DNA of 64,000 bases. Source: Clostridia bacterium (GTDB lineage: Bacteria > Bacillota > Clostridia > UMGS1883). Positions 1 through 64,000 of this stretch are shown piece after piece. Position numbers and translations under genes: made by a program. Each line of letters opens with the position of its first letter. The stretch's first letter is position 1. The notes beneath the pieces were generated by a model. That model saw nothing but the letters and a program-made list of their open reading frames with translations. It was not told the DNA's origin and did no database searches. The stretch is from assembly GCA_017451505.1 (NCBI GenBank), contig JAFTOF010000010.1:10172-74171 (forward strand), in the 5' to 3' direction.

Positions 1-2
1 TT

Positions 3-782
3 GACTATGAAAAGAGAGTTCCCGCACTTGTAGAAGCAGGTGCAGATGTGCTTTGCATTGACTCCTCCGAGGGCTATACAGCATGGCAGGCAAAGACAAT
101 TGCGTTTATCCGTGAAAAATACGGCGATAATGTGAAAGTCGGTGCAGGTAACGTTGTAGACCGTGACGGATTTATGTTCCTTGCAGAAGCGGGTGCAGAC
201 TTTATTAAAGTAGGTATCGGCGGCGGTTCTATCTGTATCACCCGTGAAACAAAGGGTATCGGCCGCGGACAGGCAACGGCTGTTATCGAGGTTGCGGCAG
301 CACGTGACGAATACTTTGAAAAGACAGGCATTTATATTCCCATTTGCTCCGACGGAGGTATCGTACATGACTATCATATGACACTTGCCCTTGCAATGGG
401 TGCAGACTTCCTTATGCTTGGAAGATACTTTGCACGTTTTGACGAAAGCCCCACTCCTAAGCTCAACATTAACGGAACATACGTTAAGGAATATTGGGGA
501 GAGGGAAGTAACCGTGCACGTAACTGGCAGCGTTACGATTTGGGCGGAAAGGCTAAGCTTTCCTTTGAAGAAGGCGTTGACTCCTATGTTGTATATGCAG
601 GCTCGCTCCAGGATAACGTGGCAAAGAGCCTTTATAAGGTTGCATCAACCATGTGTAACTGTGGTGTGCTGACCATTCCCGAACTTCAGAAAAATGCAAA
701 AATCACCCTCGTTTCCGCGACAAGTATTGTTGAGGGCGGTTACCATGACGTTACTCTTAAATCAAGCATTGGAAAGGATTGA
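3..782 (+). CDS. IMP dehydrogenase/GMP reductase family protein, C-terminal part (5' end lies outside the window)
   Basis: The reading frame is open from base 3 ([25 protein letters not shown]...). It carries the IMPDH-type catalytic loop [12 protein letters not shown] and the CSDGGI phosphate-binding motif. The stop codon is at 780-782. Confidence 0.8.
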
Positions 783-787
783 TTTTA

Positions 788-2458
788 GTGTATAAATCAG
801 ACATTGAAATTGCTCAGTCTGTAGAAATGAAACCCATTACACAGATAGCAAAAACAGCAGGCGTAGATGACAAATATCTTGAACAATACGGAAAGTATAA
901 GGCAAAGATTGACCTTTCAATTTTAGATAACCTTGACCGCAAGGATGGAAAACTCATTCTTGTTACCGCTATTAACCCCACCCCTGCAGGCGAGGGTAAG
1001 ACCACCACCACAATAGGTCTTGCCGACGGGCTTCGTAAAATCGGTAAGAATGTAATGGTTGCCCTTCGTGAGCCGTCACTCGGTCCCGTTTTCGGTGTTA
1101 AAGGCGGTGCGGCAGGCGGCGGCTATGCACAGGTTGTGCCTATGGAGGATATTAACCTTCATTTCACGGGTGACTTCCACGCAATCGGTGCAGCAAATAA
1201 TCTTCTTGCGGCTATGCTCGACAATCACATTTATCAGGGTAATGCTCTTAATATTGACCCCCGCAGAATTGTTTGGAAAAGATGCGTTGATATGAACGAC
1301 CGTCAGCTCCGCTTTGTAACGGACGGTCTTGGCGGCAGGGTAAACGGCGTTCCTCGTGAAGACGGTTATGATATTACCGTTGCCAGTGAAATTATGGCAG
1401 TTTTGTGCCTTGCAAATTCTCTTTCCGACCTTAAAGAAAGGCTTGGAAAAATTATTGTAGGCTATACTTATGATGAAAAACCCGTTACAGCGGCAGACCT
1501 TAAAGCACACGGTGCTATGACGGCACTTCTTAAAGATGCAATAAAGCCCAACCTTGTGCAGACCTTAGAGGGAACTCCCGCATTTGTACACGGCGGCCCC
1601 TTTGCAAATATTGCTCACGGCTGTAACAGCGTAACGGCTACAAAGCTTGCAATGAAGCTTGGCGATTACGCAATTACGGAAGCAGGCTTCGGTGCTGACC
1701 TTGGTGCAGAAAAATTCCTTGACATTAAGTGCCGTGCGGCAGGACTTAAGCCCTCTGCAGTTGTAATCGTTGCTACTATCCGTGCACTTAAAATGCACGG
1801 CGGTATGGCAAAAACAGAGCTTAACGAAGAAAATACCGAGGCTCTTTTAAAGGGTATCCCCAATCTTCTTCGTCACGTTTCAAACATCAAAAACGTGTAC
1901 AAGCTTCCCTCTGTAGTAGCTATCAATAAGTTCCCCACAGATACCGATAAGGAAGTACAGGTAATTATAGACGAATGTAAGAAACTCGGCGTAAATGTTG
2001 TCCTTTCCGATGTATGGGCAAAGGGCGGTGAAGGCGGAATCGAGCTTGCAGAAGAGGTTGTACGCCTTTGTGAAGAAAAGAACGACTTTAGCTTCAGCTA
2101 TGAGGACGACCTTTCTATTGAAGAAAAGATTGAAGCAATCGTTAAGCGTATTTACGGCGGTGACGGCGTAATCTTTGATAAGAACGCACAAAAGCAGCTC
2201 AAGACTCTTACCGAGCTTGGCTTTAATAAGTTACCCGTATGTATGGCAAAGACGCAGTACAGCTTCTCCGACGATATGACAAAGCTCGGTGCACCCGAGG
2301 GCTTTACCGTTACAGTTCGTAACGTAAAGGTAAGTGCAGGTGCAGGCTTTATCGTAGCACTCACCGGTGAAATTATGACAATGCCCGGACTTCCCAAAGT
2401 TCCCGCAGCAGAAAAAATTGACGTGGACGAAAAGGGCAAGATTACAGGATTGTTCTAA
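788..2458 (+). CDS. fhs: formate--tetrahydrofolate ligase
   Basis: Typical Fhs N-terminus (YKSDIEIAQ) and P-loop region [14 protein letters not shown], length ~556 aa. I prefer the GTG at 788 because GGAAAGGA lies 9 nt upstream; the ORF track starts at the TTG at 779. Confidence 0.95.
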
Positions 2459-2471
2459 AACTTAATAGTAT

Positions 2472-2514
2472 AAAAACAAGGTGTGAAAAGTTTGACTTTT
2501 CACACCTTGTTTTT
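2472..2514. terminator. bidirectional intrinsic terminator between fhs and the thi-operon S component
   Basis: Perfect 16-bp stem (2476-2491 with 2495-2510) and a 3-nt loop, flanked by A5 on the left and T5 on the right. Confidence 0.75.
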
Positions 2515-2517
2515 ATA

Positions 2518-3012
2518 TTAGAGCTTACTTTTTTCAAATATTCTTACGAGTAATATTCCGAGGATTAGCCCTGCCACACCCTGCATAGCGTTTGCGGGAA
2601 TGTTCACCGCCGACGGAATAAAACCATACATAAATCCTTCAAAAAGGAAATAACCTATGACCATCAGGATTTCCGCAAGCGTTCCGCTTACAATTTTTGA
2701 AATCGTGTTTTTTCCCTTTTTTGACATCAGCTTAAAAACAAAATATGCCGTAACTGCCATCAATCCTTTTATTACAAAGGTTGCAGGAGCGTATATTATG
2801 TAGCCCGAAAAAATATCCGCCAAGGCACTGCCTATCCCCGCCGTAAGAAATCCGTAAACAGGAGAGAGCACCCATCCCGAAAGAAGCACCACGCAGTCAC
2901 CAAGGTTAAGATAACCCTTTAGCGGCGACGGAATTTTAATCAGCATTGTTGCAACACATACAAGCGAAGCAAGCAGTGCCGACAGTACGATTTTCTGAGT
3001 CTTGTTTTGCAT
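2518..3012 (-). CDS. ECF transporter S component; thiamine-moiety (HMP/thiazole/thiamine) specificity is inferred from context
   Basis: 164-aa polytopic membrane protein with an ECF S-component-like pattern (NLGDCVVLLSGWVLSPVYG...ALADIFSG). It is the last gene of the TPP-riboswitch-controlled thi operon. Substrate is inferred from operon position only. Confidence 0.65.
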   Translation of the reverse strand: MQNKTQKIVLSALLASLVCVATMLIKIPSPLKGYLNLGDCVVLLSGWVLSPVYGFLTAGIGSALADIFSGYIIYAPATFVIKGLMAVTAYFVFKLMSKKGKNTISKIVSGTLAEILMVIGYFLFEGFMYGFIPSAVNIPANAMQGVAGLILGILLVRIFEKSKL

Positions 3013-3088
3013 AATAATTTCCCCTTATGTATTGATGTTTCTATTATATCACCTTGTCTGTGATTTTTCAACCTGTTTTTTGCCTGAT

Positions 3089-4393
3089 TTATAAAATATC
3101 AATATACTCACCGCTCAGGGCTTTGTTCATACTCCTCACGGCACAGAATTTTCCGCACATGGAACAGCTTTCCTCTATTTCGGGCTTTCTGTTATCACGG
3201 ATTTTCTTTGCTGTTTCGGGGTCAATAGAGCATTCCCATTGCTTCTCCCAGTCGAAAGTTCTTCTGGCATCTGCCATTTTATCGTCAATATCCCGTGCAT
3301 AAGGAATATGCTTTGCAATGTCTGCGGCATGTGCCGCTATTTTAGAGGCAATAATTCCCTGTTTTACATCATCTATATTGGGAAGGGCAAGGTGCTCTGC
3401 CGGTGTAACGTAGCACAAGAATGCCGCACCCGATGCTGCGGCAACTGCACCGCCGATTGCGGAAGTAATATGGTCATATCCCGGTGCAATATCAGTTACA
3501 ATAGGTCCTAATACATAAAAAGGTGCACCCATACAAATTGTCTGCTGAAGCTTCATATTTGCTTCAATTTGGTCAAGAGGCATATGTCCGGGCCCTTCTA
3601 CCATCACCTGAACATCCTTTTCCCATGCCCTTTTTGTCAGTTCGCCAAGTCTTACCAGTTCTTCTATCTGGCATACATCGCTTGAATCCGCGAGGCATCC
3701 CGGACGGCATGCATCCCCCAAGGAAACGGTAACATCGTACTCACGGCATATATCAAGTATTTCATCATAATACTCATAGAAGGGGTTTTCCTTTCCGGTC
3801 ATGCTCATCCATGCGAAAACTAATGAACCTCCTCTGGAAACAATGTTCATTTTTCTTTTATGTTTTTTTATTTGCTCAAGAGTCTTTCTCGTAATGCCGC
3901 AATGGAGCGTCACGAAATCAACACCATCTTGTGCGTGAAGACGTACTACATCAATAAAATCTTTTGCGGTAAGCGTGGAGAGATCCCTCTGATAGTGAAT
4001 AACGCTGTCATATATGGGAACGGTGCCTATCATAGCAGGACATTCAGAGGTGAGCTTTTGCCTGAATGGCTGGGTGTTTCCATGGGAAGATAAATCCATA
4101 ATTGCCTCAGCACCCATATTTACTGCCATCATTACCTTTTCCATTTCCATGTTGTAATCCTTGCAATCTTTTGATATGCCGAGATTTACATTGATTTTAG
4201 TGCGGAGCATTGAACCTACACCATTGGGATCAATGCATTTATGCAGCTTATTGGCACAAATAGCAACCTGCCCTTTTGCGACAAGCTCTCTGATTTCCTC
4301 AGGTGTTTTGTATTCTTTTTTTGCCACAACCTGCATTTCGCGAGTAATAATTCCTTTTTTTGCGGCATTCATTTGTGTCGTGTAATTTCTCAT
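3089..4393 (-). CDS. thiC: phosphomethylpyrimidine synthase
   Basis: 434-aa ThiC-family protein with the C-terminal Fe-S motif CSMCGKFCA. Lies in the thi operon and overlaps the thiD stop by 4 nt. Confidence 0.95.
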
Positions 4394-5181
4394 ATTGTTC
4401 TTCCTTTCATATATCCATGGGCAAGAGGTCCGCTTCCTTTTCCGAGATTGATATTTATTTTAAGAAGCCTCGTCAAATATTCCTTTGCTTGGCAAACGGA
4501 TTCCTCAAGAGAATAACCCTTTGCAAGATTTGAAGCGATTGCGGATGAAAGCGTACAACCTGTTCCGTGGGTGTTGGGATTGTTTATCCTTTTACCAAAA
4601 ACCCATTTACAGCCTGACTTTGTGTATAAAACGTCATTTGCATCGCAAGGATTATGCCCTCCTTTAAGAAGCACGTTACAACCGTATTTTTCGTAAAGGT
4701 GCTTTGCCACGCTCTGCATATCCTCAGAGGAAGATATGCTCCTTTCCGCTAAGACCTCGGCTTCGGGGATATTGGGTGTAATTATCGTAGCTAAGGGGAA
4801 AAGCTTTTTTGTAAGCACATCAGCGGCACCGCTTTTAAGCAGCTTTGAACCGCTTGTGGCTATCATCACAGGGTCAAGAACAATATTTTTGGCTTTGTAA
4901 AAAGTAAGTCTTTCCGCAATAACCTCTATCAGTGCGGGTGATGAAACCATGCCTATTTTAACTGCATCGGGATAAATATCCGTAAACACTGAATCAAGCT
5001 GCTTTTCTAAAAACCTCGGCGTGACCTCCATTATTGCACTTACTCCCAATGTGTTTTGTGCAGTCAGTGCAGTGATTGCACTCATGGCATAGACACCGTT
5101 TGTAATCATTGTTTTTATATCTGCCTGAATTCCTGCACCTCCGCTGCAGTCACTGCCTGCGATTGCTAATGCTGTTTTCAT
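4390..5181 (-). CDS. thiD: hydroxymethylpyrimidine/phosphomethylpyrimidine kinase
   Basis: Starts [24 protein letters not shown], typical of ThiD. The ATG at 5181 overlaps the thiE stop as ATGA. The longer track ORF (to 5265) would run inside thiE. Confidence 0.9.
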
Positions 5182-5810
5182 TTTCTTAGCTCCTTTGTAA
5201 GCGTTAGTAAAGTTTCTGTTTCCGCTTTCACATTGTCGGCCTTCATAATTGCAGAAACCACGCAAATACCTGCAATCGGAATTTTTTCAAGAACGTTTAT
5301 ATTGCTCTTGTTAAGACCGCCAATGGCGTTTACGGGAATTGGTACAGCTTTACATATTGCATCAAGCGTTTCGGTTGATGTGAGGACTGTCTTAACTTTT
5401 GTCGTAGTTGGGTAAATCGCCCCAACCCCAAGATAGTCTGCACCTTGCTTATAAGCTTCAAGAGCCTGCGAAACAGTTTTAGTTGTTGCTCCAATAATAA
5501 AATCATCACCAAGGATTCTTCTTGCAATATCTATAGGCATATCACTCTGCCCAAGATGAACACCTTCTGCCCCCATAGCAAGAGCAACATCTATGCGGTC
5601 GTCAATAATAAGCGGTACATTATATTTTTTTGTAAGCTTGTGAACCTTTTTTGCAAGTGAGATATACTCTCTTGTGGTTTTATCCTTTTCACGGAGCTGC
5701 AGTAAGCTAACCCCGCCTTTTAATGCTTCTTCGGTTCTTCTTAAAAATTCTTCTTCGCTAAATCCGGTGCTGTCTGTTATAAAATATAGTGTTGTATCGA
5801 AATTTCTCAT
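5178..5810 (-). CDS. thiE: thiamine-phosphate synthase
   Basis: 210-aa TMP-synthase TIM-barrel pattern (LYFITD...LLQLREKD...IIDDRIDVALA...GVHLGQSD). Confidence 0.9.
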   Translation of the reverse strand: MRNFDTTLYFITDSTGFSEEEFLRRTEEALKGGVSLLQLREKDKTTREYISLAKKVHKLTKKYNVPLIIDDRIDVALAMGAEGVHLGQSDMPIDIARRILGDDFIIGATTKTVSQALEAYKQGADYLGVGAIYPTTTKVKTVLTSTETLDAICKAVPIPVNAIGGLNKSNINVLEKIPIAGICVVSAIMKADNVKAETETLLTLTKELRK

Positions 5811-5822
5811 TTTAATTTTCTC

Positions 5823-7076
5823 CTATACATAAAGATAGTCATTTAAAACAGGCTGTAAGCCTTCGTCTGCAATATCTTTATACATCTTGTCAAGACTTCT
5901 GTTATCGTCAATCTCAAACTGTTCGTCGCCTTGTGCTTCACCTGACTCTTTTCCGCTGTATTTACTTTCATGGTCGCCGATTCCGGTAGAAACACCTGCT
6001 GAAACCTTTGTTGCAGCAATTTTTACAATGCCGTTTCTGAACTGTGCACTTTCACGGGAGGATACTGTAATGCCAACAAATGGTAAGAAGATGCGATAAG
6101 CACATATTATCTGACATAGCTGTTTTTCATGAACATCTAAAGGATTGATTTTATCGTTATTGATAATCGGCCTGAGTCTGGGACAGGACAGCGACATTTC
6201 TGCGTGAGGATATTTCCTTTGTAGGTAGTACACATGAAGTGCACTTGCTAAAGCATCCTTTCTGAAATCTGAAAGGCCCAAAAGTGCGGAAAACGCTACA
6301 CCACGCATACCTCCCATAAGTGCCCGCTCCTGTGCATCAAATCGGTAAGGCCATACACGCTTATGACCAAGCAGATGAAGCTGTTCGTACTTTTCTGTAT
6401 TATACGTTTCCTGAAATACAGTTACATAGTCTGCACCGCACTCGTGGAGATATTTATATTCATCGGTATTTACGGGATATATTTCAAGACCTACCATACG
6501 GAAATACTTTCTTGCGAGCTTGCAAGCTTCACCTATATAGTCTATATTGCTTTGAACACGGCTTTCACCTGTTAAAATCAGAATTTCTTCCATACCGCTG
6601 CCCGATATAACTTTCATTTCTTTTTCAATCTGCTCCATAGATAGCTTCATACGGTTAATATGGTTGTAGCAGTTAAAGCCGCAATACACACAGTAATTCT
6701 CGCAGTAATTGGCTATGTAAAGAGGCGTAAAAAGATAAACTGTATTGCCGAAGTGTTTACTTGTTTCATGTCTTGCTCTCTGTGCCATTTGTTCTAAACA
6801 GGCTTCCGCCGCAGGAGAAAGCAGTGCTTTAAAATCTTCTATAGTACAGGTTTCATGCTCTAATGCTGCTTTTACATCTTTTTCAGTATATTTTGAGTAG
6901 TCAAAAGAATTCATCTGCTCCATTACGTTTTTGCAAACATCCGATTCTATTTTCTCCATCCCCGGTAAATATTCCATGTGATTTTTTCGCGTGGAAGGAT
7001 CTGTTTCTATCTGATGCTTTTTTGCAAGTGCTTCGGGTGACAAGTACTCCGAATCTACAAAAAATTGGTTTTCCAT
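5823..7076 (-). CDS. thiH: 2-iminoacetate synthase (radical SAM tyrosine lyase)
   Basis: Radical-SAM motif CENYCVYCGF and ThiH-like LSPAAEACLEQMAQRA...GNTVYLFTPLY. AAGGAGG lies 7 nt upstream of the ATG at 7076. The N-terminal region before the Cys motif appears longer than in the E. coli enzyme; that comparison is from memory. Confidence 0.85.
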   Translation of the reverse strand: MENQFFVDSEYLSPEALAKKHQIETDPSTRKNHMEYLPGMEKIESDVCKNVMEQMNSFDYSKYTEKDVKAALEHETCTIEDFKALLSPAAEACLEQMAQRARHETSKHFGNTVYLFTPLYIANYCENYCVYCGFNCYNHINRMKLSMEQIEKEMKVISGSGMEEILILTGESRVQSNIDYIGEACKLARKYFRMVGLEIYPVNTDEYKYLHECGADYVTVFQETYNTEKYEQLHLLGHKRVWPYRFDAQERALMGGMRGVAFSALLGLSDFRKDALASALHVYYLQRKYPHAEMSLSCPRLRPIINNDKINPLDVHEKQLCQIICAYRIFLPFVGITVSSRESAQFRNGIVKIAATKVSAGVSTGIGDHESKYSGKESGEAQGDEQFEIDDNRSLDKMYKDIADEGLQPVLNDYLYV

Positions 7077-7088
7077 TATAAAGCCTCC

Positions 7089-7859
7089 TTAATCACGCAA
7101 AAATCCCGTAAGCGGATCAGAGGCGGATGCTCCGCGAGTAAGAACCCTTCCAAGACCTGAAAGGTATGCTTTTCTTCCTGCTTCAATAGCCTGACGGAAT
7201 GCGGATGCCATAAGAGGAAGATTACCTGCAGTTGCTAATGCTGTGTTTGCCATAATAGCCGCCGCACCCATTTCCATTGCTTCACATGCCTGTGATGGCT
7301 TACCAATACCTGCATCAACAATAATCGGTAAATCAATTTCATCAATAAGAATCTGAATAAAATCCTTAGTAGCAAGTCCCTTATTTGAGCCTATAGGCGA
7401 TGCAAGAGGCATTATGGTAGCTGCACCTGCATTTACTAAATCACGGGCTGCACTTAGGTCAGGGTACATATACGGCATTACAACAAATCCGTCATTTGCA
7501 AGAATCTGTGTTGCTTTGATGGTTTCCTGATTATCCGGGAGAAGATACTTTGAATCACGCATAATTTCAATCTTAACAAAATTACCACATCCAAGCTCAC
7601 GGGCAAGTCGGGCAATTCTTACCGCTTCCTGTGCATTTCTTGCTCCGCTTGTGTTAGGGAGTAAGGTAATTCCTTTTGGAATAAAATCTAAAATATTTTC
7701 TTGCTCTCTTGTGTTTGCACGACGCACAGCAAGAGTTATGATCTCCGCCCCTGCATCCTTTAGTGCAGCTTCAATTAAATTAAGAGAGTATTTTCCCGAA
7801 CCTAATATAAATCGGGAATTAAATTCGTGACCGCCGATAACAAGTTTATCACTGCTCAT
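7089..7859 (-). CDS. thiG: thiazole synthase
   Basis: ThiG pattern ([10 protein letters not shown]...[15 protein letters not shown]...). The ATG at 7859 has better SD spacing (GAAGGAA, 7 nt) than the upstream in-frame ATGs at 7865 and 7892. Confidence 0.9.
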
Positions 7860-7875
7860 TTGCATTTCCTTCTTT

Positions 7876-8511
7876 CTATACTTCAAATTCATTGGCTATA
7901 ATTCTTAAAACTGTATGTGCCTGATGTGCAGCACAAAGCATCACTCTTGATGAAACAAGTCCGATTCCATCATTTACATCGCTTACTTCATCTCCGCAAA
8001 GATAAAATCGTTTTGAAATTTTTCGTGTATGTATTGCATTGGCACTGCCAAGTCCTGCCATGCCTGATGCGGCAACAATATATTTATCCTGCATTTTATC
8101 TAAAACGAAATTTGTCAGCATAGCTTTACATTCTGCGTTGTCAAATGCTTCACAGATAATATCGGCACCTGAAAGAATATTCTTTGCATTGTTTTCATCA
8201 AGTCGAATTGTATATATATCGGTTTCAAGATAAGGATTTATTTCTTTTAGGTTCTCCTGCAAAGCTTCTGTTTTGCTCATCCCGATTTGATTTGCCTTGT
8301 ACTGCTGACGGTGAAGATTTGTTATATCCACTGTGTCAAAATCTATCAGTATGAGTTTTCCTATACCTGCACGGGCAAGTGCGATGGCAATGTCAGAGCC
8401 AAGACCACCGAGACCGCATACGGCAACAGTTGTAGATGAGATTTTCTCCTGAAACATAGTTCCGTGTCTGTCATTTAGAGCCTTCATCCATTCTTTTTTA
8501 GTTGGAATCAT
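7876..8511 (-). CDS. thiF: sulfur-carrier protein ThiS adenylyltransferase (E1-like ThiF/MoeB family)
   Basis: Rossmann motif [11 protein letters not shown] and ThiF/MoeB-like body. The ATG at 8511 lies 8 nt downstream of a GGAGG inside the thiS 3' end. The track ORF starts at the TTG at 8529. Confidence 0.8.
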
Positions 8512-8512
8512 A

Positions 8513-8707
8513 TCAGCCACCTCCCACAAAGCTTACAATCTCAACGCTGTCTCCATTTTTAAAAATTGTATCTTCATATTGTGCTTTGGGAACTATACCG
8601 CCGTTAAGTTCAACTGCAACACGCATTAAGTCGTAACCTGCAGAATTAAGATATTCTGCAACGGATTTACCGCCCACATTCAAATCTTCTCCGTTAATTT
8701 TTACCAT
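8513..8707 (-). CDS. thiS: sulfur carrier protein ThiS
   Basis: 64-aa ubiquitin-like protein ending in GG (SFVGGG). It is the first gene after the TPP riboswitch. Confidence 0.85.
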   Translation of the reverse strand: MVKINGEDLNVGGKSVAEYLNSAGYDLMRVAVELNGGIVPKAQYEDTIFKNGDSVEIVSFVGGG

Positions 8708-8756
8708 TCAAACCACCTCCAAAATCAAGTAGGGTATAATTATATCCGTCATACAT

Positions 8757-8790
8757 AAAAAACGGATAGTCCCTGATATGGACTATCCGT
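8757..8790 (-). terminator. riboswitch expression-platform terminator (attenuator) of the thi operon
   Basis: On the minus strand, an 11-bp stem (8790-8780 with 8772-8762) is followed by a T5 run (8761-8757). It lies between the TPP aptamer and the thiS start. Confidence 0.75.
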
Positions 8791-8807
8791 TAAAAGCAAA
8801 CTATGAC

Positions 8808-8907
8808 TTCCTACGGCGGCATTATCCGCATCAGGTTAACCAACAGTGTTGGTTGTAAGGGTCGAAGTTTGATTACTTCCTCTCAGCCTGCTTCACAAGC
8901 TCCCCTG
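8808..8907 (-). promoter_or_regulatory. TPP (THI-box) riboswitch aptamer
   Basis: The minus strand reads CAGGGGAGC..GCTGAGAGG..ACCCTT..AACCTGATGCGGATAATGCCGCCGTAGGAA. This contains the conserved CTGAGA, ACCCTT and CCTGAT..GGATAATGCC..GTAGGAA blocks of the TPP riboswitch. Confidence 0.9.
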
Positions 8908-8933
8908 TATAATTTATTATTCGATTGTTTTTG

Positions 8934-8962
8934 ATTTTACATCAATTTTTATTTATTGTCAA
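8934..8962 (-). promoter_or_regulatory. sigma-A type promoter of the thi operon
   Basis: The minus strand reads TTGACA (8962-8957), a 17-nt spacer, then TAAAAT (8939-8934), about 25 nt upstream of the riboswitch. Confidence 0.55.
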
Positions 8963-8997
8963 GAAAAATTTCTATAAAAGCATTTTCGGTAATAATC

Positions 8998-9903
8998 TTA
9001 ACCCCCGATGCCAAAAAAACCCAACACCAACGGAATTGTCACGCATGCCAGAATATTTGAAAGAAGTGCCAGTCCTGCACCGATGCGGCAATCCTCACCC
9101 ACAAGGCGTGGAAAGACAATAGTGTTAAGACCACAGGGCATGGCAAAAAGGATTACAGCAGTTTCCATTGCCGTTTTATTAAATGGCAACAGTGCATATC
9201 CGATTATTATGGGGATTATAATGAGCCTTAACGCAGTAATAATGTATATTCTTTTCATGGAAAGAAGCTCTCTGAAATTAAATTCGGAAACCACCATTCC
9301 TGCCAAAAGCATACTCACAGGACCCATACAGGCACTTGCCTTTCCGAAAATATCGGAGAGAACAGAGGGTATTTTTATTCCGAAAAAACCGAAAATCGCT
9401 CCGAGCAACATTGAAATCATAACGGGATTAAAAAGCTTCTTGAATGTAATTTTCATTTTAGACAGGTTACAATATCCTACAGTATATGTATAAAAAGAAA
9501 TGGGGAATCCGAAAACCATAGCGTTAAGAAGTCCGCTTGCTCCACCGATTGCTTCTGCCATGGGATAGCCCATATATCCGTAATTGGGAATAATCAGCGA
9601 GTATTCACATATACCCTGTTCATACCGCCTTTTATCAAAAAGCTTTGCTACAAAATGCAGTATAATTGTAAGACAAATTATAACTGCCGAGGAAGCAATT
9701 AAAAGCTGATAATTATTTAAAACATATTCCTTGGTGAAATTAGCGGAAAATGTTTTAAACACATTAAAGGGCAGAATTACATTTACCAAAAGGGAAGAAA
9801 GAATGGGTGTATGCTCCGTTTTGATTTTTTTGCTTTTTGCCAGATAAAATCCTATTGCCGCAAAAGAAAAGAGAACAAGCACCTGTTTTAATACTAAAAT
9901 CAT
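8998..9903 (-). CDS. AEC (auxin efflux carrier) family transporter
   Basis: 301-aa polytopic membrane protein with AEC-like N- and C-terminal halves. The assignment comes from overall sequence pattern only. Confidence 0.7.
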   Translation of the reverse strand: MILVLKQVLVLFSFAAIGFYLAKSKKIKTEHTPILSSLLVNVILPFNVFKTFSANFTKEYVLNNYQLLIASSAVIICLTIILHFVAKLFDKRRYEQGICEYSLIIPNYGYMGYPMAEAIGGASGLLNAMVFGFPISFYTYTVGYCNLSKMKITFKKLFNPVMISMLLGAIFGFFGIKIPSVLSDIFGKASACMGPVSMLLAGMVVSEFNFRELLSMKRIYIITALRLIIIPIIIGYALLPFNKTAMETAVILFAMPCGLNTIVFPRLVGEDCRIGAGLALLSNILACVTIPLVLGFFGIGG

Positions 9904-10065
9904 TTGTAGTCACCTCATCGACTATCTATTATAATACAAAAAGACCACTTAGTAAACAAAAATATCTGCAAGAACTAAAAAAAACTTTACAAACAGTAAC
10001 AAATGTAGTATTATAATGGCGTAATTGTATCCCCAACGGGGAATAATAACAAGGAGGAATTTAAT

Positions 10066-10671
10066 ATGGTAAACAGAAGAAAAATGTCAACGAGTACCAT
10101 GGTTACAGGTGCATTGTTGACGGCATTGGTGGTTTTGCTTCAGTTCGTAAGCATGGCAATCAGAACAGGTACATTTTCAATCACCCTGTCGCTGGTTCCA
10201 ATTGTAATTGGTGCGGTGCTTTGCGGAAAAGGTATGGGAGCATGGCTCGGATTTGTATTTGGAGTAACAGTTCTTGCAACAGGCGATGCAGCACCTTTTA
10301 TGGTGGTAAACGCTTTAGGAACAATCCTCACGGTGCTTCTTAAGGGTACGGCGTGTGGCTTTGTTTCAGGATTAGTGTACGAACTTATTGCCAAAGCTTT
10401 TAGCAAAAAGCAAAAGAACGTTTCTTATGCAGCGGCTGTTTTATCTGCATTAATATGCCCTGTGACAAATACAGGCGTGTTCCTTTTGGGATGTCTGGCG
10501 TTCTTTATGGATACACTGGCAGTATGGGGAGAAGGCTTAGGCTTCGGAAACAATGTCGGTAAATACATGATTTTTGGACTGGTAGGTACAAATTTTCTTA
10601 TTGAAATGGCTGTTATTATAGTGTTTGCACCTGCGATTGTCCGCATTATTAAGGTGGCTTCTAAAAAATGA
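10066..10671 (+). CDS. ECF transporter S component, probably pantothenate-specific (PanT-like)
   Basis: 201-aa membrane protein with about six predicted TM segments. Its stop overlaps the coaX start as ATGA. Specificity is inferred from that coupling to pantothenate kinase. Confidence 0.6.
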   Translation: MVNRRKMSTSTMVTGALLTALVVLLQFVSMAIRTGTFSITLSLVPIVIGAVLCGKGMGAWLGFVFGVTVLATGDAAPFMVVNALGTILTVLLKGTACGFVSGLVYELIAKAFSKKQKNVSYAAAVLSALICPVTNTGVFLLGCLAFFMDTLAVWGEGLGFGNNVGKYMIFGLVGTNFLIEMAVIIVFAPAIVRIIKVASKK

Positions 10672-11432
10672 TTTTAGTAATTGATATTGGCAATACAAAT
10701 ATTGTGGCAGGTTGTGTTGAGGGGAAAAATATATTGTTCCGCGAGCGTCTTTCCACGGCTCACCGTGCAACACGGCTTGAATACAGCGTGCTTTTAAAAA
10801 CTGCATTTGATATGTACGACATTGATTATAGAGATATTGAGGGGGCAATTATTTCATCGGTTGTGCCCTCCGTCACAAATATAGTTAAAGAATCAATAGA
10901 AAAGCTCTGCGGTATCTCTGCTATGGTGGTAGGTCCCGGACTTAAAACGGGTATCAGCATTGTAATTGATAATCCCGCACAGCTTGGAAGTGACTTGGTG
11001 GTTGACGCCGTTGCAGGCATAGAGGAATATCCGCTTCCGCAGATTATTGTGGATATGGGTACGGCGACCACTGTTTCGGTTATTAATAAGCAGAAGCAGT
11101 TTTTAGGCGGTGCGATTCTTCCGGGTGTGGCAGTTTCACACGATGCACTTATCGGAAGAACCTCTCAGCTTCCTAAGGTAGCCTTTGAAAAACCCAAAAA
11201 AATTATCGGAAGCAATACAATAGATTCCATTAAAAGCGGTATTCTCTACGGAAATGCAGGTGCTATTGAGGGAATAGTGGACAGATTTGAAAGCGAGCTT
11301 GGGGAAAAATGCACTGTCATTGCCACAGGCGGACTTGCAAAGGTGATTGTACCCCTTTGTAAGCGTGATATTATAGTGGACGAGGATTTGCTCCTCAAGG
11401 GATTGATGCTCATTTACGAAAAGAATAAGTAA
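10668..11432 (+). CDS. coaX: type III pantothenate kinase
   Basis: N-terminus MILVIDIGNTNIV and an ASKHA-fold pattern (DMGTATT...ATGGLA). Confidence 0.9.
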   Translation: MILVIDIGNTNIVAGCVEGKNILFRERLSTAHRATRLEYSVLLKTAFDMYDIDYRDIEGAIISSVVPSVTNIVKESIEKLCGISAMVVGPGLKTGISIVIDNPAQLGSDLVVDAVAGIEEYPLPQIIVDMGTATTVSVINKQKQFLGGAILPGVAVSHDALIGRTSQLPKVAFEKPKKIIGSNTIDSIKSGILYGNAGAIEGIVDRFESELGEKCTVIATGGLAKVIVPLCKRDIIVDEDLLLKGLMLIYEKNK

Positions 11433-11433
11433 T

Positions 11434-11459
11434 AAAAAAGCGGCTTTTGCCGCTTTTTT
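11434..11459. terminator. bidirectional terminator between coaX and the AraC regulator gene
   Basis: AAAAAAGCGGC-TTTT-GCCGCTTTTTT. Confidence 0.75.
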
Positions 11460-11460
11460 A

Positions 11461-12384
11461 TTACTTATTTTTGTTGGACATAAGCTTTACAAAGTCATCG
11501 TGGTGGAAGGCACTTTCCTCCTTGCCTCCGAATTCCCTGTAATGAATCCGGTATTCTTGGGGAGAGATTCCTACATAGGATTTAAAAACGTTGGAAAAGT
11601 ATTTTGAATCTGCAAAACAGAGCATATCGCTTAGATTTGAAATTGAGATGTTTGTTGCCCTGAGGTGATATTTTGCCGTCACTATTCTTTGTCCTTGGGC
11701 ATATTTCATAGGTGTCATTTTATATTTCTTCTTAAATATTTTTATTATTTGTGTTTTTCCCATATAAAATTGATTGCACAAATCTTCTATTGTTATTTTT
11801 CGTGTAAGGTTAGAATCAATATAGTCCATTATGCTCTCGGCAACACGGCTGTTGTCGAGAGTTTTTTCTTCTTTTTGAAGTGACAGGCTTATATTCTGAA
11901 TAATTTTGAGGATTTCGATACCAATTTTATTACATTCATTAATGGTGTAGGAGTCCGCTTCGTAGAGAATATTGAGTATATTTTGGAAATATTGCGAAAC
12001 ATTTGTTTTTACAATAAGTATGGAGGAATCTATGCGGTATAAATCAAGCAGGGAATGCATAAAATCTCCCTTTGCCGTAATGAAAAACTTCTGCAAGGGA
12101 AAACTTGTGTCAGAATAAAGCGTTCTGGGGATTGTCTTGTTGATGAAGAAAAAATCCCCCTTTTCAACAGTATAGGTTTTTCCATTAATATCTATATACC
12201 CCTTACCGTCCGTCACATATTCTAACTGATAACAGGTCAGAGCAGGGTCAAGAGGGTGATCCAAAGGGATTTTGTAATCAGTCTGGGGACGGGTATATCC
12301 TGCCAGGTACAATGTCAGCGGTGATTCGAATTTTAAAAGAGGAAAGAAAAACTGGTCATTAAACATTCCTATATCGGGTTTCAT
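11461..12384 (-). CDS. AraC family transcriptional regulator (cupin sensor domain plus AraC HTH)
   Basis: N-terminal cupin-like region (YIDINGKTYTVEKGDFFFINK) and a C-terminal AraC-type double HTH (ISNLSDMLCFADSKYFSNVFKSYVGISPQEYR). Divergent from the surface-protein locus. Confidence 0.85.
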   Translation of the reverse strand: MKPDIGMFNDQFFFPLLKFESPLTLYLAGYTRPQTDYKIPLDHPLDPALTCYQLEYVTDGKGYIDINGKTYTVEKGDFFFINKTIPRTLYSDTSFPLQKFFITAKGDFMHSLLDLYRIDSSILIVKTNVSQYFQNILNILYEADSYTINECNKIGIEILKIIQNISLSLQKEEKTLDNSRVAESIMDYIDSNLTRKITIEDLCNQFYMGKTQIIKIFKKKYKMTPMKYAQGQRIVTAKYHLRATNISISNLSDMLCFADSKYFSNVFKSYVGISPQEYRIHYREFGGKEESAFHHDDFVKLMSNKNK

Positions 12385-12508
12385 AACATGCCTCCAAGCG
12401 GTGAACTAATCCTCACCTTTTAAACTCTTTTTTAGGATTTACATCTTGCTGATAAAAGTATATACTAAACATACAGAGATGTCAAGATAATTGGCTTTGT
12501 ACCATGTA

Positions 12509-12537
12509 TTGCAACTGGAATTTATATACGGTTAAAT
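12509..12537 (+). promoter_or_regulatory. possible promoter of the surface-protein locus
   Basis: TTGCAA (12509-12514), a 17-nt spacer, then TTAAAT (12532-12537). Motif match only. Confidence 0.3.
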
Positions 12538-12578
12538 GAAGAAATATTTTTAACCAATTTTGGAAAGGAGTAACATAT

Positions 12579-15500
12579 ATGGAGAAAAAAGGACTAATGA
12601 GGAAAATCACAGCTATGGTTTTATCTGTGCTAATGTTTATGACTGCCATGCCTCAATTTTCGGCTTTGGCGGCACGTGAATATGCGGCAGAACTTAAAAT
12701 TAACGGTTTAGCGGTTGATTTTAAAAATGAAGCGTATAGCAGAAGTGATATTATCTATGTTCCGCTTGAGGAGCTGTGCGGATATCTCAATCTTCAGTTT
12801 ACGAAGGATGGGGATAAGTACAAAATAACCAGAATGGGAAGGACCATGACCGTGACAGCGGGAAACCTCGTTGTGAATGTGGACGGAATGGAAGCAGAGC
12901 TTCCCACACATCCGGAGGAAAAGAACGGAGTGCTTTATGTTCCGGCAGAGCTTTTCAGTCAGGGCTTCGGTTGCCCCTTGGAAATTTCGGAGGACATGAG
13001 AAGCGTCAGCCTTATTCCCAATGTGTATAAGGTTCCCATCACAGAAAATACAGCGGCGGCAATAAGTGCAGGAACTCCCGATAAGGATACTCTTGCTACA
13101 GGCACCTCCGCAGACGATAACATTTTTTATAACGTAACTAATTTCCCGCAAATGGAGAAAAGCCTGTTTTATCTGGTTGATTTAACCTCCTTTAAGGGAA
13201 AAGAGCTTGAAAGTGTTAAGCTGGCACTTAACTTAGACCGTGGAGAATACGGCCCCACCCTCAGAATTATGCGTACCGCTCCGTGGAAAAAGGGTGAGCT
13301 TACATATAATACACAGCCCGTGCTTTATGAAAAGGAATATGTGAATGTAAATCTTCCCGAAACAACCTACACCGACAAGGAATATGATATTACTTCTCTT
13401 GCGGCACTTGCTGATAAAGCGGGTGAGGTGCTTTCAGTAAAGCTTTTGGGTATGCCCCATTCAAGCAAGATGACATCTACCAAGACCTCCTTTATGATAA
13501 GAGGCGTAAATCATATAAAAGCTCCCTATGTGTTAGTATCGGTAAAGGAAAACTATAGCTTCCCGATAAAGGCAGAGGTTAAAGAAAGTGCAGACGATGA
13601 AGCCCGCTACAGCGAATTTGAGCTTCTCCGCTCCTTAGGCGTATTTACGGAAAACGATGAATTTCCTCTTGACCTTACAGAGGGCGTACAGAGACAGGAA
13701 TTTGTAAAGTATGCACTTCGCCTCAGAAATGCATCTGTACAGGAATCTGTCGGCGAGCAGTTCTTCTCGGATGTTCCCGCAGATGCTCCTTTCTATAAGG
13801 AAGTTATGACGGCACATTCCATGGGACTTGTGTCAGGCTGGCAGGGAATAGCATTCCGCCCCTATGATAATATTACATTAGGCGAAGCAATCACAATCCT
13901 TGGCAGAATGTTGAATTACAATATCTTTGCCGATGAACGCGGCGGATTTACCCCCGGCTACTTTGCAGCGGCAAGAAACGGTGACCTTTATAACGGTGCT
14001 GAAATTGAAAAGGAAGCACTTTCATTCAAGAAAATGTTTAAGCTTTTGGAGGATGCACTTGATGCAAAGATGCTCAATGTACGTTCCTACAGTTCAAACG
14101 GCACTGCGGAATATACCTTTGATGAAAATAAGACAATACTTACCGAGTATTGGAACGCACAGGTAATTGAGGGAACAGTTACTGCAAATGAATATTCAAG
14201 TATTGATTCCACACGCTTCGGCAAAGAAGGAAAAATTGCAATTGACGGAAAAGAACTTAGCTTCACATTTAAGCCTTACAATGAATTCCTTGGATATAGT
14301 GTCAAGGCATACTATGACAGATATGAGGATAAGCTCCTTTATATGGGTATCAAGGAATATGATATTACCGAAATTGATATTTCAGATATTACAGGTAAAA
14401 GCAAAAGCGGAAATACTATAAACTTTACATATGAAAAAGAAAATGGAAGCTTAGGCAGTGAAAGCTTTTCTTTTGAAAAAGACAAGAAGCATATAATTTA
14501 TAACGGAAAGGCAATAACGGAAGCTCAGTTCAACAATAAAGGTGTCGCACTTCTTGATGCTGATGCAGGAAGCATAAAACTTGTGGGCGACAGCCTTACA
14601 GTAATCACAGCATACAGAACTGTTGTGGTAAGCTCCGTAAATGCACCAGAGGAAGAAGTATATGACCTTTACGACGCATATAGCAGAAGTCTTGAACTGA
14701 AAGGCAAGGAATACACCATTACCGATGTAAAGGGAGAAGAGCTTTCTGTTGAAAAAATAGGAAAGAACGATGTTATTTCCGTGGCACAAAGCCTTGATAA
14801 CACTCTTATTACGGCAATCGTTTCAAAAACGAAAATAACAGGTGCAATAGAGACAATAGAAAATGCGGGAACCGCCGATGCAGCCTATACAATAAACGGA
14901 AAAGAATATGAGCTTTGTAACACTGCAAAGGTTTCGGGAAAGGCTGACTACTGGACAAATAATTTGGACTTAGGCTTTAATACTACCTTCTTCTTAAACC
15001 ATGAGGGAAGAATTGCAGGTACAGCTGCGAAAAAGACGGAGGGAATTATCGGCTATCTTCTTACCATGGGTTATAAGGGTAGTGCCATAAGCAAAAAACT
15101 TCAGGCTGCAGTCGTAATAAAGGATGCCGAGGAATATGTGGTGTATGACCTTGCCGATAAGGTTGAGGTCGATTGCATAAAGTACACAAATCACGAAGAT
15201 ATTGAAACATACTTTACCGATAATGCGCTGATAAAGAAACAGCCCATTATATTCGACCTTAACGCAGAGGGCAAGATTAAGAAAATCAATACTCCCGAAA
15301 TTGGTAAGGATCAAACTGGTAAGGAAGTTGAAAGCAGGGACGAGAATCTTGAACATAGACATACAAGTGCCGATGAGGGCATGAATTATAAGTCCTCAGG
15401 TATTTACGGAGGTAAGTTCTTCTTAGGTCAGGGTGACGGCGTTATTATCGCCAGAGCAGGAAATGAGCTTGAGGATTATTTCCCGAAGACAAGTCTTCCT

Positions 15501-17648
15501 AATAATAAAGCATACAATATGGACATATGGACAATCGGAAAGAAGAGCCCCAAGGCGGTAGTAGCTCTGGTTGATGATACAAGTACTCCCGAGGTTCACG
15601 AGGATTCGCTTCTCTATGTTGTAGACCGTGTGGTAACAGCCTTTGACAGCGATGGTATGGAGGTTAAAAAGCTCTATTATTACTCAGAACCCGATTCTCG
15701 CAAGAGTGTAGTTGTAAATAGCAAGTACGAACATCTTGTATCGGACTTTGCACGTGGCGATATTATCCGCTTTGGTACCAATGCAAAGGATGAACTTGAG
15801 GCGGCTACAAAATATTTTGATTATGATACCCATACCCTCAGCACCAGAGTAGGCGGCTACAATGAGCTTAACCGTGTAAGCGGAGGCTATGTGGGAAGAA
15901 TTGAAGAAACTTTTATCCAGCTTGTGGACTGCGATGCCGCAGATATCGGAAATCCGCAGGAGGAAAAAAGGACTGATATAAGCGATTATGAATACACTTG
16001 GCATGACAGCAGCAGATTCACCAATCTGATGAGCTACGAGGTAAGCTCGTCAGGCATCATAGTGAAAAAGGAAACAATCGACGCAATCCGCACCTATGAA
16101 GATGTTCCTTACAATCCCAACGGACTTATCCTGAACGCCGCATGGGAAAGCATTCGTGCCAATGTGTGGATTTTAGACATGAAGCAGCCTGCAAATACAG
16201 GTCGTTATATCCTTGATTATAACCCCAACACTACTGAAACAACATACGAATCCGTACGCTGTAATAATGACGGAAGCGTAACTGTTTCCTCTACAGAGCC
16301 AACCCGTGCAGGACATGCGTTTAAGTATTGGGTAAATGAAGCTGACCAAAACAAATATTATCCGGGCGATACCTTTACGTTGACAGCCAATACAGTCCTT
16401 ACAGCAGAATGGGTAGAAACGCCTACATATACAGTTACTCTAAGGCATACAGGTGCAGGCATATCCAAAGATATCAGCTTTGCACCCAAGACATGGGATA
16501 AGATTAATGAGGAACTGAAAGAAACGAAATATAAGATTCCCACAGCACAAGAAGCAAAAGAAAAAGGCTTTAGTAAAGACGGATGGCAGCTTGTCGGTTG
16601 GGAAGGCTACAGTATAGGTCAGGAAATATCTGTGGCGGGCAATATAGCAATTGATGCAATAATGATTCGTAACTGGAGCGGAACTGCTGCAACAGAGGCC
16701 CCCGAACTTGTTGATAGCTACTATCAGATTGAAACAGGTGAAGATCTTGCATGGTTCTCTGAACAGATTGCCACGACTCCCAATCTTAAAGCAAAGCTCG
16801 TAAATGATATTTATCTTAATAACTTTACGAATTGCGGTGACGGAAAAGAGATTAATGAAACAGGGGCAAACTGGTTTGAGAACGTCGATGTAACAGACAC
16901 TGCAAAGGTTAATAAGTGGAACGACTTTATGATTAATAACTTTGCAGGTGAGTTCGACGGTAACGGCAAGACAATCTACGGACTCTATCTTAAGGGAGAT
17001 ACCGGCACAGGCTTCTTCAGTTCAGTTGCAGGAGGAACTGTGAAGAACGTAACCTTTAAGGGAGCATATCTGCAGTCAATGACACACTCAGCAAAAACTC
17101 AGGGGAACTATAGCTCGCTTCACCAGAAACAGACAGGACTTCTTGCGGCAAGGGTTTCGGGCACTGCACAGATAAGCAAGGTAACGATGTACGGAAAGAT
17201 TGTTCCTTTGTCATCTGAGTATGATATTTATACCACCGCGGCAGTAGCAGGTAATGTTACCGGCAGTGCGACCTTTAAAGAATGTGTATCTTATGTGACG
17301 ATTGATTCTTCAATCACAACCGAGCATGCGACAACAGGCAGCGGAAATTATGGTGTTGGTGCAATAATCGGAACAACCCGTGGTGCAGGGGACACCGACG
17401 TAGTTACACTTGAAAAATGTATCAACCACGGTACAATAACAACGCCCCACTGTAAGAAAACTGCAGCAGTGGTAGGGGTTGCAGGACATAATGGAAAGAC
17501 CGTGTTTATAGAGTGTGGTAATGATGCAACCATAACAGTACTGGGTAAGTCGGAAGAAAAGCTTGTGTACTGGGATTATGGTACACTGTATAATGGCACC
17601 ACCAGTATCGGGACAAACCAAAATGGCGTTATAAACGTATTGAAGTAA
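12579..17648 (+). CDS. 1689-aa secreted mosaic cell-surface protein. Domain order: signal peptide, copper-amine-oxidase-N-like domain, DNRLRE/CBM96-like domain, SLH-like segment, long uncharacterised middle, Listeria-Bacteroides-type repeats, C-terminal GLUG-like beta-helix
   Basis: Signal peptide ending SALAA. LKINGLAVDF...IIYVPLEELCGYL resembles the Cu_amine_oxidN1 domain. FYLVDLTSF...LRIMRTAPWKKGELTYNTQP resembles DNRLRE. FSDVPADAPFYKEVMTAHSMGLVSGWQGIAFRPYDNITLGEAITILGRML resembles SLH. GHAFKYWVNEADQNKYYPGDTFTLTANTVLTAEW is a Listeria-Bacteroides-type repeat. YYQIETGEDLAWFSEQ...FAGEFDGNGKTIYGLYL...GGTVKNVTF marks the beta-helix entry. AAAGGAG lies 8 nt upstream of the ATG. Confidence 0.85.
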   Translation: MEKKGLMRKITAMVLSVLMFMTAMPQFSALAAREYAAELKINGLAVDFKNEAYSRSDIIYVPLEELCGYLNLQFTKDGDKYKITRMGRTMTVTAGNLVVNVDGMEAELPTHPEEKNGVLYVPAELFSQGFGCPLEISEDMRSVSLIPNVYKVPITENTAAAISAGTPDKDTLATGTSADDNIFYNVTNFPQMEKSLFYLVDLTSFKGKELESVKLALNLDRGEYGPTLRIMRTAPWKKGELTYNTQPVLYEKEYVNVNLPETTYTDKEYDITSLAALADKAGEVLSVKLLGMPHSSKMTSTKTSFMIRGVNHIKAPYVLVSVKENYSFPIKAEVKESADDEARYSEFELLRSLGVFTENDEFPLDLTEGVQRQEFVKYALRLRNASVQESVGEQFFSDVPADAPFYKEVMTAHSMGLVSGWQGIAFRPYDNITLGEAITILGRMLNYNIFADERGGFTPGYFAAARNGDLYNGAEIEKEALSFKKMFKLLEDALDAKMLNVRSYSSNGTAEYTFDENKTILTEYWNAQVIEGTVTANEYSSIDSTRFGKEGKIAIDGKELSFTFKPYNEFLGYSVKAYYDRYEDKLLYMGIKEYDITEIDISDITGKSKSGNTINFTYEKENGSLGSESFSFEKDKKHIIYNGKAITEAQFNNKGVALLDADAGSIKLVGDSLTVITAYRTVVVSSVNAPEEEVYDLYDAYSRSLELKGKEYTITDVKGEELSVEKIGKNDVISVAQSLDNTLITAIVSKTKITGAIETIENAGTADAAYTINGKEYELCNTAKVSGKADYWTNNLDLGFNTTFFLNHEGRIAGTAAKKTEGIIGYLLTMGYKGSAISKKLQAAVVIKDAEEYVVYDLADKVEVDCIKYTNHEDIETYFTDNALIKKQPIIFDLNAEGKIKKINTPEIGKDQTGKEVESRDENLEHRHTSADEGMNYKSSGIYGGKFFLGQGDGVIIARAGNELEDYFPKTSLPNNKAYNMDIWTIGKKSPKAVVALVDDTSTPEVHEDSLLYVVDRVVTAFDSDGMEVKKLYYYSEPDSRKSVVVNSKYEHLVSDFARGDIIRFGTNAKDELEAATKYFDYDTHTLSTRVGGYNELNRVSGGYVGRIEETFIQLVDCDAADIGNPQEEKRTDISDYEYTWHDSSRFTNLMSYEVSSSGIIVKKETIDAIRTYEDVPYNPNGLILNAAWESIRANVWILDMKQPANTGRYILDYNPNTTETTYESVRCNNDGSVTVSSTEPTRAGHAFKYWVNEADQNKYYPGDTFTLTANTVLTAEWVETPTYTVTLRHTGAGISKDISFAPKTWDKINEELKETKYKIPTAQEAKEKGFSKDGWQLVGWEGYSIGQEISVAGNIAIDAIMIRNWSGTAATEAPELVDSYYQIETGEDLAWFSEQIATTPNLKAKLVNDIYLNNFTNCGDGKEINETGANWFENVDVTDTAKVNKWNDFMINNFAGEFDGNGKTIYGLYLKGDTGTGFFSSVAGGTVKNVTFKGAYLQSMTHSAKTQGNYSSLHQKQTGLLAARVSGTAQISKVTMYGKIVPLSSEYDIYTTAAVAGNVTGSATFKECVSYVTIDSSITTEHATTGSGNYGVGAIIGTTRGAGDTDVVTLEKCINHGTITTPHCKKTAAVVGVAGHNGKTVFIECGNDATITVLGKSEEKLVYWDYGTLYNGTTSIGTNQNGVINVLK

Positions 17649-17720
17649 GGTAGGGGCGGATATATTATCCGCCCATCCCCCAAAACTTAATAAACCAATA
17701 TAATAACAGGAGGAAAAATC

Positions 17721-19142
17721 ATGAAAAAGACATTGGCATTAATCTTATCACTTATTCTCTGCATAGCCTCTCTTGCAGGTTGCGGCACTGCTGAGGAAAA
17801 TAAGAAAAAGGCAACAGCCGACAAAGACGATGTTACAATCAGCGTATGGTCAACAGAAGCGGGTGCACAATCTGTATGGGAAGAGCTGGTGGACGAATGG
17901 AACTCCACCACAGGCGATGAAAAGAATATATTTATCGACTGGGTTACAACCACAGATTCTACACAGACTGACGTAGCAGAGCAGAACGGAACACTTCCCC
18001 ATATTATGAACGTATCAGGAAGTCAGTTCACTCAGTTTATTGAAAGAAAAAGCGTAATTTCTCTCAATGAGCTTCCCGGAGGCGAGGAATTCCTCAAGGA
18101 ATATGACCAGCCGGGAATTGACGGAGATAACCTTGTTGACGGTAAGCAGTACGGAGTTTATATGAATGTAAGAACAGGCGGACTTGCTTATAATAAGGAG
18201 CTTTTCAAGAAAGCAGGTATTGTGGATAAAAACGGAGAAGCAAAAGCTCCCGAAACACTTTCCGAGGTAGTGGAATATGCAAAGAAAATCCGTGCACTCG
18301 GAAGCGATATTTACGGATTTGCGTTCCCGTTGAAATTTGGTACAACCTATCCGCTTTTACACCCACTTTCGTCCTACTATGACGGAAAAACTCCCGAAAC
18401 AGCACAATACTATATTGACCTTGATAAATTAACCTACGACTATAGAAATTATCCCGAGCAGATTAACTGGCTCTTTGAAATGAAGAAGGACGATTCTATA
18501 TTCCCCGGTGCAGAAACCCTTGATAATGACACTGCACGTGCATACTTTGCTGCAGGTACAATCGGTATGATTCCTGCAATAAGCTGGGACGTATCCGTGT
18601 ACAACAATCAGTTTAAAGCAGAGTGTGACTGGGATGTGTGCAAATATCCCGCACCCGATGGAAGAAAAGAATTTAAGCAGTGGTGTCAGCAGGGCGGCTG
18701 TATGCTTATCGGAAGAAAGGCTGCACTTGAAAACCCCGAAGAAACCATGGAGGTTTATAAGTTCATCTATTCCAAAGAAACAAGACAGGCTATGTTTGAA
18801 AGAGGAATCAATCTTTCTGCAAAGACAGATGTCCTTGAGGATTATGACAAGGATGCCGTTGACCCCAGATTTGCAAAATTTGCTTCCTTTGTTGATGAAA
18901 CAAAACGTTTCGCCCAGTCTGAAGCACATATAATCGAAGGCGATAATTTCAACACTCTTTTCCAGAAGGTATGGATTAGAGAAATAAGCCTTGATGAAGC
19001 TACAGCTACATTAAAGAAAAATCAGGAGAGCGGTCTTAAAAAAGCAGTAGCTCAGGGAGAATATGATGTTGAGAGACAGAAGCGTGTAAACGATTATCTC
19101 CAGAATGGAACAGAAGGTCTTGACCTTACATGGAATCACTAA
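17721..19142 (+). CDS. ABC transporter extracellular solute-binding lipoprotein (family 1, sugar type), with no adjacent permease genes
   Basis: Lipobox LAGCGT at the signal-peptide end, and a 473-aa SBP-like pattern. AGGAGG lies upstream. No membrane-component ORFs occur anywhere in the locus. Confidence 0.8.
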   Translation: MKKTLALILSLILCIASLAGCGTAEENKKKATADKDDVTISVWSTEAGAQSVWEELVDEWNSTTGDEKNIFIDWVTTTDSTQTDVAEQNGTLPHIMNVSGSQFTQFIERKSVISLNELPGGEEFLKEYDQPGIDGDNLVDGKQYGVYMNVRTGGLAYNKELFKKAGIVDKNGEAKAPETLSEVVEYAKKIRALGSDIYGFAFPLKFGTTYPLLHPLSSYYDGKTPETAQYYIDLDKLTYDYRNYPEQINWLFEMKKDDSIFPGAETLDNDTARAYFAAGTIGMIPAISWDVSVYNNQFKAECDWDVCKYPAPDGRKEFKQWCQQGGCMLIGRKAALENPEETMEVYKFIYSKETRQAMFERGINLSAKTDVLEDYDKDAVDPRFAKFASFVDETKRFAQSEAHIIEGDNFNTLFQKVWIREISLDEATATLKKNQESGLKKAVAQGEYDVERQKRVNDYLQNGTEGLDLTWNH

Positions 19143-19206
19143 CAGACGCTTTTATGGAGGCGTAGCAAATGCTATGCCCCATAGCCTCTTAAAGGAGGAA
19201 GTATAA

Positions 19207-21849
19207 ATGAGAAAACGTATTTTAAGTATCGCACTGGCAATTTCAATGATACTTCCGGCATATTCAGCCGGTGCAATATTCAAGGATTTTAAAAACGATG
19301 GAAATTTTCAAATTCCGCAAAATCCCCGTCAGATACCTGCCGATGTATATCACGAGCCCTATATGGACACAGTGAATACCACTGTGTATGCCCCCTGGCT
19401 TAAAAACTATCATATGATGAGTCAGGACGAATGGGATGCAGGTACCTACGGAGGCGAAGCCTGTCAGCAGGTTCGTCAGCTTGAAATATCGCCCGTAAAT
19501 CCGCAGATTATGTACTTCGGTACGGATACATCGGGAGTTTATAAAACTACCAACGGCGGTAAAAACTGGTACAATGTAACTGGACACGCTCCTGCTCACT
19601 GTACAAAAGGACTTTTGTGCGACCCCTTTGACGAAAATATTGTCTATGCAGGCTACCGTTCCGTGGGCTTCTTCAGAACGAAGGACGGCGGCAGAACATG
19701 GGAGTTTTTAATAAAGGACAGAGATACCTACAAGGTTAAGGATCGTGCCGATACAATTGCGTGCGACGGAGCAGGAAATGTGTTTATTGCCGCAGGCAGC
19801 GGTATTTACCGCATTGACAGAAAGACGGATGAGCTTGTGAACCTTTATCCCGATTTTAAAAATCTGGAGGGAACAAACGGAGCTACATGGTACGACCTTG
19901 ACGTATCTTCCGACGGGCAGATTATCTACGCCTGCTGTGTAGAGGACAAGAATACAGAGATTAAAAACGGAATCTATGCAAGCTACGACGGCGGTAAAAC
20001 ATGGGCAATAAAGGGAACGAATGATAAACAGGTATTCAGTCCCTATTCAATAGCACTTCACCCAGAAAATCCCAACGAAGTGTATGTAGGAACTTCTATA
20101 ACGGATCTTGAAACTAATAAGACAGGGCTTTTCGGTCTGTATCTTTCCAAGGACGGCTGTGAAACCTTCGAGCGTATTTACGAGCACGTATATGTGAACA
20201 GGGAGGAGGGCGTAGAACCCCACGCTACAAAATTCACCGCACTGCAGTTTGGCCCCAAAGATGAAAACGGTGTCTACAGGCTTTACTACGCAGGTATAAG
20301 TACAACCTATCCTCTGCACGAAAGCCGTGACTACGGAAAAACTTGGGAGCAGGTTTATAAAAAGAGTGACCGTATAGGTGAAAATACAATCCGTATGGAC
20401 TATACTACCGGAAAAACCTATACAGGCTGGCTTTATCAGGCGTTTGATGTTGATATGCACAACCCCGACAGGGTAGTATTTGGTGCCAGCGGTATTTATG
20501 AAAAGCTCGGCGACAAAATCACCCGTATAAGTGCAGGCTTTTCTGGCGTGGCAATAGTAGATGTTGCCCGTGACAGCACGGGGAAAGCATTTATGCCCGG
20601 TATGGACGTAGGTGCATATGTTACCAATGGGCCCTTTACCACAACCAATTTCCCCTCGGTGTACGAGCTTTCGGAAAAGTATTTCCAGAAGTATGCCAAG
20701 GCGACCTTTGACCCGAATGATGATAATCATGTTATTGCATATTACGGTCATGCCAACGGTGACCAGACCTATTACGGAATACGTCAGTCTTATGACGGAG
20801 GACTGACGATGGCACCAAAAAATGCCGATGCAGAGCTTGAAAGACCTGTTTACGGAAATGCCTTAGTGCTTCAGTATGACGATACAGATCCAAATACAAT
20901 CTATATGTCCTACCACAATAGTTATGACAACGGAAAAACCTGGGTGCGTAACCAGATTGACGGTGTGGATGCTTTCATATTGGACATCCACGATAGCAAG
21001 CCCAATGTTTTCCTCGGTATGACAGGCACGGGAGAGGATACAAAGCTTTATCTCAGTGAGGATAAGGGAAAGACATGGAAATATGCGTGCAGTCCGGGAT
21101 TTAACGATTTCATAGATGTATTCTTTGATGGAGGCGATGATTCCAGAGTATGGTACTCACGCGATGCGGATTTCGGAACGATAGACCTGAGCAGCGGTCA
21201 GCTTGATGCAATTTCCACGCTTTTAGGCTTTGAATATTTCGACCGCCTTGCACAAAATCCCGATAACCCCGACCATTTGCTTGTAAGCTCATCGCCCGGA
21301 ATAGGCAGTGTGTTCAACGATTTTAAAATTGCCGAAAGCCGTGACGGAGGTAAAAACTGGGTTGCAGTTCCCGGCTTCTGGTGCGGTGACTTCCACAAAA
21401 TACTGTTCAATAAGGGCAGTACGCAGGTTTATATAACCTCCCACGCAGGAACGTTTATTTATGATTTTGCCGAGTTTCATAAATATATGGACAGCAAAAT
21501 CAAAATTAAGCTCAACGGAAAGGAAGTAACCTATTCCGAACAGCCCAAAATAGTAAACGGCAGAACTATGGTTCCCATGCGTGAGCTTTTTGAACAGCTC
21601 GGTGCCACAGTGAATTACAATGACGAAACACGCCTTATCACCGCAAGCAAGGACGGAATATATATTTCCCTCACTCCGGGAAATGAAATTGCCACGGTAA
21701 ACGGAAAAGAGCATAAGCTTGACAGTCCGGCATTTATTACCGAAAAGGGCAGAACTATGGTGCCTATCCGCTTTATTGCAGAAAGCCTTAACGTGGGCGT
21801 AGGCTGGAGTGAAAAAACACGCAGTGTACTTATTAAATCAGCTAATTAA
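19207..21849 (+). CDS. secreted BNR/Asp-box repeat protein (propeller-type) with a C-terminal copper-amine-oxidase-N-like domain
   Basis: Signal peptide present. At least seven SxDxGxTW-type Asp boxes: TTNGGKNW, TKDGGRTW, SYDGGKTW, SRDYGKTW, SYDNGKTW, SEDKGKTW, SRDGGKNW. The C-terminus reads IKLNGKEVTY..IVNGRTMVPMRELFEQLGATV...GRTMVPIRFIAESLNVGVGW. Confidence 0.85.
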   Translation: MRKRILSIALAISMILPAYSAGAIFKDFKNDGNFQIPQNPRQIPADVYHEPYMDTVNTTVYAPWLKNYHMMSQDEWDAGTYGGEACQQVRQLEISPVNPQIMYFGTDTSGVYKTTNGGKNWYNVTGHAPAHCTKGLLCDPFDENIVYAGYRSVGFFRTKDGGRTWEFLIKDRDTYKVKDRADTIACDGAGNVFIAAGSGIYRIDRKTDELVNLYPDFKNLEGTNGATWYDLDVSSDGQIIYACCVEDKNTEIKNGIYASYDGGKTWAIKGTNDKQVFSPYSIALHPENPNEVYVGTSITDLETNKTGLFGLYLSKDGCETFERIYEHVYVNREEGVEPHATKFTALQFGPKDENGVYRLYYAGISTTYPLHESRDYGKTWEQVYKKSDRIGENTIRMDYTTGKTYTGWLYQAFDVDMHNPDRVVFGASGIYEKLGDKITRISAGFSGVAIVDVARDSTGKAFMPGMDVGAYVTNGPFTTTNFPSVYELSEKYFQKYAKATFDPNDDNHVIAYYGHANGDQTYYGIRQSYDGGLTMAPKNADAELERPVYGNALVLQYDDTDPNTIYMSYHNSYDNGKTWVRNQIDGVDAFILDIHDSKPNVFLGMTGTGEDTKLYLSEDKGKTWKYACSPGFNDFIDVFFDGGDDSRVWYSRDADFGTIDLSSGQLDAISTLLGFEYFDRLAQNPDNPDHLLVSSSPGIGSVFNDFKIAESRDGGKNWVAVPGFWCGDFHKILFNKGSTQVYITSHAGTFIYDFAEFHKYMDSKIKIKLNGKEVTYSEQPKIVNGRTMVPMRELFEQLGATVNYNDETRLITASKDGIYISLTPGNEIATVNGKEHKLDSPAFITEKGRTMVPIRFIAESLNVGVGWSEKTRSVLIKSAN

Positions 21850-21859
21850 GGAAGATAAT

Positions 21860-22714
21860 ATGACAGACAGACATAATTGGAAATTAGGTGCTTCCACATG
21901 TATTCTTCGTGGGGCAGACAATCATACGGACGAGGGCTTTGCAAGCTACAAGGACGCAGGGATTAAATATGCGGAATTCACTGTGCCCGTGTGGGACGGG
22001 AGCTTTGAAAAACTGGATTTTTACGACAATCCTGAAAAGCTTTTTGAAACTGCAAAACGGCACGATGTGGAATTCGCCACGTTTCACGCCCCCTTTTCCC
22101 GTGATGTGAGCTTGTCCCACCCCGACGAAAATGTCAGGGTGGAAGCGATAAAACTTATTAAAAAAACCATTGCTTCCGCAATTAAAATAGGGATAAAAAC
22201 TATTGTACTGCACCCTTCCGCAGGGTGGAGCGAAACGTATTCCGACCGAGAAGCATATATCCGCCAATCTATTGAGCATGTTCGTGATATAAACGACTAT
22301 TGCCAAAGCCTTGGCGGAGTAATCGCACTTGAAAATATGACGGAGGACGCTATGTGCGGCTGCAGCAGCGAAATGATTCGGTTCTTAGAAGAAATCCCCA
22401 CATTGGCAGTATGCTTTGATGCAAACCACTGCACTGTGGCACGCAGCGAGGAATATCTTGCAGACCTTTTTAATGCGGGAATGAAAGGCAGAATAAAAGC
22501 CGTACATATTTCCGACTATGACCTTGATATTGAAGCACATCGCCTTCCGGGTGATGGCAAAAATAATTGGAACAAAATACTGAGTATGCTGGAAAAGCTT
22601 GAATTTGACGGAGTTTTCATGTACGAGGTATCAAAACCCAACGACAGGGAAAACGCCTACACACCGCAAGATGTAAAGCATAATTTCAGCTTGCTGATGA
22701 ACGGAAAAATTTAA
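21860..22714 (+). CDS. sugar phosphate isomerase/epimerase (xylose-isomerase-like TIM barrel family)
   Basis: Family-like pattern (ATFHAPF...VLHPS...ALENM...HISD) that includes candidate metal-ligand positions. The ATG at 21860 lies downstream of AAGGAAG. The longer track ORF overlaps the preceding gene. Confidence 0.75.
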   Translation: MTDRHNWKLGASTCILRGADNHTDEGFASYKDAGIKYAEFTVPVWDGSFEKLDFYDNPEKLFETAKRHDVEFATFHAPFSRDVSLSHPDENVRVEAIKLIKKTIASAIKIGIKTIVLHPSAGWSETYSDREAYIRQSIEHVRDINDYCQSLGGVIALENMTEDAMCGCSSEMIRFLEEIPTLAVCFDANHCTVARSEEYLADLFNAGMKGRIKAVHISDYDLDIEAHRLPGDGKNNWNKILSMLEKLEFDGVFMYEVSKPNDRENAYTPQDVKHNFSLLMNGKI

Positions 22715-22764
22715 AACAAAAATTAATTAAATTAAATTACAAAATACAAATTTATTTTGAAAGG

Positions 22765-24912
22765 ATGAAAAAAATGGCAAAGAAACTTTTATCACTTAGC
22801 CTGGTATTTGTGATGCTTTCTGTAGCAACATTAGCTGCACCCGGTTCTTCCATGGATCTTTTCAGAAGCTACACAGCACAGGCACAGGACACTTTTTCCT
22901 ATGCAGGTGAAGAAATTCAGTTCTTCACGGAAACAGTAGGCACAGCCTCTGCAAAGCATGAAGCTGTTGACTCTCTTCCTGCATGGGACGGAGAAACAAA
23001 AACTGCAATTACAAAGGGTAGCGGTACAGAAGCAGCACCTTACGAAATTGCAACAGCTGCAGAGCTTGCATGGTTTGCAGAGCAGTGTAACACTGTAAAT
23101 CCTGCACTTCACGCAAAGCTTGTACGCGACATTAACATGGCACAGGCAGATGGTACAAAGAACAACTGGGCAACCTTTTCCTTTGGTGTGGCAAATGGGG
23201 CCTCAGTACCTACAAAGCCTTTTGCAGGCGTTCTGGACGGACAGGGACACAATATATATAATTACTCATGGACCGGAACTGCCGGTGGAGCTACCAATCT
23301 CTACTATAGCGGTATGTTTAAGAGCATAGACGGCGGTATCGTAAAGAACCTTAATTTGATTGATGTCGCTGTAGTTCTTTCTGCGTATAATAATGGTTGC
23401 GGTTATGGTTCTGTATTATGCGGATACTTAGCTGGGGCTGATTCTTTGATTGAAAACGTATACATTTCGGGTAATGTTAGCGTAATGCAGAGTAGCAGTT
23501 CCGTATGTGCATTTATAAAAACCTATGGAGGTATCGTAGGATATCTGTATACAGGAACTGTAAAAGACTGTTATAGTGATGTAAACGTTAATCTTACTTC
23601 AAAAAGCAGTAAGGTAAATGATTATATGAAGCCGGAACATACGGACGATTATGACACCTCAAGTATTTCTTTTATCGGCGTTGGTGGAATTGTGGGATTT
23701 ACGTATCATAAAGGAACGGTTACTGTGGAAAACTGCGGTAATGGAGGAGATATTTTTGCTCCCTTTAATCGTCGCGTAGGCGGTGTTGTAGGAGCTATTA
23801 AACGCTGTCATGGTGCAAATTATCAGAATTATTATAATCTCTGGAACAGCGGTAATATCACAGGATACGGAGATGTTGCAGGCGTTTGCGGATGGATGAA
23901 GAGCGATCAAACTCTCAATACAAACTTGTATAATACGGGTGACATCACAGCTGTTTCCCCGATAGATACATATGCAAGCGGTATTGCAAACCATGGTACT
24001 ACCGCGAAGTCAAGAAAAGCCTACAGCACAGGTAATGTATATCTTAAAAATACAGGTGTTGTAGTTGGAACTAATCAATATGATTTTGGCGATGTAGACG
24101 GTGGCTTTAATGACAAAATGGCACTTCTCTATGCTAATGATGCTGCAAAGACAGTTACATCTACTGCAAATGTATACCCCACAGGTGCTGATTTCATGGT
24201 AGATGAAACTACTCCCAAGTGGGCAATCAGCTATGCAGGCACAGATGCAACAAGAGTAACTGATTCTCTCGGCACAGGCTTAGCTCCCGGGGCTATGGAA
24301 GGCAGTGCAATACTTTCTACATTAGGCGAAGGCTTTGTGGCAGACTTCGGTATCAACGGTAATCTTCCCATCCTCGCAACAAGAAAGAGTGCCCTTGTAC
24401 TTAACGATAGCACTTACGAGCTTTCTGAAAACAAGTCTATCACAGTTAAGCTTGCAAACAGCGGCTATGCTGCACTTAACGTAGCAAATATCATCGAGGG
24501 TGCTACCCTTGTTGTTACTCCCAAAAATGGCAGTGCATATAACCTTGATGTAGCAAAGACAGGTATCATCACACTTGATACAAAGGGTGCAGACGAGGTA
24601 ACTGTGTCTGCTGCAAGCGGCGGCCGTGTTCTTGTAACCGAGCCTGCAAGCCTTGCTATAGCAAGCATTGATTCAGCAGCTATCAAGGCATCATTTGCAA
24701 GGGAAGACAGTGCTACAATTATCCTTGCTCTCTTTGACGGCGAAGCTCTTGAAAAAGTGGCATATGCAGCTGATGTACAGGTTGCAGACGGAAAAATTTC
24801 CGCTGTAATCGACCTTACAGGCATAGAGGTTGCAGATTGTAAGCTTCGTGCATATGTATGGGAAAATGGTACACTTGCTCCCGTAAATGCAGAGGTAGAA
24901 GTGCTTCAGTAA
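22765..24912 (+). CDS. secreted GLUG-like beta-helix protein (715 aa)
   Basis: Signal peptide present. APYEIATAAELAWFAEQ...AKLVRDINM...FAGVLDGQGHNIYNYSW...GGIVKNLNL is colinear with the C-terminal module of the 1689-aa protein. An alternative start at 22774 has better SD spacing. Confidence 0.8.
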   Translation: MKKMAKKLLSLSLVFVMLSVATLAAPGSSMDLFRSYTAQAQDTFSYAGEEIQFFTETVGTASAKHEAVDSLPAWDGETKTAITKGSGTEAAPYEIATAAELAWFAEQCNTVNPALHAKLVRDINMAQADGTKNNWATFSFGVANGASVPTKPFAGVLDGQGHNIYNYSWTGTAGGATNLYYSGMFKSIDGGIVKNLNLIDVAVVLSAYNNGCGYGSVLCGYLAGADSLIENVYISGNVSVMQSSSSVCAFIKTYGGIVGYLYTGTVKDCYSDVNVNLTSKSSKVNDYMKPEHTDDYDTSSISFIGVGGIVGFTYHKGTVTVENCGNGGDIFAPFNRRVGGVVGAIKRCHGANYQNYYNLWNSGNITGYGDVAGVCGWMKSDQTLNTNLYNTGDITAVSPIDTYASGIANHGTTAKSRKAYSTGNVYLKNTGVVVGTNQYDFGDVDGGFNDKMALLYANDAAKTVTSTANVYPTGADFMVDETTPKWAISYAGTDATRVTDSLGTGLAPGAMEGSAILSTLGEGFVADFGINGNLPILATRKSALVLNDSTYELSENKSITVKLANSGYAALNVANIIEGATLVVTPKNGSAYNLDVAKTGIITLDTKGADEVTVSAASGGRVLVTEPASLAIASIDSAAIKASFAREDSATIILALFDGEALEKVAYAADVQVADGKISAVIDLTGIEVADCKLRAYVWENGTLAPVNAEVEVLQ

Positions 24913-25037
24913 AAGGACTCTACAACATTTTTTCATATGGGCGGCGGAGGCACACTCCGCCGTTCTTCCAAAGGGTATATTGGGCGATGTACCCTTTGGA
25001 AGAACGGCAAAATAATAAAGACAGGAGAGATGACAAT

Positions 25038-27578
25038 ATGAAAAAACGTTTAGCATCAATTATCCTCGCACTAACATTTCTTTTGCCAATAAATGCGGGT
25101 GCTTTTGAAGCGTGGGATTCTCCACGCTATATCCCGGCAGATGAATATAAAACTCCGTGGACAGAGGCGGAAAATCCATTTGTGACTTACTATGCTCCAT
25201 GGCTTAAAAACTTTCATATTATGACTGCATCGGAAGCAGAGAATAACAAAGCATCGGGATTGGTTGGCGGCGAAGCATTTCAGATGGTTCGTCAGCTTGC
25301 AATTTCGCCTGTTAATTCTGATATAATGTATTTATGCAGTGATACAAACGGAATTTATAAAACCACAAATGGCGGCAAGCATTGGTACAGCACAACCAAC
25401 AACGCCGCAGGTCACGATGCAAAAGGACTTTTATGCGATAATCAGGACGAAAAAATCGTCTATGTACATATGCGTGGAGTAGGAGTTCACAGAAGCTGTG
25501 ACGGTGGCTATAGCTGGCATCAGCTTATAGTCGACACAGACTCTGTACAGGACGTGGGAAAACGCAGTGAAACCATAGCTCAGGACGAAAGCGGAAATAC
25601 ATATTTTGCCGTTGGTAGCGGTATATATAAGCTTGAAAGAACCACCGATAAGCTGACAAACTTAACGGCAGAAAAATACCCCGCCCTTGCCTCGCTTACG
25701 GGTGGTAACGGGGCGGAATTCCTTGATTTAGACGTATCAGCCGACGGAAAATATATCTACGCTTGTTGTGCCCTTACACAGGAGGGAACAGGTGTTGACA
25801 GCGGACTCTATGTATCTTCCGACAGCGGAAAAACATGGAAAATAATAAAAACGGACAGCGGATACACAGACTTCAGAACTTTGGCGATATCCCCGGAAAA
25901 TCCTCAGGTAATATACACGGGGGTGCATACATATGACACGAACACGCAGAAGTCGGGTGAGTACTGTCTTTATGTCAGCCGCAATATGGGAGAAAGCTTT
26001 ACTAAACTATACAGACCACAGGATCTTTCAGGTATCAATATTAAATTCTACGGGCTTAAATTCGGGCCAAAAAACGCATGGGCAAAATACCCCCTTTATC
26101 TTCATCTTGAGGGCACAGTATGGCCCCTTCGTGTAAGCTATAATTATACAGATTCATCACCCTCTTTTTTGGAGGTATATACCCGTGACGATAAAATGGA
26201 TACGGGAACGATTCGCGAGGGATACACAGGGTTGTATTATCAGGCTTTTCAGCCCGATATGAGTACTAAGGGAAGTAATAATGTCCGTGTTGTATACGCC
26301 GCATCAGGTATATATGAATACACGGGAGAGTACAAGTTTTATAAAAACACATGTGCCACAAAAATCATTAAGCGTATTTCCTCCGGCTACAGCGGTGCAA
26401 GTATAGAAGATATAGCATTCAACAGCAAAAATAATATGTGTGCACTTGTGGTGGATTCACGTACATTTGTGGATGACGCCAAAAACGTATATGGTAAAGA
26501 CGCATATCCTACCTTTACGGGAGAGGAAGCAGCAGAAAAGCTTTATGGTGTCCGCGGAGTGTTTGACCCCAATAACGATGATAATTTTTACGCATATGTG
26601 GGTTATTCCAACGGTAGCGGAACATACAGCGGTATCAGGAAATCAACAGACGGCGGAAAGACCTTTGGAGATATTATTGAAAGCACAAAAATCTACACCA
26701 AAAAACAGAGCGATGCTTCCGTTTCATGGACGGAATTTGGAAATGCACAGGTTCTTTGCTATGCCAATGATAATAGAACAATTTACAGCTCCTATCACCA
26801 AAGCCCCGACAATGGTTCCACATGGGTTAAAAACGAATACTTTCTGCTGGATGTTTTCCCCGAAAATACGGATATTCAGGTAGGAATAAAAAAGGAAAAC
26901 GGAAAGCTGTGCCTGTATAAAACGGACAATGCAGGGGAAAGCTGGAGCTTTGTCACGGATTACTTTAACGCAGACAGTAATTTTTCAGATGTTGATTTTG
27001 ACCTTGGAGACAGTAATTTTGTATGGTTTATCTATGGTGACAAAACTTTAGGCAAAATTAATCTCTCCACAGGCGAAATTATTGATTTTACCGATAAAGC
27101 ACCATTTAGTGCCTACAGGGCATTTTCAGATGTAGAGGTTAATCCCAAGGATTCTGACCATATTTTAGTTACAAGCTCCCCCGGTACATATATCGCAACG
27201 ATGAAAGACGACTACAAGCTGGCGGAAAGCTACGACGGCGGAAATACATGGCACGTTGTGCCCGGATTGTGGGGAGGACTGTTTAACAATATCATTTTCT
27301 CCAAAACTACTGAAGAAGCCTTTATTACAGGTCACAGCGGAACGTTTATTTACGATTACAACAAGTTTAACTATTATCAGAGGGTTAATCTTATTCATAA
27401 CAATAATATCATTAAAACAACCCTACAGCGTGTTAATGAAGACGGCAAGCATAGAAATAACGGAGAATATGTTATTTCACCAAGCGACATTTTCAGCCAC
27501 GCAGAAGATATATTTAACGGCTGGATATATAATGGTACGCTCTATAAAAAAGACGACCTTATAACAATCGGAAAGTAA
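25038..27578 (+). CDS. secreted BNR/Asp-box repeat protein, paralog of 19207-21849, with a different C-terminal tail
   Basis: Starts MKKRLASIILALTFLLPINAGA after GGAGAG. Shares YAPWLKNFHIM, VRQLAISPVN, IYKTTNGGKHW, KGLLCD and further Asp boxes with the first BNR protein. The tail ends FNGWIYNGTLYKKDDLITIGK. The track ORF start at 24858 lies inside the previous gene. Confidence 0.85.
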   Translation: MKKRLASIILALTFLLPINAGAFEAWDSPRYIPADEYKTPWTEAENPFVTYYAPWLKNFHIMTASEAENNKASGLVGGEAFQMVRQLAISPVNSDIMYLCSDTNGIYKTTNGGKHWYSTTNNAAGHDAKGLLCDNQDEKIVYVHMRGVGVHRSCDGGYSWHQLIVDTDSVQDVGKRSETIAQDESGNTYFAVGSGIYKLERTTDKLTNLTAEKYPALASLTGGNGAEFLDLDVSADGKYIYACCALTQEGTGVDSGLYVSSDSGKTWKIIKTDSGYTDFRTLAISPENPQVIYTGVHTYDTNTQKSGEYCLYVSRNMGESFTKLYRPQDLSGINIKFYGLKFGPKNAWAKYPLYLHLEGTVWPLRVSYNYTDSSPSFLEVYTRDDKMDTGTIREGYTGLYYQAFQPDMSTKGSNNVRVVYAASGIYEYTGEYKFYKNTCATKIIKRISSGYSGASIEDIAFNSKNNMCALVVDSRTFVDDAKNVYGKDAYPTFTGEEAAEKLYGVRGVFDPNNDDNFYAYVGYSNGSGTYSGIRKSTDGGKTFGDIIESTKIYTKKQSDASVSWTEFGNAQVLCYANDNRTIYSSYHQSPDNGSTWVKNEYFLLDVFPENTDIQVGIKKENGKLCLYKTDNAGESWSFVTDYFNADSNFSDVDFDLGDSNFVWFIYGDKTLGKINLSTGEIIDFTDKAPFSAYRAFSDVEVNPKDSDHILVTSSPGTYIATMKDDYKLAESYDGGNTWHVVPGLWGGLFNNIIFSKTTEEAFITGHSGTFIYDYNKFNYYQRVNLIHNNNIIKTTLQRVNEDGKHRNNGEYVISPSDIFSHAEDIFNGWIYNGTLYKKDDLITIGK

Positions 27579-27650
27579 CAAGGTTTCACAAAGCTGTCGC
27601 AGGCGGGAGGTGTTCTTGCCTGCGATAATTTATTGCAAAGGAAGATATCT

Positions 27651-28496
27651 ATGGAAAAAATTAAAAAAATATTTATTGATTATTTTTGTGTTGCACTGGG
27701 ATCATTCATCCTGGCATTTGCAACGACGTACTTTTTAATGCCGTGTAAGATCTCGACAGGCGGTGTAGGCGGTGTAGCTACCATTCTTTATTATACGGCA
27801 AATATTCCCCCTGCATTGCCCACATTTATAATAAACGCAGTACTCTTTTTCTTTGGCTACAAAACACTGCAAAAAAGCTCAATATTTAAAACGATAGTTG
27901 GAATTGTTTCTTATTCGGCTTTTCTGGAAGTTACTCCGTTATTCGGTTTTTATGACAAGGATATTCTCATTTGCTCAATATTTGGTGGTATACTTGTAGG
28001 CGTAGGTGTAGGACTTGCCGTTTATAAAGAAGCCTCAACAGGGGGCAGTGATTTTGCGGCATTGATTATAAATAAGATAATTCCTTATATTCCGATTGCA
28101 CTGCTTATATTAATTATAGACTCAAGTGTAATAGTTACGTCGGGTTTTATGCTTCATGATTATACAATAATGTTTTATTCGGTAATATCGCTATATATCA
28201 GCAGTAAGATCACCGACTGGATTTTAGTGCGTGGAGATTACGCAAAGACAGTATATATAATTTCTCAAAAAAGCAAGGCTTTGGCAAGTGAAATAATGAG
28301 TGATATGAATCGTGGCGTAACAGGAATATACAGTCACGGATGCTATAGCGAAAAGGATAATATGATGCTGATGTGTGTAGTGAAAAACAAGGAAATCCCC
28401 GGACTTCTCAGTAAAGTGAAAAAATTTGATAAAAGTGCCTTTACAATTATCTCCGAAGCCAGAGAAGTCCGTGGTGAGGGATTTAAAGATATATAA
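27651..28496 (+). CDS. YitT family membrane protein (DUF2179 C-terminal domain)
   Basis: GGVGGVATILYY-type YitT membrane repeats plus a soluble C-terminal domain. The ATG at 27651 follows AAGGAAG. Confidence 0.75.
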   Translation: MEKIKKIFIDYFCVALGSFILAFATTYFLMPCKISTGGVGGVATILYYTANIPPALPTFIINAVLFFFGYKTLQKSSIFKTIVGIVSYSAFLEVTPLFGFYDKDILICSIFGGILVGVGVGLAVYKEASTGGSDFAALIINKIIPYIPIALLILIIDSSVIVTSGFMLHDYTIMFYSVISLYISSKITDWILVRGDYAKTVYIISQKSKALASEIMSDMNRGVTGIYSHGCYSEKDNMMLMCVVKNKEIPGLLSKVKKFDKSAFTIISEAREVRGEGFKDI

Positions 28497-28508
28497 CAGC
28501 AATAAAAG

Positions 28509-28531
28509 AAACGTCCCGAGGACGTTTTTTT
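28509..28531 (+). terminator. intrinsic terminator after the YitT gene
   Basis: AACGTCC-CGA-GGACGTT followed by a T run. Confidence 0.7.
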
Positions 28532-28567
28532 ATTGCTGTTAATAGGATTAATTCTCGTCAAATACAC

Positions 28568-28602
28568 AAACAAAACAAGGGTATGTACTAAGTACATACC
28601 CT
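28568..28602 (-). terminator. intrinsic terminator of rpsT
   Basis: GGGTATGTACT / AGTACATACCC stem, followed on the minus strand by TTGTTTTG. Confidence 0.6.
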
Positions 28603-28622
28603 GATTTTAAGCAATCAAAAAC

Positions 28623-28886
28623 TTACGCGATAGCACCGAGTGCCTTAGCGAGCTGGCTCTTCTTGCGGCTAACAGTGTTTTTCTTGTAAACACCCTTAGC
28701 TACAGCCTGGTCAAGCTTCTTAGCACAAAGATTGTAAAGCTCCTGAGCGGCAGCCTTATTTCCTTCGCTAACAGCTGCTTCAAACTTCTTAAGCTCTGTC
28801 TTGATAGCTGATTTAACCATACGATTTTCAAGAGTTTTCTTGTCGATAACGAGAACTCTCTTCTTAGCTGATTTAATGTTAGGCAT
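28623..28886 (-). CDS. rpsT: 30S ribosomal protein S20
   Basis: MPNIKSAKKRV... is the canonical S20 N-terminus; 87 aa. Confidence 0.95.
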   Translation of the reverse strand: MPNIKSAKKRVLVIDKKTLENRMVKSAIKTELKKFEAAVSEGNKAAAQELYNLCAKKLDQAVAKGVYKKNTVSRKKSQLAKALGAIA

Positions 28887-28980
28887 TATATTTTCACCTC
28901 CAACACATTATGGAACAAAATGCATTATAGCATATATAATTCCAAAATGCAAGGTTTTTTTGATAAAATATTTGAAATTT

Positions 28981-29922
28981 TTACTGAATAGACAAATTAT
29001 ATTTTTCTTCAAAATTATCGGTAGTTATTACCTTGTTATCTTTCGTAATTATCAGTGCGTCCGTATCGGGAAATTCATTACACAAAGAAAGTGCATCTTC
29101 TCCTAAAATAAATATAGCTGTACTGAGTGCATCAGCGTGCATTGAGGAGGGGGAAACAACTGTTACGGAGGAAATGCCGCTTTGGGCACTATAGCCTGTC
29201 CTCGGGTCTATTATGTGGTGATACCTTTTTCCCTCATACTCAAAATACCGCTGATAAGCTCCGCTTGTAACCGCACTTTTATCCTTTAGCTTAATTGTGG
29301 CAAAAACCTCATCGGGGGAAGATGGATTTCGTATTCCCACCGTATATTCTCCTAAAACAAATACGTTTCCGCCAAGGTCGATTATTACATTGTCTACGCC
29401 TTTTTCCCTGAAACCCTCTGCCAGCTTGTCCGCAATATATCCTTTTGCCACTGCTCCCAAATCAAGCGTAGCTCCATTAAGAGAAAAAGGAGAAAGAGAA
29501 AGCTTTTCATAACCTACTGTATTTAATGCCGCTTTAACCTCTGCCTCCGTTGGCGGCTCCTTGCGGCTATTCACATTCCACAGTGCACACAGGGGGGCTA
29601 CGGTAATATCAAACGCCCCTTGAGTTTTTTCGGAAAAATCAAGAGAAAAATTAAGCACATTTTCCATATGGGGGGATAGAGTGCTTACCGATAAATTATT
29701 AATTTTGTAAAGCTCACTTTCAGGATTTGTGCGGCTGAATATAAGCTCATATTCATTACACATCCCAAGTGCCTTGTCGATATGCTCTTTGTCTTTTTTG
29801 TCAGCGGTTATACTTATAACCGTGTCAAAGGCAAAGCTTTGCTTTGTTATTCTTTCCTGTGTGCTTTCACAACCTGTAAAAAGGAGAAAAGCCGCCGATA
29901 ATAAAAGAAAGATTCTTTTCAT
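28981..29922 (-). CDS. apbE: FAD:protein FMN transferase (ApbE family lipoprotein)
   Basis: Lipobox LFTGC and ApbE-like motifs (FDTVISI, AFDITVAPL, DLGAVAKGY, IIDLGGN, AVTSGAYQRY, HHIIDPRTG). Confidence 0.85.
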   Translation of the reverse strand: MKRIFLLLSAAFLLFTGCESTQERITKQSFAFDTVISITADKKDKEHIDKALGMCNEYELIFSRTNPESELYKINNLSVSTLSPHMENVLNFSLDFSEKTQGAFDITVAPLCALWNVNSRKEPPTEAEVKAALNTVGYEKLSLSPFSLNGATLDLGAVAKGYIADKLAEGFREKGVDNVIIDLGGNVFVLGEYTVGIRNPSSPDEVFATIKLKDKSAVTSGAYQRYFEYEGKRYHHIIDPRTGYSAQSGISSVTVVSPSSMHADALSTAIFILGEDALSLCNEFPDTDALIITKDNKVITTDNFEEKYNLSIQ

Positions 29923-29933
29923 ATGATTGCACC

Positions 29934-30470
29934 TTAAAAATATATATACTCGTAAATTTTAACATACCTCTGGATTTTTCCGACGTGGCGTTTCGTTTCC
30001 CCGAAAGGAATATCCAAAAGGTTTTTTGAATCCTTGCTGTAATTTGAATCCTTAAGCCATCTGTCTACATTGGTTTCGCCTGCGTTGTATGCGGCGATGG
30101 CATTTTCCGTGTTTCCGTCGTACTTGTCAAGAAGATAGGAAAGATACCAGATTCCGCACTGTATATTGGCTTGTGTATTAAAAATATTTACATCGGAAAT
30201 CCCCAGCTTTTTCAGGCAGTATTCAAAGGTTTCATCCGTTATCTGCATTAAACCCTTTGCCCCTGCGTGACTTTGTGCGTTTTCCCTGAAATTGCTTTCC
30301 GCTTTTATCAGTGCATATACGAGCGGGGGCTTTACCCCGTATTCCTCAGCATATTTTAAAATTGTGCTTTCGTGTTTAATCGGGAATATTCCCCGAAAAA
30401 TCCATAGCGTAACGGCGATAACTATAATAACGAAGAAAAGTGTTGTGAAAAAGTTTTTACACTTGACCAT
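29934..30470 (-). CDS. lytic transglycosylase (SLT domain), membrane anchored
   Basis: N-terminal TM segment, the catalytic region AESNF, then GAKGLMQI and AYNAG. Confidence 0.8.
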   Translation of the reverse strand: MVKCKNFFTTLFFVIIVIAVTLWIFRGIFPIKHESTILKYAEEYGVKPPLVYALIKAESNFRENAQSHAGAKGLMQITDETFEYCLKKLGISDVNIFNTQANIQCGIWYLSYLLDKYDGNTENAIAAYNAGETNVDRWLKDSNYSKDSKNLLDIPFGETKRHVGKIQRYVKIYEYIYF

Positions 30471-31047
30471 TTATTTCTCCTAAAAATTTATTATAAAGAA
30501 GACGGATTTTTTCCCGGAGTACATCTTCTCCAAAATTATTTTCAATAATAATTGCTTCCTTGTCGTAATCCTTTTGCGAATTCATACGCTTCAGAGCATC
30601 TTCACGGTTTATATTATCACGGCTCATAATCCTTTCAAGCCGTGTTTTTTCATCTGCCTTAATTACTACTATATGCTTGCACAAAAGGTCGGCACCGCTT
30701 GACCTAAGCTCACTTCCATCCATAATGCATATATCCTTGCCGCTTTCCTTGCATAAAGACAAGCATCTTTCAACAATCGCCTTATGCACAACACCGTTTA
30801 ACAAAAGAAGCTTCTTTTCATCGGAAAAAACTATAGCTCCCAAGGCTTTTCGGTCTATGTTGTTTTCACTGTCTAGAATTGAATCGGAAAATAACTGACA
30901 AAGCTTTTTCTTTATTTCATTGTCAAAAAGAATTTCGTGTGCAACACTGTCACAGTCGGCAACAAATGCACCCAAATCCTCAAATATACGGGCGGCACAT
31001 GATTTTCCACTGCCTGTTCTGCCCGTAAGACCTATTAACATTTTCAT
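30457..31047 (-). CDS. coaE: dephospho-CoA kinase
   Basis: P-loop GLTGRTGSGKS at the N-terminus and CoaE-like length (196 aa). Confidence 0.85.
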   Translation of the reverse strand: MKMLIGLTGRTGSGKSCAARIFEDLGAFVADCDSVAHEILFDNEIKKKLCQLFSDSILDSENNIDRKALGAIVFSDEKKLLLLNGVVHKAIVERCLSLCKESGKDICIMDGSELRSSGADLLCKHIVVIKADEKTRLERIMSRDNINREDALKRMNSQKDYDKEAIIIENNFGEDVLREKIRLLYNKFLGEINGQV

Positions 31048-31071
31048 AGGAATTTCCCTTTCTGCCGTCCG

Positions 31072-33570
31072 TTATTTCGTTTCGTACCAGCTTTTTCCGA
31101 TTTTCACATCGGCACGAAGCGGCACACTGAGACTGACTGCATTTTCCATTTCTTCCTTTAATATTTCACTTACAAGCTGTGCTTTTTCCTCAGGCACTTC
31201 GCAGATAAGCTCATCATGCACCTGTAGAATAAGTCTTGCTTCGGGGCATTTTAGCCTGAGAGCATCGTATACCTTAACCATAGCAATTTTAATAATATCC
31301 GCCGCCGTTCCCTGAATGGGAGCATTCATCGCGGCACGCTCGCCGAATGAACGGAGATTAAAATTCTTTGCACTAAGTTCGGGAATGTATCTTCGTCTGC
31401 CGAAAACAGTGGTAACAAAGCCATCCTCTCTTGCTTTTTCAATGGTGGTTTCCATATAGCTTTTTACACCGCTGTAATGATTAAAGTAACTGTCGATGTA
31501 TTCCTTGGCTTCCTTACGGCTGATTTTAAGCTCCCCTGCAAGGGAAAATTCGCTCTGTCCGTAAATAATTCCGAAATTAACCGTCTTTGCACGGGAACGC
31601 ATATCGTCTGTCACAAGAAAATCAGGAACATTGAACACCTGTGTTGCCGTTATGGTATGAATATCATCATCATTTATAAATGCGTCCTGCATTACCTTAT
31701 CCTGTGCCATATGAGCAAGAACCCTAAGCTCAATTTGTGAGTAGTCGGCACCTACAAGAAGATGCCCCTCTTTTGCCACAAACATTTTGCGGATTTCCCT
31801 TCCTATTTCCGTTCGAACAGGGATATTCTGCAAATTAGGCTCTGCAGAGCTGATTCTGCCCGTTGCGGTAACGGTTTGTTTAAGGGTGGAACGGATTCTT
31901 CCTTCTTCATCAAGAAGCGGAAGAAAAGCATCGGCATAGGTGGACTTTAACTTTGCCAGATGACGGTATTCAATTATGAGGTCTATAATTTCGTGCTTTC
32001 CCCGAAGCTTTTCCAAAACGGAGGAATCCGTGGAATAACCTGTTTTGGTTTTCTTTATTACGGGCAGCCCCATATCCTCAAAGAGAAGCTTTCCAAGCTG
32101 CTTGGTGGAATTAATATTAATCTCACCGCCTGCCATAAAATATATTGCGTTTTCAAGGGCAGAGATTCTTTCTCCGAGCATTTTAGCGAATTTATAAAGC
32201 TCATCGCGGTCGATTTTAAAGCCTGAAACCTCCATATTATAAAGAACATCTTCAAGGGGAAGCTCTATGTCATTTAATAACGGAAGCTGACCTCTGTTTG
32301 AAATTTCCTCCGTCTGCTTATTTGCAAGGTCGGGGAGAGAAACTACGGAAATGGGCAAATCATAAAGGGCAAAAAGCTCATTTATATTATATTCGCTTCT
32401 TGAGGGGTCTATGATATACGCCGAAATCTCACTGTCATAGTATTCTCCCGAAAGGCTGATATCTTTTTCACTAAGAATATGACGCACTTTTTTATACTCG
32501 TGAGTGTATTTCTTTATTTTCCTGTTTTCAAGAACCGATTTGAGTGCCGTGATGTCTGCAGTATATGCCTTTTTATCTGTGCAGAATTCAATTTTTTCTT
32601 CATTTAATATAAAGTAAAATGAATTCTGCTTTGAGGCGTTTTCTATATCGGCCTGTGTTGCCTCTATGGGCTTTTCTGCTTCTTTTACCTCTTGAGCAGC
32701 GGGGGTGCAAAGCCTTTCGGCAATTTTGCGAAGCTCTAATTCTTCAAGCTTTTTTGAAAGAGCCACATTATCTGCTTCTTTATACAAAGCATCTTCAATT
32801 TTAAAATCAATGGGAACATTTTTGTCAATGGTGCAAAGCTTGTAGCACATATATGCATCGTCCTTGCCCGCAATGAGCTTTTCACGTGCCGCTTTTTTGA
32901 TGTAGTCGCTTTCAATATCGGCGTAAAGATTGTCCAGGGAATGGAAATGATTAAGAAGGTCAAAGGCTGTTTTTTCGCCTATTCCTTTTACGCCCGGAAT
33001 ATTGTCCGAGGAATCGCCCATCAGTGCCTTTACGGCAATAAATTCTTCGGGGGTGACGGCATACTTTTCAAAAACGGCGTCACTGTCCATCACTTCGGTT
33101 GTGGTCTGTCCCATTCGTGTGGTGGTAAGAAGCACATGGGTGTTCTTGCTTGCAAGCTGAAGGTCATCCTTATCTCCCGTTACGATATTGCATCTTAAAT
33201 TATTTTCATCGCAGATACGGCTTACCGTTCCGATAATATCATCCGCCTCGTAGCCCTCCAACGAAAGCTGAAGTATGTTCATAGCGGAAAGTACTTCCTT
33301 GAGGTGGGGCATCTGCTCGGCAAGGTCATCGGGCATACCCTTTCTCTGTGCCTTGTACGCATCGTACATTTTGTGGCGGAAAGTAGGAGCCTTAAGGTCA
33401 AATGCCACGCAAAGATAGTCAGGCTTATACTCGTCAATGTATTTAAGCATAATATTCATAAATCCGAATATAGCGTTGGTGGGAATACCTGTTTTGGTGG
33501 AAAGAGGGCGTACTCCGTAGTATGCACGGTTTATGATGCTGTTTCCGTCTATTATGATAAGGTTTTTCAT
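31072..33570 (-). CDS. polA: DNA polymerase I
   Basis: The 5' nuclease N-terminus (LIIIDGNSIINRAYYG), polymerase motif A (DYSQIELRVLAH) and motif B (RSRAKTVNFGIIYG) are all visible. Confidence 0.95.
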   Translation of the reverse strand: MKNLIIIDGNSIINRAYYGVRPLSTKTGIPTNAIFGFMNIMLKYIDEYKPDYLCVAFDLKAPTFRHKMYDAYKAQRKGMPDDLAEQMPHLKEVLSAMNILQLSLEGYEADDIIGTVSRICDENNLRCNIVTGDKDDLQLASKNTHVLLTTTRMGQTTTEVMDSDAVFEKYAVTPEEFIAVKALMGDSSDNIPGVKGIGEKTAFDLLNHFHSLDNLYADIESDYIKKAAREKLIAGKDDAYMCYKLCTIDKNVPIDFKIEDALYKEADNVALSKKLEELELRKIAERLCTPAAQEVKEAEKPIEATQADIENASKQNSFYFILNEEKIEFCTDKKAYTADITALKSVLENRKIKKYTHEYKKVRHILSEKDISLSGEYYDSEISAYIIDPSRSEYNINELFALYDLPISVVSLPDLANKQTEEISNRGQLPLLNDIELPLEDVLYNMEVSGFKIDRDELYKFAKMLGERISALENAIYFMAGGEININSTKQLGKLLFEDMGLPVIKKTKTGYSTDSSVLEKLRGKHEIIDLIIEYRHLAKLKSTYADAFLPLLDEEGRIRSTLKQTVTATGRISSAEPNLQNIPVRTEIGREIRKMFVAKEGHLLVGADYSQIELRVLAHMAQDKVMQDAFINDDDIHTITATQVFNVPDFLVTDDMRSRAKTVNFGIIYGQSEFSLAGELKISRKEAKEYIDSYFNHYSGVKSYMETTIEKAREDGFVTTVFGRRRYIPELSAKNFNLRSFGERAAMNAPIQGTAADIIKIAMVKVYDALRLKCPEARLILQVHDELICEVPEEKAQLVSEILKEEMENAVSLSVPLRADVKIGKSWYETK

Positions 33571-33782
33571 TTTCCTTCTCCTTGCAAAATCATTTCATTA
33601 TTATATATTATATCTAAAATTGGTAAAAAATCAAGGTAATAGTTATCTAAAAGAGGTTTTCTTACGCCCAATTTGAATAAATTTGAAAAAAATAAAAAAA
33701 ATACTTGCTTTTTTTGTTTTTATCTGTTAGAATATCCTATGCGTGTTATGAAATGAACTTATTCCTAAGGAGGGAAATAGAT

Positions 33783-33971
33783 ATGGCTAAATGTGATGTA
33801 TGCGGTAAGGGTGTTACTTTTGGTATCAAAGTAAGCCACTCTCACAGAAGATCAAATCGTGCTTGGAAGGCTAATGTTAAGACTGTAAAGGCAGTTGTTA
33901 ACGGTTCTCCCAAGACAATCCACGTTTGCTCCCGTTGCCTGAGAAGCGGAAAAGTTGTAAGAGCTATCTGA
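33783..33971 (+). CDS. rpmB: 50S ribosomal protein L28
   Basis: MAKCDVCGKG...SHSHRRSNRAWKANV; 62 aa. AAGGAGGG lies upstream of the ATG at 33783. Confidence 0.95.
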   Translation: MAKCDVCGKGVTFGIKVSHSHRRSNRAWKANVKTVKAVVNGSPKTIHVCSRCLRSGKVVRAI

Positions 33972-34000
33972 TTTCTCTCGTAATTAATTTGGAACAAACT

Positions 34001-34029
34001 AAGGCAGTACGCACAGCGTACTGCCTTTT
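34001..34029 (+). terminator. intrinsic terminator of rpmB
   Basis: 12-bp stem AAGGCAGTACGC / GCGTACTGCCTT with a 3-nt loop, followed by TTTT. Confidence 0.75.
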
Positions 34030-34120
34030 CGACTTTCGGAAAAGCTGAAAAGCAGCACAGACCGCAAAACACAAAGAATATTTTTTAAGTGGCTCAATAC
34101 TAAAAATAAATAAAAAAAGC

Positions 34121-34149
34121 TTGACAACCGCCCAAACCCATTATATAAT
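34121..34149 (+). promoter_or_regulatory. sigma-A promoter of the rpsF-ssb-rpsR operon
   Basis: Consensus TTGACA (34121-34126), a 17-nt spacer, then TATAAT (34144-34149). Confidence 0.7.
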
Positions 34150-34151
34150 AA

Positions 34152-34224
34152 CATGGCATTTTGATGAAATGCTATCCTTGCTCCGAATTTGTTCGGGGCC
34201 AAAGACCAGAAGGAGGTGTAGAAA
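34152..34224 (+). promoter_or_regulatory. possible rpsF 5' leader (candidate S6:S18 autoregulatory element)
   Basis: The leader between the promoter and the rpsF ATG contains two short hairpins (GCATT..AATGC and CCGAA-TTTG-TTCGG). Assignment to the rpsF-leader family is by position and from memory only. Confidence 0.35.
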
Positions 34225-34521
34225 ATGGCTGAAATTATCAACAAGTATGAGACCATTTTTGTTCTTGACACTGCGCTTGAGGAGGAGAAGATTAATGCTC
34301 TTTCCGAAAAGTTCCAGAAGCTCATCGCTGATAACGGAACAGTTGAAAGCGTAGACGTATGGGGTAAGAGAAAGCTTGCTTATCCTATCGACTTCAAGAC
34401 AGAAGGTTACTACGTTCTTGTGAACTTCGCATCAAATCCCGAATTCCCCAAGGAACTTGAGAGAATTTACGGAATCACCGACGGTGTAATGCGTACGATC
34501 ACAATCCGCAAGGAAGCGTAA
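34225..34521 (+). CDS. rpsF: 30S ribosomal protein S6
   Basis: 98 aa; YETIFVLD...VWGKRKLAYPI is the canonical S6 pattern. Confidence 0.95.
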   Translation: MAEIINKYETIFVLDTALEEEKINALSEKFQKLIADNGTVESVDVWGKRKLAYPIDFKTEGYYVLVNFASNPEFPKELERIYGITDGVMRTITIRKEA

Positions 34522-34535
34522 AGGGAGGTAGAAAT

Positions 34536-34964
34536 ATGCTTAACAAGGTTATTTTGATGGGCAGATTTACTCGCGACCCCGAGCTTCGCAGCACCCCGCA
34601 GGGAGTAAGCACTTGTGCTTTTTCTATTGCGGTAGACCGTAACTTTGTCCGTCAGGGCGAAGAACGTAAGGCAGATTTCATCAACTGCGTTGCGTGGAGA
34701 CAGACTGCGGAGTTTATTTCCAAATACTTCAAAAAAGGCAACATGGTTGCTCTTGAAGGAAGTATTCAGACTCGCTCCTGGGATGATCAGGACGGTAAGA
34801 AGCGTTACGCTACAGAAGTTATCGTAAGTCAGGTGTATTTCGCTGAAAGCAAGCGTGAGTCACAAGGCTACAGCACTGAAGAATCATTCTCACAGGCTAA
34901 TGACTTCGGTTCGCTTCCCGAACCTATTTCTCCTATGGGCACTGATGATGATTTACCATTCTAA
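34536..34964 (+). CDS. ssb: single-stranded DNA-binding protein
   Basis: OB-fold N-terminus [18 protein letters not shown] and the acidic C-terminal tip DDDLPF. Confidence 0.95.
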
Positions 34965-34978
34965 AGGAGGTTTTAGCC

Positions 34979-35230
34979 ATGATGGAAAAGGAAAAGACTG
35001 AAAGACCTTTCAGAGCAAGAAAAGCAAAGAAAAAAGTTTGCCAGTTCTGCGTTGATAAGGTAACAGATATTGACTACAAAGACGTTGCAAAGCTTCGTCG
35101 TTACGTTTCAGAGAGAGCAAAGATTCTTCCCAGAAGAATCACAGGCACATGTGCTAAGCATCAGCGTCAGCTGACAATCGCTATTAAGCGTGCTCGTCAC
35201 ATTGCACTTCTTCCTTTCTCTGCTGAGTAA
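34979..35230 (+). CDS. rpsR: 30S ribosomal protein S18
   Basis: KVCQFC...[26 protein letters not shown] is the canonical S18 pattern. Confidence 0.95.
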
Positions 35231-35503
35231 GTGCAGTAAGACTCGAACCCCTATTGGTTTTAACAGGGCAATTTTTCCTAAAACTGTGTCAAACCCCTTG
35301 ATAATACGGAAGTATTACCTGCGTGTTTTTCCTTGTTTTATAAAAAATTGCCACTGTTAGAACTGCTCGCATCTCAAACGGATTATTTTTAGGAGAATTT
35401 TAATGCGAAGGTCGCAGATGGGCTGTCGCCCTTCAAGACCGACAAATTGAAAGGCTTCAAAAATAATTCGTTTGAGACAACAGGTGTTCGAGTATTACTG
35501 CAC
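35231..35503 (+). ncRNA. 273-nt highly structured intergenic element (E1): a terminal stem enclosing two ~105-nt hairpins. It may be an unassigned structured RNA or a MITE-like repeat; the strand is uncertain
   Basis: The terminal stem (35231-35248 with 35486-35503) has 17 Watson-Crick pairs out of 18. The first hairpin arms (35258-35276 and 35343-35362) pair with one bulge. That hairpin is extended by TAAAAC/GTTTTA and capped by TAATAC-GGAA-GTATTA (35302-35317). The second hairpin arms (35372-35390 and 35459-35477) form 19 bp, including one G-U. Confidence 0.5.
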
Positions 35504-35518
35504 TAAGGCATATGAGAT

Positions 35519-35558
35519 ACCCTTTCGGAATAAAGATATTCCGAAAGGGTGTTTTTTT
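35519..35558 (+). terminator. intrinsic terminator downstream of E1; its U-tract abuts the next start codon
   Basis: 12-bp stem ACCCTTTCGGAA / TTCCGAAAGGGT with an 8-nt loop, then GTTTTTTT running directly into the ATG at 35559. Confidence 0.75.
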
Positions 35559-35951
35559 ATGAAAGAATATATGAGGCTTGTTTTTTTTGCTATGCTTTTA
35601 TGTGTAATATCATTCCCCTCGGAGAAAGCCACAGAGAATATAGGCGTGTTTTCACGCACCGTAAAGGAAATGGGATATGATGACGTGTCCGAAACTCCTT
35701 ATGAGGTGGCGGAATTTACCATACCCACAGAATTTAATGAGGTATATATCCGCTATAATGAATTGCTGAAAACTGCAGGCTATGACCTTTCACCATACAA
35801 GGGGAAGTCGTGTAAAAGATACACCTATCTTATTCCGTCTAAAAACGCTCGTGCTAACATAATTGTGTATGACGGAGAAATAATAGGCGGTGATATTTCA
35901 AGCATAACTCTTGACGGAATTATGATTCCTATTGAAAAAACGATTGGTTGA
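35559..35951 (+). CDS. small secreted/membrane-anchored protein (DUF4830-like, recalled from memory)
   Basis: Begins MKEYMRLVFFAMLLCVISF, which looks like a signal or anchor sequence; 130 aa. The longer track ORF (35472) would start inside E1. The start is uncertain; 35571 is also possible. Confidence 0.55.
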   Translation: MKEYMRLVFFAMLLCVISFPSEKATENIGVFSRTVKEMGYDDVSETPYEVAEFTIPTEFNEVYIRYNELLKTAGYDLSPYKGKSCKRYTYLIPSKNARANIIVYDGEIIGGDISSITLDGIMIPIEKTIG

Positions 35952-35992
35952 TGATATAATGAGATAAATGGCTGAAGAAAAGAGGAAGAACC

Positions 35993-36700
35993 ATGCGTCT
36001 TGATAAATTTGTGTCCGATGCGGCTGCTCTTACAAGGAGCGAATCAAGGAAAGCAATAAAAAGCAACAGGGTAACCGTTGATGGGACAGTTGCGAAGGAT
36101 GTTGCCATGCATATTCCCGAAAACGCATCTGTTTTTCTTGACGGCGAAGAAATATTTTATAAGAAGTTTGTCTATATCATGCTTAATAAGCCTCAAGGCT
36201 ATGTAAGTGCGACAGAGGATAAAAAGCAAAAAACCGTGCTTGAACTTCTTGATCCGTCTTACGCAAGGTATCAGCTTTTCCCCGTAGGAAGACTGGACAT
36301 TGATACTGAGGGATTCCTTCTTCTCACAAATGACGGGGAGACAGCTCACAATCTTCTTTCTCCTAATAAAAATTTCGGGAAGACATATTTCCTGCGGCTT
36401 GAAAAGGATATAAGCGACGAAGAAATGAATTTGCTTGAAAAAGGTGTAGACATAGGAGATTGTGTTACTAAAGAAGCAAAAGCAAAAAGAATAAGCTCAA
36501 ACGAAATAGAGCTTACGATAACCGAAGGAAAGTTTCATCAAATCAAGAGAATGGCAAAGGCTGTAGGGAATAATGTGGTGTATCTTAAACGCCTTTCATA
36601 CGGAGAGCTTTATCTTGATAAAAAGCTTGAAATCGGTGAATACAGGCCTCTTAGTGACAAGGAAACCCAATACCTATACAATGTTCACAAAAAAAAATAG
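35993..36700 (+). CDS. pseudouridine synthase (RsuA/RluB family, S4 domain)
   Basis: S4-like N-terminus MRLDKFVSDAAALTRSESRKAIKSNRVTVDG and the catalytic region GRLDIDTEGFLLLTNDG. Confidence 0.9.
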   Translation: MRLDKFVSDAAALTRSESRKAIKSNRVTVDGTVAKDVAMHIPENASVFLDGEEIFYKKFVYIMLNKPQGYVSATEDKKQKTVLELLDPSYARYQLFPVGRLDIDTEGFLLLTNDGETAHNLLSPNKNFGKTYFLRLEKDISDEEMNLLEKGVDIGDCVTKEAKAKRISSNEIELTITEGKFHQIKRMAKAVGNNVVYLKRLSYGELYLDKKLEIGEYRPLSDKETQYLYNVHKKK

Positions 36701-36802
36701 TAAATTTGTGAAATCGTAGTATATGAAAAAGGATGAATTTGTGTTAAAATGTAAGCAGTGTAAATTTGGTACATGTGTATATTTATTTAGGAGGTCAGTT
36801 AA

Positions 36803-37909
36803 ATGGCAGATTTACAATTAAAACATATTTATAAGAAATACAGCGGCGGTGTTGTAGCTGTATCCGACTTCACTCTTGACATTGAGGATAAGGAATTCGT
36901 TATCCTTGTTGGCCCTTCAGGTTGTGGTAAGTCTACAACTCTCAGAATGATCGCAGGTCTTGAAGAAATCAGCGAGGGTGAGCTTTACATCGGCGGCAAG
37001 CTTATGAATGACGTCGCTCCCAAGGATAGAGATATCGCAATGGTTTTCCAGAACTACGCTCTTTATCCCCATATGACAGTTTACGAGAACATGGCATTCG
37101 GTCTTAAACTCAGAAAGACTCCCAAGGAAGAAATTCAGAGAAGAGTTCAGGAAGCTGCTCGTATTCTTGATATCGAACATCTCCTTGAAAGAAAGCCCAA
37201 GGCTCTTTCAGGTGGTCAGCGTCAGCGTGTTGCTCTCGGTCGTGCAATCGTTCGTGAACCCCTCGTATTCCTTATGGACGAACCCCTTTCAAACCTTGAT
37301 GCTAAGCTTCGTGTTCAGATGAGATCTGAAATTTCAAAGCTTCATCACAGACTTCAGACAACATTCATCTACGTTACTCATGACCAGACAGAGGCTCTTA
37401 CAATGGGTACAAGAATCGTTGTTATGAAGGACGGTTTCGTTCAGCAGGTTGATTCTCCTCAGGTTCTTTACAACTTCCCCGTAAATATGTTCGTTGCAGG
37501 CTTCATCGGTTCACCCCAGATGAACTTCTGTGATGCTGAAATTGTAGAAAAGGGCAGCGACCTTTATGTTAAGTTCGGTTCCAACGAAGTTAAGCTTACT
37601 GCTGAAAAGGCAGAAAAGGCTAAGGCTTATGTAGGAAAGACAGTTGTTATGGGTATCCGTCCTGAAGACCTTTATGATGATGCAGATTCTATCGAGAAGT
37701 TCTCCGATGCAATCATCAGTGCAGAAGTAGAAGTAACAGAAATGATGGGTGCTGAAACCTACCTTTACGTAGTAGTTGACGGCATCAGCCTCATTGCTCG
37801 TGTTAAGTCTGACAGCACAGCAAAGGTTGGAGACTCTGTTCGTGTTGCTCTTGATTCATCTAAGATTCATCTCTTCGACAAGGAAACAGAAAAGACAATC
37901 ACAAACTAA
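36803..37909 (+). CDS. sugar ABC transporter ATP-binding protein (MalK/MsmK/MsmX/UgpC type), stand-alone
   Basis: Walker A GPSGCGKST, signature LSGGQRQR, Walker B FLMDEPLSNLD, and a C-terminal MalK-type regulatory/TOBE-like domain. No transporter partner genes are adjacent. Confidence 0.9.
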   Translation: MADLQLKHIYKKYSGGVVAVSDFTLDIEDKEFVILVGPSGCGKSTTLRMIAGLEEISEGELYIGGKLMNDVAPKDRDIAMVFQNYALYPHMTVYENMAFGLKLRKTPKEEIQRRVQEAARILDIEHLLERKPKALSGGQRQRVALGRAIVREPLVFLMDEPLSNLDAKLRVQMRSEISKLHHRLQTTFIYVTHDQTEALTMGTRIVVMKDGFVQQVDSPQVLYNFPVNMFVAGFIGSPQMNFCDAEIVEKGSDLYVKFGSNEVKLTAEKAEKAKAYVGKTVVMGIRPEDLYDDADSIEKFSDAIISAEVEVTEMMGAETYLYVVVDGISLIARVKSDSTAKVGDSVRVALDSSKIHLFDKETEKTITN

Positions 37910-37923
37910 TTTTAGTAAAAAAC

Positions 37924-37963
37924 AAAAATGCAAAGAAGCCTTTTGCTTCTTTGCATTTTTTTT
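37924..37963 (+). terminator. intrinsic terminator
   Basis: 12-bp stem ATGCAAAGAAGC / GCTTCTTTGCAT followed by T8. Confidence 0.8.
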
Positions 37964-38011
37964 ATTGTCTGAGAAATACTAACCAAAAATATTTTGAAAG
38001 GTTGGTTAGTA

Positions 38012-38167
38012 ATGAATGAAAATACACCCAATGACAGTATACTTCTTCCCGAAGGAATAGTGGAAGATGATCCTAATGTGTTATGGCTCACCAGAGCATA
38101 TTCTGATATAGTTACAGGAGAGCTTTTAAGAGAGGAAAAAGAGAAAAAAGGGAGGCAACGTCAATGA
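38012..38167 (+). CDS. hypothetical 51-aa ORF, apparently translationally coupled to gpr (not in the ORF track because it is under 60 aa)
   Basis: ATG at 38012. Translation: MNENTPNDSILLPEGIVEDDPNVLWLTRAYSDIVTGELLREEKEKKGRQRQ. Its TGA overlaps the gpr ATG as ATGA. A weak SD (GAAAGG) lies in the loop of a 9-bp inverted repeat (37978-37986 / 38002-38010). Confidence 0.3.
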   Translation: MNENTPNDSILLPEGIVEDDPNVLWLTRAYSDIVTGELLREEKEKKGRQRQ

Positions 38168-39036
38168 ATTTCAGAAGTGACCTTGCCTTGGAAAGGCGTG
38201 AAATGTTTGCAGGAGAAATTGCAGGGATTGAAAGCCTCCGTCACGATAACGACGGCATCAGTGTTACTCATGTTAAAATAAAGGATAACGATGCCGCAGA
38301 AAAAATAGGCAAACCCATAGGAAACTATGTAACCATAGAAATAAAGGATTTGTCACTCCCCGACGATGAAATCTGCGACAGAGCTGTAAATGCGGTTTCC
38401 GCGGAATTAAAAAAACTAATAAAGGGATTCTCCGATGCCTCCGTTTTGGTAGTGGGACTTGGAAATAGGGATATTACCCCCGATTCAATAGGACCAAAGG
38501 CGGTGGGAAAGCTTACGGTCACACGTCATATTTCAAAGGCTACAAATAACGAATTTAATCTTTCACTTCGCCCTGTAAGTGCCATTGCCCCCGGAGTTTT
38601 AGGGATAACAGGTATTGAAACAAGCGAAATAGTAAAAGGTGTTATAGAGTTTGTAAAGCCGCAACTTATAATAGCAATCGATGCTCTTGCCGCAAGAAAT
38701 CTAAGCCGTCTCGGCACCACGCTTCAAATTAGCGATACGGGAATAACCCCTGGAAGCGGGGTGGGTAATCACCGCAGAGCCTTAAATGAGGAAACCTTAG
38801 GCGTTCCCGTAATTGCCATAGGAGTACCTATGGTTGCAGATGTTTTAACTCTGGCAATGGATATTATACAGAAACTGCCAAAAAATGAACAAGAGGAAAA
38901 CGAGCAAAGGCTTGCACTGAATATTATTACCAAAAGGGGAGAGAACATGGTTGTTACTCCCAACGATGTGGACATTATCTCTCAACAGGCCTCCGATATA
39001 ATTGCCGATGCGATAAATATTGCATTGTATGAGTGA
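38164..39036 (+). CDS. gpr: GPR endopeptidase (spore germination protease)
   Basis: MNFRSDLALERREM..., GLGNRDITPDSIGPKAV and ISDTGITPGSGVGNHR are typical of GPR. GGGAGG lies 8 nt upstream. Confidence 0.9.
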   Translation: MNFRSDLALERREMFAGEIAGIESLRHDNDGISVTHVKIKDNDAAEKIGKPIGNYVTIEIKDLSLPDDEICDRAVNAVSAELKKLIKGFSDASVLVVGLGNRDITPDSIGPKAVGKLTVTRHISKATNNEFNLSLRPVSAIAPGVLGITGIETSEIVKGVIEFVKPQLIIAIDALAARNLSRLGTTLQISDTGITPGSGVGNHRRALNEETLGVPVIAIGVPMVADVLTLAMDIIQKLPKNEQEENEQRLALNIITKRGENMVVTPNDVDIISQQASDIIADAINIALYE

Positions 39037-39151
39037 AATTTTTGAATAAACAGCCCCGACTCTTGAACACAGCAACTTTTTATGTTATAATACGTGATGA
39101 AAAACCAAGCACAAAGGATTGTGTTTTAAGGAAAAGCGAAGGGGTACAAGA

Positions 39152-39766
39152 ATGAACATTATCAGTGCTCATATAACAAGGCTCAGAATTTCATCGGGAA
39201 TATCGCAAGAGCAGCTTGCTCAAAGAATCGGCACAGGTGTTACAACCGTCAAAAATATAGAGAGCGGATATCTTACCTCTCCTCCGACTATCATTGTGGA
39301 AAAACTGTCGGAGGTTTTCGGTGTTACCCCATTTGAGCTTATGAACTGCATCTCATTTTGTGTTGGAGAAAAGGGAAGAATGGTGCATGTAGTATCTGCA
39401 GTCAGCGGAGATAAGCCTTTCCTTGAAACAGCAAAAATAGTGGAAACCATCTTTATTGATGGGGACAGGTATGACGGAAACGAATATATGGGTGTAAAAA
39501 TGCCCGACAATGCTATGATTGATGCACACATTTGCCCTGATGACAGCGTTATTGTAAGGCAGGATGCCGTGATTAAAAACGGAGATATGGTTTTAGCCGT
39601 GTACAGCTGCGAGGACGGAGTTGTCAGAAGATATTATAAAAAGGGAAACATGATTTTGCTCAAGGCTGAAAACACAAGTGGACTTTATCCTGATATAGAA
39701 GTCGATGCCGAAAGTGACAGATTTAAGATATTGGGTAAAGTAATTACTTCCGTAAGGTCATATTAG
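39152..39766 (+). CDS. XRE-family HTH plus S24 (LexA/CI-like) domain protein, with both catalytic residues substituted
   Basis: HTH ISQEQLAQRIGTGVTTVKNIESG. The C-terminal domain is colinear with the LexA S24 domain, but GDSM reads DNAM (Ser to Ala) and the V-K-R lysine position reads VRRY (Lys to Arg). Confidence 0.75.
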   Translation: MNIISAHITRLRISSGISQEQLAQRIGTGVTTVKNIESGYLTSPPTIIVEKLSEVFGVTPFELMNCISFCVGEKGRMVHVVSAVSGDKPFLETAKIVETIFIDGDRYDGNEYMGVKMPDNAMIDAHICPDDSVIVRQDAVIKNGDMVLAVYSCEDGVVRRYYKKGNMILLKAENTSGLYPDIEVDAESDRFKILGKVITSVRSY

Positions 39767-39863
39767 AAATAAAAACAGTAAAAATAGCAAAACTTACTTG
39801 CATTTTATCGGAAATAGTAATATACTGTGATGTGGACGTTTTTACAGAAAGGAAGCGAAATTT

Positions 39864-41036
39864 ATGATATATTTGGATAATGCTGCCACAACCAAAGTGA
39901 AAGACAGCGTAATATCAGCTATGCTTCCGTACTTTACGGAAACTTTCGGAAATGCATCCTCAACATACACAACCCCCGGACAAGCCGCCAGAAAGGCACT
40001 TTCTGAGGCAAGGGAGAAGGTTGCAGGCTGTATCGGTGCAGACGCAAAGGAAGTTTTCTTCACAAGCGGAGGAAGCGAAGCGGATAACTGGGCAATAAAG
40101 GGCATAGCTCTTAAAAATAAAGATAAGGGAAATCATATTATCACAACTACGGTGGAACACCATGCAGTGCTTCACACCTGTGAGTTTTTGGAGAAGCAGG
40201 GTTTTAAAGTAACCTATGTTCCCGTAGATGAATTTGGTATGGTAAACCCCGAAGATATAAAAAATGCAATTACCGACGAAACGGTGCTTGTTTCCGTCAT
40301 GTTTGCAAATAATGAAATAGGAACAATTAATCCCATTAAGGAAATAGGCGAAATTTGCCGCGAAAAGGGAGTATATTTTCATACCGATGCCGTACAGGCG
40401 ACAGGTGCCGTTCCCATTGACGTAAAGGAAATGAATATTGATTTGCTTTCCATGTCGGCACATAAATTCCACGGACCTAAGGGCGTGGGTGCACTTTACA
40501 TCAGAAAAGGCGTAAAGATTGATAATCTGCTCCACGGCGGTGCACAGGAGCTTGGACGGCGTGCCACAACTGAAAACGTAGCAGGTATTGTCGGAATGGC
40601 ACAGGCACTGTCGGAAGCTTGTGAAAATATGCAGGAAAAGACAGAGAAGCTTATAAAACTCAGAGATAAGCTTATAGACGGCATTTTGGAAAGTGTCCCT
40701 TATACCCGCCTTAACGGACACAGAACAAAAAGGCTGCCCAATAATACAAGCTTCTGCTTCCGTTATATAGAGGGGGAGAGTTTGCTTCTCAGTCTTGATA
40801 TGATGGGGTATGTGGTTTCCAGCGGCAGTGCGTGTACGTCAGGCTCTCTCGACCCGTCCCATGTGCTTTTGGGAATCGGGCTTCCTCATGAAATTGCACA
40901 CGGCTCTATGCGTGCCTCGCTTTCGGAGTTTACTACAGAAGAAGAAATTGATTCCTTTATTAAAGCGGTTGGTCCCATCGTACAAAGACTCAGGGATATG
41001 TCACCTCTTTATGAAGAAGTGGAAAGAAAGGATTGA
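39864..41036 (+). CDS. nifS: cysteine desulfurase (NifS/IscS class I)
   Basis: IYLDNAATT, the PLP-lysine region SMSAHKFHGPKG, and the active-site loop SSGSACTSG. Confidence 0.9.
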   Translation: MIYLDNAATTKVKDSVISAMLPYFTETFGNASSTYTTPGQAARKALSEAREKVAGCIGADAKEVFFTSGGSEADNWAIKGIALKNKDKGNHIITTTVEHHAVLHTCEFLEKQGFKVTYVPVDEFGMVNPEDIKNAITDETVLVSVMFANNEIGTINPIKEIGEICREKGVYFHTDAVQATGAVPIDVKEMNIDLLSMSAHKFHGPKGVGALYIRKGVKIDNLLHGGAQELGRRATTENVAGIVGMAQALSEACENMQEKTEKLIKLRDKLIDGILESVPYTRLNGHRTKRLPNNTSFCFRYIEGESLLLSLDMMGYVVSSGSACTSGSLDPSHVLLGIGLPHEIAHGSMRASLSEFTTEEEIDSFIKAVGPIVQRLRDMSPLYEEVERKD

Positions 41037-41041
41037 AATAA

Positions 41042-41467
41042 ATGTACAGTGAAAAAGTAATGGATCATTTCTCCAATCCCAGAAACGTGGGAGAGCTTGC
41101 AGATGCAAACGCTGTGGGAACAGTTGGCAATGCAAAGTGCGGAGATATAATGAAGATTTATATGAAAATTGAGGACGATATCGTAAAGGATGTCAAATTC
41201 AAGACCTTCGGATGCGGTGCCGCTGTGGCAACCAGCTCTATGGCAACCGAGCTTGTTAAGGGAAAGACCATTGAGGAAGCTCTCGGACTTACCAATAAGG
41301 CCGTTGTAGAAGCTCTTGAAGGGCTTCCGCCTGCAAAAATTCATTGCAGTGTTCTTGCGGAAGAAGCTATTAAGGCGGCTATTCAGGACTACTACGATAA
41401 GAGCGGAATCGAAAAGAAAGTGGAATGCAGCGGTAATTGTGCACATTGTCACGGACACCACGAATAA
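41042..41467 (+). CDS. nifU: Fe-S cluster assembly scaffold (NifU N-terminal / IscU type)
   Basis: YSEKVMDHFSNPRNVG, GNAKCGD, FKTFGCGAA and IHCSVLA are scaffold cysteine motifs. The C-terminal tail is Cys/His-rich (CSGNCAHCHGHHE). Confidence 0.9.
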   Translation: MYSEKVMDHFSNPRNVGELADANAVGTVGNAKCGDIMKIYMKIEDDIVKDVKFKTFGCGAAVATSSMATELVKGKTIEEALGLTNKAVVEALEGLPPAKIHCSVLAEEAIKAAIQDYYDKSGIEKKVECSGNCAHCHGHHE

Positions 41468-41543
41468 ATGTGAAATTGAAAATGCATAATGCAAAATGTC
41501 GGGAGGGGGCGTAAAGAAGTCATGCTTTTTTACATCCTCTTTC

Positions 41544-42611
41544 TTATTTTTGCGTTTTTATAAAATCCGCTAATCCCTCGGCAAAATATCTTGCCCCTAA
41601 AAGTGCCTCATCCATGGTGTTTCCGTTTGTCCCGACCTCCACTATTATCGCGGCGGGAGCAAGCTGTTGGTTAAATCTCTGGCTTCGAAAATTTATCGGC
41701 CTCATTAAATCGGGATATATTGAGCTGATATGCTGTTGAAGCTTATACGCAAAGGTCATGTTTTCCTCCCAGTTTTTATGCTCAAGTCCGCTTACGTTAC
41801 TTCCTACCACAAGCATTATTTTTGCCGCATCCTCGGAATTAATTTTAGCGGTGTATTTCACTTTGCCGCCACCCTTGCTTTCAATGGCATCTCGGTGTAC
41901 ATCCAGCACAATTTTTATCGAGGGGTCATTTTTTATATAGTTGGAAACGTTTGCACCGCTTTTGTTATAGCTTCCGTTGTAGCTGGGGTAATCATTGATG
42001 GTGGTATCGTGATAAACTTTAATTCCATAGCTTTTGAGCGTTTTTTCAATTTCTTTACCCACCTTTACCATGTTAAAGCTTTTATCTGTAGTCCTGTCCG
42101 TATCAGTGGGAGAATAGGGGAATTTTTCTGACGGAGTATAGCTTTCCGTCGTATGTGTGTGTACTATGAGGACAGAAAAATCTTTTTTCATAAAGGGTAG
42201 CTGAGCAGAGCTATATTTTTCAGCATCTAAATTCAAATGTGTATTATTGGAAAACTTAACCTGAGGCATTTCGTTTGTAACCGTATTTTTTTTAGCTGCG
42301 GTGTGTGCGGCTGTGCTTTCAGCTTTGGTGTGAGTATCTTTTGTCGGAGAGCTTTTGGGGAGAGTCGTTTTTTCTGTATTAAGGAGCGAAAAAACACTTG
42401 TGTAATTAGGCTTTATATGACTGTGCGGAAGCTGTGAGCAAACAAAAAAATTAACCAAATCACGACTAAGCTTTATTTTGGGGACATTCTTAATTAACGA
42501 AGAACTTGTAATCACCATAGCGACAAATAAAGATAATGCAATCGGTATCCGAAGAAATTTTAAATTTATGGAAATTATAGAAGTTTTTTTCAAAAAATCG
42601 CCTCTTTTCAT
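41544..42611 (-). CDS. spoIIP: stage II sporulation protein P
   Basis: N-terminal membrane anchor, SpoIIP-like VLIVHTHTTESY, and an amidase-like C-terminal half (LDVHRDA...). Confidence 0.8.
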   Translation of the reverse strand: MKRGDFLKKTSIISINLKFLRIPIALSLFVAMVITSSSLIKNVPKIKLSRDLVNFFVCSQLPHSHIKPNYTSVFSLLNTEKTTLPKSSPTKDTHTKAESTAAHTAAKKNTVTNEMPQVKFSNNTHLNLDAEKYSSAQLPFMKKDFSVLIVHTHTTESYTPSEKFPYSPTDTDRTTDKSFNMVKVGKEIEKTLKSYGIKVYHDTTINDYPSYNGSYNKSGANVSNYIKNDPSIKIVLDVHRDAIESKGGGKVKYTAKINSEDAAKIMLVVGSNVSGLEHKNWEENMTFAYKLQQHISSIYPDLMRPINFRSQRFNQQLAPAAIIVEVGTNGNTMDEALLGARYFAEGLADFIKTQK

Positions 42612-42770
42612 AGAATATATATTGATTTATTTCAAAAAATATGCAATAATATGTATGTATGTGTAAAGAGAGTAATACTCGCTTTCATAAATTTGATTAT
42701 GTCTTATCGGCCCACGATAAGATATGCGTATGATAATAAACTTCTTGTGGGCAGAAAGGTTTTGTGGATT

Positions 42771-43634
42771 ATGTTGGTATCAGCAAAAGAAATGTTGGAA
42801 AAGGCTCGTGCAGGGCACTATGCAGTAGGTCAGTTTAATATTAACAATCTTGAATGGACAAAGGCTATTCTTCTCACTGCTCAGGAGCTTAATTCCCCCG
42901 TTATTTTGGGCGTAAGCGAGGGTGCAGGTAAATATATGGCAGGCTATAAAACCATCGTTGGCATGGTTAAAGGTATGATTGAAGGACTGGGAATCACAGT
43001 TCCTGTAGCACTTCACCTTGACCACGGCAGCTACGAGGGTGCTATGAAGTGTATTGAAGCAGGCTTTTCATCAGTTATGTTTGACGGAAGCCATTATCCC
43101 ATCGATGAAAACGTTGCAAAGACAACCGAACTTGTAAAGATTTGTGCCGAAAAAGGTCTCAGCCTTGAAGCTGAGGTAGGTGCAATCGGCGGCGAGGAAG
43201 ACGGCGTTGTAGGAAACGGCGACATTGCAGATCCCGCTGAATGTAAGTCTATTGCAGACCTTGGCGTTACAATGCTTGCAGCAGGTATCGGTAACATTCA
43301 CGGTAAATATCCCGAAAATTGGAAGGGTCTTGATTTTGACACTCTTGAAAAAATCAACGATGCTACAGGTGGAATTCCTCTTGTTCTTCATGGTGGCACA
43401 GGAATCCCCGCAGATATGATTAAGACAGCAATTAGCCTCGGTGTTGCAAAGATTAATGTAAACACAGAGTGCCAGCTTTCATTTGCAGCAGCTACAAGAA
43501 AGTATATAGAAGCAGGTAAGGATTTAGAAGGAAAGGGCTTTGATCCCAGAAAACTTCTTGCTCCCGGCTTTGAGGCGATTAAGGAAACCGTTAAGGAAAA
43601 AATGGAGCTTTTCGGAAGCGTAAACAAAGCGTAA
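42771..43634 (+). CDS. fba: class II fructose-1,6-bisphosphate aldolase
   Basis: MLVSAKEMLEKARAGHYAVGQFNINNLEW, LHLDHG, and GNIHGKY...LVLHGGTG. The upstream part of the track ORF (42651) has no aldolase similarity. Confidence 0.9.
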   Translation: MLVSAKEMLEKARAGHYAVGQFNINNLEWTKAILLTAQELNSPVILGVSEGAGKYMAGYKTIVGMVKGMIEGLGITVPVALHLDHGSYEGAMKCIEAGFSSVMFDGSHYPIDENVAKTTELVKICAEKGLSLEAEVGAIGGEEDGVVGNGDIADPAECKSIADLGVTMLAAGIGNIHGKYPENWKGLDFDTLEKINDATGGIPLVLHGGTGIPADMIKTAISLGVAKINVNTECQLSFAAATRKYIEAGKDLEGKGFDPRKLLAPGFEAIKETVKEKMELFGSVNKA

Positions 43635-43651
43635 TAAACTAAACAAAGCGT

Positions 43652-43685
43652 ACAGGGGAGGCATGTTGTTTCCCCTGTTTGATTT
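43652..43685 (+). terminator. intrinsic terminator of fba
   Basis: ACAGGGGA / TCCCCTGT stem followed by TTTGATTT. Confidence 0.6.
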
Positions 43686-43749
43686 GTAAAATAAGGCACA
43701 GCACGGAGAGATTGGTGATGGCTGTGCTAACTGAATATGAGGGAAAAAT

Positions 43750-44385
43750 ATGAATAAGAAGAAACTTTCCAGACAGGCACTCAAGAGATTGCCTGTATAT
43801 ATGTCGTATCTGAAAACATTGGAGAAAACGGAAACGGAATACGTATCATCTGCCGCCGTGGCACAGGCACTTGACCTTAATGATGTTCAGGTGAGAAAGG
43901 ACTTGGCGGCAGTTTGCAAAAGCTCGGGTATACCCAAAAGGGGCTTTGCCGTACGTGACCTTATAAACGGGATTTCCGACTTTTTAGGATATGGCAGTGG
44001 AAATGACGCAATACTTATAGGTGCGGGAAAGTTAGGAATGGCACTGATGAGCTACCGTGGATTTGATAACTATGGTATAAATATTGTAGCGGCATTTGAT
44101 ACCCGCCCTGAGGTGATTGACAATGAAAGAGTATATGAACTTTCACAAATTAAGGAAATCTGTAAAAAGTACGATATAAAAATCGGTATAATTACAGTTC
44201 CTGTAGATTCGGCACAGAGGGTGTGTGATATGCTTGTTGAGAGTGGTATTCTGGCAATATGGAATTTTGCACCCATCCATATCAAAGCACCTGCCAACAT
44301 TTTGGTGCAGAACGAAAATATGGCATCGTCACTGGCACTTCTCTCAAATCACCTTAGACAGAAAATGTTGAACGATACACAGTAA
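43750..44385 (+). CDS. rex: redox-sensing transcriptional repressor Rex
   Basis: RLPVYMSYL winged-helix N-terminus and the Rossmann motif ILIGAGKLGMAL; 211 aa. Confidence 0.9.
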   Translation: MNKKKLSRQALKRLPVYMSYLKTLEKTETEYVSSAAVAQALDLNDVQVRKDLAAVCKSSGIPKRGFAVRDLINGISDFLGYGSGNDAILIGAGKLGMALMSYRGFDNYGINIVAAFDTRPEVIDNERVYELSQIKEICKKYDIKIGIITVPVDSAQRVCDMLVESGILAIWNFAPIHIKAPANILVQNENMASSLALLSNHLRQKMLNDTQ

Positions 44386-44447
44386 TCCATATCCTAAAAG
44401 AGGAATTTCTGTGTTGCCCGTTCTTAAATATGTTAGGGGAAAAAGAA

Positions 44448-45368
44448 ATGAACACTTTACATCTTAAGTACATTATCGAGGTGGAAAAAACAGGGTCAAT
44501 ATCCAAAGCAGCGGAAAATCTGTATATGAACCAGCCGCAGCTTTCAAAGGCTATACGCGAGCTTGAAGAATCGGTAGGAATTTCGATTTTCAAAAGAAGC
44601 TCAAAGGGGGTCGTTCCTACTACCGTAGGGGCGGAATTTATTATGGATGCAAAGGGTATTATTGCCCAGCTAAAGCGTATGGAAACCATGTATAACCCCA
44701 AGAAAAGCGAAATGGTGACGCTTGATGTGGCGTCGTCACGTTGCGAGTATATTTCAGATGCTTTTTCTCTTTTTCTCAAAAAAATTAAAAACGAATCGAA
44801 AGAAAAAATAACCTTCAGGGAAACTAACACAATGCGTGCCATAAAGAATGTTGCCACGGGCGAGAATAACCTGGGAATTATAAAATATAATGCCGCCTAT
44901 GAGCAATATTTTACACAGATGCTGGAGGAAAGGGAGCTTCAATATGAAACTCTCTGGGAATATGACGAGCTTATTGCTGTATCGGCAAAAAGTAAGCTGG
45001 CAAAGCTTTCCTTGGTGGAGGAAAGCCATCTTGAAGGTATGACACAGATTCTTTTCGGGGACAATATTATGCATTACGGCCGTTCTGCACGCAGTGTCAA
45101 GTCGGCCCGCGAAACTGATAATATGCATCACATTTTCGTGTATGAGAGAGAGGGCATGAAAAGTGCACTTCTCGGTGACGAATGTGCATATGCCAGGATA
45201 ACACCGCCTCCAAAAGGATATTATGATGAAAACAAAATTACAATTATTCCCTTTAAAAGTGATGACAGTAAGTACAAAGATGTGATTTTCTATAGGAAAG
45301 ATTACAAAAAAAGCGAGACGGACAGTCTTTTTATAGAAACGCTTAAAGATGTAATAGCTACATTATAA
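44448..45368 (+). CDS. LysR family transcriptional regulator
   Basis: MNTLHLKYIIEVEKTGSISKAAENLYMNQPQLSKAIRELE is a LysR-type HTH, followed by a substrate-binding-like C-terminal domain. Confidence 0.8.
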   Translation: MNTLHLKYIIEVEKTGSISKAAENLYMNQPQLSKAIRELEESVGISIFKRSSKGVVPTTVGAEFIMDAKGIIAQLKRMETMYNPKKSEMVTLDVASSRCEYISDAFSLFLKKIKNESKEKITFRETNTMRAIKNVATGENNLGIIKYNAAYEQYFTQMLEERELQYETLWEYDELIAVSAKSKLAKLSLVEESHLEGMTQILFGDNIMHYGRSARSVKSARETDNMHHIFVYEREGMKSALLGDECAYARITPPPKGYYDENKITIIPFKSDDSKYKDVIFYRKDYKKSETDSLFIETLKDVIATL

Positions 45369-45414
45369 AATGAGGGAGTGAAAAAGGTTGACTTTTTCAC
45401 TCCCTCATTTTTTT
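45367..45414 (+). terminator. intrinsic terminator after the LysR gene
   Basis: Perfect 17-bp stem (45370-45386 with 45392-45408), loop GTTGA, followed by a T run. Confidence 0.8.
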
Positions 45415-45479
45415 GCAAAAGAAAGAAAAAATGGTAATGCTATATCGATATAGGAATAACGATATACAAAAAAAGCATC

Positions 45480-45508
45480 TTTACAAATTAAAAAAATGCC
45501 ATTATAAT
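45480..45508 (+). promoter_or_regulatory. probable sigma-A promoter of adhE
   Basis: TTTACA (45480-45485), a 17-nt spacer, then TATAAT (45503-45508). Confidence 0.5.
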
Positions 45509-45551
45509 AATATCATAATACATTATACCATTATAGAAAGGAATTATTATA

Positions 45552-48161
45552 ATGAGTAAAGATAGAGTTATAATTGACAGTGTAGAAAAGCTCGAAGCTG
45601 AACTTAAGAAGATTAGAGGCGTGCAGAAAACCTTTGCTTCTTTTACTCAGGAGCAGGTTGATAAAATTTTCCTTGCGGCAGCCACTGCGGCAAACAGAGA
45701 GCGTATCTCTCTTGCTAAATTGGCAGTAGAAGAAACCGGAATGGGTGTTGTTGAGGATAAGGTTATCAAAAATCACTATGCGGCAGAATATATCTATAAT
45801 GCTTACAAGGACACAAAGACCTGTGGTATTATTGAGGAGGATAAGGCGTACGGCACTGTGAGAATCGCCGAGCCTATCGGTGTAATCGCCGCAGTTATCC
45901 CTACTACAAATCCCACGTCAACTGCAATTTTCAAATGTCTTATTGCACTTAAAACAAGAAACGCAATTGTTATCAGTCCCCACCCAAGGGCGAAGAACAG
46001 CACCATTGCAGCGGCAAAGATTGTGCTTGATGCCGCAGTAAAAGCGGGTGCACCCGAAGGGATTATAAGCTGGATTGATGTTCCCAGCCTTGATATGACA
46101 AATACAGTTATGAAAGAAGCCGACATTATCCTTGCCACAGGCGGCCCCGGCATGGTAAAGGCGGCATATTCCAGCGGTAAGCCTGCTCTCGGTGTTGGTG
46201 CAGGTAATACCCCTGCAATCATTGACGAAAGTGCCGACCTTCTTATGGCGGTAAACTCAATTATTCATTCCAAAACCTTTGACAATGGTATGATTTGTGC
46301 CTCCGAGCAAAGTGTCATCGTGGAAAAGAGTATTTATGACAAGGTAAAGAAGGAATTTGCTGACCGTGGATGCTATTTCTTAAATGATGACGAAATTGAA
46401 AAAGTAAGAAAGACTATTATTATAAACGGTGCACTCAATGCAAAGATTGTTGGTCAGAAAGCACATACAATCGCTTCCCTTGCAGGTGTAGAGGTTCCCG
46501 AAAATGCAAAAATCCTCATCGGTGAGGTTGAAAGCGTAGAGCTTTCCGAGGAATTCGCACATGAGAAGCTTTCACCCGTTCTTGCAATGTATAAGGCAGA
46601 GAATTTTGCCGATGCACTTGATAAGGCTGAAAAGCTTGTAGAGGACGGAGGCTTTGGCCATACTGCTTCTCTTTATGTAGATGCGGTAGCAAAGAGAGAG
46701 CTTATAGAGGAATTTTCTCTCCGTATGAAAGCCTGCCGTATTCTTGTAAATACACCCTCATCACATGGTGGTATCGGTGACCTTTATAACTTCAAGCTCG
46801 CTCCCTCACTGACATTGGGCTGCGGTTCATGGGGCGGTAACTCGGTTTCCGAAAACGTTGGTGTTAAACACCTTCTCAACATTAAAACAGTTGCAGAAAG
46901 AAGGGAAAATATGCTTTGGTTCAGAGCACCTGAAAAAATTTATATCAAGAAGGGCTGTCTTCCTGTTGCCCTTGATGAGCTTAAAACAGTTATGGGCAAA
47001 AAGAGAGCCTTTATTGTAACAGATACATTCCTCTATGAAAACGGGTATACAAAGGCAATCACAGACAAGCTCGATGAAATGGGTATTGTTCATACCACAT
47101 TCTTTAACGTAGCTCCCGACCCCACATTGGCTTCCGCAAAAGAGGGTGCGGCACAAATGGCTGCATTTAAACCCGACACAATTATTGCTCTCGGCGGTGG
47201 CAGTGCAATGGACGCGGCTAAAATCATGTGGGTAATGTACGAGCATCCCGAGGCTGATTTCATGGATATGGCAATGAGATTCATAGACATCAGAAAGAGA
47301 GTATACACATTCCCCAAAATGGGTGAAAAGGCATACTTTATTGCAATTCCCACATCGGCAGGTACAGGTAGTGAGGTAACTCCCTTCGCTGTTATTACAG
47401 ATGAACAGACAGGAGTTAAATACCCCCTTGCTGACTATGAACTTCTTCCGAATATGGCAATCATTGATACAGATTTCCATATGTCAGCACCCAAGGGACT
47501 TACTGCAGCAAGCGGTATCGATGCGGTGACACATGCCCTTGAAGCATATGCGTCAATGCTTGCAACAGATTATACAGATTCTCTTGCATTGGGATCACTT
47601 AAAACAGTGTTTGAATATCTTCCCCGTGCATATGAAAACGGACAGACAGACGTAAAGGCACGTGAAAAAATGGCTAATGCCGCTACAATGGCAGGTATGG
47701 CATTCGCAAATGCTTTCCTTGGAGTATGTCACTCCATGGCACATAAGTTGGGTGCATTCCACCATCTTCCTCATGGCGTAGCAAATGCCCTCATGATTGA
47801 AGAGGTTCTCCGCTTCAATGCTTCTGAAACTCCTGTTAAGATGGGTACCTTCTCCCAGTATGACCATCCTCATACGCTTGCACGTTATGCAGAAATTGCA
47901 GAGCATCTTGGAGTAAAAGGCAAGACAGACGAGGATAAATTCGAGGGGCTCATCAAGCTTATCCGCGACCTTAAGGAAAAGGTAGGCATCAAGAACTCTA
48001 TCCGTGACTACGGCATTGACGAAAAGAACTTCCTTGAAAACCTTGATGAAATGACCGAGCAGGCATTTGATGACCAGTGTACAGGTGCAAATCCCCGCTA
48101 TCCCCTTATGAGCGAAATTAAAAAGATGTATCTTAACGCATATTACGGAGGTGCTCAGTAA
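45552..48161 (+). CDS. adhE: bifunctional acetaldehyde-CoA/alcohol dehydrogenase
   Basis: 869 aa. The N-terminal ALDH domain carries the active-site region (GMICASEQ). The C-terminal iron-ADH domain carries GGGSAMDAAK and histidine clusters. Confidence 0.95.
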   Translation: MSKDRVIIDSVEKLEAELKKIRGVQKTFASFTQEQVDKIFLAAATAANRERISLAKLAVEETGMGVVEDKVIKNHYAAEYIYNAYKDTKTCGIIEEDKAYGTVRIAEPIGVIAAVIPTTNPTSTAIFKCLIALKTRNAIVISPHPRAKNSTIAAAKIVLDAAVKAGAPEGIISWIDVPSLDMTNTVMKEADIILATGGPGMVKAAYSSGKPALGVGAGNTPAIIDESADLLMAVNSIIHSKTFDNGMICASEQSVIVEKSIYDKVKKEFADRGCYFLNDDEIEKVRKTIIINGALNAKIVGQKAHTIASLAGVEVPENAKILIGEVESVELSEEFAHEKLSPVLAMYKAENFADALDKAEKLVEDGGFGHTASLYVDAVAKRELIEEFSLRMKACRILVNTPSSHGGIGDLYNFKLAPSLTLGCGSWGGNSVSENVGVKHLLNIKTVAERRENMLWFRAPEKIYIKKGCLPVALDELKTVMGKKRAFIVTDTFLYENGYTKAITDKLDEMGIVHTTFFNVAPDPTLASAKEGAAQMAAFKPDTIIALGGGSAMDAAKIMWVMYEHPEADFMDMAMRFIDIRKRVYTFPKMGEKAYFIAIPTSAGTGSEVTPFAVITDEQTGVKYPLADYELLPNMAIIDTDFHMSAPKGLTAASGIDAVTHALEAYASMLATDYTDSLALGSLKTVFEYLPRAYENGQTDVKAREKMANAATMAGMAFANAFLGVCHSMAHKLGAFHHLPHGVANALMIEEVLRFNASETPVKMGTFSQYDHPHTLARYAEIAEHLGVKGKTDEDKFEGLIKLIRDLKEKVGIKNSIRDYGIDEKNFLENLDEMTEQAFDDQCTGANPRYPLMSEIKKMYLNAYYGGAQ

Positions 48162-48901
48162 TGAAAGTTATATTTGAAAGACCTGATAAAACCATATATC
48201 GTGACGGTGACTTTACCGTAAAGGTATTTAACGAAAATTATTCAAAGGCCAATGTTCTTAACGAAGCTCTTAATCAGGCTCGTGTTGAAGAAACCGGGCT
48301 TAAAGTTCCCAAGCTTCACGAGGTAAAGAAAATTGACGGTAAATGGGCAATCATTACCGATTATATCGAGGGTAAAACTCTTGAAGAGCTGATGAAAGAA
48401 AATCCCGAAAAAATGGACGAATATATTGAAAGACTGGTAAATATTCAGACTGATGTGCTTTCTCATCAGGTTACACACCTTAACAAGCTCAGGGATAAGA
48501 TGCACGCGAAAATTTCATCTGCGGATATAAATGCCACAATCCGTTACGAGCTTCATACCCGTCTTGATGCTACTCCAAAGCATAATAAGGTATGCCACGG
48601 GGATTTCCACCCCTCCAACATAATCATCACGGAAAATGATGAAGCATACATTATCGACTGGGCACACGTAACCCGTGGTAACGGTGCGGCAGATGCAGCA
48701 AGGGTATATCTCCTCTTTACCCTTGAGGGTAAAAATGATGCTGCACAAAAGTATCTTGAACTTTTCTGCAAAAAAACCGATACTGCAAAGCAGTATGTTC
48801 AGAAGTGGATGCCCATTGTTGCGGCTTCTCAGCTTACAAAGGGTGTTAAAGGGGAGGAAGAACTTCTCCATAGCTGGATAGATGTAGTAGATTACGAATA
48901 A
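48161..48901 (+). CDS. aminoglycoside phosphotransferase / choline-kinase-like (protein-kinase-fold) family protein
   Basis: Catalytic loop CHGDFHPSNIII and the downstream IIDW motif; 246 aa. Its ATG overlaps the adhE TAA as TAATG. Confidence 0.7.
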   Translation: MKVIFERPDKTIYRDGDFTVKVFNENYSKANVLNEALNQARVEETGLKVPKLHEVKKIDGKWAIITDYIEGKTLEELMKENPEKMDEYIERLVNIQTDVLSHQVTHLNKLRDKMHAKISSADINATIRYELHTRLDATPKHNKVCHGDFHPSNIIITENDEAYIIDWAHVTRGNGAADAARVYLLFTLEGKNDAAQKYLELFCKKTDTAKQYVQKWMPIVAASQLTKGVKGEEELLHSWIDVVDYE

Positions 48902-48903
48902 TG

Positions 48904-48934
48904 AAAACACCTGCCCAAGAGGCAGGTGTTTTTA
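48904..48934 (+). terminator. intrinsic terminator
   Basis: ACACCTGCC-CAAGA-GGCAGGTGT followed by TTTT. Confidence 0.8.
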
Positions 48935-48958
48935 TTGTAAAAAATCTGGTTTGGCTAT

Positions 48959-49035
48959 AAAAACAGCCCAAAAAATGTAAAAATATCCAAAAAACATGAA
49001 AAATTGTGTAAAATTGCCTAAAACCGACGCAAAAA
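48959..49035. repeat. array of eight helically phased A-tracts (predicted intrinsically curved DNA) upstream of the glgB promoter
   Basis: A4-A6 runs start at 48959, 48970, 48979, 48989, 48999, 49010, 49020 and 49031. The spacings are 11, 9, 10, 10, 11, 10 and 11 nt. Confidence 0.7.
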
Positions 49036-49071
49036 TTCTCGCATTTTTTGGTTAAATTTCCCTAAAACCGT

Positions 49072-49100
49072 TTGACTAATCGAAATATATTTGGTAAAAT
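49072..49100 (+). promoter_or_regulatory. probable sigma-A promoter of glgB (extended -10)
   Basis: TTGACT (49072-49077), a 17-nt spacer ending in TGG, then TAAAAT (49095-49100). Confidence 0.55.
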
Positions 49101-49137
49101 AATAACAAGAGAAAAAATATCAAGCGGAGGCGTATTA

Positions 49138-51084
49138 ATGACAACTAAGAAAAAGAAGACAGTTAAGAACGAAAATCCATTTATATCAACCCTTCAGCTT
49201 GCTCAGTTTAATAACGGAACGAATTTCAGAGCTTACGAATTTATGGGAGCCATTCCGTCAGAGATTTACGGCGAGCGTGGGTACAGCTTTGCCGTGTGGG
49301 CACCCAATGCCAAAAGCGTAAGCGTTGTGGGCGATTTCAACGGCTGGGATACTACCATGCATCCCATGAATCCGCAGGGAAGTTCGGGTGTATGGCACTG
49401 CTTTATTAAAAATGTGAAAGAGGGGCAGTGCTATAAATTTTATATAGAAGCAAAAGATGGCACCGCTCATTACAAAGCAGACCCCTATGCCCGTCTTGCA
49501 CAGCTACCGCCCGAAACGGCATCTGTCACATATGATATTTCCGGTTTTAAATGGACTGATGAGGGCTGGATGAAGAAAAGGTCGGAAAGTGCTCCTTATT
49601 CCAAGCCTATGCTGATTTATGAAATGCATCTGGGCAGTTGGCGTACGAAACCCGATGGCTCATTAAAAAATTATACCGAGGCTGCAGATGAACTTTGCAG
49701 TTATCTTAAGGAAATGAGCTATACCCATGTGGAACTTATGCCTCTTACGGAATTTCCCTTTGACGGAAGCTGGGGCTATCAGGTGACAGGCTATTTTGCC
49801 GCTACCTCGCGTTACGGCACTCCCAAGGAATTTATGTATTTTGTGAATAAATGCCATGAAAACGGCATAAGTGTTATTATGGACTGGGTTCCGGCACATT
49901 TTCCTCGTGATGCTCATGCTCTTGCAAAATTTGACGGTACGCCTATATATGAATACCCCAACCCCCTTAAGGGTGAACATAAGGAATGGGGAACGCTGGT
50001 CTTTGACTATGGCAGAGAGGAAGTAGTTTCGTTCCTCCTTTCAAGTGCGTTTTACTGGCTGGATATGTTCCATATAGACGGACTTAGGGTAGATGCTGTT
50101 TCAAGCATGCTCTACCTTGATTATGGCAGACAGGAGTATATGCCCAATAAATACGGCGGCAAGGAGAATCTGGAGGCAATCGAGTTTTTGCAAAAGCTTA
50201 ATATGCTTGCTTTTGAGCATTACCCCAATATCCTTATGATTGCCGAGGAATCCACGGCATGGCCGAAGGTGACCAATCCTGTAAGTGATGGCGGACTGGG
50301 CTTTAACTTCAAGTGGAATATGGGCTGGATGAATGATATGCTCCGCTATATGAGCATGGATCCCTATTTCAGGCGTGATAATCATAACCTGCTGACTTTC
50401 TCCATGATGTATGCCTTTTCCGAAAACTATATACTGCCATTGTCACATGATGAAGTTGTACACGGGAAAGGTTCCCTTATACAGAAGATGGCAGGGCTTT
50501 ACGGACAGAAGTTTGACTCACTGCGTGCCTTTATGATGTTTAAGATGGCACATCCGGGTAAAAAGCTTCTCTTTATGGGCGGCGAGATAGCTCAGTTTAT
50601 AGAATGGCGTTATTATGAACAGCTTGAATGGAATCTGCTCGATATACAAAAGCATAGAGAGTACCATGAGTTTATGAAAGAGCTTAACCGCTTTTATAAT
50701 GAGAACAAGCCCTTCTGGGAAATTGAAGATAGCTGGGACGGCTTTGAATGGATAAATGCCGATGATCGTGACAGAAGTGTGGTTTCCTTCGTAAGGCGTG
50801 GTAAAAAGAAAACCGACGAGGTGATAGTGATTTGTAACTTTACCCCCGTTGAGTATAAAAACTATGTTGTCGGAGTGCCCAGACAGGGAATATATGCCGA
50901 AGCACTTTCAAGTGACAGTATCAAGTTTGGCGGAAGTGGCAAGAAAATCAAACCAATTTCAGCTAAGAAAAAACCGCAGAATACAATGCCCTACAGCATC
51001 GAGATTGACATTCCGCCGATGAGTGCATTGTATCTTAAAAGAACCCAGAAGCGTGCCGCTTCATCTACTTCGCGTACCAACTGA
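49138..51084 (+). CDS. glgB: 1,4-alpha-glucan branching enzyme
   Basis: GH13 branching-enzyme motifs (FAVWAPNA, YEMHLGSW, DWVPAHF, GLRVDAVSSMLY, MIAEEST, LSHDEVVHGK). The ATG at 49138 follows GCGGAGG. Confidence 0.95.
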   Translation: MTTKKKKTVKNENPFISTLQLAQFNNGTNFRAYEFMGAIPSEIYGERGYSFAVWAPNAKSVSVVGDFNGWDTTMHPMNPQGSSGVWHCFIKNVKEGQCYKFYIEAKDGTAHYKADPYARLAQLPPETASVTYDISGFKWTDEGWMKKRSESAPYSKPMLIYEMHLGSWRTKPDGSLKNYTEAADELCSYLKEMSYTHVELMPLTEFPFDGSWGYQVTGYFAATSRYGTPKEFMYFVNKCHENGISVIMDWVPAHFPRDAHALAKFDGTPIYEYPNPLKGEHKEWGTLVFDYGREEVVSFLLSSAFYWLDMFHIDGLRVDAVSSMLYLDYGRQEYMPNKYGGKENLEAIEFLQKLNMLAFEHYPNILMIAEESTAWPKVTNPVSDGGLGFNFKWNMGWMNDMLRYMSMDPYFRRDNHNLLTFSMMYAFSENYILPLSHDEVVHGKGSLIQKMAGLYGQKFDSLRAFMMFKMAHPGKKLLFMGGEIAQFIEWRYYEQLEWNLLDIQKHREYHEFMKELNRFYNENKPFWEIEDSWDGFEWINADDRDRSVVSFVRRGKKKTDEVIVICNFTPVEYKNYVVGVPRQGIYAEALSSDSIKFGGSGKKIKPISAKKKPQNTMPYSIEIDIPPMSALYLKRTQKRAASSTSRTN

Positions 51085-51173
51085 ATCTAAATTCGACAAA
51101 TGTTGCTCGCGAAAAAAACAGAGGTTTCTACACAAAAAATAAAGTTAGTAACCGTGACATAATATGCCGAGTA

Positions 51174-51445
51174 GCCGAAAGAGAGTAATCCAAGCCCGCT
51201 TCAAACGGCGAAATTTCGGTATCTTTCGGCTTGTCATCTTTGCAAGGCACAAAGCCTTGCTTCATCTTCCGCACCAAAATCTACTCAAAATTTCATCCGT
51301 TTGGAGTCGTAGAATTTTAAGAGAGCGGATTTTTGGTTGCGCAAGGCAAAAACGCAGGGAATACTTTGTGTATTTCCGAGTATTTAAACACAGCGAAAGC
51401 GGAAATCCGCCTCTGAAAATCGGGTTCGGATTATTCTCTTTCGGC
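51174..51445 (+). ncRNA. 272-nt highly structured intergenic element (E2) between glgB and glgC, with the same topology as E1
   Basis: The terminal stem (51174-51198 with 51421-51445) has 22 Watson-Crick pairs, 2 G-U pairs and 1 mismatch over 25 positions. The first enclosed hairpin spans 51199-51306, with arms CTTCAAACGG..AAATTT / AAATTT..CCGTTTGGAG and an apical GCAAGGC-ACAAA-GCCTTGC. The second spans 51322-51414, with arms AGAGCGGATTT / AAATCCGCCTCT carrying one bulge. Confidence 0.5.
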
Positions 51446-51467
51446 TAAAAGAGAGGAAGGATTTTTA

Positions 51468-52694
51468 ATGAAAAAAGCCGAGTGTTTAGCAATGATACTT
51501 GCCGGTGGACAAGGAAGCCGACTTGGCGTGCTTACAAAATCAGTTGCAAAGCCTGCTGTACCCTTTGGAGGAAAGTACAGAATTATAGACTTTACTTTAA
51601 GCAACTGTATTCATTCAGGGATATATACGGTAGGCGTGCTTACGCAGTATCAGCCCCTTGAACTCAATACTTATATAGGAAGCGGACACCCTTGGGATCT
51701 TAACAGGAATTCGGGCGGTGTGTATGTGCTTCCGCCGTATCAGAGTGCAGAAAAAGGCGAGTGGTACAAGGGCACTGCCAATGCCATTTATCAGAATATA
51801 GAGTTTGTGGATAAGTTTAATCCTAAGTATGTGGTAATTCTTTCGGGTGACCATATTTATAAGATGGACTATGCAAAAATGGTTGAGTATCATAAGGAAA
51901 AGAATGCCGATGCAACCATCGCGGTTATAGAAGTGCCTTGGGAGGAAGCAAGCAGATTCGGTATTATGACAGCAGATGAAAACGGAAAGATTGTTGAATT
52001 TGCAGAAAAACCGAAGGAGCCTAAGAGTAATCTTGCTTCAATGGGTGTATATGTATTTACTTGGGAGGTTCTTAAAAAGTATCTTCAAAATGATGAAAAA
52101 GACCCCCAAAGCTCTAACGACTTTGGTAAAAATATTATCCCCACAATGCTGGGTAACGGGGAAAATATGTGTGCCTATGCATTTGAGGGCTACTGGAAAG
52201 ATGTAGGTACAGTTCAGAGTCTTTGGGAGGCAAATATGGACATTCTTGCCGACCCGCCCGCATTTGACCTACATGATAATAACTGGAAAATATATTCAAG
52301 AAACCCCGTTAAGCCTCCTCATTATATCGCTAAAGGTGCATCGGTTACTAACTGCTGCGTTACCGAGGGATGTAATGTTATGGGCAGTGTAAAGCACAGT
52401 ATTCTCTTTGAGGGAGTAACGGTGGAAAAGGGTGCAGTGGTAGAGGATTCCATTGTGTTCCCCGGAAGTATTATCCGTGAAGGAGCTATTGTTAAAAAGG
52501 CTGTAATCGGCGAAGAAGCAGTGATAGGCAAGGGTGCGGTAATCGGTGATGAAAATACCGACAGCAGTAAGTACAGCAGTCCTTATTGTACAGGAGGAAT
52601 TTCACTTATCGGCGGAGGCGTCACGGTTTCAGAAAATGAGAAAATAGGTGTAAATTCCATGGTTGTTGAGCCTGGGCAGAAAGGGGAGAACTAA
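51468..52694 (+). CDS. glgC: glucose-1-phosphate adenylyltransferase
   Basis: [34 protein letters not shown], and a C-terminal left-handed beta-helix. Confidence 0.95.
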
Positions 52695-52695
52695 G

Positions 52696-53814
52696 ATGAA
52701 AGATATGATGGGTATCATTATGGCGGATAACAGTGAGCTTAGACTTAATGAGCTTACTGAATTTAGATCAGTTCCTGCACTCCCCTTTGGAGGAAGATAC
52801 AGACTTGTTGATTTTATTCTTTCAAATATGGTGAATTCGGGAATTATAAATGTAGGTGTTGCCACAAGCATCAACTATTCCTCTCTTATGGACCATTTGG
52901 GAAGCGGTGCACCGTGGGATCTTAACAGAAAAATATACGGACTCTTTATGCTTCCTCCTTATGTAAGAGGCGGTGTAAGCGATATAAGTGCAGGAAGTGT
53001 TGACCAGCTTTACGGAGTACTTACATTTCTCCGCAGAAGCCGTCAGCAGTATGTGCTCTTGGCATCGGGAAGAACTGTCTGCAATATGACCTTTGATGCG
53101 GCACTTAGTCAGCATATAGAAAAAGGTGCAGACATTACCGTTATATATCATGACAAAAAGGAAAAGGATGAACAGCTCAGCCACAGTACAGTTTATGAGG
53201 TTAATGAGGACGGCAGGGTAACAGGTATAGAAACAGAGCCTCATTTCCCCAAAACCACGCTTCAGGGCATGGGAATGTTTATTATTGGCAGACTTAAGCT
53301 TATCGAGCTTATTGAAGATGCTTATGCAAGAGGAAGTCACGACTTTGTCCGCGATCTTCTTCGTAATGCCGTAAATACGCTTAACGTTTTCGGTTATGAG
53401 TATAAGGGATTTGTGGGCACTGTAGACAGTGTGCGATCCTATTTTGAAGTAAATATGAAAATGCTTGATGCTGACGTTCGTAAAGAAATTTTCGGGGCTG
53501 AAAACCGCATTTATACAAAGGTAAAGGATCAGGTCCCCACTCAGTATAAAGAAACGTCACAAATTTCCGACTCTCTTATTGCAGATGGTTGCGTAATTGA
53601 GGGAAAGGTAGAGAACAGCATTATATTCAGGGGAGTTCACATTGCCAAGGGTGCTGTAGTGAAAAACAGTATCGTTATGCAGAACAGTGTTATTGAGGAA
53701 AACTGTGATATTGAAAATACAATTATTGATAAGGAATGTACTCTCCGTGCCTCCAAGAGGCTCGTTGGTCAGCCCAATTATCCTGTTATTCTTCCCAAGA
53801 GGACACTCTTGTAA
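52696..53814 (+). CDS. glgD: glucose-1-phosphate adenylyltransferase regulatory subunit GlgD
   Basis: GlgC paralog lacking the GGxGxRL motif (reads MGIIMADNSELRLNELT). It retains PFGGRYRLVDF. It sits directly downstream of glgC, as in Firmicutes glgCD pairs. Confidence 0.85.
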   Translation: MKDMMGIIMADNSELRLNELTEFRSVPALPFGGRYRLVDFILSNMVNSGIINVGVATSINYSSLMDHLGSGAPWDLNRKIYGLFMLPPYVRGGVSDISAGSVDQLYGVLTFLRRSRQQYVLLASGRTVCNMTFDAALSQHIEKGADITVIYHDKKEKDEQLSHSTVYEVNEDGRVTGIETEPHFPKTTLQGMGMFIIGRLKLIELIEDAYARGSHDFVRDLLRNAVNTLNVFGYEYKGFVGTVDSVRSYFEVNMKMLDADVRKEIFGAENRIYTKVKDQVPTQYKETSQISDSLIADGCVIEGKVENSIIFRGVHIAKGAVVKNSIVMQNSVIEENCDIENTIIDKECTLRASKRLVGQPNYPVILPKRTLL

Positions 53815-53843
53815 GTTTCAGCCAAGGAAAGGAAAATATTTTT

Positions 53844-55280
53844 ATGAAGGTTTTATTTGCCACAAGTGAATGTGTGCCATTTGTTAAAACGGGCGGTCTT
53901 GCCGATGTTGTGGGTGCACTTCCGAGTGAGCTTTGTGCCCAGGGGTGCGAAGCAAGGGTAATCCTCCCCAAGTATGGGAAGATTGCTCAGAAATACAAGG
54001 ACGAAATGCGATATATCAGCAACATTTATATAAAAATGGGCTGGCGTAGTCAATATTGCGGAGTGTTTGAACTTAAAATAGGGGAGGTTATCTATTATTT
54101 TGTGGATAACGAATTCTATTTCGGCTCCGACACTATTTACGGAGAAATGGCAGAGGATATAGAACGCTTTGCATTTTTTGACAAAGCTGTACTGGCTCTT
54201 TTGCAAGTGATAGGTTACTGGCCTGAAGTTATTCACTGCAATGACTGGCAGACAGGTATGATCCCCGTACTTCTTCGTGCACATTATAACTGTGATGAGC
54301 GTTATAACAGAATTAAAACCGTTATGACGATTCATAACCTCAAATTCCAGGGCGTGTATGATAAAAAGACAATTGCCGATGTTTGCGAGCTTCCCGACAA
54401 CTACTTCACAGAAGATAAGCTGGAATTTTATAAGGATGCAAGCTTCCTTAAGGGCGGTCTGGTCTATGCCGACTTTATTACCACAGTAAGTAAGACTTAT
54501 TCCAGAGAAATTATGACAGACTATTTCGGGGAGAATCTTAACGGACTTCTCAGTGCAAGGAGTGCCAGCGTAACAGGGATAATAAACGGCATTAATTACG
54601 ATGAATGGAACAGTGCCAAGGACACATTCATCGAGCATAATTACGATGCCCGCAATGTTGTTTCAAAGAAAAAGGCAAATAAGCTTGCACTTCAGAAACA
54701 GTTTGGCCTTGAGGAAAACCCCGACAAATTTATGATTGGTATGGTAACAAGGCTTACAGGACAAAAGGGACTTGACCTTGTAGAATGTGTTATGGACAAC
54801 ATATTTGAAAATGGCGATGTTCAGATGATAGTCTTAGGAACAGGCGAAGGACAGTATGAAAATATGCTCCGCCATTTTGAATGGAAGTATAAAGGCACAT
54901 TGGCATCCCTCATTATGTTTGACAATGCAGTAAGCCATAAGATTTACGCAGGCTGTGATGCATTCCTGATGCCGTCGCTCTTTGAACCCTGCGGTCTCAG
55001 CCAGATGATTTCCATGCGTTACGGAACACTTCCCATTGTTCGCGAAACAGGTGGGCTAAGAGACAGCGTAGAGCCATATAACGAATATGAGAACACAGGA
55101 ACAGGTTTCAGCTTTGCAAATTATAATGCACATGAGATGCTTGGAATTATGAATTACGCAAAGACAACATATTACAACAATAAAAAATCATGGCAATCTA
55201 TGGTAAAAAGAGCAATGAAAGCTGATTTTTCATGGAGAAATTCAGCAAAAGAATACATTGACGTATACGAAAGATTGTAG
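53844..55280 (+). CDS. glgA: glycogen synthase
   Basis: MKVLFATSECVPFVKTGGLADV is the canonical GlgA N-terminus. The C-terminal PSLFEPCGLSQM motif is also present. Confidence 0.95.
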   Translation: MKVLFATSECVPFVKTGGLADVVGALPSELCAQGCEARVILPKYGKIAQKYKDEMRYISNIYIKMGWRSQYCGVFELKIGEVIYYFVDNEFYFGSDTIYGEMAEDIERFAFFDKAVLALLQVIGYWPEVIHCNDWQTGMIPVLLRAHYNCDERYNRIKTVMTIHNLKFQGVYDKKTIADVCELPDNYFTEDKLEFYKDASFLKGGLVYADFITTVSKTYSREIMTDYFGENLNGLLSARSASVTGIINGINYDEWNSAKDTFIEHNYDARNVVSKKKANKLALQKQFGLEENPDKFMIGMVTRLTGQKGLDLVECVMDNIFENGDVQMIVLGTGEGQYENMLRHFEWKYKGTLASLIMFDNAVSHKIYAGCDAFLMPSLFEPCGLSQMISMRYGTLPIVRETGGLRDSVEPYNEYENTGTGFSFANYNAHEMLGIMNYAKTTYYNNKKSWQSMVKRAMKADFSWRNSAKEYIDVYERL

Positions 55281-55283
55281 TAT

Positions 55284-55329
55284 AATAGACAGGTATAGAG
55301 TGAAAAATACTCTATACTTGTCTATTTTA
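55284..55329 (+). terminator. stem-loop/terminator between glgA and glgP
   Basis: 18-bp stem (55284-55301 with 55309-55326, one G-U) followed by TTT. Confidence 0.6.
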
Positions 55330-55356
55330 GTTATTTTTAATAAGGAGTTGTATATA

Positions 55357-57813
55357 TTGGCAACAGTAAAACTTACTGCAAATCAGCAGCAAATTAAAGA
55401 AGAAATCCTCGGTAAGCTTAGCCGTCATTACGGCAGAACTTTAGAGGATGCAACAAAATCGCACATTTATAAAGCGGCGGCACTCACCGTGCGTGACAAA
55501 ATCATGCAGCAGTGGACAGCATATCGCCGTCAGCAGAGAACAGCTCAGAAAAAAGAGCTTTTCTATCTTTCCTTTGAATTTCTTATGGGTCGTTCTTTCG
55601 GTAACAACCTTCTTAATATAGGACTTACAAATGATTATGACAAGGTTCTTAAATCCATGGGCTGTAGTCTTGAGGAAGTTTCATCAATGGAAAACGATGC
55701 TGGTCTTGGTAACGGTGGTCTTGGCAGACTTGCCGCATGCTTCCTTGATTCTCTTGCAACCTTGGAGCTTCCCTCTTTCGGATGCTCAATCCGTTACGAG
55801 TACGGTCTTTTCAAGCAGCTTATAGTAGACGGCGAACAGGTTGAAACTCCCGATAACTGGCTTCATGACGGAAGCGTATGGGAAATTCCCAGACCTGAAG
55901 AAAAGGTGACTGTTCGTTTCGGTGGAAATGTAACTACAGAAATGACAGAAAACGGTCTTAAAGTTAACTATACCGACACAACCAACGTTGTAGGTATCCC
56001 CTATGATGTTCCGATTGTAGGCTACGATGCAAAGATTGTAAACACTCTCCGTCTTTGGTCTGCAAGGGCAGAGCGTGACCTTGATATGTCAAGCTTCTCA
56101 GGCGGTGACTATTTAAGAGCTGTTGAGGAAAAGGCTCTTGCCGAGGTTTTGAGCAAGGTTCTTTATCCCGAAGATAATCATCAGGAGGGTAAGGCACTCC
56201 GTCTTCGTCAGCAGTATTTCTTTGTATCATGTACCATTCAGTGGATAATTTCCAGATTTAAGCGTCATCACAAGGGAATGGATCTTGACAGACTTCCTGA
56301 ATATATAGCAATTCATATTAATGATACCCATCCCGCTATTGCAATTCCCGAGCTTATGCGTGTGCTTATGGATGAAGAAGGAATGGGCTGGGAACAGGCA
56401 TGGGATATTGTACAGCGTGTATTTGCGTATACAAATCATACAATCCTTGCCGAGGCTCTTGAAAAATGGCCTATGGATATGTTCCAAAGACTTCTCCCCA
56501 GAATTTACATGATTGTTGACGAAATGAACCGCAGGTTGGTTGAGGACCTCCACGCACGCTACGGCGACGATTGGGGCAAAATCAACTATATGTCAATCAT
56601 TGCTCATAACTATATCAACATGGCGAATATGTGCCTTGCAACCTGCCATAAGGTAAACGGTGTTTCAGGACTTCATACGGATATTTTGCGTAACGATGTA
56701 TTCCGTGACTATAATAACCTTACCCCCGATAAATTCGTTTCAATTACTAATGGTATCACATACCGCCGTTGGCTCAGACTTGCAAATCCTGAGCTTAGCG
56801 AGCTTATTACTTCTAAAATCGGTAAAGGCTGGGTAAAGGATGTATCCAAACTTGAAAAGCTTCTTCCTTATGCAGACGACGCCGAGTTCCGTCAGCAGTT
56901 TAAGGCGGTTAAGCTTAAGAAAAAGCAGGAACTTGCCGCATATATTAAAGAACATAACGGAATCGATGTTGACCCCAATAGTATATTTGACGTACAGGTA
57001 AAGAGATTGCACGAATACAAGCGTCAGCTTCTTAATGTGCTTCACATTCTCTATCTCTACGATAAGCTTAAGACGGATAAGACCTTTGATATGTATCCCC
57101 ATACATTCATTTTCGGAGCAAAGGCTTCTCCCGGATATGCTCGTGCAAAGCTTATTATAAAGCTTATTAACGACGTTGCAAAGCTTGTTAATAACGATCC
57201 CGTTGTAAACGGAAGACTTAAGGTCGTGTTTATTGAAAACTACGGCGTAAGCCTTGCACAGAAAATTATTCCTGCGGCAGAAATCAGTGAGCAGATTTCA
57301 ACAGCAGGTAAGGAAGCAAGCGGTACTGGTAATATGAAATTTATGGCAAACGGTGCACTTACAATCGGTACGCTTGACGGTGCAAACGTGGAAATGCGTG
57401 AGTGCGTGGGCGATGATAATATCTTTATTTTCGGTATGAAAACCCCCGAAGTCAACCGCGAGCTTCAGTATAATGAAAATTCAAGCCAGAACATCTATAC
57501 TTCAAATGCACAGATTCGCAGAGTTCTCGATATGCTTATCGACGGAACTGTCTGCCCCAATGATCCTAAGAAATATCAGGATCTTTACCAAACCTTGATT
57601 TTTGGCGACCACGGCAGAGCGGACGTTTATATGGTAGTGCGTGACTTTGAAGCATATTGCGAAATTCACCGCATAGCTGACAGAGAGTACCGCAACGAGG
57701 ACGTATGGCTTAAAAAGGCTATTATAAATGTTGCCATGAGCGGATTCTTCTCCAGCGACAGAACCATTAACGAGTATAATGATAAAATCTGGAATCTGGA
57801 AAAATATAAATAA
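55357..57813 (+). CDS. glgP: glycogen/maltodextrin phosphorylase
   Basis: GT35 motifs (LGNGGLGRLAACFLDS, NDTHPA, EASGTGNMKFMANGA with the PLP lysine). The TTG start at 55357 lies 9 nt after AAGGAG. The track ORF start (55258) lies inside glgA. Confidence 0.9.
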   Translation: MATVKLTANQQQIKEEILGKLSRHYGRTLEDATKSHIYKAAALTVRDKIMQQWTAYRRQQRTAQKKELFYLSFEFLMGRSFGNNLLNIGLTNDYDKVLKSMGCSLEEVSSMENDAGLGNGGLGRLAACFLDSLATLELPSFGCSIRYEYGLFKQLIVDGEQVETPDNWLHDGSVWEIPRPEEKVTVRFGGNVTTEMTENGLKVNYTDTTNVVGIPYDVPIVGYDAKIVNTLRLWSARAERDLDMSSFSGGDYLRAVEEKALAEVLSKVLYPEDNHQEGKALRLRQQYFFVSCTIQWIISRFKRHHKGMDLDRLPEYIAIHINDTHPAIAIPELMRVLMDEEGMGWEQAWDIVQRVFAYTNHTILAEALEKWPMDMFQRLLPRIYMIVDEMNRRLVEDLHARYGDDWGKINYMSIIAHNYINMANMCLATCHKVNGVSGLHTDILRNDVFRDYNNLTPDKFVSITNGITYRRWLRLANPELSELITSKIGKGWVKDVSKLEKLLPYADDAEFRQQFKAVKLKKKQELAAYIKEHNGIDVDPNSIFDVQVKRLHEYKRQLLNVLHILYLYDKLKTDKTFDMYPHTFIFGAKASPGYARAKLIIKLINDVAKLVNNDPVVNGRLKVVFIENYGVSLAQKIIPAAEISEQISTAGKEASGTGNMKFMANGALTIGTLDGANVEMRECVGDDNIFIFGMKTPEVNRELQYNENSSQNIYTSNAQIRRVLDMLIDGTVCPNDPKKYQDLYQTLIFGDHGRADVYMVVRDFEAYCEIHRIADREYRNEDVWLKKAIINVAMSGFFSSDRTINEYNDKIWNLEKYK

Positions 57814-57832
57814 TTTAATAAATGTAATTTAA

Positions 57833-57955
57833 CAGCAAAGTAGAAACTGTTGCGTTGATTATCACTTTGGTAATTGCAGTGTATGAAGAACGGGAAGTTG
57901 TCTTCATAACGAATAGACTATTGTCTTGCGATAACAGTTTCGCATTCCGTTGCTG
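57833..57955 (+). promoter_or_regulatory. THF-I (tetrahydrofolate) riboswitch aptamer
   Basis: P1 is CAGCAA/TTGCTG and P2 is AAACTGTT/AACAGTTT. The conserved blocks AGTAG, TGCGTT, GAACGGGAAGT, AACGAA, TGCGA and CGCATTCCGT are colinear with the THF riboswitch known from folT leaders. The reference sequence is recalled from memory. Confidence 0.8.
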
Positions 57956-57970
57956 CTCTAAGATTCTAAG

Positions 57971-58006
57971 AACCTTTCTGCAGCATGCTGCAGAAAGGTT
58001 TTGATT
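57971..58006 (+). terminator. THF riboswitch expression-platform terminator; its 3' stem contains the folT SD
   Basis: AACCTTTCTGCAG-CATG-CTGCAGAAAGGTT followed by TTGATTTTT. The GAAAGG of the 3' arm lies about 10 nt upstream of the GTG at 58010. Confidence 0.75.
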
Positions 58007-58009
58007 TTT

Positions 58010-58537
58010 GTGAAACAAAGAATTTCAACAAAGAAAATGTGTGTCTTGGGACTTTTGACGGCTATAACCGTTATTCTTGGAGTTTTTGCTACTTTCAGAG
58101 TGGGGAATTTTATCAAAGTCCCGATGAAGTTTATAACTGTTTTTATTGTAGGCGTGATTTATGGACCGTTGTCATCAGGCATTGTTGCGGCAACTGCCGA
58201 TTTCATAGAGGCACTAAGGATAGGCGTTAATCCTCTTATCACTTTAGTGGAGTTTGTGTGCGGATTTATTTTCGGTGCATGCTTCTTTAAAGTAAAGGAT
58301 AGCCGCAGCTATTATGTACGTGCCGTTATCTGTGCGTTTTTGCAGTTTCTCATAAGCTTTACAGTAATGTCAGAAATACTGACCGCTATGGGAATTTATG
58401 CAAGCTTTCGCAGTGCAGTGTGGATGCGGCTTCCTGCAATGATTATTCTTTTTGCCCTGCATATGCTTGTAATGTGCGGAGGGAAAAAGCTTGTTTTCAG
58501 ACTTAAAAAATTTGTTTCGGAGAGTGAAGCCCAATGA
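58010..58537 (+). CDS. folT: folate-family ECF transporter S component
   Basis: Membrane protein of about 175 aa, directly downstream of a THF riboswitch, overlapping the folC start by 4 nt. The start is uncertain: GTG at 58010, the track TTG at 58001, or the ATG at 58037. Confidence 0.75.
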   Translation: MKQRISTKKMCVLGLLTAITVILGVFATFRVGNFIKVPMKFITVFIVGVIYGPLSSGIVAATADFIEALRIGVNPLITLVEFVCGFIFGACFFKVKDSRSYYVRAVICAFLQFLISFTVMSEILTAMGIYASFRSAVWMRLPAMIILFALHMLVMCGGKKLVFRLKKFVSESEAQ

Positions 58538-59796
58538 GCAATTTCAAAGAATATGCCAACAGCTTTCAGGCGAAAAGCCGTCTTGGACTTGAATCCATCG
58601 GTGAGTTGTGTGAAAAGTGCCAAAATCCCCAAAAGAAATTAAAGTTTGTTCACGTAGCAGGCACAAACGGCAAAGGGTCTACCTGTGCTTTCCTCCAATG
58701 TATTTTAAGCGAAAGCGGACTTAAATGCGGAAAATTTATTTCTCCCAATATGATTGATGTTTGTGAAAGAATAAGCATTGACGGAAAAAGCATATCACAG
58801 GGAGAAATGGACTTACTTTTAACACAGGTCGAGAAATACGCCAAAGAAGTAGAGCAGGAAAAAGGTGCTATGCCCACCCAGTTTGAAATATGGACGGCTG
58901 CGGCATTTATTTACTTTGCCAAAGAAAAATGCGACATCGTAGTTCTTGAAACAGGTCTTGGCGGAAGACTGGATGCAACAAATATTATAGATGCACCGCT
59001 GCTTAGCATTATAACGAAAATAGATATTGACCATATCGAATATCTGGGCGGTACTATAGAAAAAATCGCCGCAGAAAAAGCGGGGATTATAAAAAAGGGG
59101 AGTACTGTAATAACCACCCCCAATCAGCCGAAAGAGGCACTTTCGGTGCTTGAACAAACGGCAAAGGAGCAGGGGGCAGAGTTTGTTTTGGCATCGGAAT
59201 GTGTTAATTATCCGCCTCGTGGAATGAGCGAAATTTTTGATTTGGGCGAGTTTAAAAACCTTAAAATTAACCTTTCGGGAATTCATCAGACGGAAAATGC
59301 TTCACTTGCCGTAAAAGCGGCTCAGCTTCTTGAAATTGAAGAAAAATACATACGAGAAGGTCTTGATAAGGCACGCAACATTGGAAGATTTGAAAAAATT
59401 TCGGAAAATCCCCTTGTTGTTTTTGATGGAGCACACAATCTTAGCGGAACCGAAGCTCTTACAAATGCCATAAACAGGTATTTTCCAGAGGAAAGGATTT
59501 CAATTATATATGCAGCAATGGCAGATAAGGATATAGATGCCTCGCTTTGCCATTTAAAGGAAAATGGGTTCTGTGAGCGTTCGGAAATATTCACCGTTCC
59601 CGTAAAGGATAATCCCCGTGCGGCTCTTCCCGAAACTCTGGCGGAAAAATTCAAAGGATTTGGTTTTGATGCGACACCTTTCAAATCTATAGGGGAGGCA
59701 TTTGAGGCAGCGGTAAAAGAAAATCCCGTCACCCTTATTTGCGGCTCGCTTTATCTTTATAAAGACTTTGCCGAATATATAAAAGAAAAATCTTGA
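58534..59796 (+). CDS. folC: bifunctional folylpolyglutamate synthase / dihydrofolate synthase
   Basis: Mur-ligase P-loop HVAGTNGKGST and FolC-like motifs (VLETGLGGRLDATN, AAEKAGIIK, DGAHN). Confidence 0.9.
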   Translation: MSNFKEYANSFQAKSRLGLESIGELCEKCQNPQKKLKFVHVAGTNGKGSTCAFLQCILSESGLKCGKFISPNMIDVCERISIDGKSISQGEMDLLLTQVEKYAKEVEQEKGAMPTQFEIWTAAAFIYFAKEKCDIVVLETGLGGRLDATNIIDAPLLSIITKIDIDHIEYLGGTIEKIAAEKAGIIKKGSTVITTPNQPKEALSVLEQTAKEQGAEFVLASECVNYPPRGMSEIFDLGEFKNLKINLSGIHQTENASLAVKAAQLLEIEEKYIREGLDKARNIGRFEKISENPLVVFDGAHNLSGTEALTNAINRYFPEERISIIYAAMADKDIDASLCHLKENGFCERSEIFTVPVKDNPRAALPETLAEKFKGFGFDATPFKSIGEAFEAAVKENPVTLICGSLYLYKDFAEYIKEKS

Positions 59797-59854
59797 AAAA
59801 TATTCCTTTTTGTGGTAGAATGAAGATAATTTTTGAAAAAAGGAGATGTCTTAA

Positions 59855-61390
59855 ATGGATATTTTGGCTTTTGTGCTATACTTTGTGGCAATGCTTGCCA
59901 TAGGGGTATACTTTTTCTTTAAATCTAAAGAGGTTACTGAAAAGGACTACTTCCTGGGTGGACGTGCAATGGGTCCTTGGGTAACGGCTATGAGTGCTCA
60001 GGCGTCCGATATGAGTGCATGGCTTCTTATGGGACTTCCGGGAAGTATTCTGGCTTTCGGCTTTGGTCAGGCGTGGATTGGTATCGGTCTTGCAATCGGT
60101 ACTGCGGCAAACTGGATTTTGGTTGCAAAAAGGCTTCGTAAATTCTCCCGTGCCGCAGGTGATTCCATCACGCTTCCCCAGTATCTTTCCAACCGTTTTG
60201 CTTCAAAGAGCCATACAGTAAGCGTTATTTGTGCAGTTGTGTTTCTTGTATGCTTTACAATTTATGTTGCCTCCGCTTTCGTTGCAGGTGCGGACGTTTT
60301 CACAACTCTCATTCCCAAGCTTGCAAGAACGGATGCTATGATGATTTTTGCGGCAATAGTAGTTATTTATACATTCCTCGGCGGATTCAATGCAGTTTGC
60401 TGGACAGACTTTTTCCAGGGTCTTTTGATGCTTGCGGCAATTCTTATCGTTCCTTTGGTAGTAGGATTTTCAAGAGAGCTTGCACCCGAAGCACTGTCAA
60501 CTGTTTACAAAGGACCCGCCGGTGAGGAATTTAAGTTTGTTGCTAATTTCTTTAATGCAAGCTGGCAGGATATAGCGTCAGGTCTCGGCTGGGGTCTTGG
60601 ATATTTCGGTATGCCCCACATTATAGTAAGATTTATGGCTATTGAAAAGCCCTCAATGGTTAAAAAGAGTGCAACCGTTGCAATTATCTGGGTAGTGCTT
60701 TCCCTTGCTGCAACGATTCTTATCGGTTACCTTGGAAGAATGTTTGTGTATTCCAACGGGGTTGACCTTTCTGAGGTGCTTCTTGCAACCGGCAGTCAGT
60801 CACTTATCTTTGTAGAGCTTGCACGTGATGTTTTCCCCTCGTTTATTGCAGGACTTCTTTTGGCGGCAATCATTGCGGCGTCTATGTCCACGGCAGATTC
60901 CCAGCTTCTTGTTGCGGCATCTTCCTTCTCAAGTGACCTTTATAAGCCCATTATCAGGAAAAATGCTTCCAACCGTGAAATGCTCTGGGTAAGCAGAATT
61001 ATAGTTTTGGTAATTGCTGTTGTTGCTTACTTTATTGCAAGCAGTGAAGGAGAGGCGGCACAGGCTATAATGAATCTTGTGTCTAATGCATGGGGTATCT
61101 TCGGTGCGGCATTCGGCCCTGCAGTTCTTCTTTCTCTTTTCTGGAAACGCTTTACATACAAGGGTGCAGTTGCAGGTATTGTAGTAGGTGCACTTGTAGA
61201 TATGCTTTGGCTATGGCTCCCCGTTTGCGGTGGTGCAACGCTTACTGCAATCACAGGAATTTATGAAATTATCCCCGGATTTATTCTGGGCGGCTTAGCG
61301 GCAATCGTTGTTACACTTATTGATAAGAAACCTTCTGCGGAAGTAGAAGAAATCTTTGAAAGAGCAACAGACAACTCAATAGACGACTAA
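59855..61390 (+). CDS. putP: sodium/proline symporter (SSF family)
   Basis: 511-aa polytopic protein with a PutP-like N-terminus (DYFLGGRAMGPWVTAMSAQASDMSAWLLMGLPG). Confidence 0.85.
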   Translation: MDILAFVLYFVAMLAIGVYFFFKSKEVTEKDYFLGGRAMGPWVTAMSAQASDMSAWLLMGLPGSILAFGFGQAWIGIGLAIGTAANWILVAKRLRKFSRAAGDSITLPQYLSNRFASKSHTVSVICAVVFLVCFTIYVASAFVAGADVFTTLIPKLARTDAMMIFAAIVVIYTFLGGFNAVCWTDFFQGLLMLAAILIVPLVVGFSRELAPEALSTVYKGPAGEEFKFVANFFNASWQDIASGLGWGLGYFGMPHIIVRFMAIEKPSMVKKSATVAIIWVVLSLAATILIGYLGRMFVYSNGVDLSEVLLATGSQSLIFVELARDVFPSFIAGLLLAAIIAASMSTADSQLLVAASSFSSDLYKPIIRKNASNREMLWVSRIIVLVIAVVAYFIASSEGEAAQAIMNLVSNAWGIFGAAFGPAVLLSLFWKRFTYKGAVAGIVVGALVDMLWLWLPVCGGATLTAITGIYEIIPGFILGGLAAIVVTLIDKKPSAEVEEIFERATDNSIDD

Positions 61391-61400
61391 GTAAAACAAC

Positions 61401-61432
61401 AACAGCCCGGAACCAATCGGTTCCGGGCTGTT
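61401..61432. terminator. bidirectional terminator between putP and hydG
   Basis: Perfect 14-bp stem AACAGCCCGGAACC / GGTTCCGGGCTGTT with a 4-nt loop. Confidence 0.7.
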
Positions 61433-61439
61433 CTATGTG

Positions 61440-62879
61440 TTAAAATCTGAAATCTCTTATACCATTCTGAATTTTCTCAAGGTTTTCTTTGCAAATTTCC
61501 TTTACTTTTTCCTTGGGAATGTTTTCAAGCTCCGCTTGAATGAGTGCCTCTCCGATTTTCTTTGTGTCCTCGGAGGCATAGTCCATCAAAAATTCCTTCA
61601 GTGTCATAAGTGCATTGGGGTGACAGCAATTTTGAATCTGCCCCGATTTGCAAAGGGACATAAATCTGTCTCCCGTTCTGCCTTCGCGGTAGCACGCTGT
61701 ACAGAAAGAGGGAATATGCCCAAGCTCCATCAGCCATTTTACAACCTCGTCCAACGTCCTTGTGTCGGACACATCGAACTGCTCACTGTCGTGGGGGCGT
61801 TCTTCTTCGGTGTATCCGCCAACAGAAGTTCTGGAAGCACCGCTTATCTGCGATACGCCAAGCTTAATCACCTTTTCACGCACTGCCTGACTCTCTCTTG
61901 TGGAAATAATCATTCCGGTGTAGGGGGTGGAAATTCTGATAAGTGCACAAATCTTTGCAAATGTATCATCATCAATACCGTTATCAAAAACATCGGGGTC
62001 AATATCATCTGCACGCTTGATTCTCGGTACGCTGATTGTGTGAGGACCTACGCCGTGAACAGCTTCAAGATGCTCTGCGTGCATCAGAAGACCTGCAAAT
62101 TCGTATTTGTAAAGTTCCAATCCGAAAAGTACGCCCAAGCCCACATCATCAATGCCGCCCTCCATGGCTCTGTCCATAGCTTCGGTATGATAAGCGTAGT
62201 CGTGTTTCGGACCTGTGGGGTGAAGCTTAAGATAGCTTTCCTTATGATAGGTTTCCTGAAACAGAATATATGTTCCAATTCCTGCGTCCTTGAGCTTTCT
62301 GTAATTTTCAACTGTAGTAGCGGCAATGTTTACGTTGACACGTCTTATAGCACCATTTTTGTGCTTAATTGAATAGATGGTATCAATACATTCAAGGATA
62401 TATTCAATGGGATTGTTCACGGGATCCTCGCCTGATTCAATGGCAAGGCGTTTATGTCCCATGTCCTGAAGTGCGATAACCTCTTTCCTTACTTCCTCCT
62501 GTGTAAGCTTCTTTCTTGCGATGTGCTTATTTTTGTAATGATACGGACAGTATACACAGCCGTTCACACAGTAGTTTGAAAGGTACAACGGTGCAAACAT
62601 TACTATTCTGTTGCCGTAAAATGCCTGCTTTATTTCCTCCGCCAATTTATACATTTCCTGTACCTTCTCAGGGATTTCGCAGGCGAGAAGTACCGATGCC
62701 TCCCTGTGGTTAAGACCTTGGCAGAAAGTGCCGTTATCCTTTTTTTGCGGTCTTGCCTTATCTAAAATTTGGTCGATAAGCTCTACGTTGTTTTTGTTTT
62801 CCTCCGCATACTTTAAAGTAGCACGGATTTCCTCATCGCTGATAAATTCTTCTGCAATCATTGATTTCGGATTATACAT
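61440..62879 (-). CDS. hydG: [FeFe]-hydrogenase maturase HydG (radical SAM tyrosine lyase)
   Basis: Radical-SAM motif CVNGCVYCPY and a ThiH-like core. The HydG-specific C-terminal cluster motif is present (CTACYREGRTGDRFMSLCKSGQIQNCC). 479 aa. Confidence 0.85.
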   Translation of the reverse strand: MYNPKSMIAEEFISDEEIRATLKYAEENKNNVELIDQILDKARPQKKDNGTFCQGLNHREASVLLACEIPEKVQEMYKLAEEIKQAFYGNRIVMFAPLYLSNYCVNGCVYCPYHYKNKHIARKKLTQEEVRKEVIALQDMGHKRLAIESGEDPVNNPIEYILECIDTIYSIKHKNGAIRRVNVNIAATTVENYRKLKDAGIGTYILFQETYHKESYLKLHPTGPKHDYAYHTEAMDRAMEGGIDDVGLGVLFGLELYKYEFAGLLMHAEHLEAVHGVGPHTISVPRIKRADDIDPDVFDNGIDDDTFAKICALIRISTPYTGMIISTRESQAVREKVIKLGVSQISGASRTSVGGYTEEERPHDSEQFDVSDTRTLDEVVKWLMELGHIPSFCTACYREGRTGDRFMSLCKSGQIQNCCHPNALMTLKEFLMDYASEDTKKIGEALIQAELENIPKEKVKEICKENLEKIQNGIRDFRF

Positions 62880-62936
62880 AATACCATTCCTTTCTTTCGG
62901 ATTAGAAAAAACTTCTCCGTCAGTAATTCTATTTTA

Positions 62937-63608
62937 TCAGTCTTTTATCCTCCAGTCAATAGGAGATTTAAGATTCGAGATAAGAATTTCATTTGCTTTT
63001 TTAAAATGACCACATCCCATAAATCCTCTTGAAGCGGAAAGGGGACTGGGGTGTGCCGCCTCTAATACATAGTGACGGGGATTTGTAATCAGTTCTTTTT
63101 TCTTTCGTGCATTATTTCCCCACAAAAGGAAAACTACAGGCTCATCACGCAAATTCAGCTGACGGATGATTTCATCGGTAAACTGCTCCCAACCTTTTCC
63201 CTGATGACTGTTTGCTTCACCCTCACGCACCGTGAGAACTGCATTTAAAAGTAAAACTCCCTGCTCGGCCCACTGCATCAGATAACCTGTTTTGGGAATT
63301 TCATACCCAAACTCTGCCTTTATTTCCTTATACATATTAAGAAGTGACGGTGGAATGGGAATCCCCGGCTTCACCGAAAAACTCATACCGTGTGCCTGAC
63401 CTACCTCGTGATAGGGGTCTTGTCCGATGATTACTACCTTAACCTTTGAGTATGGAGTAGCCTTGAGTGCAGAAAAAAGCTCATACATGTCGGGATAAAC
63501 AGTGTGGGAAGCATATTCCTCCTTTAAAAATCTGCGAAGCCTGAGGTAATATTCCTTTTCAAATTCTTTGCCGATTCTTTGGTCCCAATCGTTATTTAAC
63601 TTCACCAT
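62937..63608 (-). CDS. ung: uracil-DNA glycosylase (family 1)
   Basis: [10 protein letters not shown] (water-activating loop), GVLLLN and HPSPLSA motifs. Confidence 0.95.
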
Positions 63609-64000
63609 TTTTAATCACCTTTTTCATAACAGTATTGCGAAGAACCACGCCACCGCGGGAAAGAGTGCTGATACCTGCTTTTTCAAAGCCCATTTTAAGA
63701 TAGAAGCCCTCGGCAGTTTTGCTGGAATCAAGGCTAAGTTCGCAAATGCCGTTTTCTTTTGCCCAGCTTTCGGCTTTTTTGAAAAGAGCCTCCCCAATGC
63801 CTCTATGTAAAAAATCCTTGTGCGTATAAAGCCTGTTTATATAGCCGTTTCGCTCCAGACTTATAAAACCTACCAATTTCCCTTTTTCAAAAGCAGCTAA
63901 ATTTAAGGAGCCTGAGAGGTTCTGGCGGAATTTTGGCACGTCAAAATTTGAAGGTGCCCAGGCATCAAGTTCTTCTTTTGTATAATCATCAGCACAAACA
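63592..64000 (-). CDS. GNAT family N-acetyltransferase (N-terminus probably outside the window)
   Basis: Acetyl-CoA-binding region [20 protein letters not shown]. The frame stays open upstream of the GTG at 63939 through [19 protein letters not shown] to the window edge. It overlaps the ung start by 17 nt. Confidence 0.75.

Follow-up and report, generated by a model that had tools for sequence, protein, structure and literature searches.

E1 and E2, two non-coding intergenic elements of the window (the whole 64-kb stretch of DNA analysed here), are probably copies, from two different subfamilies, of a MITE-like, TA-duplicating, non-autonomous transposon that is moved in trans and is subject to an unusual structural constraint. 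They belong to a mobile, non-coding family of ~275 bases found in gut Clostridia and apparently undescribed so far. This family has been recently mobile and inserts in either orientation; its pairing and its length are conserved, but its terminal sequence is not.

Architecture and relationship of E1 and E2

E1 (35231..35503, + strand, 273 nt) is a member of the 'GTGCAG' subfamily and its + strand represents the reference, or "sense", orientation of the family; E2 (51174..51445, 272 nt) belongs to the 'GCCGAAAG' subfamily and has its sense on the - strand. The coordinates and sizes reported in the initial annotation were exact, and the fold described there, a long terminal stem with two hairpins inside, is found in both elements, with hairpins of ~107 nt. 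MFE values are -113.2 and -110.2 kcal/mol for E1 and E2, respectively (z = -11.8 and -9.0), and none of 200 dinucleotide shuffles was as stable; in the window, their terminal inverted repeats rank with the longest inverted repeats of short range (arms ≤400 nt apart). A profile search detected no copies in the 64-kb window besides these two. The sole ORF spanning E2 (51164-51448) is not kept in the family alignment.

The elements are organized as TA, terminal inverted repeat, hairpin A (~107 nt), a short linker, hairpin B (~107 nt), terminal inverted repeat and TA. In E1, the conserved inner box TCGAACCCC lies in the 5' arm of the outer stem (35231..35255, +), at a distance of 12 nt from the end, and the 3' arm (35478..35503, +) has a GTTCGAG box. 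E1 hairpin A (35257..35363, +, 107 nt) has the conserved apex block CCTTGATAATACGGAAGTATTACCTGCG...TTTTCCTTG and is more stable on the - strand; hairpin B (35372..35477, +, 106 nt), with the base TCTCAAACGG/CGTTTGAGA and the apex GCAGATGGGCTGTCGCCCTTCAAG, is more stable on the + strand and scores 91.9 bits. Their homologs in E2 are hairpin A at 51314..51420 (-, 107 nt; z = 10.3), which pairs better on the + strand, and hairpin B at 51199..51306 (-, 108 nt; z = 8.7), which scores 85 bits on the - strand.

Alignment of E1(+) with E2(-) gave z = 16.4 against shuffles, with 168 identical positions, whereas E1(+) against E2(+) reached z = 1.4 only; because E1(+) aligns with E2(-) and not with E2(+), the two elements are oppositely oriented, which settles as inverted a relative orientation previously left undecided. 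Identity between them is about 55-62%, depending on the alignment, and 22 of 65 consensus pairs are compensated, so that the proposal of two diverged members of one family holds. Among the motifs listed earlier as shared, the TCAAACGG...CGTTTGA stem is indeed homologous and forms the base of hairpin B. The three short blocks, AGAATTTTAA, GCG(C)AAGG and CGCAG..GGG, also occur, but had been compared in a non-homologous orientation, and this +/+ comparison is not significant (z = -0.5). No support is left for the idea that E1 and E2 are unrelated intergenic palindromes, similar by chance in AT-rich DNA. Its probability is practically nil: chance resemblance is ruled out by the alignment in inverted orientation, by dozens of related copies elsewhere, including those of the subfamilies, and by the covariation statistics.

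Insertion sites and mobility of the family

The left flank of E1 (35228..35230, +) consists of TA (35228-35229) and one extra A, and doubles as the TAA stop codon of rpsR (34979..35230, +; ribosomal protein S18, PF01084), which directly abuts the element; a second copy of the duplicated target lies on the right (35504..35505, +). In the sequence, E2 has TA at 51172..51173 and 51446..51447 (both +). The flanks thus match those first recorded, TAA|E1|TA(A) and TA|E2|TA. At rpsR, the window and L003/L006 have a filled site, and eight related contigs with an identical S18 protein have an empty one, which reads ...GCTGAATAAGCATATG...; compared with these empty sites, the duplication of TA at the E1 junction is not clean, with an extra A on the left and an extra G on the right. 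The rpmB site is filled in L009 (TTTCTA[element]TAAGGAGG) and empty in the window and in six relatives (TTCCTAAGGAGG), and here the TA duplication is clean. These two comparisons identify the TA flanks as a genuine target-site duplication, as had been suspected, with the qualification that TA duplication and an element-borne TA look alike in filled and empty sites. Overall, 47 of the 61 scored ends carry TA, and 21 of 29 sites have it on both sides. Insertion at TA with TA duplication, clean at rpmB and with one extra base per side at rpsR, is what characterizes IS630/Tc1-mariner-type MITEs. The orientation of the copies relative to flanking ORFs is mixed.

A genome scan revealed 11 more copies in six MAGs, at unrelated loci, which form two subfamilies with 93-99% identity within and about 55% between them. 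E1 and E2 fall in separate subfamilies, whose copies occupy unrelated loci in several ruminant-gut Clostridia/Oscillospiraceae MAGs. A metagenome scan and profile search added at least seven subfamilies with unrelated termini, all of 271-277 nt. The isolate Vescimonas fastidiosa MM35 carries one unannotated copy, in a carbonic anhydrase context, on an 861-kb replicon. Copy number is apparently low, with one to three copies detected per MAG; multiple subfamilies are present within one genome in the window, in the MAGs represented by L012+L021+L009 and by L016+L017, and on the single contig L024. The contexts are housekeeping genes (rpsR, rpmB, glgBC, murC/spoVG), unrelated between copies. Single-hairpin relatives of 162-172 nt also exist.

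As in MITEs, the copies are small, non-coding and near-identical while occupying unrelated loci, here in different species, and every copy has terminal inverted repeats (22-30 bp). The outer 12-16 bp of these repeats are variable and not conserved across subfamilies; the inner box YCGAACNCC is conserved in most of them. Selection on structure rather than recent transposition had been the earlier interpretation; its structural part is borne out at the family level, but the opposition to transposition is not, as subfamily copies 93-99% identical, i.e., the near-identical mobile copies that contradict a structure-only reading, were observed. The contrast fails because both apply.

Two of the insertions lie within transcription units of the window. 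A pre-existing terminator-like site downstream of E1, a G+C-rich hairpin followed by a T-run (35519..35559, +; ACCCTTTCGGAAT...ATTCCGAAAGGGTGTTTTTTT), is found at empty sites too; therefore E1 is inside the rpsF-ssb-rpsR transcription unit, and as a side effect the transcript carries E1 in its 3' untranslated part. E2 occupies the spacer between a glgB-like branching enzyme gene (49072..51084, +) and glgC (glucose-1-phosphate adenylyltransferase; 51468..52694, +), directly ahead of the glgC ribosome-binding site, with the ATG 22 nt past the end of the element.

Conservation of the fold and strand polarity

Structure statistics were computed on 33 distinct copies. Paired cells amount to 95.3%, compared with 75.5% in shuffles and at most 49% in slid registers; double-sided, compensatory changes affect 59 of 79 pairs, a figure matched by none of 500 shuffles, which makes selection on structure clear at the family level, and the covariation score is 0.564 versus 0.199. 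The three-way junction, a Y-shaped fold, is common to the subfamilies despite their unrelated terminal sequences, and conserved blocks are located in loops and at apexes. For a miniature transposon, such retention of the fold alongside completely changed end sequences is unusual.

The hairpins are opposite in strand polarity: in 33/33 copies the antisense strand gives the more stable hairpin A (mean 11.1 kcal/mol), and in 33/33 the sense strand gives the more stable hairpin B (mean 10.7 kcal/mol). For each hairpin, the best-pairing strand is the one that has its 3' end at the closer terminus, and the whole element shows no net strand preference. Sense-strand wobbles, counted as G.T versus A.C, are 13 versus 124 in hairpin A, 87 versus 4 in hairpin B and 35 versus 38 in the outer stem. 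The single-hairpin relatives display a strong one-strand preference (6/6, up to 35 kcal/mol). From the opposite polarity of the hairpins, selection seems to act on a single-stranded form with two-fold symmetry; we infer that selection works through this form, whether DNA or transcript, and that the element works alike in either orientation.

Candidate movers and significance

TA-duplicating bacterial MITEs include RUP of Streptococcus pneumoniae, linked to IS630-Spn1, Correia/NEMIS of Neisseria and ERIC of enterobacteria, and the eukaryotic Stowaway (Tc1/mariner) elements provide the general model. Like these, the E1/E2 family is small, non-coding and intergenic, has terminal inverted repeats, inserts at and duplicates TA in either orientation, is often co-transcribed with its neighbours and can form stable hairpins. 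Unlike them, it is larger (about 275 bp) and fixed in length, forms a three-way junction with two equal ~107-nt hairpins of opposite strand polarity, has subfamilies with wholly different termini but conserved internal loop blocks and pairing, and has an apparently low copy number. The family has no known cognate transposase. Integron attC sites, single hairpins of 57-141 bp with R''/R' core sites beside gene cassettes and an integrase, are recognized as folded single strands and similarly conserve structure and a few unpaired bases instead of sequence; the E1/E2 family is set apart from them by its location, which is at scattered TA sites among housekeeping genes and not at cassette boundaries beside an integrase.

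An IS630/Tc1-mariner-type DDE enzyme, the first to be suggested by the TA duplication, is the likeliest candidate for the mover. A transposase encoded elsewhere in the genome would move the element in trans; most likely it would recognize the inner box, the folded hairpins or both, and cut at TA at a fixed distance, the terminal bases being left unread, because the outermost bases vary, whereas the inner box, loop blocks, helices and length are conserved. Mixed orientation, the lack of an internal promoter or terminator and the absence of net strand preference are also DNA-transposon-like. Of the IS630/mariner idea in the initial annotation, the TA duplication stands; the assignment to that family is inferred from this duplication, no parent or transposase having been found. 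Several observations count against the transposon explanation. The termini have no common bases across subfamilies, which would be atypical of ends that a DDE transposase has to read, a single genome can harbour several subfamilies, copy number is apparently low, the E1 junction is not clean, and strand-specific wobble is unexpected for a purely double-stranded recognition site. Moreover, the sequences scanned contained no transposase or autonomous parent: a metagenome scan for the E1 terminus joined to sequence from outside the element found no parent, the flanks of the fetched loci no recurrent non-orthologous ORF or transposase, and 0.6 Mb of fetched loci no solo termini 1-2 kb apart.

HUH Y1 enzymes act on single-stranded DNA hairpins; PATEs derive from IS200/IS605 and REPINs are mobilised by RAYT. 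Both resemble the E1/E2 family in hairpin recognition with strict strand polarity and in being non-autonomous and moved in trans, with inverted modules in REPINs, but they are much shorter and have conserved GTAG-type REP heads, absent here; long terminal inverted repeats, TA on both sides and hairpins preferring opposite strands argue against membership. An enzyme of this kind (HUH/Y1-like, as for IS200/IS605 and REPINs, or an unknown recombinase) might nevertheless recognize the hairpin modules on folded single-stranded DNA, the TAs then being cleavage or crossover dinucleotides and not the product of a staggered cut, a distinction that empty/filled comparisons do not make. The polarity of both hairpins and of the single-hairpin relatives, the termini always paired though free in sequence, and the conserved loop and apex blocks agree with such a mover, which we consider unlikely: IS200/IS605-type elements, with end hairpins on one strand and no target duplication, have neither the 22-26-bp terminal inverted repeat nor the opposite-strand hairpins seen here, and no HUH gene was seen in the flanks of any copy.

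The element could be above all a functional structured RNA (an sRNA, or a stabiliser or processing site acting in cis on an mRNA) that happens to spread, its structure being kept for the host, but this is very unlikely. Strong covariation with constant length over about 50% sequence divergence, wobble pairs covarying via G-U intermediates, the presence of both E1 and E2 in transcription units, and a 3'-proximal hairpin that is the well-paired one in whichever direction read-through occurs would fit an RNA, and the few hundred nucleotides, multiple stems and covariation recall ornate Rfam RNAs such as raiA and HEARO (the omega RNA of IscB). However, there is no sequence or structure match to these, and no Rfam 15 family matched E1, E2 or two GC-rich subfamilies at gathering score; sub-threshold matches, the best being mir-87 (26.4 bits versus 49, E = 0.0013), look like chance. 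Also unlike such RNAs, the elements occur in both orientations and differ in presence or absence between close relatives, with target duplication; furthermore, no promoter or terminator was found within them, gene context and orientation are unrelated between copies, and net strand preference is lacking. A further possibility, held to be rather unlikely, is a structure-defined, two-fold-symmetric mobile element, with two ~107-nt hairpins of opposite polarity in a terminal stem of free sequence, that an enzyme yet to be connected with an insertion-sequence family would recognize in the form of folded single strands (DNA or RNA). If true, it would represent a new mode of end recognition or transposition, with the ~165-nt single-hairpin relatives as the minimal unit.

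The elements are left unannotated by current pipelines, and metagenome assemblies are broken by them. Their location inside operons (the rpsR 3' end, the rpmB 5' leader, the glgB-glgC spacer) may change mRNA stability or translation. Miniature transposons are normally recognized through conserved terminal sequences copied from a parent element; in the E1/E2 family the termini drift, yet the three-way junction, the length and a few loop blocks stay constant over about 50% divergence. In the Oscillospiraceae of the rumen and the human gut, among them the cultured V. fastidiosa, the family offers a defined and widespread test case for a mobile element specified by shape versus sequence, and lets one ask whether single-stranded intermediates or transcripts take part.

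Homology, context and target sites of E1 and E2

The two elements, E1 and E2, occupy positions 35231-35503 (273 nt) and 51174-51445 (272 nt) of the window; E1 begins right behind the rpsR stop codon (TAA), and 22 nt separate the end of E2 from the glgC start codon (ATG). Both fold into two hairpins of about 107 nt (A and B) within a terminal stem, with minimum free energies of -113.2 and -110.2 kcal/mol and fold z-scores of -11.8 and -9.0, respectively, none of 200 dinucleotide-preserving shuffles being as stable; moreover, the terminal inverted repeats of both rank with the longest in the window at short range (arms no more than 400 nt apart). Thus, the sizes and the layout given in the initial annotation, which coordinates and folding against shuffles confirmed, are accurate and far beyond chance.

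In global alignments against shuffles, the plus strand of E1 matched the reverse complement of E2 with z = 16.4 and 168 identical positions, whereas the comparison of the two plus strands, giving z = 1.4, ruled out that orientation; E1 and E2 are homologs that point in opposite directions. Hairpin A of E1 corresponds to hairpin A of E2 (z = 10.3) and hairpin B to hairpin B (z = 8.7), and pairing is preserved through two-sided changes at 22 of 65 consensus pairs. The stem formed by TCAAACGG and CGTTTGA, already recognized as common to both, forms the base of hairpin B and is homologous in E1 and E2; the remaining short blocks proposed as a likeness had been compared in the non-homologous orientation, without significance (z = -0.5). 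No further copies were found in the window by a profile built from the family.

E1 is located between the rpsR stop codon and a pre-existing terminator hairpin, so that it would be carried on the rpsF-ssb-rpsR transcript. E2 separates glgB from glgC within a glgBCDAP-like cluster and lies close upstream of the glgC ribosome-binding site; judging from these locations, and from that of a copy close before the rpmB Shine-Dalgarno sequence in contig L009 (see below), insertions are evidently tolerated inside essential operons. A tetrahydrofolate (THF) riboswitch aptamer, one of whose helices contains a long insertion, follows closely on the glycogen phosphorylase gene (55258-57813) at 57834-57954 (plus strand; 70.1 bits, gathering score 36); it is the sole Rfam family in the window at gathering score, and neither tRNA nor tmRNA was found there. 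The window also contains a very large ORF of 1689 aa (12579-17648, plus strand). Its N-terminal copper amine oxidase-like domain (PF07833), of a kind typical of cell-surface proteins of Clostridia, is the sole match in Pfam, and the remainder is without assignment.

The rpsR site was compared in ten contigs from ruminant-gut metagenomes and MAGs, obtained by exact look-up of the S18 protein. An identical E1 is present in two of them (L003 and L006), while in eight related contigs the rpsR-terminator spacer is uninterrupted and reads ...GCTGAATAAGCATATGGGATACCC..., against GCTGAGTAA-E1-TAAGGCATATGAGATACCC in the window; at this junction TA is duplicated, together with one extra base on each side. 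A copy of the E2 type is located in contig L009, one of these relatives, between the rpmB promoter and the Shine-Dalgarno sequence (TTTCTA-element-TAAGGAGG), at a site that is empty in the window and in six other contigs (TTCCTAAGGAGG); this is a clean TA duplication. The target-site duplication that had been raised as one reading of the flanking TA is therefore seen in both filled/empty comparisons. The exact-protein look-up returned no record of an identical GlgC, sought for an empty E2 site. Overall, TA is found at 47 of 61 scored ends and on both sides at 21 of 29 sites. In one contig the right TA is directly followed by eight bases, GTGCAGTA, which are the same as the element's own 5' end (L012:5790-5809, minus strand); they may be left over from a neighbouring copy, or be a coincidence.

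A pattern search across one genome per species identified 11 more copies in six Clostridia/Oscillospiraceae MAGs, belonging to the E1 type (ends TA-GTGCAGTAAGACT...) and to the E2 type (TA-GCCGAAAGAGA...). Copies of the same type are 93-99% identical, those of different types about 55%; their loci are unrelated, and a single genome can hold both types. The view that the elements reflect conserved structure and not transposition does not survive this finding, as near-identical copies at unrelated loci are what had been named as its refutation.

A structurally constrained family and its variants

Selection on the structure itself, also proposed initially, is borne out at the family level. In an alignment of 33 distinct full-length copies, whose consensus structure is a three-way junction, 95.3% of pair cells are standard pairs, compared with 75.5% in column shuffles and at most 49% when the partners are slid by 1-3 columns. 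Two-sided changes occur in 59 of 79 pairs, a value reached by none of 500 shuffles, and the covariation score is 0.564 against 0.199 in the control. Every helix contributes, and in the terminal stem 20 of 21 pairs show two-sided change; the structure of the family is under selection. Primary sequence is conserved mainly in loops and junctions (GGTTTT...AAAACTGC, at the base of hairpin A, ACTGCGTYAAA, CTTGAAAATACGNAAGTATTCCCTGCG...TTTNCCTTG, ATTTTCGAGNGATTTT, GCAGATGGGCTGNCGCCCATCAAG and AAAAGCGCCGAAAAG).

When metagenomes were scanned for the conserved block at the apex of hairpin A, 60 loci were obtained, and profile search with end mapping revealed at least seven further subfamilies, which share this layout and measure 271-277 nt. 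Their ends are unrelated in sequence (AGCTGACGGGAG..., GGGCGAAGGGGG..., GGCTTAGTGGAC..., GGTAAAGGGAG..., (T)GCGTTGATTGACAAGGG..., ACCGAAACGAAG... and GGCATGAGAGAG...); in most subfamilies a variable stretch of 12-16 bp is followed by a conserved inner box, YCGAACNCC, which pairs with GGNGTTCGR on the opposite arm. A tRNA-like reading of the GGTTCGA box was discarded, the box being simply one arm of the outer stem.

BLAST searches against plasmids and phages returned one copy in pMM35_01 of Vescimonas fastidiosa and a second in a faecal phage contig labelled "unverified". In the cultured V. fastidiosa MM35 the single, unannotated copy lies between convergent genes of an 861-kb replicon, which places the family in Oscillospiraceae, unnamed by current annotation. 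The other record (L083; MT837146.1, "UNVERIFIED: Bacteriophage sp.", from human faeces and filed in the phage collection) contains a full element within sequence that looks ordinary bacterial, and it may not be viral; scans of viral contigs for either the E1 terminus or the apex block gave no matches.

Shorter relatives consist of elements with one hairpin only, which are 162-172 nt long and share the apex block GGTAATACACAAAGTATTRCCTGCG (L039, L061, L065, L074, L042 and L079, as well as L029/L055/L059/L067/L068/L080, located after a tRNA gene in human gut sequences), and of solo copies of hairpin A. Most of the single-hairpin elements lie between TA dinucleotides and possess a terminal stem of their own; perhaps these elements represent the superfamily's minimal unit. 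Two copies carry an extra 40-50 nt or so at the apex of hairpin B (L024:6733-7049, minus strand, and L083:2431-2737, plus strand), indicating that this apex tolerates insertions; elsewhere the length is fixed to within 3 nt.

Other copies show rearranged surroundings. Three sets (L063; L023/L057; L058/L064/L025/L037/L075) have one left flank (HAD phosphatase/PckA), three different right flanks and different B hairpins, which suggests either that copies recombined or that assemblies were joined chimerically across the repeat. A second, partial and inverted copy lies directly beside a full one at L038:6523-6665, and at least one contig, L018, ends inside its element (positions 1-246), as expected of a repeat that breaks assemblies.

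Strand polarity of the hairpins

Taken as a whole, the element is about as stable on one strand as on the other: sense and antisense folds differ on average by 1.2 kcal/mol, with the sense strand ahead in 16 of 33 copies; the orientation relative to flanking ORFs is mixed, and scans of E1 and E2 gave no convincing promoter or terminator. Taken together, these data disfavour a conventional RNA gene. The individual hairpins are strongly polar: the antisense strand of hairpin A and the sense strand of hairpin B are the more stable in 33/33 copies, by a mean of 11.1 and 10.7 kcal/mol, respectively. Wobble pairs, counted in the sense strand on a symmetric pair set, number 13 G.T and 124 A.C in hairpin A, 87 G.T and 4 A.C in hairpin B, and 35 G.T and 38 A.C in the terminal stem, and at several of these positions covariation proceeds via wobble intermediates. 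Single-hairpin relatives favour the strand of hairpin A in all six tested, by up to 35 kcal/mol. Since a constraint on the duplex only would equalise the mismatch types, the counts argue that some single-stranded form, either DNA or RNA, is selected.

The favoured strand of each hairpin is the one with its 3' end at the nearer terminus, and the design is two-fold symmetric, functional in either insertion orientation. One subfamily includes two copies, L053:966-1241 (plus strand) and L048:3803-4079 (minus strand), with an identical 37-nt prefix and 162-nt suffix, in which the inner 70 nt or so of hairpin A are inverted relative to each other and agree at 69 of 70 positions once reverse-complemented; the segment has inverted between the two arms of the stem to which it belongs, and owing to the flip the favoured strands of both hairpins in L048 are the same strand.

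Hairpins A and B could be ancient inverted copies of one module. They have equal lengths (106-109 nt) and the same apex form on the favoured strand, GCAG-stem-loop-CAAG, and hairpin B of one subfamily (L024b) bears an A-type apex. Within the E2 type, antisense hairpin A against sense hairpin B scored z = 4.6-5.1, and a covariance model of hairpin B gave marginal matches (18-26 bits) only to the antisense strand of E2-type hairpin A. Outside this type the reverse complement of hairpin A did not match hairpin B significantly in pairwise and profile tests, so that a shared origin stays a suggestion.

Mobilization and relation to known elements

No transposase was found among the termini, inverted repeats, neighbouring ORFs and viral contigs examined. 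The metagenome scan gave no match to the E1 terminus without the element interior behind it, neither the window nor the other loci contain extra or solo termini, and the window has no long-range inverted repeats resembling an insertion sequence; clustering of the ORFs within 3 kb of all copies returned only orthologous housekeeping contexts (for example PckA, a HAD phosphatase and MurC). TA duplication is a hallmark of IS630/Tc1-mariner transposases, and for this reason a DDE enzyme acting in trans is favoured and would be the most economical way to move the elements; small TA-containing duplications also occur in some IS5 subgroups, and no parent element matching the IS630 lineage was found. 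A structure-specific or single-strand-specific enzyme is a real alternative, as several observations fit a DDE enzyme less well: the terminal sequence is free to vary, one genome can contain several subfamilies side by side, copy numbers appear low, and the hairpins are strand-specific.

Among known elements, the TA-duplicating bacterial MITEs (RUP, Correia/NEMIS and ERIC) come closest, and for recognition by structure the nearest are REPIN/PATE elements and attC sites. Membership of the IS200/IS605 type was rejected on the features of that type. Rfam returned nothing at gathering score for E1, E2 and two GC-rich subfamilies, only chance-level matches at E ≤ 10, and no published description of the family was found by topic or by sequence string. 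Like MITEs, the family duplicates TA, has terminal inverted repeats and occurs as small, non-coding copies scattered over many loci; what defines this MITE-like element is the conserved three-way junction with hairpins of opposite polarity, and not its terminal sequence.
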